Assembly (NCBI GenBank): GCA_937982605.1
Contig: CALJLC010000342.1
Coordinates: 1-40,154, forward strand
Length of the DNA stretch: 40,154 bases
Source: an uncultured Gemmatimonadales bacterium
Lineage (GTDB): Bacteria; Gemmatimonadota; Gemmatimonadetes; Longimicrobiales; Gaopeijiaceae
Reading direction: 5' to 3'
Part shown: positions 1 through 40,154 of the stretch, one piece after another
How the letters are laid out: each line of letters begins with the position of its first letter
Numbering within the stretch: the stretch's first letter is position 1
Notes under the pieces: model-generated
Told to the model about the DNA's origin: nothing
The model's input: the letters and a program-made list of their open reading frames with translations, nothing else
The model's database searches: none
Program-made: the position numbers and the translations under genes

Positions 1-71
1 GACCCAACGCGCCGTTCTGCACGGACGGCGGACGGATCATCTCCGGCATCATCTCCGGGGACTACAACTAG
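1..71 (+). CDS. 3' end of an unidentified CDS (partial, enters from left edge)
   Basis: Frame 3 is open from the window edge to TAG 69-71 (...PNAPFCTDGGRIISGIISGDYN*). Third codon positions are almost all G/C, as in the confident genes. A perfect hairpin follows. Confidence 0.35.
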   Translation, partial: PNAPFCTDGGRIISGIISGDYN

Positions 72-81
72 ACCGAACGAT

Positions 82-111
82 CCGGGGGCCGGCCGACGTG
101 CCGGCCCCCGG
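82..111. terminator. Perfect GC-rich hairpin between convergent genes (candidate bidirectional terminator)
   Basis: CCGGGGGCCGGC (82-93) pairs with GCCGGCCCCCGG (100-111): a 12-bp perfect stem with a 6-nt loop. There is no U-tract, so intrinsic-terminator function is only inferred. Confidence 0.4.
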
Positions 112-170
112 GCATCGGGCGACCGGTCGACGGTCCCCGGGCAGTCGCGCTGCGCGACCCCGCGGCTTCT

Positions 171-698
171 TCAGCCGCCCCGGCGCTGTCTGGACGACCA
201 GTGGATCGCCACGATGCGCCAGTCGTCGCCCGTCCGTCGGAGCACCATCAGCTCCGCCCCCTGCGAGTTCACCTCGCGCTCACCCATGCGGCCCTGCGCC
301 ACGTTGGTGGACCAGGCCCACGCGATGTCGCCGACGATCCGGACGGAGATCTCGCCCCGCTCCCGGGGGACCGCCGCGGCGAAGCGCATGTCGCCGGCCA
401 GGTGCCCGCTGCGGTAGTGGGCCTTGTCCTCCACTCCGCCGCTCTCGAGGATCACGACGTCGTCCGCAAGCAAGGCCAGCGCGGAGGCCGAATCACCCGT
501 GGCGAGCGCGGTGTGGTAGGCGTCGACGACGGCAACGACGGCGGCATCGGACTGCGCGGAGGCCGGGGCTACCGCGAACGCTCCGAGAACGGCAGACAGC
601 GCGAGGGGCGTGAGCGGAATCGACGCAACCGGCCGGGGCCACGACTTCGCCCGGGCGCGGCCGCGAGGCCGACGTTCTGATGGGGCGTGCGATTTCAT
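171..698 (-). CDS. Exported SnoaL-like / DUF4440 (NTF2-fold) protein
   Basis: 175-aa ORF with a signal-like N-terminus ending ...VAPASAQ. The body (AVVAVVDAYHTALATGD ... WRIVAIHWS) fits the NTF2/SnoaL-like pattern. Lies directly downstream of the PepSY gene on the same strand. Confidence 0.6.
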   Translation of the reverse strand: MKSHAPSERRPRGRARAKSWPRPVASIPLTPLALSAVLGAFAVAPASAQSDAAVVAVVDAYHTALATGDSASALALLADDVVILESGGVEDKAHYRSGHLAGDMRFAAAVPRERGEISVRIVGDIAWAWSTNVAQGRMGEREVNSQGAELMVLRRTGDDWRIVAIHWSSRQRRGG

Positions 699-732
699 GC
701 GTTCTCCTGGGAAGGGAAGAAATGGGTAGGAA

Positions 733-2190
733 TCACGGCGAGTCCACCGCTCGGCTGGACCCGCGCAGAGCCAAGCGCCAGCCCGTGATCACCATGGCCA
801 GGATGGTGAGCTGGAGCAGAGTCAGGAGCGCGGTGTCTGCCCAGGGGTTCCCGGTGAAACCGAAGGTGTGATACGCCAGGAACGGGCCGAAGGCACGCCA
901 GATGGCCGGGCGGCGCTGCACCACCTCGCCGGTCGTCTGTGAGATGTGCACATCGGTCTCGTCGGGGTCGGTGAACCGGAATCGGTAGGTGGGGACTCGA
1001 GCGTTCCAGTCCATCCAGTACTCGGTCGACTCGACACCGTCGTCGGCGGCAACACCTTGCACGACCGCTGCCCCCGCGATGGCCGCCTGCTCCCGGGACA
1101 ACCGATCGATGACCGCACCGGACGCCGCCTCCACGACGATCCCGTCACGGTGCAGCTCGGGATAGGCGATCCAGAAGCGCTGGTCCGCGATGGCTCGCCA
1201 CTCGTACATCGGCCAGGGTCCGCCGTCCTGCGCTGATGCGGCGAGCTCGCGGACCCGTGACGGCGAGGGCAGAGGCTCGTCCGTCACGATGCCCCCGGTC
1301 CACGAAGTCTCGAACGACCCCTGTCCCCTGAAGCGCGGCTCGATCAGGCCGAGGTTGAACCACAGATAGGCACCGACCAGCATCTGGGTGGCCAGAAGAA
1401 AGCCCGCGATCGGCGCAACCCGTCCGTGCACTCGCCGCTCCACGCGGACGGCCGCGGTCCAACGGCGTCGTGCGTGGCGCCGGGTCCACCAGAGTGTGTA
1501 GCCGAGAGCCACCAGGGCCAGCGCCGTCCCGACCAGCGCGTAGAGGATCGCGGTGAAGACCCTGAGCGCGTCACCCCACTGCCAGACATGGACGCTCAGA
1601 TAGGCTCGGTGAAACCACTCGGCGAGGGGGTCGGTGCGTCGCAGGATCCGACCCGAGGCACGAGAGAACACGAGGTCGGAGGGCTGCGCACCCGCCATGG
1701 TCGCCGCCACCGCCGGCACCCGATCGAGCGTGTAATACCGGTTGAACTCGTCCCCGTCGTGCACGTCGGACACGCGTGTGCCCTCGAGCTGCTCGTTCGC
1801 GATCGCCAGGAGCCGCTCGTCGGAGAGCGGATCCAGGCGTGAGCCGGTGCGGGCATCGTACACGCGCTCGAGCTCGAACGGACCCGGCTTCACGACGTAC
1901 GCGGGCTCGCCGCCCAGGTGCTCGAGACGCAGCCAGTAGATCCGATCGAGTCCGTCGGCGCGGACCCGGTGCAATGCCTCGGTCGGCGTGATCAGCACCG
2001 TGTCCTCGAGGGGGACCGCCGTCGAACGGCTGTGCTGGAGCTCATACACGCCCTGCAGCCCGTTCGGCAGGGTCAGCGCGACCCCGTGAAGCACGAAGGA
2101 CGACAGGATCCAGCCCACGATCGGGACCGTCGCGATCATGCCGAGGGTCCGGTGCGCGCGCGACAGTCGGAGGCGGCGGGTCGTCGACAT
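733..2190 (-). CDS. PepSY-associated TM-helix membrane protein (PiuB/FoxB-like)
   Basis: ORF-track 733..2259 trimmed to ATG 2190 (MSTTRRLRLSRAHRTLGMIATVPIVGW...). N- and C-terminal PepSY_TM-type helices (...FLAYHTFGFTGNPWADTALLTLLQLTILAMVITGW) flank a large extracytoplasmic region. Confidence 0.7.
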   Translation of the reverse strand: MSTTRRLRLSRAHRTLGMIATVPIVGWILSSFVLHGVALTLPNGLQGVYELQHSRSTAVPLEDTVLITPTEALHRVRADGLDRIYWLRLEHLGGEPAYVVKPGPFELERVYDARTGSRLDPLSDERLLAIANEQLEGTRVSDVHDGDEFNRYYTLDRVPAVAATMAGAQPSDLVFSRASGRILRRTDPLAEWFHRAYLSVHVWQWGDALRVFTAILYALVGTALALVALGYTLWWTRRHARRRWTAAVRVERRVHGRVAPIAGFLLATQMLVGAYLWFNLGLIEPRFRGQGSFETSWTGGIVTDEPLPSPSRVRELAASAQDGGPWPMYEWRAIADQRFWIAYPELHRDGIVVEAASGAVIDRLSREQAAIAGAAVVQGVAADDGVESTEYWMDWNARVPTYRFRFTDPDETDVHISQTTGEVVQRRPAIWRAFGPFLAYHTFGFTGNPWADTALLTLLQLTILAMVITGWRLALRGSSRAVDSP

Positions 2191-2304
2191 CAGCGGGGTG
2201 TGCCCTCGGGACGGAGGAGGTCCGTTCGGACGGATCGAGAGGAAGAACGGACCGAGCAAGCGAGGAAGAGGGTAGCCAACGCCGACCGAATCAAGGTCCG
2301 GCGA

Positions 2305-2342
2305 ATGAAGATGTCTTCACGGAGTGTTCATTCGCGGTTCAT
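2305..2342 (+). promoter_or_regulatory. TTCAY composite operator, copy A (upstream of copA)
   Basis: ATGAAG atgt CTTCAC ggagtg TTCAT tcgcgg TTCAT. Direct repeats start at 2316, 2327 and 2338 (11-bp phasing). Ends 40 nt before the copA ATG. Confidence 0.7.
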
Positions 2343-2382
2343 CCGTCGGCTGAATCTTCCACCGAGCCCTACCCTTCTGCCC

Positions 2383-4062
2383 ATGGCCATGGAAACCACC
2401 CGAGAATATGACCGCCGCGATTTCCTGAGGATCGCGTCGACCGTCTCGGTCGGTGCCAGCCTCGGCGTGCGCCCGCGCTCGCTGTTTGCCTCCGTAGAGC
2501 CCTCGGACGCGGAAGCTCTCGACGTCGCCGAGGTCTTCCTGACGATCGATCGACGCGGCTTTCGCGTCGACGAGCGCTCGGCGAACGCTCCGATGATCGG
2601 CGGTTCGATCCCAGGCCCGGTCCTCCGCCTGCGCGAGGGCCAGGACGCGATCATCCACGTCACGAACAACCTCGACGAGGTGAGCTCGATCCACTGGCAC
2701 GGGCTCCTGCTCCCGTTCGATCAGGACGGGGTGCCGGGCTTCAGCTTCGACGGCATCCAGCCCGGCGAGACCTTCACCTACCGCTTCCCCGTCCGACAGG
2801 CCGGCTCGTACTGGTACCACAGCCACTCAGGCACGCAGGAGCAGGAGGGGATGTACGCGCCGATCGTCATCGAGCCGGCGGGAGAGGACCCCGTAGCGTA
2901 CGACCGGGACTACTCGATCGTTCTGTCGGACTGGACGGACGAGAATCCGATGACGGTGCTGCGCAACCTCAAGGGCAACGGCGCCTACTACAACTATTGG
3001 AAACGCACGCTCCCGGAGTTCGTCGGCGGACTCTTCGGGGACGCGGGCCAAACGATCCGCGACCGCACGATGTGGGGCCAGATGCGGATGGACCCGACCG
3101 ACATCGCGGACGTCACCGGCGCAACCTACAGCTATCTCTTGAACGGGAAGTCCGCGGAATCCAACTGGACGGGCCTCTTCCACCCAGGGGAGCGAGTCCG
3201 GCTGCGTTTCGTCAACGCCGCGGCGATGTCCTTCTTCGACGTGAAGATCCCCGGGCTAATGATGACCGTGGTCCAGGCCGACGGTCAGGACGTCGAGCCG
3301 GTGCGCGTCGACGAGCTCAGGATCGGCGTCGCCGAGACGTATGACGTCGTCGTGGAGCCAGAGGCGGGCAACGCCTACACGATCTTCGCCCAATCGATGG
3401 ATCGCTCCGGATTCGCGCGCGGCACGCTCGCCGAGCGGGAGGGGGTGGAAGGCGAGATCCCGCCGATGGATCCACGCCCGGTGCGCAGTATGTCGGACAT
3501 GCCGGGGATGGAGGACCACTCCGGTCACGACATGGCCGGAATGGAGATGGGCGCCGCGTCCGCTGCCGAGATGTCCGAGATGGACCACGCGGCCATGGGT
3601 CACGGGACCCAAACCGCGGGCCTCCGCCGACTCCGCTACGAGGACCTACAGGCGCTGGAGCCCAACCGTGACACGCGGGAGCCGACGCGGGACGTCGTGA
3701 TCCGCCTGACCGGCGACATGGAGCGGTACTTCTGGACGCTCAACGACAAGAAGCTCTCGGACTCCGAGCCGATCCGTCTCACGGTGGGTGAGCGCGTCCG
3801 TCTACTCATGACGAACGAGACGATGATGGAGCACCCCATGCACCTCCACGGGGTCTTCATGGAGCTCCAGAACGGTGCCCACCCGGCGTTCGCGCCGCGC
3901 AAGCACACCATCATCGTGCCTCCGAACCAGACCGTGGAGGCGCACCTCACGTACGAGGATCCCGGCCCGTGGGCGTTCCACTGTCACCTGCTCTTCCACA
4001 TGATGACCGGGATGTTCGCGCGCGTCGAGGTAGCGCCCGCTCCGACGGCGGAGCACCAGTGA
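2383..4062 (+). CDS. copA: Periplasmic multicopper oxidase CopA/PcoA
   Basis: Tat signal (REYDRRDFLRIAS). Four multicopper-oxidase Cu-site motifs (IHWHGL, YWYHSHSG, HPMHLHG, HCHLLFHMMTGM). Met/His-rich insert at about 3487-3606. Start moved from ORF-track 1918 to in-frame ATG 2383. Confidence 0.9.
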   Translation: MAMETTREYDRRDFLRIASTVSVGASLGVRPRSLFASVEPSDAEALDVAEVFLTIDRRGFRVDERSANAPMIGGSIPGPVLRLREGQDAIIHVTNNLDEVSSIHWHGLLLPFDQDGVPGFSFDGIQPGETFTYRFPVRQAGSYWYHSHSGTQEQEGMYAPIVIEPAGEDPVAYDRDYSIVLSDWTDENPMTVLRNLKGNGAYYNYWKRTLPEFVGGLFGDAGQTIRDRTMWGQMRMDPTDIADVTGATYSYLLNGKSAESNWTGLFHPGERVRLRFVNAAAMSFFDVKIPGLMMTVVQADGQDVEPVRVDELRIGVAETYDVVVEPEAGNAYTIFAQSMDRSGFARGTLAEREGVEGEIPPMDPRPVRSMSDMPGMEDHSGHDMAGMEMGAASAAEMSEMDHAAMGHGTQTAGLRRLRYEDLQALEPNRDTREPTRDVVIRLTGDMERYFWTLNDKKLSDSEPIRLTVGERVRLLMTNETMMEHPMHLHGVFMELQNGAHPAFAPRKHTIIVPPNQTVEAHLTYEDPGPWAFHCHLLFHMMTGMFARVEVAPAPTAEHQ

Positions 4063-4760
4063 GCCGCGGCCTCGCTGTCGCGGCCGTCCTCGCGGCCGGC
4101 GCACTGACGGTCGGTCCGGCGCTCCTGCTCGCGCAGGAGATGGACAACCACGTCTTCCACTGGACGCAGTTCGAGCTCGACGCCGCGCGATTCGACGAGT
4201 CGTCGTTCGGCCGTTGGGACGGCGCGGGCTGGATCGGTACCGACTTCGACCGCCTGTGGTGGAGCACCCAGGGTGAGGCGACGGATGCTGCCGTGGGCAG
4301 CGCAGAGGCGATGGCGCTCTACGGCCACTATTTTCGACGGTTCTGGGACGTCGTCGTCGGCTATCGTCAGGACATCGAGCCGATCCCTCAAGGCTACCTA
4401 GCCTTCGGCGTCGCTGGTCTCGCACCCTACTGGTTCGAGGTCGGCGCCTACGGCTTCGTGAGCCAGGAGGGAAAGCCGTCCCTCAGGCTCGAGGCCGAAA
4501 CCGATCTGCTCCTCACCCAGCGGCTCATTCTGAGCCTAGGCGGAGAGGCCGACTGGCTCCTCACCGACGACACCCGGCTCGGCCTCGACGCGGGCGTCTC
4601 GGACCTCGAGCTGGGCTTCAGGACGCGCTTCGAGGTCCGGCGCAAGTTCGCCCCCTACCTCGACCTGCTCTGGGTCCGCGAGAAAGAGGCCGTGCCCGGC
4701 GCCGGCCCCGTGGTCGAGTCCGGGCTCCAGATCGGGGCCGGACTCCGCCTCATCTACTGA
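4059..4760 (+). CDS. copB: Copper resistance outer-membrane protein CopB/PcoB
   Basis: GTG 4059 overlaps the copA stop (GTGA). Signal peptide (VSRGLAVAAVLAAGALTVGPALLLAQE) and a CopB-family pattern (...DRLWWSTQGEA..., barrel-like C-terminus GLQIGAGLRLIY). Confidence 0.85.
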   Translation: MSRGLAVAAVLAAGALTVGPALLLAQEMDNHVFHWTQFELDAARFDESSFGRWDGAGWIGTDFDRLWWSTQGEATDAAVGSAEAMALYGHYFRRFWDVVVGYRQDIEPIPQGYLAFGVAGLAPYWFEVGAYGFVSQEGKPSLRLEAETDLLLTQRLILSLGGEADWLLTDDTRLGLDAGVSDLELGFRTRFEVRRKFAPYLDLLWVREKEAVPGAGPVVESGLQIGAGLRLIY

Positions 4761-4822
4761 CCCCGCCGCAGCGCATGGCTCGGCACGTCCACCTCCCTGG
4801 TAACCGAACGGAGATCGAACAC

Positions 4823-5203
4823 ATGAAGACCCTTCGTGTCACGGCGCTCGGCGCCGCACTGCTCCTGACCCTGACCGCCGCGGCTCCAACGGCCGTGGTC
4901 CCACACTTCGGGCTGAGCAAGTCCTCGCCAGAGGCCGGCGCGACCGTCGAGTCGCCCGCCGAGGTCCGCCTCTGGTTCACGCAGGAGCCGCAGGAGGGCA
5001 CCGTGCAGATCCGGATCCTGGAGGCCGAGGAGGCGGGCGTGCACGTCATGGACGCGGCTCAGGACACCGAGGATCCCACCGTGTTCTCGATCATGCTCCA
5101 CGGCACGCTGCCCGCGGCGACGTACACCGTCTCGTGGCGCGGGATGGGAGAAGACGGCCATGTGGTGCGGGACACCTTCCAGTTCACGGTTGCGGCGCCG
5201 TAG
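4823..5203 (+). CDS. copC: Periplasmic copper-binding protein CopC
   Basis: Start at ATG 4823 (MKTLRVTALGAALLL..., signal peptide). The predicted mature N-terminus HFGLSKSSPEAGATV is typical of CopC. Lies between copB and copD. Confidence 0.85.
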   Translation: MKTLRVTALGAALLLTLTAAAPTAVVPHFGLSKSSPEAGATVESPAEVRLWFTQEPQEGTVQIRILEAEEAGVHVMDAAQDTEDPTVFSIMLHGTLPAATYTVSWRGMGEDGHVVRDTFQFTVAAP

Positions 5204-5248
5204 CGCGCTGACCGGACGGGAGCACCACAGAGGCCTCCGGGCGAGCAC

Positions 5249-6133
5249 ATGAGCGCCTTTCTCGACGCCGTGACCGGCTGGACGCTGTTCGGTGGGCTCG
5301 TCGCCACCACAGGCGCTGTGACAACGCGCTGGCTCGTCCTTCCCAGGTCTCACCCCGGAGCCGTTCCGCCTGCGCAGACGGACGATGTCGCTCGGATCGG
5401 AGCCGTCGGCGCGCTCGCGCTCGTCGTCGGTCTGGGACTCTTTTTCCTGCGCCAACTCGTCGAGTTCCGTGACCCCTTCTCGCCCTGGAGCGACGAAGCG
5501 TCACTTCTGCTGGGGACCGCCTGGGGGCGGACATGGGTCTGGGCGTCGGTCGGTGCGCTCGTCCTCCTCTGCATGTTCGCTATCGCGCGCCGGCACCCGG
5601 CAGGATGGTGGGGCGCGCTCCTTCTCGTGGCCGCGGTCGATGCGTTCCCCGCCCTGACCGGTCACGCCGCGGCTGCTGAGCGCTGGTCGGTGCTCTTCGT
5701 TGCGGCAGACACACTGCACGTGTTGGCCGCCGGTGCATGGATCGGCGGGCTGGCAACCGTACTCTGGTTGGAACGGTCGCACCGCCGTTCTCAGGCCGGC
5801 ATGAGCCTCCTTCCGCAGCTCGTACCTGCGTTCTCTCCGGTCGCGGTGGCCGCGGTGGCGACTCTGGTCGCGACCGGAGCGCTGGCGAGCTGGGAGTTGC
5901 TCCCCTCCCCCGGCGCTTTCCTGACGTCGACGTGGGGGCGGCTGCTGCTCTTGAAACTCGTCGTCCTCGCTGGCGTGCTCGCACTAGGCGCCCGCAACTT
6001 CCGGGTGCTCACGCCGCGGCTGGGATCCAGCGAGGGCAACACCGCGATGCGCAGATCCGCTGCCCTCGAGCTCGCCGTCGCTCAAGTCGTGCTGATCGTG
6101 ACGGCACTCCTGGTGCGGACCTCGCCGATGTAG
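5249..6133 (+). CDS. copD: Copper resistance inner-membrane protein CopD
   Basis: Polytopic membrane protein with CopD-like segments (PALTGHAAAAE, TLHVLAAGAWIGGL). Completes the copABCD gene order. Confidence 0.85.
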   Translation: MSAFLDAVTGWTLFGGLVATTGAVTTRWLVLPRSHPGAVPPAQTDDVARIGAVGALALVVGLGLFFLRQLVEFRDPFSPWSDEASLLLGTAWGRTWVWASVGALVLLCMFAIARRHPAGWWGALLLVAAVDAFPALTGHAAAAERWSVLFVAADTLHVLAAGAWIGGLATVLWLERSHRRSQAGMSLLPQLVPAFSPVAVAAVATLVATGALASWELLPSPGAFLTSTWGRLLLLKLVVLAGVLALGARNFRVLTPRLGSSEGNTAMRRSAALELAVAQVVLIVTALLVRTSPM

Positions 6134-6170
6134 CCACACAATCCAGAAGTCTCCCCCTTGTCGGAGTCCG

Positions 6171-6641
6171 ATGATGAAGATCTCCCCACGAACGTTCTCC
6201 CTCGTGCTCACGATCGCGGCGCTGGGAGGCATCCTGGTCGGGGCAACCTGGCCGAGCGACTCTCCGTTCCACGAGCGCAAGGAGGTCGCCGGCCTGGCCG
6301 TGGTCTTCGGCGCCGAGCCGGAACCGGCGCTGACCGATGAGATCCAGATGCTGGTATGGCGCGTCAGCACCCTCTCGGATCGAGTCGCCTACGACCAGAT
6401 GACCGACGCCGAAGTCACGGTCTCCTTCGGCGGTGAAACGTTCGGACCCTTCGAGGTCCGGCCGGTCCGGGGCACACCCGGACAGTATCAGACCCGACAT
6501 ATCTTCACCGAGGTGGGCGAGTACGGCTCCGTGCTCAGCTTCCGCAAGGGAGAGGAGTCCGAGACCCACTCCGTCGACTTCGCCTTCCGGATCGGCGACC
6601 GTGCCGACATGGAGATCCCTCGGCGCAGGGGTGGTCGATGA
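6171..6641 (+). CDS. Hypothetical exported protein co-transcribed with copABCD
   Basis: 156-aa ORF with an N-terminal TM/signal segment (FSLVLTIAALGGILVGA) and normal amino-acid composition. Its stop overlaps the next start (ATGA at 6638). Family not recognised. Confidence 0.5.
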   Translation: MMKISPRTFSLVLTIAALGGILVGATWPSDSPFHERKEVAGLAVVFGAEPEPALTDEIQMLVWRVSTLSDRVAYDQMTDAEVTVSFGGETFGPFEVRPVRGTPGQYQTRHIFTEVGEYGSVLSFRKGEESETHSVDFAFRIGDRADMEIPRRRGGR

Positions 6642-7498
6642 GGCGGCCAGCTCCGACGAGGCGTGGGCTTCTGGCCCGCGCCTCGCTCCTCTCCATGGCC
6701 CTCGCGCTCGTGGTCGCCGCACCGCTCGCGTCGCACGACTTCTGGCTGATCCCCGACGCGTTCCGCATCGCCTCCGGAGATCGGCTGGAGGTCAGCGGTC
6801 AAACGAGCAGCTCCTTTCCGACCACGCTCAGCGCGGTGACGGTCGACCGCGTCGCCGAGGCACGGCTGGTGACCGCGACCGGATCGGAGCCTACCGAGGA
6901 CCTCTCCACAAGGGGGAACTCCTTGCGACTCGCGCATCGGCCCTCGACGCCGGGCCAGGCACTCGTGGCCGTGAGGATTCACCCCCGATCGATTCCCGAG
7001 TCGCCGGAGAGCTTCCGGAACTACCTCACGCTCGAAGGTGCCCCCGAGGCGCTGGAGCGGTACGAGCGGGAGGGACTCATGCCTACGGACAGCATCGTGC
7101 GTCGGTACGCGAAGTACGCCAAGACGCTGGTGCATGTCGGCTCCGGGGGTAGCACCGCCTACGACCGGCACCTGGGCCATCCGCTCGAGTTCGTCCCCCT
7201 GGACGACCCCGAGGCGGTGGGCGCCGGAGGCATCCTTCGCTTCAGGCTGCTCCTGCTCGGGGAGCCCATCGCGGGAGCACGAGGCCACGCCAGCGCGGCC
7301 GCTCACCGCGACGCGGAGCACGAGTCGGGGCACGCGACGTGGGAGACCGACCGCAGTGGGGAGATCAGCGTCGAGGTGACGACGCCCGGCATCTGGAATG
7401 TCCGGGCGCTCTACATCCTGCCGGCGCCCGCTGGGTCGGGAGCGGACTGGGACGTCCATTGGGCCACGTTCGTGTGGGAGGTCGCCGGCGACGGCTAG
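6638..7498 (+). CDS. DUF4198-family periplasmic (metal-binding, NikM/CbiK-like) protein
   Basis: Signal peptide followed by HDFWLIPD..., the hallmark N-terminus of DUF4198 domains. ATGA overlap with the previous gene. Confidence 0.7.
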   Translation: MRRPAPTRRGLLARASLLSMALALVVAAPLASHDFWLIPDAFRIASGDRLEVSGQTSSSFPTTLSAVTVDRVAEARLVTATGSEPTEDLSTRGNSLRLAHRPSTPGQALVAVRIHPRSIPESPESFRNYLTLEGAPEALERYEREGLMPTDSIVRRYAKYAKTLVHVGSGGSTAYDRHLGHPLEFVPLDDPEAVGAGGILRFRLLLLGEPIAGARGHASAAAHRDAEHESGHATWETDRSGEISVEVTTPGIWNVRALYILPAPAGSGADWDVHWATFVWEVAGDG

Positions 7499-7518
7499 CG
7501 CGCTCGAAGGTTGAAAGA

Positions 7519-7556
7519 ATGAAGCGTGCTTCATCCTCGCTTCATGATCGTTTCAT
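7519..7556 (+). promoter_or_regulatory. TTCAY composite operator, copy B (upstream of porin/cytochrome c operon)
   Basis: ATGAAG cgtg CTTCAT cctcgc TTCAT gatcgt TTCAT. Repeats start at 7530, 7541 and 7552. Ends 90 nt before ATG 7647. Confidence 0.7.
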
Positions 7557-7646
7557 CGGGCTCCCCGGATCTTCTGTCGTCACGGGACGAACGCCACTGC
7601 CCAGCGCTCGCCTCCGTAAGCGACCCCCTAATCTGGATCGCATCCG

Positions 7647-8768
7647 ATGAGAATCTTCCGGGCAGTGGCCACCGCGGGACTCGTCGTCCTGACGCTGATG
7701 CCTGCCTCAGTCCAGGCTCAGAACCGAAGCATATTCGTCGTCGGTGGATACGGGACGACGACGTTCGAGGCCAACGCCAGCAACGTCTACCGAAACGACT
7801 TCGGCGCCTCGGTGTCCCCCGTCATCCTCTACACCATGGGTCGGGACGTGGTGTTCGAGACCGAGCTCGAATTCGGGATGAACGGAGCCAACACGACGAC
7901 GACGCTCGAGTACGCCCAGATCGATTACCTGGGCTTCGAGCGGGTCCAGCTGATCGCGGGGAAGTTCCTCGTGCCATTCGGTGTGTTCGGTGAACGGATC
8001 CACCCGTCGTGGATCAACAAGCTCCCGACCGGACCGGTGGTCTACGGCCACGCGCATGCTGGCGTGGCGGAGACCGGCCTCCTCCCCGTCCTGTCCGACG
8101 CGGGCGTCATGATGAGGTGGGCGCAGCCCTTCAGTGGGAAGCTGCGGCTCGACTTCTCCGCATACGTGACCCAGGGGCCTCAACTGGGCGGCGAAGACGA
8201 CCACGACGAGGAGGAGGGGGCGGGTTTGGAGGACCCGATGCCCTTCTCGGCCCTCGAGGATGGGCCGGCCCCGGCCGTCGCGTTCGGCACGGGATTCGGG
8301 GACAACAACAACACGAAGATGGTCGGCGCCAGACTCGGGCTCCTCTCCGGTGGCTCCGCCGGCATCTACGTGTCCGGCTTCACCGGAAAGTACGACGAGG
8401 AGGACGACCTCTCCTTCACCGCGGGCGGGCTGTCCGTCGAGTGGCGAGTCGCCGGCCTCGAGCTCCGTGGGGAGGGCGTTCTGACCCGCCAGAAGTTCAT
8501 GGACGAGGTCGAGGCGACGACGGAGACGCTCAACCGCAGCGGCTTCTACCTCCAGGGCTCGAAGCGGCTCGATCGATTCGAGCCCGTGGTCCGCTGGGGC
8601 ATGCTCGCCGACGGCACCGTCGACGGGACGACCACGATCGAGGGGCACAACGAGGTCGCGCTGGGACTCAACTTCTGGATGCGCCCGACGATCCCGCTGA
8701 AAATCGCGTACGAATTCCACGAAGGCCTGGACGACCGGATGTACGTCCAGTGGGCCTACGGCTTCTGA
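7647..8768 (+). CDS. Outer-membrane porin-like beta-barrel protein
   Basis: Signal peptide (...LMPASVQAQ), alternating beta-strand pattern and an aromatic C-terminus (YVQWAYGF). Contains an acidic/His loop GGEDDHDEEEGAGLED at about 8181-8260. Confidence 0.65.
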   Translation: MRIFRAVATAGLVVLTLMPASVQAQNRSIFVVGGYGTTTFEANASNVYRNDFGASVSPVILYTMGRDVVFETELEFGMNGANTTTTLEYAQIDYLGFERVQLIAGKFLVPFGVFGERIHPSWINKLPTGPVVYGHAHAGVAETGLLPVLSDAGVMMRWAQPFSGKLRLDFSAYVTQGPQLGGEDDHDEEEGAGLEDPMPFSALEDGPAPAVAFGTGFGDNNNTKMVGARLGLLSGGSAGIYVSGFTGKYDEEDDLSFTAGGLSVEWRVAGLELRGEGVLTRQKFMDEVEATTETLNRSGFYLQGSKRLDRFEPVVRWGMLADGTVDGTTTIEGHNEVALGLNFWMRPTIPLKIAYEFHEGLDDRMYVQWAYGF

Positions 8769-8778
8769 GGTGTCGACC

Positions 8779-9210
8779 ATGAGACAGGCTATTCCCCTGA
8801 TGCTCGCGGCCACGCTGGTCGCGGTGGCCCCGGACTCACTCTTCGCGCAGGCACCGGATCCGGTCCTGCTGGGCGAGGGCGCAACGGTCTACGGTGACTT
8901 CTGTGCCAGCTGCCACAACGCGCGGGCCAGCTCCGAGCGAACCGATCTCGAATGGGTGGCGATCGTGCTGCACATGCGCGCCCGTGCGAACCTGACGAAG
9001 CGCGAGGCAGCGGCCGTGTTGACCTTCCTGCAGGCCACGAACCTCCCGGAGGGCTCGGCCTCCGCCGCCGGACGGCTCGACCGCGATGAGGTCGACCCGA
9101 CGCGGACGGTGATTCCGGCTGAGCTCCGGTCCATCTTGTCGGAAAACGCCATCAACGGGGCTGCCGGCAGCCCCTCCCCGGCACCGACGAAGCTCGGGGA
9201 TGGCCGATGA
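8779..9210 (+). CDS. Mono-heme c-type cytochrome (exported)
   Basis: Signal peptide and a single CxxCH (CASCH). GAGG Shine-Dalgarno lies 8 nt upstream of ATG 8779; GTG 8770 is an alternative start. Confidence 0.7.
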   Translation: MRQAIPLMLAATLVAVAPDSLFAQAPDPVLLGEGATVYGDFCASCHNARASSERTDLEWVAIVLHMRARANLTKREAAAVLTFLQATNLPEGSASAAGRLDRDEVDPTRTVIPAELRSILSENAINGAAGSPSPAPTKLGDGR

Positions 9211-9599
9211 CGACCTGGCGCCCCCTCACGACCGTCCTCGCCCTCTGCGGGCTCGTCACCGCCCAGTCGGCAATCGGCATCGAAGCTCAGGAGAGCGTCG
9301 CCGACGAGCGTACGATCAGCGAGGGGAAAGCGCTCTATGCCTCGGTCGGTCTCTGCTTCGCCTGCCACGGTCCGACGGGCCAGGGCGTGCCCGGGGCCGG
9401 ACCGAACCTGTCCGACGGCGACTGGCTGCACTCCGATGGCTCCCTCGACGGTATCTTCACCCGCATCCTCACCGGGGTGTCGCCGAGCGAAAGCAAGTCG
9501 GGCGTCATCATGCCGCCGAAGGGCGGAAGTGCCATTACCGAGGAGCAGGCCCGATCCATCGCGGCCTACGTCTGGTCGTTGCAGCGAAGAACGTTCTGA
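9207..9599 (+). CDS. Class I c-type cytochrome (exported)
   Basis: ATGA overlap with the previous gene. Signal peptide, heme motif CFACH, and a distal Met region (GVIMPPKGG). Confidence 0.8.
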   Translation: MTTWRPLTTVLALCGLVTAQSAIGIEAQESVADERTISEGKALYASVGLCFACHGPTGQGVPGAGPNLSDGDWLHSDGSLDGIFTRILTGVSPSESKSGVIMPPKGGSAITEEQARSIAAYVWSLQRRTF

Positions 9600-9662
9600 G
9601 GTCAGGGCCGACGCGACTGCGTCCAACGATCACGAGGGAGCTCCTCGGATCGACGTCTCCTC

Positions 9663-9679
9663 GCCAGCCCGGGGCTGGC
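9663..9679. terminator. Short GC hairpin between convergent operons
   Basis: GCCAGCCC g GGGCTGGC between the cytochrome c stop (9599) and the minus-strand barrel gene stop (9690). The loop is very short and there is no U-tract. Confidence 0.25.
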
Positions 9680-9689
9680 ATCCACCGCC

Positions 9690-10898
9690 TCACGGAGTCC
9701 GGAACCGGTACTCCGCGGTCACCTCGAAGTGATCGTCGGCGCGGAACCAGGACAAGGGGTCGGACTCGGCGCTTCCGTCGTACAGGCGCACCGCTGTCTC
9801 CAGCCGCAGGCGCTCTCCTAGCCGCGTTCCGGCCTCCGCGACGGCGTAGTGCCCGTCCGAACCGAGGTCGGCCAGGAATCCGGCGACGATCTCACTCCCC
9901 CCCCGATCGTTCAGGACGACGCGCGCACCGGCGAAGACATCGTCGTCGAACCAAGTGAGGGTTCGATCGTCCCGACCGTCGTGACTGTATTCGCCGAGCA
10001 ACGCCACGTCCATGCGGCCGCCTCCGACTCCGAAGAGGATCCGCTCGAACCCTCCGGTGAACGCCGCATACGTGGAGCCCTGGCCACCTCGGACGATCCC
10101 CTCGGCCTTCCAGAGCCAGGCCTCCGCGGTCCACTGCACCTCGAGCCCGGCCTGACGGATGAGATCATAGCGCGGGACCAGGACCGGAGCTTCGGGCGGG
10201 CCCGCGAGGAAGTATTGGGGCTCGCGGCCGGTCCCGACGAAGGCACTGACGGCCCACTCGAACGGCCCGGCGTAAGCGGACCAGCGCGCCGCGACATCGG
10301 GATGCCAGCGCCCCCACCGACTCTCGTAGGTGGCGGCTTCGTGGTCCACCGGAAAGGGCACCCCCGGTCGGCCCCCGGGCCCCGGGTATCGCTGCGCCCG
10401 AGCCCCGGTCAGGAGGAACAGGTCGACGAATCCGCGCGATCCGAGATCTACCGATCCCCGGATCATCCATTGCCCCAGCTTTTCGTCCCCGTCGATCCGG
10501 GCTCGCCAGTCGATCTGATTCACGACGTCGACCACGTGCCTCGACTCCGTGACACCCCAGAAGACCGTGCTCATCCCGGCGAGGAGCGCGATGCCGTTCC
10601 AGCTGCCCTGGACCTGCGCCTCGCGCACGTCGAGGTAGCGCCGGCTGGGATCCGAGGCATCCCACCGCGCCACTGCCGCGACGCTCCAGGCGGATGACCC
10701 GACCCATCCCTGCAACTCGGGCCGGGCGACAAGCGAGATCGCCCCGCGGCGGGGCTGGTTCGCCGAGAGCGGATCATCGACGAACGCCCGTGCTTCGGCA
10801 CCCAGCACGGCGCTCACCGTCCAGGCCGGCGGGGCGTCGGGCAATGGCAATGCCTGTGCCGACGCCGGACCCGCGATCCCCGTCCAGGCCAGGACCAT
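9690..10898 (-). CDS. Putative outer-membrane beta-barrel protein (last gene of ABC exporter operon)
   Basis: ORF-track 9690..11345 trimmed to ATG 10898 (MVLAWTGIAGPASAQA, signal-like), because the upstream part overlaps the LolA-like gene and is Arg/Pro-rich. The body is rich in beta-strand, Trp/Tyr/Gly patterns. Family not recognised. Confidence 0.5.
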   Translation of the reverse strand: MVLAWTGIAGPASAQALPLPDAPPAWTVSAVLGAEARAFVDDPLSANQPRRGAISLVARPELQGWVGSSAWSVAAVARWDASDPSRRYLDVREAQVQGSWNGIALLAGMSTVFWGVTESRHVVDVVNQIDWRARIDGDEKLGQWMIRGSVDLGSRGFVDLFLLTGARAQRYPGPGGRPGVPFPVDHEAATYESRWGRWHPDVAARWSAYAGPFEWAVSAFVGTGREPQYFLAGPPEAPVLVPRYDLIRQAGLEVQWTAEAWLWKAEGIVRGGQGSTYAAFTGGFERILFGVGGGRMDVALLGEYSHDGRDDRTLTWFDDDVFAGARVVLNDRGGSEIVAGFLADLGSDGHYAVAEAGTRLGERLRLETAVRLYDGSAESDPLSWFRADDHFEVTAEYRFRTP

Positions 10899-10950
10899 GG
10901 AGCACAGGCCCGGGAGCGCCCCCCTGAGCGCCGACGGTGCCCGGAAGCGA

Positions 10951-11760
10951 CTACCGGGGGCGACCCAGCGCCGCACGGCTGAACTCGGCCTCCGTAAGAC
11001 CCGTCGCGATCCGGTATTCGGACCACAGAAGCTCGGTGGCGCGGTCCGACCGGAGATCACGCATGACCGCCCGACGAGGCCTCCACCTGCCGTCCACGTC
11101 CAGCTCGTGCTCGGAGAGCACGAGCATGCGGGTCGCTCTGCCTCGCTCGTCCCAGGAGTCGACACGAAGCACCTTGTACGCGGTCGTGTCGACCCACATC
11201 TCCTGTCGGGAGTACCCGCTCCCCTCATAGCGGGGCCTCCTCTCCACCACGAAGACGGACTCGTCCTCGTGCGTATCGGCGCGCACGAATCGGTAGGTGA
11301 ACTGCTCCACGCGCATCGGCACGAGGTCCTCGTAGCTGAACTCACTCCCCATGAACGCTGCGGAACGCCCGCTCTCGGCGATCCGTTTCGTCCTGCGAAG
11401 GGCCGGTAGATAGAGCCACTGTTCGTTGTCCCGCTCGGCGTACGCGTGCGTCAGAAGGGCCGTACCCCTCAGGTCCGGCGGACTCTGGAAGTACACGATG
11501 GTCCGCTCCTCCGTCGGCGAGATCTCGAGCGCCGCGTACTCCAGCTCACGGGTCGCCACCGTGACGCCGCCCTCGCGCAGGACCATCTCGACCCGAGCCT
11601 GGAGGTCCCCGAAACCGCGCACGCGCTCGTCCGCCTCTCGGGCGATGGCCGGCCCGCGATCCTCGGGGGCATCCTGAGCTGCGAGGCGAACGGTCGGCGA
11701 GGCCGTCCACCACACGACGAGCCAGAGAACACGACCCGACACGCTGCGCACGGCGATCAC
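10951..11760 (-). CDS. Outer-membrane lipoprotein-sorting (LolA-like) protein
   Basis: Signal peptide. The core ...DNEQWLYLPALRRTKRIAESGRSAAFMGSEFSYEDL... matches the LolA-like family that accompanies FtsX-type ABC systems. Start overlaps the ATPase stop by 4 nt. Confidence 0.65.
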   Translation of the reverse strand: MIAVRSVSGRVLWLVVWWTASPTVRLAAQDAPEDRGPAIAREADERVRGFGDLQARVEMVLREGGVTVATRELEYAALEISPTEERTIVYFQSPPDLRGTALLTHAYAERDNEQWLYLPALRRTKRIAESGRSAAFMGSEFSYEDLVPMRVEQFTYRFVRADTHEDESVFVVERRPRYEGSGYSRQEMWVDTTAYKVLRVDSWDERGRATRMLVLSEHELDVDGRWRPRRAVMRDLRSDRATELLWSEYRIATGLTEAEFSRAALGRPR

Positions 11761-12653
11761 GATACCCCCTCGTTCCTGTGGCGGTCTCCCCCGTCCTGCA
11801 CGTAGGCTCCCGGCTCGCGCAGGAAACGCTCACGACAGCGCTCCGAACAGAAGAGGTAGTCTCGCCCCGCGTGTGTGAGGCGAATCCCGGCTGTCCACTC
11901 GTCGACCTGCATGCCGCAGACCGGATCACGCACCCAGACGTGCGGATCGGCGCGCCGGTCGCGAACGCGGCCGTCCTCCAACCACAGGACGCGGTCCGCA
12001 ACGTCTTCGATTCGCGGATCATGCGTGACGATGACCACGGCGCATCCCTCGTCCCGCGCGATGTCGTGGAGCCTCATGGTGACTTCCGCGCCACGCTGGC
12101 TGTCGAGGTTGCCGGTCGGCTCGTCGGCAAGCACGAGGGGGACCCGGTTGATCAGCGCCCGGGCGATCGCGACACGCTGCTTCTCCCCTCCGGATAGGGT
12201 CGCCGGACGGGCGGTACGCCGGTCGAGCAGCTCGAGACGGCCGAGCAACTCCTCCGCACGTGACCTCGCGGCGCCGATCCCACCGTCGTTCAGCTGCGCG
12301 GGCAACAACACGTTCTCCTCGACCGTCAGCGCGTCCAGGAGGTTGAATCCCTGGAAGACGAATCCGACGTTGCGCGCTCTCAGGCGGGCCAGGCGGGCCT
12401 CGGGCATGCCGGTTACGTCCTGCCCTGCGATCTCCACAGTCCCCGACGTGGGGCGCAACAGAGCGCCCATGAGCGAGAGCAGGGTCGTCTTGCCGGACCC
12501 GGAAGGCCCCATGATGACCACGATCTCTCCGGATGCCACGGTCAGTGAGACCCCGTCGACCGCCCGAATAGCGCGTCGTCCTTCACCGAACGTGCGAACG
12601 AGGTCGCGAGTGCGCACAACGCCGCTCGCATCGGTCACGGTGGCCTCCGTCAT
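11757..12653 (-). CDS. ABC transporter ATP-binding protein (MacB/LolD type) with C-terminal YHS/TRASH metal-binding domain
   Basis: Walker A GPSGSGKTT, signature LSGGEKQRVAIARAL, Walker B LVLADEPTGNLD, H-loop VIVTHD. An extra C-terminal module DPVCGMQVD...RDYLFCSERCRERF lies at about 11805-11939. Confidence 0.9.
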   Translation of the reverse strand: MTEATVTDASGVVRTRDLVRTFGEGRRAIRAVDGVSLTVASGEIVVIMGPSGSGKTTLLSLMGALLRPTSGTVEIAGQDVTGMPEARLARLRARNVGFVFQGFNLLDALTVEENVLLPAQLNDGGIGAARSRAEELLGRLELLDRRTARPATLSGGEKQRVAIARALINRVPLVLADEPTGNLDSQRGAEVTMRLHDIARDEGCAVVIVTHDPRIEDVADRVLWLEDGRVRDRRADPHVWVRDPVCGMQVDEWTAGIRLTHAGRDYLFCSERCRERFLREPGAYVQDGGDRHRNEGVS

Positions 12654-13762
12654 GTGCGAAAGACCGTAGCAGGCTCGACGGAAGCGACACGCCGCGCCAG
12701 GAGGAGAGATGCCACGATGGCCACCAGCGCGCCGACCCCGGCGACTTCGAGCACGGCGCCGGGGGTCAGGCGCACCGCGACCACGGTGGCGAGGCCCCGG
12801 GTGAGGCTCGCGAGGATAGCGGTGCCAGCCAGCGCGAGCCCGAACGCAGAGGCGGCAACGAGCGAAGACTGGACCACGACAGCCAGGTAGACATGGCCGC
12901 GCTGGAAGCCCATGGCCTTGAGCACGGCGAGCTCGGTGCCGAGGCGGGCGGTGTGGACGTACATCGTGAAGCCGACGAGTAACGTGGCCAGCGCGGCGCA
13001 GATCCCCGTCATGAGCGCGATGATCTGCGTGCCCATCTGACGGGCGAGCGCGGTATCGCTCTCCACGAGCTCCTCGGTCGTCATGGCCTCGACGGCGTCC
13101 ACCTCGGCCTCGATCCGGCGGGCCAGCTCCCCGGGCGCCGTGCCTTCGTTCGCCTGAACGAGGAGGTAGCTGTCATACCCTTCCAGCCACAGCAAGTCGG
13201 CGAGATCCTCCCTGTGGACGAAGACGACCGGATTGGTCGCCGAGAACGTCTCCTCGGAGAGCCCGACGACGAGGAGGTCCCGATCGCCGACCTTGACGGA
13301 ACCTCCGAGCCCGACCCCCGACACGCGCGCGAGCACCCCTGGAACGACGACTTCGCCGGGTTGCACCTGGCCGCGCCCCTCTGCCATGGCCCACGGAGCT
13401 CCCAACCGCTGCCCTGGCTCGATCCCCACGATGTAGCAGAACCATCGCTGGCCCGAAAAGGTGACCATCGAGTTGAGGTAGAGCACTGCCGCCGCCGCGC
13501 GGACGCCCTCCACCGATTCAACCTCTCGTCGCTTGGCGCGACCCACGAACGAAGACGCCATGTGCACGTTCGAAACGCCCGCCTGCATGACCCAGACGTC
13601 GGCACCGGCCCGCTCCAGGTACGTCGCCAGCTGGCGGGTCTCACCCTCCCACACGGCTCGGAACATGAACACGAGCGTGAAGGCGGCGGCCACCGCCAGG
13701 CTCGACGCGAGCATCCGAAGCCGCGCCTGGAGGAGACTCACAACCGCCCAGCGGACGATCAT
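12650..13762 (-). CDS. FtsX/MacB-type ABC permease (second copy)
   Basis: ORF-track 12650..14377 trimmed to ATG 13762 (MIVRWAVVSLLQARLRML...), which overlaps the upstream permease stop as ATGA. N-terminal TM, periplasmic domain, and a C-terminal 3-TM FtsX-like region. Confidence 0.8.
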   Translation of the reverse strand: MIVRWAVVSLLQARLRMLASSLAVAAAFTLVFMFRAVWEGETRQLATYLERAGADVWVMQAGVSNVHMASSFVGRAKRREVESVEGVRAAAAVLYLNSMVTFSGQRWFCYIVGIEPGQRLGAPWAMAEGRGQVQPGEVVVPGVLARVSGVGLGGSVKVGDRDLLVVGLSEETFSATNPVVFVHREDLADLLWLEGYDSYLLVQANEGTAPGELARRIEAEVDAVEAMTTEELVESDTALARQMGTQIIALMTGICAALATLLVGFTMYVHTARLGTELAVLKAMGFQRGHVYLAVVVQSSLVAASAFGLALAGTAILASLTRGLATVVAVRLTPGAVLEVAGVGALVAIVASLLLARRVASVEPATVFRT

Positions 13763-14889
13763 CGGCGGAAGACCTCCGTCGGTTCGAGGCCCCGGACGAT
13801 CGCGAGCGGCCCCACGGAGCCGGCCGTGGAGAACGCCAACAGGCCCGCAACCGCGAGAGTGACGCTGACCGGCCGCAAGGGCTCGATCAGGTAGAGCGGC
13901 GCGAAACGCCCCACCAGCTCTGCGCCCACGCGGGCCAGAGCAACGCCCGCCGGGGCGGCGACGAGGACCACCATCAGGGCCTCGGCCAGGACACCTCCGA
14001 CGATCATCCGGGCCGGGAACCCGATGGCCTTCAGCACGCCGATATCGCGACGACGCCCCTCCGCCGCAGTGAACATGAAGAGCCCGACCACGGTCAGACC
14101 GACGACCCATGCGATGCCGATCAGGAGGTCCAGAACCGCGCCCAGCATCGTCCGTCCAAGGCGCTCGTCGTTGTCCGCGATCTGCTCGGGCCCGTAGACA
14201 TCCACCGCAGGCACTCCGGCCTCGATGGCCTCCCGCACGCCGGACGACTCGGTACCCTCGTCGAGCCGAATCAGCAGGTAGCCGAGAAGCGGAAACGCGC
14301 TGAGATCGTCCGCCAGGTCCGCTTCGAAGTAGAACTCGATCAGCGTGTCGTAGTTGGTGAACGCCAATGGTGTCCACAACGCGGCCGTCGCCTCGACCAC
14401 GCCGACGATCAGGAACGAGTATCCGGCGATCTCCAGCTGCTCACCGACGGAGAGCCCATGGATGCGGGCCAGCGATCGATCGATCAGGATCTCGCCCTCC
14501 CCCTCAAGGACCCGGCCTTCCTCGACCGCGCGCGGGACCCCGGTCGTGTCGGCGATCAGCAGCAGCAACGGCGTCCTCCTTCCGTCGCGTTCGTGGATCA
14601 GAGGGAGAGTCGTCATCGGCTCGGCCGCGAGCACACCTGCAACGGCCTCGACCTCTCCCCGCGCGAGCTGCGGAAGGACGGAGCGGGCACCCACGATGTT
14701 GGAGACTCCCGGTTGCACCGCGATGAGGTCGGCTCCCCGGTCCAGAGCCACGCTGCGAAGCTGGGTCGCGAGCCCGGCCTTCACCCCCTGGAGCAAGAGC
14801 ATGACGGCCAGCACGGCGGCGATGCCCGCGACCGAGAGCACCGACCGGCTGGCGTCGAGTCGCAGCCATCCCAGCGCGAGCCGAGACAC
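13759..14889 (-). CDS. FtsX/MacB-type ABC permease (first copy)
   Basis: GTG 14889 (MSRLALGWLRLDASRSVLSVAGIAAVLAVMLLL...). Same architecture as the following permease. First gene downstream of operator copy C-. Confidence 0.8.
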   Translation of the reverse strand: MSRLALGWLRLDASRSVLSVAGIAAVLAVMLLLQGVKAGLATQLRSVALDRGADLIAVQPGVSNIVGARSVLPQLARGEVEAVAGVLAAEPMTTLPLIHERDGRRTPLLLLIADTTGVPRAVEEGRVLEGEGEILIDRSLARIHGLSVGEQLEIAGYSFLIVGVVEATAALWTPLAFTNYDTLIEFYFEADLADDLSAFPLLGYLLIRLDEGTESSGVREAIEAGVPAVDVYGPEQIADNDERLGRTMLGAVLDLLIGIAWVVGLTVVGLFMFTAAEGRRRDIGVLKAIGFPARMIVGGVLAEALMVVLVAAPAGVALARVGAELVGRFAPLYLIEPLRPVSVTLAVAGLLAFSTAGSVGPLAIVRGLEPTEVFRR

Positions 14890-14981
14890 GCGAACGCCTC
14901 GCCATCGGGAGATGACAGCATGGTCACGATCGACTCCTGGCCTCCGATGGAACCCTGCACGTGTAACTTCGACCGCCGACC

Positions 14982-15019
14982 ATGAAGCGGGCGTGACATC
15001 ACGGTGAACCCGACTTCAT
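14982..15019 (-). promoter_or_regulatory. TTCAY composite operator, copy C- (upstream of ABC exporter operon)
   Basis: Minus strand reads ATGAAG tcgg GTTCAC cgtgat GTCAC gcccgc TTCAT. Ends 92 nt before GTG 14889. Confidence 0.7.
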
Positions 15020-15042
15020 GGTTCGGCCGCGCGGACCGTATC

Positions 15043-15080
15043 ATGAGCGTTGCTTCATCTCTCGTTCACCCTGATTTCAC
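15043..15080 (+). promoter_or_regulatory. TTCAY composite operator, copy C+ (upstream of PII/SHOCT/YHS/complex-I-like operon)
   Basis: ATGAGC gttg CTTCAT ctctcg TTCAC cctgat TTCAC. Repeats start at 15054, 15065 and 15076. Ends 85 nt before ATG 15166. Back-to-back with copy C-, 23 bp apart. Confidence 0.7.
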
Positions 15081-15165
15081 GACGCGGCCCTTCGATTTCG
15101 GTGTCGCCGCCGAGGCGGCAGCGTCGCACGTGGGGTGATGGCCCACCTCATCGGACGGAGGGACC

Positions 15166-15516
15166 ATGGCACGGATGAAGGACGTGAAGGCGATCGTGAG
15201 GACGGAGTGTGTGGCCGGGCTGCTCGAGGCGTTGAAGGAGTCCGGGGTGTCACGCTTCTACCTGTCCAAGGTCCACGCGATCGGACGCGGGGTGGATCCG
15301 GACGACTACAAGCTCTCGCTGGACGAAGGAAGCGCATACACGGAGAAGACCGCGGTCGAGTTCGTCTGTGCCGCGAGTCGGGCTCAAGAGCTCATCGAGG
15401 TCATCCGAACGTGGGCCGGCACCGGCCGCCGCGGGGACGGCATCGTCATCGTCTCGGACGTGTCCGACGTCGTCAACGTGCGCACGGGCGACCACAACCG
15501 GATCGCTTTGCTCTGA
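15166..15516 (+). CDS. PII (GlnB)-like signal-transduction protein
   Basis: 116 aa. MKDVKAIVRTECVAGLLEALKESG... and the C-terminus GRRGDGIVIVSDVSDVVNVRTGD follow the PII fold signature (G-DGKIFV...IRTGE). The T-loop region is divergent. Confidence 0.7.
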   Translation: MARMKDVKAIVRTECVAGLLEALKESGVSRFYLSKVHAIGRGVDPDDYKLSLDEGSAYTEKTAVEFVCAASRAQELIEVIRTWAGTGRRGDGIVIVSDVSDVVNVRTGDHNRIALL

Positions 15517-15525
15517 GGAGAGGCA

Positions 15526-15807
15526 ATGACGACGATCGCGCAAATCGGTGTCCCGATGTCGGAGCACGGCGGCGGGCTCTTCATGGGGATGCACTGGCTC
15601 TGGTGGGTCGCCTGGCTCGTCACGTTCCTCGGTATCGCCTGGGCGGCGGCCCGCCTGTACCGTGATCGGAGCGAATCGCAGCGTCGGCGGGCGTCGGAGG
15701 ACGCCGCCGAGCAAGTGCTACGCCGCAAGTTCGCCGAAGGAGAGATCGACGAAGACGAGCTCGCTCGGCGACTCCGCGTTCTCAGGGAGACTCAGGGCGG
15801 CTCGTGA
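15526..15807 (+). CDS. SHOCT-domain small membrane protein
   Basis: One TM helix (MHWLWWVAWLVTFLGIAWAAA), then a SHOCT-type C-terminus (LRRKFAEGEIDEDELARRLRVL). Confidence 0.65.
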   Translation: MTTIAQIGVPMSEHGGGLFMGMHWLWWVAWLVTFLGIAWAAARLYRDRSESQRRRASEDAAEQVLRRKFAEGEIDEDELARRLRVLRETQGGS

Positions 15808-15853
15808 CGATGACGTTCCGCCACCCCCACCACCCGTACCAGAGGAGAGACCC

Positions 15854-16012
15854 ATGGCTGTGAAAGACCCCGTGTGTGGCATGGAGATCGAGCCGGAGGA
15901 CGCAGTCGCCCGGGTGGAGTACGAAGGACGCGACTACTACTTCTGCAGCGAGTCCTGTGAGGAGGAGTTCAAGGAGAATCCCGAAGACTACGCGGAGTCG
16001 GAGGGACCCTAG
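15854..16012 (+). CDS. Stand-alone YHS/TRASH-domain metal-binding protein (52 aa)
   Basis: ATG 15854 preceded by AGAGGAGAGA. MAVKDPVCGMEIE...GRDYYFCSESCEEEF is the same motif as in the ABC ATPase tail. Below the ORF-track size cut as an independent gene. Confidence 0.75.
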   Translation: MAVKDPVCGMEIEPEDAVARVEYEGRDYYFCSESCEEEFKENPEDYAESEGP

Positions 16013-16013
16013 G

Positions 16014-16358
16014 TTGTCGGCGGCTCACGGTGCCGCGCTGATCGTCTTCTCCCTCGGGCTCTGCGCCGGACTCGCCGTCTGCGCGCCGGGGCGGGGCACG
16101 GCGACCGCGCCCGAGCGGACCCCCTATCTGGGCGGCTACGCACCCGAAACGCACGCCTGGAGCCGATTCCACGTTCGGTACTACGGGATGGCGCTGCTCT
16201 TCCTCGCGTTCGACATGGAGATGGTCTTCATGTACCCGTGGGCGGTCGTGTTCGCCGAGGAAGGCATGATTGCATTCGTGGAGATGCTCATGTTCATCGT
16301 GATCCTCCTCCTCGGCATCCTGTACGCCTGGCGGGAGCGGGCCCTGGCTTGGGCCTGA
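16014..16358 (+). CDS. nuoA: NuoA/ND3-like complex I membrane subunit
   Basis: TTG 16014 lies 1 nt after the YHS stop; the start is uncertain. The core RFHVRYYGMALLFLAFDMEMVFMYPWAVVF matches NuoA (FDvE motif retained). Confidence 0.75.
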   Translation: MSAAHGAALIVFSLGLCAGLAVCAPGRGTATAPERTPYLGGYAPETHAWSRFHVRYYGMALLFLAFDMEMVFMYPWAVVFAEEGMIAFVEMLMFIVILLLGILYAWRERALAWA

Positions 16359-16402
16359 CTGCTTTCGCGAGGCTGGCGGCGAAGGCACCGGCGCCGGTCT
16401 TC

Positions 16403-24298: not shown

Positions 24299-25573
24299 TC
24301 AGCGCTTCATGAACTCCATAACGAGCTTGCCCAGGCTCGCATAGGGCCGCGCGAACCGCTTGTCGAAGCTCTTCTTCAGCGCGTCGGCGTCGGGGCTGAC
24401 GTCGGCTTCGTAGAGATCCTCCGCGTACCGCTGGTTGATCTTCCCCCACGCCGCGGCCATCTCTCGACGCCCCTCGGGTCCCGTCTGCTTGTCGACACCG
24501 TGGAAGTGCAGGAGCAGCGCGGTGTTGATGGAGACCCAGAGCGAGGTGATTCGGGCGCCCAGGAAATGCTCGCTCTTCGAGCAGAGCACCGACGGGATCA
24601 GCAGCTTCGGGAAGAGGAAGTGAAGATCGTTCAACGCACCGAGGATGAAGGCCATGTTCCACGTCAGGTAGAGCGACTTCCACTCTGCGGTCAGTTCGAC
24701 GACCGGGACGTAGTTGTCGTCCGCCGCGAGCGAGGCGTAGAAATCTCTCGTCGGCCCCTCGGGCTCCATGTGCCGCGGCTGAAACGACTCGGGACGGCAA
24801 TGCGCCAGGACGTGCTCGGCGAGGACGTGGGCTGCCATGGCATTCGGCGGGAAGCCGTTCTTGTACTCGGTGATCCCCGCCTCGTAGATGTTGACCCGCA
24901 GCCAGTCGTTGCAGACGCAACGACCCTTCCCGCACAGAGGCAGGAGCAGCTTGCGCTCGAGGAGGGAAATCCTGCCGGCCTCGTACAGCTCGCCGACGGA
25001 CTGCTCGTCGACGGGAGCACCGTGCAGGAATCGGCCGGCGCGGAAATAGACCATCGCCATGTCGAGCGAGATGGCCTTGGCCGTGCCGAAGAAGTTCAGC
25101 GAGCTCGGCAGCATCCTGAGGAAGCTCTCGAACACGTGCTCGTGGTCGATGCCGATCTTCTTCTGCTCGGCCCGTACATGCTCGACGTAGTCGTCGAAGA
25201 ACACCGGGCTGTTGCACATGGCCGCCGTGATCGCCTCGAGGACGTAGGCCACGTGTGCGGCCTTGTCGACCTCACGCGAAGCGCGTAGCCACTCTTTGCT
25301 CAGCGCCTCCTCCAGAAACTCGACGACCGCCGGCGCGTTCTCGACGAGGCCCCACCGGACCTGAGCGAGCATCGCCCCGAGGTCGGCCGGGTGCGCGACG
25401 ACACGGTCAAGAAACTCGCGCATCGGCGGATAGGACGTCTCGAGGTCTTCCACCCTCATCTCCCCGAGGACCTCGCGGACCATCGAGGGGCTCGTGCTCA
25501 TGTCGTACGACAGGCCCAGCGTAGCCATGGCCTCGTCGACGATCCGGACGCGGTCGATGCTCTGGTTCTTCAT
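24299..25573 (-). CDS. Hypothetical 424-aa protein (family not recognised)
   Basis: ORF-track 24299..25765 trimmed to ATG 25573 (MKNQSIDRVRIV...), which overlaps the amidotransferase stop as ATGA. Balanced, Lys-containing composition. His/Glu motifs DHEHVFESF and HVLAEHVLAH. Looks predominantly helical. Confidence 0.6.
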   Translation of the reverse strand: MKNQSIDRVRIVDEAMATLGLSYDMSTSPSMVREVLGEMRVEDLETSYPPMREFLDRVVAHPADLGAMLAQVRWGLVENAPAVVEFLEEALSKEWLRASREVDKAAHVAYVLEAITAAMCNSPVFFDDYVEHVRAEQKKIGIDHEHVFESFLRMLPSSLNFFGTAKAISLDMAMVYFRAGRFLHGAPVDEQSVGELYEAGRISLLERKLLLPLCGKGRCVCNDWLRVNIYEAGITEYKNGFPPNAMAAHVLAEHVLAHCRPESFQPRHMEPEGPTRDFYASLAADDNYVPVVELTAEWKSLYLTWNMAFILGALNDLHFLFPKLLIPSVLCSKSEHFLGARITSLWVSINTALLLHFHGVDKQTGPEGRREMAAAWGKINQRYAEDLYEADVSPDADALKKSFDKRFARPYASLGKLVMEFMKR

Positions 25574-26454
25574 GGTAGCTTGCGCAGGTTGGTCGGCCCG
25601 CTGTCGATCCGTCGGATCGACAGGCCGAGCTCCGGTGTGATGGACAGGAGGCTTCCCGGGGGCACCGCCCGCCATCGGGCGTCGTCGTCGAGAGGCTCTG
25701 AGGCCACGACCACGGCGCTCGGGGTCGAGCCCTCGTCCTCCAGACGGCAGAGGCCCTCTCCGCACGTGTAGAGCCTGCCGGTGTTCACGTAGAGCGTGTT
25801 CGTCGGGGCCGTCCCGGTCGAGTACCGAGTTACGACCGCGCGCTCCCCATCGCTCACGGCGAGGTTCAGGAAGGAGGGCTCTTCGATGCCCGCCTCGCGC
25901 CCGAGCGCCTCGAGCCTGGCGATGGTGCCTTCGACGGCGGTCGAGAGGCGCTCCGTCGCATCGCCTCCGCGCGGCGTAGCCTCGAGCGTGTCGAGGAGGA
26001 GCGCGAAGATGTGCTCCGAGTCGGTCGTCCCCCCGATGGCGTGGAACGCCCGCGGCGACAGCGCGCCCAGGAGTCGCTGTCGAAGCTCACGGAATCCTCC
26101 CCAGTGCCCGTTGTGCATCAAGGTCAGGTGCCCGTGCGCGAACGGGTGGCAGTTGAGGCGCGAGACGGCCAGCCCCTCCGTCGCCGCACGTACGTGCGCG
26201 AGCAGGCACCGCGCCTCCGTGACCCGTGCCATCTCCCTCAGATTCTGGTCGCTCCAGGCCGGGGTCGTCGACTTGAACAGCGCAGGCGTCTCGCGGCGGT
26301 CGGCGGGGTACCACGCCAGACCGAAGCCGTCGCCGTTGAGGGGCTCGGAGCGCAGGTGGCTGTGGAAGCTCTGATGGATGATCGAGTTGACCGGGTCGGT
26401 CACCAGCCTGCTGATCCGCACCTCGGTCCCCAGATAGAGCGCAAAGCGACACAT
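25570..26454 (-). CDS. Class II (Ntn) glutamine amidotransferase, YafJ/EgtC-like
   Basis: N-terminal MCRFALYLG (Cys2 nucleophile). NGDGFGLAWY, LAHVRAAT and NCHPF...LMHNG match the GATase_4/6-type pattern. Confidence 0.8.
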   Translation of the reverse strand: MCRFALYLGTEVRISRLVTDPVNSIIHQSFHSHLRSEPLNGDGFGLAWYPADRRETPALFKSTTPAWSDQNLREMARVTEARCLLAHVRAATEGLAVSRLNCHPFAHGHLTLMHNGHWGGFRELRQRLLGALSPRAFHAIGGTTDSEHIFALLLDTLEATPRGGDATERLSTAVEGTIARLEALGREAGIEEPSFLNLAVSDGERAVVTRYSTGTAPTNTLYVNTGRLYTCGEGLCRLEDEGSTPSAVVVASEPLDDDARWRAVPPGSLLSITPELGLSIRRIDSGPTNLRKLP

Positions 26455-26469
26455 GGGATCCGAGCTCCG

Positions 26470-27828
26470 TCAGCCGAGTGCCACGAGCGCGCCGGTCGAC
26501 GGGACCTCGACGTCCCAGCCGAACGCGTCCTCGAGCCGTCCGCGGAACGCTTCCGCCGCGTGGTCCTCACCGTGCGTGACGAAGACCCTGCACGGAGAGA
26601 CCTCGCTCTGCGCGAGCCAGTCCAGAAGCTCCGCGTAGTCTCCGTGGGCCGAGAGCCCCTCAAGTCGCTCGACCCGCGCGCGCACGGGGAGCCACTCATC
26701 GTGGATCTCGACCTCGCCGGCCCCATGGACCAGCTCGTGCCCCCTGGTACCCGGCGCCTGGAAGCCCGCGAAGAGGACCGTGTTCCTGTGGTCGGGCAGG
26801 AGGTGCTTGAGGTGGTGGACCACCCGCCCACCCGTGGCCATCCCGCTCGCCGCGAGGATGATCTTCGGTCCCGGGCGTCGACTGATCGTCTTGGATTCCT
26901 CAGGCGTTCGCGTGTACTGCGCCACGCCGCACGCAGCCTCGCACTGGGAGGGCGAAAGGCGGTGGTCGTCCGGATGGTCGCAGAAGATCTTGGTGGCGTT
27001 GATCGCCATGGGACTGTCCAGGAAGACCGGCAGGTCGGGCACGCGCCGGGCGTCTGTGAGCTCCGCGAGCACGTGCATGATGTGCTGGGCCCGGCCGATG
27101 GCGAACGCCGGGATCAACAGCGCGCCCCCGCGGGCGGCGGTCTCTACGACGACCCGCTCGAGGGCGTCGAAGACGGACTCGACCGCATGCCTGCGGTCGC
27201 CGTACGTCGACTCGACGATCAGGTAGTCAGCCTCCGCCAGAGGCTCGGGCGGCCGCATCACCGGATCGTCGGGACGACCCACGTCACCGCTGAAGGCGAT
27301 CGTGAGCTCCTCGGCCCGCAGTGTGAAGCTCGCCGCCCCCAGGATGTGGCCGGCCCGGGAGAACCGACCGTCGATCCCGAGGGCGAGGGCAAACGTCTCG
27401 TGGAAGGCGCGCGGCTGGAGGAGGCTCAACGCCGCGTGCACGTCGGCGACGGTGTACAGCGGATACGGACCTTCCGGCCCGGTCGGCTCTCGGTGCCGGC
27501 GCGCATCCTCCTCCTGAATGCGTGCGCTGTCGGGTAGAAGCACGCCCAGCAAGTCTCGGGTCCCTGCCGTGCAGAAGACCGGACCCTCGAAGCCCAGCGC
27601 GCATAGCCTCGGCAGGAGGCCGGTGTGGTCCATGTGCGCGTGCGTCAGCACCACCGCATCGAGCGCGCGCGGATCGAAGCCCAGATCGCCACGGTTCCTC
27701 CGGCGGAGCTCCGCGGGTCCCTGGAAGAGGCCGCAGTCCACCAGCACGGAGCCGGCGTCCGACCGCACCAGGTACCGGGAGCCGGTGACCGTTCGGGCCG
27801 CCCCGAGGAACGAGATCGACAGAGACAC
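26470..27828 (-). CDS. MBL-fold beta-CASP hydrolase (RNA-metabolising metallo-beta-lactamase type)
   Basis: GTG 27828. VLVDCGLFQG and the HxHxDH motif (THAHMDHTG). The 452-aa length and later motifs are consistent with beta-CASP. Confidence 0.85.
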   Translation of the reverse strand: MSLSISFLGAARTVTGSRYLVRSDAGSVLVDCGLFQGPAELRRRNRGDLGFDPRALDAVVLTHAHMDHTGLLPRLCALGFEGPVFCTAGTRDLLGVLLPDSARIQEEDARRHREPTGPEGPYPLYTVADVHAALSLLQPRAFHETFALALGIDGRFSRAGHILGAASFTLRAEELTIAFSGDVGRPDDPVMRPPEPLAEADYLIVESTYGDRRHAVESVFDALERVVVETAARGGALLIPAFAIGRAQHIMHVLAELTDARRVPDLPVFLDSPMAINATKIFCDHPDDHRLSPSQCEAACGVAQYTRTPEESKTISRRPGPKIILAASGMATGGRVVHHLKHLLPDHRNTVLFAGFQAPGTRGHELVHGAGEVEIHDEWLPVRARVERLEGLSAHGDYAELLDWLAQSEVSPCRVFVTHGEDHAAEAFRGRLEDAFGWDVEVPSTGALVALG

Positions 27829-27902
27829 GGGTACGTCGCTCCGGGTGAGAACGTGGCGTCGGAGAACTGCATCCGAACCAGTGTGATGGTATGCACCGGG
27901 AC

Positions 27903-27940
27903 GTGAACGGGTCGTGAAAGGCCGATGAAGAACGGCTCAT
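27903..27940 (-). promoter_or_regulatory. TTCAY composite operator, copy E- (upstream of MBL operon)
   Basis: Minus strand reads ATGAGC cgtt CTTCAT cggcct TTCAC gacccg TTCAC. Ends 74 nt before GTG 27828. Confidence 0.7.
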
Positions 27941-27957
27941 CCGACCCGCTCCGAGTC

Positions 27958-27995
27958 ATGATCGCTTCTTCACCACGAGTTCACGACGGCTTCAT
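27958..27995 (+). promoter_or_regulatory. TTCAY composite operator, copy E+ (upstream of GAPDH/ICMT operon)
   Basis: ATGATC gctt CTTCAC cacgag TTCAC gacggc TTCAT. Repeats start at 27969, 27980 and 27991. Ends 96 nt before GTG 28092. Lies 17 bp from copy E-. Confidence 0.7.
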
Positions 27996-28091
27996 CAGAA
28001 ACCCCGGATTCTGAAGTCTCGAACCCCGAATATCCACGCCGGCCGTCGCAGTCCTTGGCCGGCCACCGAAGCTTAGAGCACGGAGGGAAGA

Positions 28092-29141
28092 GTGAGTCAG
28101 CTCGCCATCAGGGTCGCAGTGAACGGCTACGGCGCCATCGGCAAGCGCGTCGCGGACGCGGTCCTGGCTCAGGAGGACATGACGCTCGTCGGGGTCGCGG
28201 ACGTGGCTTCGGACTGGCGCCCCGGCGTCGCCGTTGACAAGGGTATCGACCTCTTCCTCGCCGGCGACGGAAGGCGCGCGAGCCACTCGCCCGACACGTT
28301 CTTCAGCGCGGGCACGTTGAGAGACCTGCTCGCCGAGGTCGACGTCGTGGTCGATTGCACGCCCAAGGGGGTGGGCGCGCGCAACGCCGACCTGTACGGG
28401 GAGGCGGGCGTGAAGTTCGTCGTCCAGGGAGGGGAGTCGCACGAGGTGACCGGGCACTCGTTCGTCGCGGACGCCAACTACGCCTCCGCGATCGGGCGAG
28501 ACTCGACCCGCGTCGTTTCGTGCAATACCACGTCGATCGTCCGCACGCTCACCGCCCTGAAGCGGGCGGGGCTGCTGGGCCGGGCTCGAGGCACGCTACT
28601 TCGAAGGGCGACGGATCCGTGGGAGAGTCACCTGGGCGGAATCATGAACACCGTGGTGCCCGAGCCCGCCATTCCGAGCCACCAGGGGCCCGACGCCCGC
28701 ACGGTGGATCCGGACCTCGACCTGGTCACCGTGGCTGCCAAGGTGCCCGAGACCCTGGCACACGTGCACTTCTGGTCGGTCGATCTGCCCCGTGCCGCGG
28801 ATCGGGAGAACGCCCTGGCCGCGTTCGGCGCGTCGTCGCGGATCGCGAGCGTTCGCATCGATGCCGGGCTCGGCGCCGTCAACGCGGTCAAGGAGATGGC
28901 GCTCGATCAGGGAAGGAGTCGCGGGGACATCCACGAGGTCGTTCTCTGGGAAGACCTCGTCACCGTCGTGGGTCGTGAGCTTCACTACGCCTACATGGTG
29001 GATAACCAGGCGATCGTGGTCCCGGAGACGATCGACGCGATACGGGCGCTGACGTCTCGCGAGCCCGCAGCCGAGGCGTCGATCGACCGGACCAATCAGG
29101 CGCTCGGTATCATCGGCGGCCCGTGGAGCCCCAGGGCGTAG
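28092..29141 (+). CDS. gap: Type II (archaeal-type) glyceraldehyde-3-phosphate dehydrogenase
   Basis: GTG 28092 preceded by GGAGGG. VAVNGYGAIGKRVADAV Rossmann motif and catalytic VVSCNTTSIVRTL. The overall pattern follows archaeal class II GAPDH rather than bacterial GapA. Confidence 0.8.
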   Translation: MSQLAIRVAVNGYGAIGKRVADAVLAQEDMTLVGVADVASDWRPGVAVDKGIDLFLAGDGRRASHSPDTFFSAGTLRDLLAEVDVVVDCTPKGVGARNADLYGEAGVKFVVQGGESHEVTGHSFVADANYASAIGRDSTRVVSCNTTSIVRTLTALKRAGLLGRARGTLLRRATDPWESHLGGIMNTVVPEPAIPSHQGPDARTVDPDLDLVTVAAKVPETLAHVHFWSVDLPRAADRENALAAFGASSRIASVRIDAGLGAVNAVKEMALDQGRSRGDIHEVVLWEDLVTVVGRELHYAYMVDNQAIVVPETIDAIRALTSREPAAEASIDRTNQALGIIGGPWSPRA

Positions 29142-29144
29142 GCC

Positions 29145-29765
29145 ATGCACGTCGGAATGTGGGGGCTGGCGGCCATCGTGATCGTCGCGGTGTCCTGGGT
29201 CATGTACCGCTACCTGGCTCCCTCGACCTGGAAGGAGTGGGCCCAGGCAGGAGCACTGCAGGCGTTCATCATCGCGTTCTACGCCGAGATGTACGGGTTC
29301 CCGCTGACGATCTACTTCCTGACGCGGTTCTTCGGGCTCGACCTCGTCTGGTCGGAAGGGGGGAACCTCTGGACCCAGCTCTTCGGAACGCCCGTCGCGC
29401 ACCTCGTTGCGATGTTCCTCGGGTATGCCGTCGTCTTCTCGGGCGCCTCACTCGTCGCGGAAGGCTGGCGCGCCGTGCACCAGGCCCGGCGTGACGGGCG
29501 GCTCGTGACCGACGGCGTCTACGCGGTGGTGCGACATCCGCAATACACGGGGCTCTTCATGATCGTGATCGGGGAGGGGTTGATCCACTGGCCGACGATC
29601 GTCTCGGTCGTTGCCGCGCCCGTGATCTTCGGCGCATACACGCACCTGGCGAAACGGGAGGAGAGACAGATGATCGCCCAGTACGGCGACGACTACCGAC
29701 GCTACGCCCGACACGTGCCGATGTTCGTTCCGAGGTTCGGCGCGACGACGGCGAGGGAGGCCTGA
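29145..29765 (+). CDS. ICMT/PEMT-family membrane methyltransferase (CzcN/NccN-like)
   Basis: Multi-TM protein with the C-terminal motif LVTDGVYAVVRHPQYTGLFMIVIGEGL ... REERQMIAQYGDDYRRY, typical of isoprenylcysteine carboxyl methyltransferase-like proteins. Starts 3 nt after the GAPDH stop. Confidence 0.8.
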   Translation: MHVGMWGLAAIVIVAVSWVMYRYLAPSTWKEWAQAGALQAFIIAFYAEMYGFPLTIYFLTRFFGLDLVWSEGGNLWTQLFGTPVAHLVAMFLGYAVVFSGASLVAEGWRAVHQARRDGRLVTDGVYAVVRHPQYTGLFMIVIGEGLIHWPTIVSVVAAPVIFGAYTHLAKREERQMIAQYGDDYRRYARHVPMFVPRFGATTAREA

Positions 29766-29900
29766 ATGACGCCGGACGCCGTAACCCTCTTCAGCGGGGT
29801 CGTCCTCCTGCTCGGAATCGTCGTCGCGGCGTGGCTTCTCAAGCGACCGCGGAGCTCCGGCCATCGGTCGAACCGGAGCGATCCGCCGAAACGCGAGTGA
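29766..29900 (+). CDS. Candidate 44-aa single-TM micro-protein
   Basis: The ATG immediately follows the ICMT stop (TGAATG), with GGAGG 6 nt upstream. MTPDAVTLFSGVVLLLGIVVAAWLLKRPRSSGHRSNRSDPPKRE is a hydrophobic helix plus a basic tail. Not in the ORF track (<60 aa). Confidence 0.4.
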   Translation: MTPDAVTLFSGVVLLLGIVVAAWLLKRPRSSGHRSNRSDPPKRE

Positions 29901-29909
29901 TCGTCGGGC

Positions 29910-30836
29910 CTACTCTTCGTCCCGCCAGTCGAGATGAGCGAGCAGCCGGTGATACCGGGCCTCGCGGGTCCCGCCGCCCTCCGGAAGAGGAAGGAACGAC
30001 GGCGGTACACATCCGAAGTTGAGTTGCTCCAGGTAGCCATCTACGGCAGCGACCAGGAGACGGCCGGCTGGCCCGCCCACCGGAGCAGACGGTAGCGGCC
30101 TGTCGGCCTCGCCCACGAGCCAGCCGACCTGCACGAGGAGTGATCGGTCCTCCTCCGAGGCTCGGAAGTAGTGAAGCAGCGGGTATCGTCTGTGCGCATC
30201 GGTGATCCGCACCAGAGCGCCTGCCCACGACTCCGCCCGGCGCTGGCCCAATCCCGCCGTCACCGCCCTACCCGACTCCAGGACCTCCCGCGTGGCCAGG
30301 AGCCGCCTCAGGGCCGAGATCTCCAGCGCCAGTACGGCCGTCGATCCCGCCTCGCGGGTGACGGTGAGCGCGTAGGTGGTCGACACGGCGAAGAGGGAGA
30401 AGCCGAGGACCGCTTCCACGACGGTAAGCAGCCGCATGGGGCCCGACGTCGCCAGGATGTCTCCCACGCCCAGTGTGGTAGCGACGTAACCGCTGTAGTA
30501 GATCGCATCGAGCCACCGCGGCGCCGCCGCCGGGGTGAGCGTCCGGAAGAAGTCCAGGTGGGGCAGGTACAGCAGCGCGAACGCGACGATGAGCCAGCCC
30601 GACCAGAAGAGGACGGTCCACAGGACGCCCACAGGACCCGCGAGCGAGAGGACCTGCGACCCCATCCCACGCCCGAACACGCGTGCGAGCGATCGGAACG
30701 CGGACCAGAGCGCTCGGTTCTGGAGGCGATGAAGCGATCCGCCGTGGCGGCCGAACGGCGAGAAGAGCGTGAACGTGACGTCGACCAAGAGCCCGAAAAG
30801 AAGCAGGACGGCGATCATCGAGAGGGCGACGGTCAT
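29910..30836 (-). CDS. Two-TM pore-loop ion channel (K+ channel family-like)
   Basis: ORF-track 29910..31283 trimmed to ATG 30836 (MTVALSMIAVLLLFGL...). Pore-loop signature YVATTLGVGD lies between TM helices and is followed by a cytoplasmic domain. Confidence 0.65.
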   Translation of the reverse strand: MTVALSMIAVLLLFGLLVDVTFTLFSPFGRHGGSLHRLQNRALWSAFRSLARVFGRGMGSQVLSLAGPVGVLWTVLFWSGWLIVAFALLYLPHLDFFRTLTPAAAPRWLDAIYYSGYVATTLGVGDILATSGPMRLLTVVEAVLGFSLFAVSTTYALTVTREAGSTAVLALEISALRRLLATREVLESGRAVTAGLGQRRAESWAGALVRITDAHRRYPLLHYFRASEEDRSLLVQVGWLVGEADRPLPSAPVGGPAGRLLVAAVDGYLEQLNFGCVPPSFLPLPEGGGTREARYHRLLAHLDWRDEE

Positions 30837-30850
30837 GCCGTGGACTTCGC

Positions 30851-32452
30851 TCAACCTCGGACGAATCGGTAGGCGAGCGCCGCGGCCCCACCGATGAGGA
30901 AGATCGATCCCACGGTGGCGAGACGCTCCGGCGCACCTGCCAGGAGCACGGCTCCCGCGAGCGCCAGGAATCCGGCGGCGACGGTCTGACGGATGCTGCG
31001 CTCGGACCGCGTCCGGCGTGCCGCTTCCACTGGGTCCGGGGTAACCGTGACGCGGCCCAGCGCCCCCTCGCCCCACCGGTGAAGAATACGGCGCGCCTCC
31101 CGGGGCGCGTCCGTGGCGAGCCTCTCCATGGCGCGGAGGGTCGGGGCCATGTCCGACCCCAGGCGGTCGACCGACAGACGCTCCGAAAGAGAATCGGCGA
31201 ACGCGGGCCGGAACATCTCCACGAAGCTCACCCCCGGATCGAGCTTGGCGAGCACGCCCTCGAGCGTCACGAACGCCCGGCACAGCAGCAGAAAGACCCC
31301 CGGGTTCCGGATCCGGTATCGGCCGCCCAAGCGCCCGAGCGACTCAAGGGCCCGACCCACCGAGACTTCGGAAAGCGGTTGGCTGCGAACCTCGCGGACG
31401 AGTTCGGACACGCCCTCTTCCACCGCCCGGCGATCCACGTCGCGGGGGACGAGGCCGAGGTCGAAGTAGCTCTCCGTGGCGGCTCGCGGATCTCCCGAGA
31501 CCGTGGACTCCACCAGGTCGACCAGCGCCTCGCGCATGGACCTCGGAAGCTCGCCGACCATCCCGAAGTCGTGGAGGCACAGAGCGCCGTCAGGCAGGAC
31601 GAAGATGTTTCCGGGGTGGGGATCCGCGTGGAAGAAGCCGTCCCGGAACACCTGACGGACGAACAGACCGCCGAGCCGCCGAGCCAGCGCCTTCGCCGCC
31701 TCCGGGTGCCGCTGCGCGTAAGCCTCCAGCCGCTCGCCGTTCGATCGCTCCATCGTCAGCACGCGGGTCGTGGTGAATTCGTCCACGACGGCGGGAATCC
31801 ACACACGCCGGTCGCCTTCGAGGCGTTCGCGCAAACGACCGACGTTCCGGGCTTCCTCCAGCAAGTACACCGCGGCCTCCAGTGTGCGCTGGAAATCCCT
31901 GACCAGGCTCGGTAGGTCGTACGGGCGCAGCCGTGGTATCGCGAGGTCGAGGAACGCCGCCAGGTGGGACAGCACGAGCACGTCCTCGGCCACCTGCACG
32001 TCCAGATCCGGTCGTTGCACCTTGACGACCACCGGTCGCCCCGACCGTAGTGACGCGACATGCACCTGCGCGACGCTCGCCGACGCCAGGGGCTCCTCCC
32101 GGAATGACGCGAAGAGCCGGTCGGGATCGTCGCCGAGCTCCTGACGGATCACGCGCTGCACCGTCTCCGTCGGAAGGGTCGCCACCCGATCCTGAAGGCT
32201 CGCGAGCGCGGTCACGTAGCGCTCGGGCAGGAGGTCGCTCCGCGTCGAGAGCACCTGCCCGAACTTCACATACACGACGCCGAGCTCCTCGAGCGCCGCC
32301 ACGACGCGCTCCGGCTCGGGCCATTCGGTGCGACCCACGAGCACCCCCCCGAAGCCGTGACGTCGCAGCACGTCGAGCACGAGCGCCGCTCGCGGCATAG
32401 ATCGCAGCAGAGCGGACGGCCCGACGGACTGCGTGGCGTCTCGCGAGCTCAC
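30851..32452 (-). CDS. ABC1/UbiB-family atypical kinase
   Basis: VYVKFGQVLSTRSDLLP, ASASVAQVHVA, VVVKVQRP, HADPHPGNIFV and LHDFGMVG are ABC1/UbiB hallmarks. C-terminal TM helices are present. Confidence 0.85.
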   Translation of the reverse strand: MSSRDATQSVGPSALLRSMPRAALVLDVLRRHGFGGVLVGRTEWPEPERVVAALEELGVVYVKFGQVLSTRSDLLPERYVTALASLQDRVATLPTETVQRVIRQELGDDPDRLFASFREEPLASASVAQVHVASLRSGRPVVVKVQRPDLDVQVAEDVLVLSHLAAFLDLAIPRLRPYDLPSLVRDFQRTLEAAVYLLEEARNVGRLRERLEGDRRVWIPAVVDEFTTTRVLTMERSNGERLEAYAQRHPEAAKALARRLGGLFVRQVFRDGFFHADPHPGNIFVLPDGALCLHDFGMVGELPRSMREALVDLVESTVSGDPRAATESYFDLGLVPRDVDRRAVEEGVSELVREVRSQPLSEVSVGRALESLGRLGGRYRIRNPGVFLLLCRAFVTLEGVLAKLDPGVSFVEMFRPAFADSLSERLSVDRLGSDMAPTLRAMERLATDAPREARRILHRWGEGALGRVTVTPDPVEAARRTRSERSIRQTVAAGFLALAGAVLLAGAPERLATVGSIFLIGGAAALAYRFVRG

Positions 32453-32470
32453 CGTGGGCTCAACCTTCGG

Positions 32471-32731
32471 TCATTCGGCGCCCCACCGGGCATGAAAGGC
32501 GTTGTACAGCGGGGTGAAGACGAGCCCCGCGTACGCTCCGTACAGGAACGACTCCACGAGGCCGATCACGAAGCCTCGAGCGGTGAGCCACTGAAAGCCC
32601 GGGAGCACCTGCTCGAGGAACACGCTCATGTGCAGCGACTCCGGAACGACCAATCCGTATGCCAGGCATACCAGATACGTCACCGTCGAAAAGGACGCCA
32701 GCGACCAGGTGAGGACCCTAATGTCCAGCAT
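32471..32731 (-). CDS. Small (86-aa) membrane protein
   Basis: ATG 32731 preceded by GGAGG with a 5-nt spacer. MLDIRVLTWSLASFSTVTYLVCLAYGLVV...GFVIGLVESFLYGAYAGLVF gives 2-3 TM helices. The ORF-track start 32791 is rejected in favour of the SD-supported start. Confidence 0.5.
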   Translation of the reverse strand: MLDIRVLTWSLASFSTVTYLVCLAYGLVVPESLHMSVFLEQVLPGFQWLTARGFVIGLVESFLYGAYAGLVFTPLYNAFHARWGAE

Positions 32732-32873
32732 GATCGCCTCCGTTCGAATCACGGCGTCGGCCGCGAGGAGCTCCTCCGCCATGGCCCCCATGGCCGTGCC
32801 CGTGGCCGAGATGCATCAGGGCGAAAAGCACCAGCACGACGATCCAGAAACCGTTCTCTTGCAGCCATTCCAT
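32718..32873 (-). CDS. DUF2933-like small His-rich membrane protein (51 aa, not in ORF track)
   Basis: MEWLQENGFWIVVLVLFALMHLGHGHGHGGHGGGAPRGRRRDSNGGDHAGH*. The MEWLQ-type N-terminus, one TM helix and a (HG)n tail resemble DUF2933 proteins of metal islands. GAGGGA lies 8 nt upstream. Overlaps the next gene by 14 nt. Confidence 0.6.
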   Translation of the reverse strand: MEWLQENGFWIVVLVLFALMHLGHGHGHGGHGGGAPRGRRRDSNGGDHAGH

Positions 32874-32885
32874 GGTGAGGATCCC

Positions 32886-33419
32886 TCATCGGGTGACGGG
32901 TCGGAGGTTGGCGAAAAGGCCATGAAGGGCGGGTGAACCCTCGATGAAGCCGGCTTCAGACTCGCCGTGGGCGTCGTGGGCCGGCGGGTCGGCCGCGAAC
33001 GTCTCCCGAAGCCCGCGGATGAGCTCCGTCTTTTCCGGCTCGGTAAGCGCCGCGTTCCGGTGAAGGACCACGTATCGAGACAGGGGCATCTCGCCGGACT
33101 CCACCATGTCGATCACCTCATCGAGCCCCTCGTTTGGGCCATCCCACTCCGAAAAGTTCAGGTGCTCCCGCCCCTCGTCGACGTCCTTTGCGATGAGCCA
33201 GGACGCGGGGGCGATGCTCGAATACCAGGGCCACACGGTCTCATTCGAGTGGCAGTCGTAGCACGCCCTCCTGGCGAGCTCGCCCGTGCGAGGTGCATCC
33301 CACGCGATCTCACGGACGACCGCGGGGTTGCGCCGATCGGCCGGGATCAGCTGGATCCCGAGACCGACCAGGAGCCCTCCCGTGAGCGCCACCACCGCGG
33401 CTTTCCTCTTTCCAGTCAC
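32886..33419 (-). CDS. Heme-binding-domain (Haem_bd) membrane-anchored protein
   Basis: GTG 33419 preceded by GGAGG with a 6-nt spacer. An N-terminal TM, then ACYDCHSNETVWPWYSSIAPASWLIAKDVDEGREHLNFSEW, the Haem_bd signature. The ORF-track N-terminal extension covers the operator. Confidence 0.7.
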   Translation of the reverse strand: MTGKRKAAVVALTGGLLVGLGIQLIPADRRNPAVVREIAWDAPRTGELARRACYDCHSNETVWPWYSSIAPASWLIAKDVDEGREHLNFSEWDGPNEGLDEVIDMVESGEMPLSRYVVLHRNAALTEPEKTELIRGLRETFAADPPAHDAHGESEAGFIEGSPALHGLFANLRPVTR

Positions 33420-33507
33420 GGGCGCACCTCCAGGCGAAGGGGAGCAGGATTCGGGACCGAGCCGTGTATGCGACCCGACCCATCCTCTGAAGTCTGGCGG
33501 AAGCCAC

Positions 33508-33545
33508 TTGAAGCGGCGGTGAATTGGTGGTGACGATCGCTTCAC
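33508..33545 (-). promoter_or_regulatory. TTCAY composite operator, copy F- (upstream of heme-bd/DUF2933/UbiB/channel operon)
   Basis: Minus strand reads GTGAAG cgat CGTCAC caccaa TTCAC cgccgc TTCAA. Ends 88 nt before GTG 33419. Confidence 0.65.
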
Positions 33546-33627
33546 GAAGAGCCGGAGCGCCGAGCTCGGCGGAGATTCGACAACAAGCCCGGCGGAACCA
33601 GACTCGAAGCGCGGCTATCTTCCCGCG

Positions 33628-34944
33628 ATGACGTCGACCGATCAACGAGATGCGGCCGCACTGCTCTCCCGCTGCTGCATCGGGCAGGCCGGCAACGGCC
33701 GTCCCTGCGGCCATGAGAACGGGTCCCGAGCGAGTGTCGTGTTTCGCGATCCGGGGGCCCTGCCCCGCGACGGCGTACTCGCAGTCGAGCTACAGGAGGA
33801 GCTCGCGCGGATCGCCGGTGTGCCCGTACGGCGCGGCCATGAGGTCCGTGTGCTCGTGGACGGTGCCGAGAGCTTCGGTGCCATGCTGGAACTGGTACGC
33901 ACGGCCACTTCGGAGATCATCTTCGAGAACTTCATCTTCCGGTCGGACTCCGTGGGCCGGGCGTTTGCGCACGAGCTGCGCGCCCGCGACGCCGAGGGGC
34001 TCGACGTTCGCGTGCTCCACGACCCTGCGGGTGCGGTGATGGCCCGTCGGCTGCCCATCGATCTCGCCTTTCGTGGGTCGACCGTCGACGTGCGGTGGTT
34101 CAATCTCGGCCCGCCTTCGGGGCGTGTCCGTGGGCTCGGACGAGATCATCGGAAGCTGGTCGTCGCCGATCGGACCCGGATCGTGGCCGGGGGGATCTGC
34201 CTCGCGGATCCGTGGGTCGGAAACTGCGTTCGGCACTGCACATGGCGGGACTCCGCCCTCCTCGTCTCCGGCCCGGCGGCCGCGGACGCGGCCTCGACGT
34301 TCGAACGTGTCTGGAGTCGGAGCCGGCGGCTGCTGCCCAACGCACCCCGCACGCATCCGCTCGTGCGGCCCCTCGTCCCGTCTCCTCGGCTCGAGGCCGG
34401 TGCGGTCCCCGTCCGGATCGTCGCGGACCTGGGCGCGGCCCGCACGACCGAGCGACTTCTGGAGCGCGTGTTTCGAGCGGCTAGACAGGAGATCCTGATC
34501 ACCAATCCCTACTTCATCCCGACGGACCGGATCCTCACGGCCCTCGTGGGCGCTGCCCGGCGAGGCATCGAGGTCCACGTGCTCGTGCCCGGGAGGAACA
34601 ACCACCCGCTCGCGGGACTGTCCGTCGAAGAGCGCGTCGGCGCGCTGCTCGACGCCGGCGTCCGGGTCTATCGATGGGGTGGCCCCATGATCCACGCAAA
34701 GTCGGTCGTGGTGGATGGCCATTGGACCCTCGTCGGATCGAGCAACCTCGACCACCTGAGTCTGACCCGAAATGCCGAGCTGAACGTGGAGGTGCATGGC
34801 ACCGCCGTGGGCAACGCCATGGCGGAGCTCTTCCGGGACGATTGCCGCCAGAGCACGCTCGTGACACGCGCTCAGTGGCACGCGAGGCCACGGCTCCGCA
34901 AGCTCGCCACACGCGCTGCCCTCCACTTGCGCAGGTGGCAGTGA
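33628..34944 (+). CDS. Phospholipase D-family protein (cardiolipin synthase-like, two HKD motifs)
   Basis: HKD motif 1 is HRKLVVADRTRIVAGG. HKD motif 2 is IHAKSVVVDGHWTLVGSSNLD. Confidence 0.8.
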   Translation: MTSTDQRDAAALLSRCCIGQAGNGRPCGHENGSRASVVFRDPGALPRDGVLAVELQEELARIAGVPVRRGHEVRVLVDGAESFGAMLELVRTATSEIIFENFIFRSDSVGRAFAHELRARDAEGLDVRVLHDPAGAVMARRLPIDLAFRGSTVDVRWFNLGPPSGRVRGLGRDHRKLVVADRTRIVAGGICLADPWVGNCVRHCTWRDSALLVSGPAAADAASTFERVWSRSRRLLPNAPRTHPLVRPLVPSPRLEAGAVPVRIVADLGAARTTERLLERVFRAARQEILITNPYFIPTDRILTALVGAARRGIEVHVLVPGRNNHPLAGLSVEERVGALLDAGVRVYRWGGPMIHAKSVVVDGHWTLVGSSNLDHLSLTRNAELNVEVHGTAVGNAMAELFRDDCRQSTLVTRAQWHARPRLRKLATRAALHLRRWQ

Positions 34945-34960
34945 CGAGGGCCGGCGCTGG

Positions 34961-36655
34961 CTAGGGCGTCGGCACGCGCTCATCGCGATGCGAGGATCCT
35001 GCCCCTTCCGCGCTCGCGTGGTCGATCATGGCGCGGTCCGAGGGCACAGGACCAAGCACGCTTCGATCGCCCGTCAGCCTCGTGTAGAGCCTGACGCCGG
35101 TCGCCGTGGTCCCGAAGAAGCCGGGGAAGCCGCTCGACGCATTGCACCACCAAAGATTCTCACAGGGCGTCTCGGGCCTCAGCCGACCGAGGTTGACGTT
35201 CGCGGGGGTGAGGGACGAGCCGTACGCATTGCCGCGGGGGGCACGAACGTAGTCCTCGTTCGTGGTCGGCGAGCCCACCACCTTCACCGCGATGTGCTTG
35301 CGGAGGCCCGGCACATAGTGCCGCTCGACGAGGTCGATGATCGCGTTGCCCACCCGATGCTTCTCTCTCCGATAGGCCCGGCGGTCCGCGTCCTTCAGCC
35401 CTCGCAGTCGGCCGAAGTCCGCGTTCGTCGCGATCTCCATGATCTGCCCCCCCGGGGGGGTCGTTCCGCGGTGCGGCGTCTGAAGGGACGCGGTCGAGAC
35501 GAACGCCCACGGATCGCTGAAGTCCCCGTGCTCCTGTCTGCGCCAGGCGCGGTCCATGCTCCAGTCGGACAGGTGCCAGGTGTTGTGCCGGCCGAAGCCG
35601 TACTCCCGCAGATCGATCCCTCTGAGCCCCAGATAGACGACGATGCCCGAAGGGGAGTACGGGTAGGACAGCGACTTCCGCCAACGCCGCGGCACCTGCC
35701 GCCAACTGATCAGCTCTCTGGCCGCCCACTGCGGATCCGCGTTGCAGATGTAGCGCTCGGCCCGGAAGACCTTCGTTCCGGCCCGCACGGCGACGACCCG
35801 TCTTCCTTCGACTTCGATGCCCGACACCTCGGTCTCGAAGTAGGCGTGACACCCGTCGTGGGCGGTGATGAATCGGATCAGCGTATCCACGTAGTGCCCG
35901 AAGTGCCGTGTCGGATAGTAGGCGCCTCGATTGTATCCGCCCATCAGACCGGCGTAGGCCATCAATGAGAGGGTGGCCGGCGGCTCGCCGAAGTCACCCG
36001 CGTTTGCGCTCAGGATCGCGCGCGCCTCACGGCTCAGACCGAACTCGTCGAACGCCTCGGCGAGCGTCCGGTTCCGATACCGAAGCAGCGTCCGGAAACG
36101 CCACCCGTGAGCCAACGCGCCCACAGCGCCCAGTGGGAGATCGCTGGGCAGGAGACGCTGCTCGGAGTGGATGCGCCGCACGAGCGCGAGGAAGCGTTCG
36201 ACCCCGGGCCTCGAGCCCGGAGCGGACGACTCGATGTTGTCCGCCAGGCGATCGAAGCCGTAGGGAATCCGGACGCGGGCGCCGCCGGGGAGCGTCACCC
36301 GATCGTATCCCGCCGGGTCCATCAGCTCGAAGGTGAGGGTGTCCTGCAGGCCGAGCCGTCGAAGGAAGAGGTCGACGGTATCGCCCGGCCCGCACCCCCA
36401 CACGTAGTGGACCTGGGCGCAGAAGCTGTAGGCGCCCATCGAGAAGGTATGCGCGTAGCCCCCGGCGGTGTCGTGCGCCTCGATCAGGCAGACCCTCCGG
36501 CCCGCGTTCGCGAGAAGCGCCCCCAGCGTGAGCGCGGAGACTCCCGTCCCGATGATGACGTCATCGTATCGATGGCCCTGCGCGTATCGACGCTCTTGTC
36601 GTGCGAGCTCGGCCGGTGTCAGCGCACCGGTGGAGTGGAGCTTCGGGCTTCTCAT
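34961..36655 (-). CDS. CrtI/phytoene-desaturase-family FAD-dependent oxidoreductase
   Basis: ORF-track 34961..37282 trimmed to ATG 36655 (ATGA overlap with the upstream gene). Dinucleotide fold DDVIIGTGVSALTLGALLANAGRRVCLIEAHDTAGG. The 564-aa length is typical of this family. Confidence 0.75.
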   Translation of the reverse strand: MRSPKLHSTGALTPAELARQERRYAQGHRYDDVIIGTGVSALTLGALLANAGRRVCLIEAHDTAGGYAHTFSMGAYSFCAQVHYVWGCGPGDTVDLFLRRLGLQDTLTFELMDPAGYDRVTLPGGARVRIPYGFDRLADNIESSAPGSRPGVERFLALVRRIHSEQRLLPSDLPLGAVGALAHGWRFRTLLRYRNRTLAEAFDEFGLSREARAILSANAGDFGEPPATLSLMAYAGLMGGYNRGAYYPTRHFGHYVDTLIRFITAHDGCHAYFETEVSGIEVEGRRVVAVRAGTKVFRAERYICNADPQWAARELISWRQVPRRWRKSLSYPYSPSGIVVYLGLRGIDLREYGFGRHNTWHLSDWSMDRAWRRQEHGDFSDPWAFVSTASLQTPHRGTTPPGGQIMEIATNADFGRLRGLKDADRRAYRREKHRVGNAIIDLVERHYVPGLRKHIAVKVVGSPTTNEDYVRAPRGNAYGSSLTPANVNLGRLRPETPCENLWWCNASSGFPGFFGTTATGVRLYTRLTGDRSVLGPVPSDRAMIDHASAEGAGSSHRDERVPTP

Positions 36656-37917
36656 GTCAGCACCCGCGGGCGTGGCCATTCCGCGCGAGCCGCCGCCGCT
36701 CCGGCACAACAGGTCAGCTCCGTCCCCCGGTCTGCGGCGCAGGTGCAGGGCACGGCAATCCGTTCGATGCGGCCAGCCACGGAGGGTTGTGCGCGCACCC
36801 GCCGAAGCGACCGAGCCCACCGCCACACAAGCCGTGTCACGCGACCATCGTGTTCGTTGATCGCGTTGGTGAGGGCGGCCATGCCGGCCCAGGCCAGGTC
36901 CGAGCGAGCGGCCCACGCGACCAGTCGCGGGGCATCGGCCTCGAGCAGGAGACGCCTGAGCATCCTGGACACGGCGAACTCGCGCTCGAAGGCCGCCCGG
37001 GCGAGCGACGGGTACTCGGCGAGGCGACCATCCAGGTACGCACCGGCGAAGAGCGCGGCTGATCGCAGCGCGTTCTGGATCCCCTCTCCCGACAGAGGGT
37101 CCGCGAGTCCCGCGGCGTCGCCCAGCAACGCGTAGTTGTCCCCGGCGAGCTTCCCGAAGTCCCCGTGCCCGAGCTGAGCCGTCCCGATGACCGCGCCGGC
37201 TCGTTCGAGCCCGGAGCACGAGCACGGTTCGCTGGAATCCCGGTACTCGTCGATCCTCCGGTCCATCTCCCCCCGCCGCCATGTGCTGTTGGGGACTCCG
37301 ATCCCCACGGATCGCTGGTGGGGCCGGGGGAAGTCCCAGAGGTATCCGGCCACGCCGGTGTAGAACCGCAGGGCCATCGAGTTCGGCGTCGGACCCGAGC
37401 CGGCGGGGTACGCTACCCGCGTCGGCGCCAGCTCCACCCTCATCTTGGGCGCGGCCACCCGGCGCACGAGGCTGGCCCCGCCGTCAGCGCCTATCAGCAG
37501 CGGAACACGGAGGGAACGGGTATCGGTCCGGAGATCCCAGCCTCCTTCGATGCCCCGCAGATCCCGGACGCGCTCACCGACATGCCTGGCGCCGGCCACG
37601 CGCGCCCTGTCCAACTGCCAGGCAGACAGCGCTCTCCGAGAAACGATCCACACGGGTCGATCGACCGGAACCGTGAAGCCGCGGGAAGCATCGACCTCGA
37701 TACGGGCGGAGTCCACGCGCTGGGCACGGGACTGGAGCTCCGTGAGGGCGGGCATGACCTCGAAGATCGGCGGCGTCAGCCCGCCGCCGCACGGCTTCTC
37801 CCAGGGAACCCGGGGGTCGACGAGCACCACGTCGCGCCCGGCACCAGCCAGAAGCTCCGCCGCTCGGGCACCCGCAGGGCCCGCACCGATCACGCCGACT
37901 TCAGCATCCCAACGCAC
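36652..37917 (-). CDS. Geranylgeranyl-reductase-family FAD-dependent oxidoreductase
   Basis: GTG 37917 preceded by AGAGGAGG. VGVIGAGPAGARAAELLAGAGRDVVLVD, LIGADGGASLVRR and ALLGDAAGLADPLSGEGI match the GG-reductase/FAD_binding_3 pattern. The ORF-track 5' extension is rejected. Confidence 0.75.
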   Translation of the reverse strand: MRWDAEVGVIGAGPAGARAAELLAGAGRDVVLVDPRVPWEKPCGGGLTPPIFEVMPALTELQSRAQRVDSARIEVDASRGFTVPVDRPVWIVSRRALSAWQLDRARVAGARHVGERVRDLRGIEGGWDLRTDTRSLRVPLLIGADGGASLVRRVAAPKMRVELAPTRVAYPAGSGPTPNSMALRFYTGVAGYLWDFPRPHQRSVGIGVPNSTWRRGEMDRRIDEYRDSSEPCSCSGLERAGAVIGTAQLGHGDFGKLAGDNYALLGDAAGLADPLSGEGIQNALRSAALFAGAYLDGRLAEYPSLARAAFEREFAVSRMLRRLLLEADAPRLVAWAARSDLAWAGMAALTNAINEHDGRVTRLVWRWARSLRRVRAQPSVAGRIERIAVPCTCAADRGTELTCCAGAAAARAEWPRPRVLT

Positions 37918-37997
37918 GTTGGCCTCCTCTCTCGTGGGGGTTTTCCGTCCACGTCCGCAGGCGCGCGGGGGCGTGGGCGCCCCCGCGCGTCCGGGGC

Positions 37998-38615
37998 TCA
38001 CGGCCCGTCGTTCCCTCCACCGGCACACCCGCCGGCCATCGCGTGCATCATCTGCATCATCGCCTCGTCCATCATGGCGCCGGCGCCCATACCGTCGGGC
38101 ATCATCGGCGACATCGCGCCCCCCCCCGCGTCCGGCTTCGCAGCCCCGTGCGCGCCCGGCATTCGCTGCGCGTCCGCGTCCTGCCTCACCATCTCGATCT
38201 GCGCCGGGGTGAGGACGGATCGAGCTTCGACGGCGCGCCGCACCATCGCCACGTGCATCGTCGCCATCCGGCTCGCCATCTCCTGCATCTCCTCGGCGTA
38301 TACATCCCAGTCCGGAGTCTCGTCGGACAACTCGGCGCACATCGCTCGCGCGTCCGTGGCCATGTGGTTCATGGCCTCTCGCCCGCCCATGGCCTCGCCC
38401 AGCTCCTCTAGGCGCGATGTCTGCGCCGGCGACAGACCCAGCCTGTCCGCCTGGCTCAGGAGCCGCGCCGGCATGAACGCCATCATCTGCATCCCCATCA
38501 TCGGGGACGGGTTCGCTGCCGTCGCTTCGTCGTGTCGGTGCTGCGCTGAAGCCGGCATCGCCGACATTAGCAGGCCCAGGGACAAGGCAAGGGCCGAAAT
38601 CCTCGGAATCGTCAT
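37998..38615 (-). CDS. Met/His-rich periplasmic protein, Spy/CpxP-like (LTxxQ repeats)
   Basis: Signal peptide (...AMPASAQ). LSPAQTSRL and LTPAQIEMV are LTxxQ-type motifs. Met clusters MMGMQMMAFM and MSPMMPDGMGAGAMMDEAMMQMMHAM are typical of Cu(I)-binding periplasmic proteins. Confidence 0.65.
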   Translation of the reverse strand: MTIPRISALALSLGLLMSAMPASAQHRHDEATAANPSPMMGMQMMAFMPARLLSQADRLGLSPAQTSRLEELGEAMGGREAMNHMATDARAMCAELSDETPDWDVYAEEMQEMASRMATMHVAMVRRAVEARSVLTPAQIEMVRQDADAQRMPGAHGAAKPDAGGGAMSPMMPDGMGAGAMMDEAMMQMMHAMAGGCAGGGNDGP

Positions 38616-38719
38616 CTCGAGTCACCTTCCGTTCGTTCGGTTCGGGCATCTCGTTCAGGTCCGAAGCGGCGCCGAACCGCACCAGCCGCTCCTGACGCAC
38701 TGATCATCTCATGCGCAGG

Positions 38720-38757
38720 GTGAACGAGCGGTGAATCTCCCATGAGCGTCGTTTCAT
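38720..38757 (-). promoter_or_regulatory. TTCAY composite operator, copy G- (upstream of Met-rich/GGR/CrtI operon)
   Basis: Minus strand reads ATGAAA cgac GCTCAT gggaga TTCAC cgctcg TTCAC. Ends 104 nt before ATG 38615. Confidence 0.65.
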
Positions 38758-38773
38758 CGACGCCGGGATGGCA

Positions 38774-38811
38774 ATGAAGGCACGTTCACGCCGACTTCAC
38801 GCCGGCTTCAG
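38774..38811 (+). promoter_or_regulatory. TTCAY composite operator, copy G+ (upstream of TlpA-like gene)
   Basis: ATGAAG gcac GTTCAC gccgac TTCAC gccggc TTCAG. Repeats start at 38785, 38796 and 38807. Lies 16 bp from copy G-. Confidence 0.7.
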
Positions 38812-38906
38812 ACGCCGGCTGCGAAGGTCGGGTGCCGGACTCGAAGCAGGAGACGCTCCACACACCGATGCCGTCCCCACCCCTCTCGCGCCCACGCGCG
38901 TACGCG

Positions 38907-39473
38907 ATGGCAGGCCTCATGGTTCTGCTCGTGCTCGGAGTCGCATGGACCACACGCGAGTCCCGAGCGTTTCCCGGCCCGGGGGTCCGAGCCCCCATCT
39001 TCTCGGCCGCGACGCTCGACGGTGACACGGTGTCTCTGGACGACTACCTCGGGCAGGTCGTACTGCTCAACATCTGGGCGACCTGGTGTCCTCCCTGTCG
39101 GGAGGAGATGCCATCGATGCAGCGGCTCTACGAGGAGTTCCGGTCGCGCGGCGAAGCCTTCGCGATCCTCGCCGTCAGCATCGACGCGCCGGCCGGACAC
39201 CGCGATGCGGCCGGCAACGTCGGAGGTGATCTGGCGGCGTTCGCGCGGGAGTACGGGCTGACATTCCCGATCCTCCACGATCCGTCCGGTCGGGTTCAGA
39301 GCGTTTTTCTCACGACCGGGGTCCCGGAGTCCTTCGTGATCGATCGAGAGGGAGTCATCCGGACGCGGGTCGCAGGCGCAACCGAGTGGGACGCGCCGCA
39401 ACGCCGGCAAGCCATCGCGCGCCTCCTGGGCTCGCAGCTGCCCATGGACTCGGCCCTCGCAACCAGCCGATGA
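38907..39473 (+). CDS. TlpA-family thiol:disulfide oxidoreductase (membrane-anchored thioredoxin-like)
   Basis: WATWCPPCREEMP active site in a thioredoxin fold. Start set at ATG 38907 (MAGLMVLLVLGVAW, TM anchor), 95 nt after the operator. ORF-track start 38832 and ATG 38868 are in-frame alternatives. Confidence 0.8.
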   Translation: MAGLMVLLVLGVAWTTRESRAFPGPGVRAPIFSAATLDGDTVSLDDYLGQVVLLNIWATWCPPCREEMPSMQRLYEEFRSRGEAFAILAVSIDAPAGHRDAAGNVGGDLAAFAREYGLTFPILHDPSGRVQSVFLTTGVPESFVIDREGVIRTRVAGATEWDAPQRRQAIARLLGSQLPMDSALATSR

Positions 39474-39495
39474 CCAGCGACTCGGTGATGCGATC

Positions 39496-39533
39496 CTGAA
39501 CGAGGATTCACCTCGATTTCACCACGACTTCAG
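39496..39533 (+). promoter_or_regulatory. TTCAY composite operator, copy H+ (upstream of YHS/HMA-like pair)
   Basis: CTGAAC gagg ATTCAC ctcgat TTCAC cacgac TTCAG. Repeats start at 39507, 39518 and 39529. Ends 72 nt before ATG 39606. Confidence 0.65.
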
Positions 39534-39605
39534 CCCGAGTCGACCATCATGAGTCGGAGCCTGGCCGGTCTGATCAGGCCTTTCCCGGCACATGGGAGCG
39601 ACACG

Positions 39606-39788
39606 ATGCAGGTACACGACGAGGTCTGCGGGATGACGATCGACCGGCAGACGGCTACAGCCAGCTTCGAGTTCGAGGGGCGGCGATACTACTTCTGCTC
39701 TCAGCGCTGCAAGCGCCTGTTCGCCGAGCATCCCGACTGGTACGTGGCAGTGGGTACGGACGACGGGTCGACGGGCTCGAAGAGGTGA
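39606..39788 (+). CDS. Stand-alone YHS/TRASH-domain metal-binding protein (60 aa)
   Basis: ATG 39606 with GGGAG 8 nt upstream. MQVHDEVCGMTIDRQTATASFEFEGRRYYFCSQRCKRLFAEHPDWY. ORF-track start 39549 would sit only 15 nt after the operator. Confidence 0.7.
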   Translation: MQVHDEVCGMTIDRQTATASFEFEGRRYYFCSQRCKRLFAEHPDWYVAVGTDDGSTGSKR

Positions 39789-40060
39789 CCATGGCGACGA
39801 AGCGGCCTGGCCCGGACCTCGGCCCCGAAGCTGAGGGCTCCGCAGGCGCGATCGAGATCCGGCTTCCTCTCCTCGGAGCGTCGTGCCTCGCGTCCACCCG
39901 GCTCGTCCTCGAGCGGGTGCTGGCGGAACTGCCCGGCGTGACGGAAGCGTACGTCAACCCGGCAACGGAGTCGGCGTATCTCACCGTGGACCCTCGGCGA
40001 TTCGAGGCTGCGCCGGTCGTCGAGGCACTGGGCAGGTTCGGGCTTCGGACGCTCATCTGA
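39785..40060 (+). CDS. HMA-like (heavy-metal-associated fold) protein with degenerate CxxC (CxxS)
   Basis: GTG 39785 overlaps the YHS stop (GTGA). IEIRLPLLGASCLASTRLVLERVLAELPGVTEAYVNPATESAYLTVDP follows the HMA ferredoxin-like pattern, but GMTCxxC reads GASCLAS. Confidence 0.55.
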   Translation: MTMATKRPGPDLGPEAEGSAGAIEIRLPLLGASCLASTRLVLERVLAELPGVTEAYVNPATESAYLTVDPRRFEAAPVVEALGRFGLRTLI

Positions 40061-40154
40061 GACGCGCCGGCCCGCTCCGTCCGCCCGCACGCGCCGCCCA
40101 GAGGAGTGCGGATACCGACGCGGCCACACCGGCCGTGGCCAGGAAGGGTAGCGG

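What the first reader, a model, noticed from the sequence alone, without database searches (positions are those of the whole stretch)
2305..39533. A 38-bp composite operator (inverted half-site + three 11-bp-phased TTCAY direct repeats) occurs 10 times and defines a large regulon
Ten copies with identical architecture, written 5'->3' on the strand of the regulated operon. A 2305(+): ATGAAG atgt CTTCAC ggagtg TTCAT tcgcgg TTCAT. B 7519(+): ATGAAG cgtg CTTCAT cctcgc TTCAT gatcgt TTCAT. C- 15019(-): ATGAAG tcgg GTTCAC cgtgat GTCAC gcccgc TTCAT. C+ 15043(+): ATGAGC gttg CTTCAT ctctcg TTCAC cctgat TTCAC. E- 27940(-): ATGAGC cgtt CTTCAT cggcct TTCAC gacccg TTCAC. E+ 27958(+): ATGATC gctt CTTCAC cacgag TTCAC gacggc TTCAT. 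F- 33545(-): GTGAAG cgat CGTCAC caccaa TTCAC cgccgc TTCAA. G- 38757(-): ATGAAA cgac GCTCAT gggaga TTCAC cgctcg TTCAC. G+ 38774(+): ATGAAG gcac GTTCAC gccgac TTCAC gccggc TTCAG. H+ 39496(+): CTGAAC gagg ATTCAC ctcgat TTCAC cacgac TTCAG. Spacing is invariant (6+4+6+6+5+6+5 nt) while the spacers are unrelated in sequence. Every copy lies in an intergenic region and is oriented toward the first gene of an operon. I saw no copy at convergent junctions or upstream of the PepSY/SnoaL pair, and none oriented toward the PLD gene (its upstream region holds only the oppositely oriented F-). Direct repeats with 11-bp (one helical turn) phasing are the classic footprint of OmpR/PhoB-type winged-helix response regulators. 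Copper-responsive members of that family are common. The extra inverted half-site (ATGAAG is the complement of CTTCAT) suggests a higher-order, four-protomer complex. None of the ~47 CDSs in the window looks like a DNA-binding protein, so the regulator is presumably encoded elsewhere.
Basis: partly seen in the sequence, partly recalled or inferred. Interest (0 to 1): 0.85.

Follow-up and report, generated by a model that had tools for sequence, protein, structure and literature searches.

The report
CopR/CusR-type operator of a copper island
The repeated 38-bp motif is real and is most likely the docking site of a copper-sensing two-component response regulator (CopR/CusR type) that switches on 11 promoters of a metal-stress gene island in an uncultured Gemmatimonadota-like bacterium; it is a lineage-specific version of a well-known kind of bacterial switch.

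Summary
All 10 copies are where stated and an 11th (32922-32959, minus) was missed; shuffles give 0 matches. Ten of 11 lie in the 8% of the window that is intergenic, each pointing at an operon. The unit is four pentamers phased 11 bp apart (ATGAA, then 3x TTCAY). A -10-like nAnnnT follows at a fixed offset, so the repeats cover the -35 region (class II activator layout).

The same pattern occurs in MAGs of Gemmatimonadota, Nitrospirota, Verrucomicrobiota, Chloroflexota and cyanobacteria. The two protein families that recur most often beside it there are an OmpR-type response regulator and a histidine kinase. Both score best against the heavy-metal CzcR/SilR/CopR and CzcS/SilS/CopS models, just below cut-off.

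The architecture is already known. The ATGAAG-N4-CTTCAY part is a 6-4-6 inverted core like the E. coli CusR box (ATGACA-N4-TGTCAT) and the AgrR box, followed by in-phase direct repeats. The copper-responsive copM and copB promoters of Synechocystis carry TTCAT-N6-TTCAT with the same -10 offset.

This is a new member of a known kind. No regulator gene is in the window, and copper as the signal is inferred from gene content.

The parts
2305..2342 (+). Site A: ATGAAG-N4-CTTCAC-N6-TTCAT-N6-TTCAT, upstream of copA-copB-copC-copD-155aa-DUF4198 (2383-7498)
   Evidence: 0 mismatches. CopA most likely starts at ATG 2383 or 2389, which gives a Tat-like DRRDFLR signal. Pfam.
7519..7556 (+). Site B, upstream of the porin-like 373-aa gene and two cytochrome c genes (7647-9599)
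   Evidence: 0 mismatches. Gene start, d=128. -10-like GATCTT at 7568-7573.
14982..15019 (-). Site C-, upstream of MacB1-MacB2-ABC/YHS ATPase-LolA-like-428aa (14889 down to 9690)
   Evidence: d=130. -10-like GAAGTT at 14965-14970.
15043..15080 (+). Site C+, upstream of P-II-like, SHOCT, 52-aa YHS and NuoA/D/H/JK/L/M/N-like genes (15166-24252)
   Evidence: d=123. The homologous P-II+SHOCT pair in L053 also has the motif (d=96). This site lacks the A of the -10-like element.
27903..27940 (-). Site E-, upstream of beta-CASP metallo-beta-lactamase, GATase and a 424-aa gene (27828 down to about 24301)
   Evidence: d=112. -10-like TACCAT at 27886-27891.
27958..27995 (+). Site E+, upstream of the GAPDH-like and PEMT-like genes (28092-29765)
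   Evidence: d=134. -10-like GATTCT at 28007-28012.
32922..32959 (-). It lies inside the 3' end of the Haem_bd CDS and has a degenerate fifth repeat.
   Evidence: (1 mismatch). d=168. -10-like CAACCT at 32905-32910.
33508..33545 (-). Site F- (weakest, 3 mismatches), upstream of the Haem_bd gene (33420 down to 32887). It is also the only site in the PLD upstream region.
   Evidence: d=125. -10-like CAGACT at 33491-33496. The Haem_bd homologue in L006 has the motif at d=117.
38720..38757 (-). Site G-, upstream of the LTXXQ gene and FAD-dependent oxidoreductases (38615 down to 34961)
   Evidence: d=142. -10-like GATGAT at 38703-38708.
38774..38811 (+). Site G+, upstream of the AhpC/TSA redoxin gene (start between 38832 and 38907, end 39473)
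   Evidence: -10-like GAAGGT at 38823-38828.
39485..39533 (+). Site H+ (39496-39533) plus an extra in-phase inverted half-site GTGAT at 39485. It lies upstream of a 60-aa YHS gene (39606-39788) and an HMA-like gene (39785-40060).
   Evidence: d=110. -10-like CATCAT at 39545-39550.

Best explanation
Each 38-bp unit is the operator of a promoter activated by a CopR/CusR-like (OmpR/PhoB-family) response regulator, whose gene lies outside this contig together with that of its CopS/CusS-like sensor kinase.

The operator has two parts. The first is a 16-bp 6-4-6 inverted core, ATGAAG-N4-CTTCAY, which is the counterpart of the E. coli CusR box ATGACA-N4-TGTCAT and the C. metallidurans AgrR box ATKACA-N4-TGTMAT. 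The second is two further TTCAY half-sites, in phase at 11 bp, on the promoter-proximal side. [quoted passage not shown]

A -10-like nAnnnT hexamer sits 11 nt after the last repeat. With the -10 at motif positions 50-55, the repeats fall at about -61 to -24. The regulator would then replace a -35 element and recruit RNA polymerase (class II activation). The predicted transcription start is about 62 nt from the motif start, leaving 5' UTRs of about 20-100 nt in this window.

When the periplasmic metal signal (most likely Cu) rises, the phosphorylated regulator would occupy all 11 operators. That would co-induce about 40 genes: CopABCD, a MacB-type exporter with a YHS-domain ATPase, YHS and HMA proteins, an LTXXQ protein, a redoxin, a P-II-like protein plus a complex-I/Mrp-like module, and others.

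Shown: the motif, its phasing, its statistical significance, its intergenic and oriented placement, the fixed -10-like element, its recurrence across phyla, its genomic linkage to CopRS-like gene pairs, and its match to known CusR, AgrR and Synechocystis CopR promoter architecture. Inferred: which protein binds, activation as opposed to repression, copper as the signal, and the stoichiometry.
For: (1) Statistics: 11 matches against 0 in shuffles. Ten of 11 sites are in the 8% of the window that is intergenic, P about 1e-10. All sites are oriented toward a gene start 78-168 bp downstream.

(2) Only the pentamers are conserved. Positions 2-4, 13-15, 24-26 and 35-37 are invariant or nearly so in 31 sites (11 from the window and 20 from Gemmatimonadota loci), while the spacers are free.

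(3) The A at position 51 and the T at position 55 are each present in 27/31 sites against a 69% GC background. Spacing to either proximal TTCAY (10 or 21 nt) is wrong for a -35 hexamer, so the repeats substitute for a -35. In Verrucomicrobiota the start codons lie 60-66 nt from the motif start, at the predicted transcription start.

(4) A genome scan found the exact pattern in at least 120 places. These are concentrated in Nitrospirota, Gemmatimonadota and Verrucomicrobiota MAGs, and several loci carry multiple or divergent copies. The fifth base A was not required by the pattern but is present in 93/125 hits.

(5) Unbiased ORF clustering of those loci ranks an OmpR-type response regulator first (42 loci) and a histidine kinase second (41 loci). 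They are often immediately divergent from the motif, or arranged as motif, small gene, regulator, kinase.

(6) All 10 regulators tested score best against TIGR01387 (226-277 bits, cut-off 279). All 3 kinases tested score best against TIGR01386 (251-280 bits, cut-off 292.55).

(7) Known relatives have the same layout. The AgrR box is a 6-4-6 inverted repeat with in-phase direct repeats, acts as a type II activator, is autoregulated and serves divergent operons (PMC7380067). CopR and CusR recognise TGACA-N4-TGTCA, with multiple half-sites extending the footprints (PMC12428095). The E. coli cusR-cusC region reads ATGACAatttTGTCATttttcTGTCAC. Synechocystis PcopM and PcopB read TTCAT-N6-TTCAT followed by a -10-like hexamer 10-11 nt later, and the literature describes these as 'two direct repeats likely involved in regulation' (PMC4890671).

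(8) Homologous genes elsewhere keep the motif: PLD in L088 (d=109), Haem_bd in L006 (d=117), and P-II+SHOCT in L053 (d=96).

(9) The regulated genes are metal-related.
Against: No response regulator or kinase gene is present in the window, and sister contigs do not extend past its ends. The cognate regulator of this organism is therefore unidentified.

The regulators and kinases linked to the motif elsewhere score just below the curated cut-offs of the heavy-metal subfamilies.

The half-site (TTCAY/ATGAAG) differs from the proteobacterial TGACA/ATTACA. The recognition helices of the linked regulators differ between phyla without an obvious specificity code.

There is no transcription-start, expression or binding data, so activation and copper responsiveness are inferred.

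Several regulated genes have no known link to copper: the beta-CASP hydrolase, the GAPDH-like protein, PEMT, the ABC1 kinase and the Nuo-like module.

Linkage frequencies are therefore rough and probably underestimates.
Confidence: 0.8

Rival explanations
1. The operator belongs to the same class of OmpR-family response regulator, but the signal is not copper. It could be another metal (Zn, Cd, Ag, Ni), peroxide or redox stress (as for HprR or RppA), or general envelope stress. The regulon would then be a broad envelope/redox stress regulon.
For: The TIGR01387 family includes regulators for Zn/Cd/Co and Ag. HprR and RppA are among the next-best hits. Many regulon members are redox or envelope genes (redoxin, LTXXQ, cytochromes c, FAD oxidoreductases, CcmF, YceI, PepSY) with no specific link to copper.
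Against: The window's first and largest metal module is copABCD. YHS, TRASH and HMA domains recur in four motif-driven units. The only experimentally characterised promoters found here with TTCAT-N6-TTCAT repeats are the copper-induced copM and copB promoters of Synechocystis.
Confidence: 0.13
2. The bound regulator represses instead of activating. By covering about -61 to -24 it would block RNA polymerase until the signal releases it.
For: The site overlaps the -35 region. [quoted passage not shown]
Against: No -35-like hexamer is present at the proper 16-18 nt spacing from the -10-like element, so the promoters look activator-dependent. Relatives with this layout (AgrR, CusR, CopR) are activators. 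The orientation toward the gene is strictly kept, as expected when the regulator must contact RNA polymerase.
Confidence: 0.05
3. It is a Pho box, the site of a PhoB/PhoP-type phosphate-starvation regulator. Actinomycete PHO boxes are 11-nt direct repeats with a GTTCAC core (from my own knowledge), and the window holds a PLD gene and a porin with weak similarity to Porin_O_P.
For: The repeats are 11-bp phased TTCAC direct repeats. The porin-like gene gives a weak Porin_O_P hit at 20.6 bits, below the cut-off, and there is a PLD gene.
Against: There are no pst, pho or phn genes in the window. The linked regulators score higher against the heavy-metal model than against PhoB. The inverted core is a CusR/AgrR-type feature and is not found in Pho boxes. 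The regulated genes are metal genes.
Confidence: 0.01
4. It is not a protein-binding operator. It could be a dispersed REP/MITE-like repeat, an RNA hairpin or leader, or a conserved N-terminal peptide encoded from the leading ATG.
For: Most copies begin with ATG or GTG, and two coincide with listed ORF starts. ATGAAG-N4-CTTCAT could in principle fold as a 6-bp hairpin.
Against: The spacers are unrelated and nothing is conserved downstream. There is no Rfam match. The TTCAY repeats would be read in three different frames, and the real gene starts are 78-168 bp downstream. The outer pairs of the inverted repeat are unpaired in 12/31 and 17/31 sites with little compensation. The motif lies upstream of the predicted transcription start. 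It is conserved across phyla upstream of unrelated genes.
Confidence: 0.01

Closest known systems
AgrR box of Cupriavidus metallidurans (a CopR/CusR-type regulator; PMC7380067)
   Same: [quoted passage not shown] Both parts are needed for binding and activation. Its position fits a type II activator, it serves divergent operons, and the regulator is positively autoregulated.
   Different: The half-site is ATKACA/TGTMAT, whereas here it is ATGAAG/CTTCAY. In AgrR operators the direct repeats are optional and occur on either side. Here two promoter-proximal repeats form a fixed part of every unit.
E. coli CusR box, and the P. aeruginosa / P. putida CopR sites (TGACA-N4-TGTCA; PMC12428095; cusR-cusC sequence read)
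   Same: The geometry is the same, and the outer bases are identical: ATGAcA-N4-TgTCAT against ATGAag-N4-cTTCAY. At cusC one further in-phase direct repeat (TGTCAC) points toward the regulated gene. The regulator belongs to the heavy-metal TIGR01387 family and has a CusS/CopS-type kinase partner.
   Different: The inner two bases of each half-site differ. E. coli has one extra repeat where this motif has two. The E. coli regulon is small (cusRS and cusCFBA, from my own knowledge), whereas here there are 11 promoters in 40 kb.
Synechocystis sp. PCC 6803 CopRS (annotated RppA/RppB) and its copMRS and copBAC promoters
   Same: The half-site is the same (TTCAT), the 11-bp phasing is the same, and a -10-like hexamer follows about 10-11 nt after the last repeat. 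The promoters are copper-induced (PMC4890671, PMC4335983). The layout motif, small gene, regulator, kinase recurs in the Nitrospirota and Verrucomicrobiota loci.
   Different: Only two direct repeats are evident, and there is no in-phase inverted half-site. The nearest ATGAA is 34 nt upstream of the first repeat, which is out of phase.
PhoB/PhoP Pho boxes
   Same: They are direct repeats phased one helical turn apart that replace the -35 element about 10 bp upstream of the -10 (class II activation). This comparison rests on my own knowledge.
   Different: The consensus and the regulon differ. Pho boxes have no inverted core. The regulators linked to this motif are of the heavy-metal type.

Membership tests
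Operator of a CusR/CopR/AgrR-type (TIGR01387) heavy-metal response regulator | A 16-bp 6-4-6 imperfect inverted-repeat core | tested here: met
   ATGAAG-N4-CTTCAY is present in all 11 window sites and in 20 Gemmatimonadota sites. Pairs 2-15, 3-14 and 4-13 are symmetric in 30-31 of 31 sites. Compare the E. coli ATGACA-N4-TGTCAT and the AgrR box.
Operator of a CusR/CopR/AgrR-type (TIGR01387) heavy-metal response regulator | Half-site sequence TGACA/TGTCA or ATTACA/TGTAAT | tested here: not met
   The half-site here is ATGAA/TTCAY. Only the outer ATGA...TCAT is shared with the CusR box. The TTCAT half-site is, however, found at the Synechocystis CopR-dependent promoters.
Operator of a CusR/CopR/AgrR-type (TIGR01387) heavy-metal response regulator | [quoted passage not shown] | tested here: met
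   Two further TTCAY repeats at 11-bp phase are present in every unit. F2 has a fifth, degenerate repeat and H+ has an extra upstream half-site.
Operator of a CusR/CopR/AgrR-type (TIGR01387) heavy-metal response regulator | Promoter-proximal position compatible with class II activation | tested here: inconclusive
   A -10-like nAnnnT lies 11 nt after the last repeat in 27/31 sites, and no properly spaced -35 is present. Verrucomicrobiota start codons fall at the predicted transcription start. No transcription-start data exist.
Operator of a CusR/CopR/AgrR-type (TIGR01387) heavy-metal response regulator | Cognate response regulator and kinase genes of the heavy-metal subfamilies, typically adjacent and autoregulated | tested here: inconclusive
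   No regulator or kinase gene is in the window. In other genomes the regulator and kinase are the two top-ranked neighbours of the motif (42 and 41 loci). Their best models are TIGR01387 and TIGR01386, but the scores are just below the curated cut-offs.
Operator of a CusR/CopR/AgrR-type (TIGR01387) heavy-metal response regulator | Binding by the phosphorylated regulator and induction by Cu/Ag | not testable with these tools
   This needs EMSA, DAP-seq or reporter assays.
Pho box (PhoB/PhoP) | Control of phosphate-acquisition genes (pst, pho, phn), with a PhoB-type regulator linked | tested here: not met
   No such genes are in the window. The linked regulators score lower against PhoB models than against TIGR01387.
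Dispersed repeat (REP/MITE) or structured RNA leader | Conservation of the whole element including spacers; covariation or an Rfam match | tested here: not met
   The spacers and flanks are unrelated. There is no Rfam hit. The putative stem shows no compensatory pattern.

The most novel reading that the evidence does not exclude
The fixed four-half-site unit may define a previously undescribed TTCAY-type branch of CopRS regulons shared by Gemmatimonadota, Nitrospirota, Verrucomicrobiota, Chloroflexota and cyanobacteria. In this reading the copper response reaches well beyond efflux and oxidation. It would extend to a P-II-like protein plus a YHS protein plus a complex-I/Mrp-like membrane module in the window, and in Nitrospira possibly to amoC. 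That would imply copper-dependent rewiring of energy metabolism. It would also imply a mixed symmetric-plus-tandem assembly of four regulator protomers on the DNA.
Probability: 0.25. Interest if true: 0.6.

Novelty: new member of a known kind. Interest (0 to 1): 0.35.

Why it matters
It gives a ready-made, testable regulon map for metal stress in phyla that have almost no genetics (Gemmatimonadota, Nitrospirota, Verrucomicrobiota). A 38-bp pattern predicts which operons respond to a CopRS-like system.

It assigns a probable physiological context, metal or envelope stress, to many poorly characterised genes. These include the P-II-like/SHOCT/YHS plus Nuo-like module, DUF5676, Haem_bd, PCYCGC, DUF3570, a beta-CASP hydrolase, an ABC1 kinase and PLD.

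It also shows that the CusR/AgrR operator design, an inverted core plus in-phase direct repeats, is conserved across distant phyla even though the half-site sequence drifts. That is useful for predicting the binding sites of this regulator family. The mechanism itself is not new.

Tried and rejected
(1) Start codon or N-terminal peptide reading. Rejected: the pentamers fall in three different frames, GC3-supported genes start 78-168 bp downstream, and GTG and CTG variants exist.

(2) Long RNA leader or riboswitch. There is no Rfam hit and nothing is conserved beyond the 38 bp. The hairpin test was negative.

(3) The proximal TTCAY acting as a -35 hexamer or an ECF-type promoter. The spacing to the -10-like element is 10 or 21 nt, which is incompatible.

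(4) Search for the regulator in this organism. Pfam on all ORFs found none. Sister-assembly contigs found through exact-protein look-ups do not extend past the window ends, and three look-ups found no record. The 270 bp gained on the left flank encodes a non-regulatory C-terminus.

(5) A metagenome scan with the P-II-like protein returned only the source contig.

(6) A near-identity search of the plasmid collection found only about 72% identity to the Ralstonia copA gene, so this is not a known plasmid island.

(7) The Giner-Lamia 2012 paper on Synechocystis CopRS is not held. I read the promoters directly from pSYSX instead.

(8) The PDB holds no CusR or CopR DNA complex among the hits. The recognition-helix alignment gave no simple explanation for the half-site difference.

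(9) Literature searches for the TTCAT/TTCAC motif together with response regulators found no prior description of this composite site. This is weak negative evidence, because the searches cover only the open-access texts held.

Full report

Yes. All ten copies are at the stated coordinates and strands. The full pattern ATGAA-N6-TTCAY-N6-TTCAY-N6-TTCAY, allowing up to 3 mismatches, gives 11 matches in the window and none in 100 dinucleotide-preserving shuffles. The three-repeat part alone, allowing up to 1 mismatch, also gives 11 matches against 0.

The extra copy is at 32922-32959 on the minus strand. It lies upstream of the DUF5676 gene and inside the 3' end of the Haem_bd CDS.

The unit is best read as four pentamers, all phased 11 bp apart (positions 1, 12, 23, 34), with the first one inverted. 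The spacers are unrelated, and an alignment of the eleven regions shows no conservation downstream of the 38 bp. Rfam finds nothing there.

**2. Gene map**

The window is 68.5% GC. GC3 analysis, Pfam and the gene calls on sister contigs give about 41 genes in about 13 transcription units.

| Site | Strand | Transcription unit |
|---|---|---|
| none | - | PepSY, SnoaL |
| A | + | copA (multicopper oxidase), copB, copC, copD, 155-aa gene, DUF4198 |
| B | + | porin-like gene, two cytochrome c genes |
| C- | - | MacB x2, ABC ATPase with YHS domain, LolA-like gene, 428-aa gene |
| C+ | + | P-II-like, SHOCT, 52-aa YHS, NuoA/D/H/JK/L/M/N-like |
| E- | - | beta-CASP hydrolase, GATase, 424-aa gene |
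| E+ | + | GAPDH-like, PEMT-like |
| F2 | - | DUF5676, ABC1 kinase, ion-channel-like gene |
| F- | - | Haem_bd |
| none | + | PLD |
| G- | - | LTXXQ, FAD oxidoreductases |
| G+ | + | AhpC/TSA redoxin |
| H+ | + | YHS, HMA-like |

- The leading ATG/GTG of the motif is not a start codon. Real starts are 78-168 bp from the motif start, and the three TTCAY repeats would fall in three different reading frames.
- Ten of 11 sites lie in the 8% of the window that is intergenic (P about 1e-10).
- Every site points at the first gene of a unit.
- No DNA-binding protein is encoded in the window.
- The contig comes from a metagenome (ENA ERZ8699xx), and sister contigs do not extend beyond its ends.

**3. 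Promoter geometry**

I aligned, without gaps, the 11 window sites and 20 sites from Gemmatimonadota loci. This reveals an A at position 51 and a T at position 55, each present in 27/31 sites against a 69% GC background. That is a -10-like nAnnnT hexamer at positions 50-55, 11 nt after the last repeat.

The distance from either proximal TTCAY to this hexamer is 10 or 21 nt, which is wrong for a -35 element. The repeats therefore occupy the -35 region and do not themselves constitute a -35. With the -10 at 50-55, the operator spans about -61 to -24 and the predicted transcription start is about 62 nt from the motif start.

There is independent support. In about a dozen Verrucomicrobiota loci the start codon of the downstream gene lies 60-66 nt from the motif start, which implies leaderless mRNAs that begin at the predicted start site.

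**4. Evidence from other genomes**

An exact scan of 185,579 species-representative genomes used the pattern ATGA-N7-TTCAY-N6-TTCAY-N6-TTCAY.

- The hits are concentrated in MAGs of Nitrospirota, Gemmatimonadota and Verrucomicrobiota (Opitutaceae, Pedosphaera, Limisphaerales). There are further hits in Chloroflexota, Acidobacteriota, Planctomycetota, Actinomycetota and cyanobacteria, and some probable chance hits in AT-rich genomes.
- The fifth base A was not required by the pattern but is present in 93 of 125 hits.
- Several 8-kb blocks hold multiple or back-to-back copies: L035 has five, L088 four, and L034, L039 and L053 have divergent pairs.
- Unbiased all-against-all clustering of every ORF of at least 100 aa in these loci ranks an OmpR-type response regulator first (42 loci) and a ~470-aa histidine kinase second (41 loci). 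Next come a MacB-type ABC ATPase (20 loci), an FtsX permease (13 loci) and YceI (10 loci).
- The regulator gene is often immediately divergent from the motif (L008, L013, L021, L036, L089, L091). Alternatively the layout is motif, small gene, regulator, kinase (L020, L057, L062, L074, L084, L094).
- All ten regulators tested score best against TIGR01387, the CzcR/SilR/CopR heavy-metal response regulators, at 226-277 bits against a cut-off of 279.2. The next-best models are RppA, CusR and HprR.
- The three kinases tested score best against TIGR01386, at 251-280 bits against a cut-off of 292.55.
- Genes directly downstream of the motif elsewhere include YceI, small PepSY proteins, PCYCGC proteins, an outer-membrane efflux protein, CcmF, DUF3570 and AmoC.
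- Homologues of window genes also carry the motif: PLD in L088 (d=109), Haem_bd in L006 (d=117), and the P-II-like plus SHOCT pair in L053 (d=96).

**5. Comparison with what is known**

- The AgrR study (PMC7380067) describes, for a CopR/CusR-type regulator, a 16-bp 6-4-6 imperfect inverted repeat (ATKACA-N4-TGTMAT). [quoted passage not shown] Both parts are required, the regulator acts as a type II activator, it is autoregulated, and it serves divergent operons.
[quoted passage not shown] Multiple half-sites extend the footprints there.
- I read the E. coli K-12 cusR-cusC intergenic region directly. It is ATGACAatttTGTCATttttcTGTCAC, which is a 6-4-6 core plus one in-phase direct repeat toward cusC. 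It shares the outer bases (ATGA...TCAT) with the window motif.
- On Synechocystis plasmid pSYSX the order is copM (DUF305), then the genes annotated rppA and rppB, which I take to be copR and copS, then copBAC. Both copper-induced promoters carry TTCAT-N6-TTCAT followed 10-11 nt later by a -10-like hexamer (cAgacT and aAcacT). PMC4890671 notes 'two direct repeats likely involved in regulation' in PcopM.

The window motif therefore combines the CusR/AgrR core geometry with the TTCAT half-site of the cyanobacterial CopR promoters.

**6. Mechanism (best explanation, confidence about 0.8)**

A CopRS-like two-component system encoded elsewhere in the genome senses periplasmic metal, most likely copper. 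[quoted passage not shown] It probably binds as two dimers, one on the symmetric core and one on the tandem repeats. It then activates transcription from promoters that lack a -35 element.

In divergent pairs each promoter has its own unit, 16-23 bp apart in this window. In L039 the two units overlap and share the palindromic core, giving three inverted and three direct half-sites.

PLD has no site of its own. Its homologue in L088 does have one, and the symmetric core of F-, 82 bp upstream, could conceivably serve it.

Shown: the motif, its significance, its placement, the -10 offset, the cross-phylum recurrence, the linkage to the regulator and kinase, and the architectural match. Inferred: the identity of the binder in this organism, activation, copper as the signal, and stoichiometry.

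**7. Rivals**

- A non-copper signal acting through the same class of regulator (about 0.13).
- Repression instead of activation (about 0.05).
- A Pho box (about 0.01). There are no pho genes, the linked regulator is of the heavy-metal type, and Pho boxes lack an inverted core.
- A REP/MITE element, an RNA leader or a peptide (about 0.01). The evidence against is the free spacers, the lack of an Rfam hit, the absence of compensation in the putative stem, and the position upstream of the predicted transcription start.

**8. Verdict**

This is a lineage-specific member of a known kind of operator. Its interest lies in the density of sites (11 promoters and about 40 genes in 40 kb) and in the breadth of the phyla that carry it. 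It also places unexpected genes under a metal-responsive regulator, notably the P-II-like/YHS plus complex-I/Mrp-like module, a beta-CASP hydrolase and an ABC1 kinase. Interest 0.35.

Noticed in passing
window 15166-24252 (+): The C+ operon couples a P-II-like protein, a SHOCT protein and a 52-aa YHS/TRASH protein to NuoA/D/H/JK/L/M/N-like subunits. No NuoB/C/E/F/G/I were detected. This is a complex-I/Mrp/Ehr-like membrane module apparently under the metal-responsive box. The P-II+SHOCT pair with an upstream motif recurs in L053 (d=96).
   Followed up: partly
L052 594-1713 (+); L109 5887-6981 (-): In two Nitrospira MAGs a good copy of the motif lies 283 and 249 bp upstream of an amoC gene (PF04896, 348 bits). 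This hints that a CopR-like regulator may control a subunit gene of the copper-dependent ammonia monooxygenase.
   Followed up: no
L018, L025, L040, L044, L063, L064, L067, L069, L071, L093, L125: In Verrucomicrobiota the downstream start codon lies 60-66 nt from the motif start, at the predicted transcription start, which implies leaderless mRNAs. In L018, L040 and L064 the motif sits in the short gap between the response regulator and kinase genes. The usual first gene downstream is a YceI-like protein.
   Followed up: partly
L039 286-345: Two divergent operators overlap and share the palindromic core. This gives six half-sites (three inverted, three direct), all phased 11 bp apart, and is a compact bidirectional version of the unit.
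   Followed up: partly
window 39485-39489 and 32911-32915: Site H+ has an additional in-phase inverted half-site (GTGAT) 11 bp upstream of its CTGAA. Site F2 has a degenerate fifth direct repeat (TTCGC) 11 bp downstream. The number of half-sites per unit is therefore not strictly four.
   Followed up: partly
window 32922-32959 (-): The newly found site F2 lies entirely inside the 3' end of the Haem_bd coding sequence (32887-33420). It is an internal promoter for the downstream DUF5676, ABC1 kinase and channel-like genes.
   Followed up: partly
L132 3010-3040 (E. coli K-12 cusR-cusC intergenic region): Besides the published palindromic CusR box, the sequence shows one more in-phase direct repeat toward cusC: ATGACAatttTGTCATttttcTGTCAC. 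This is the same design principle as the window motif.
   Followed up: yes
window 33546-33627 and 2260-2304: PLD and the PepSY/SnoaL unit have no site of their own, yet the PLD homologue in L088 has one at d=109. PLD in the window may depend on the symmetric core of F-, or it may have left the regulon.
   Followed up: partly
alignment A2 (response regulators of L020, L021, L036, L039, L040, L045, L053, L064, L083, L089, with CusR and Synechocystis CopR): The recognition-helix residues of the motif-linked regulators differ between phyla (for example DVHVGHLRRK, DAHIRSLRVK, DVTVYHLREK) even though the half-site is shared. No simple residue-to-base code explains TTCAY versus TGTCA.
   Followed up: partly
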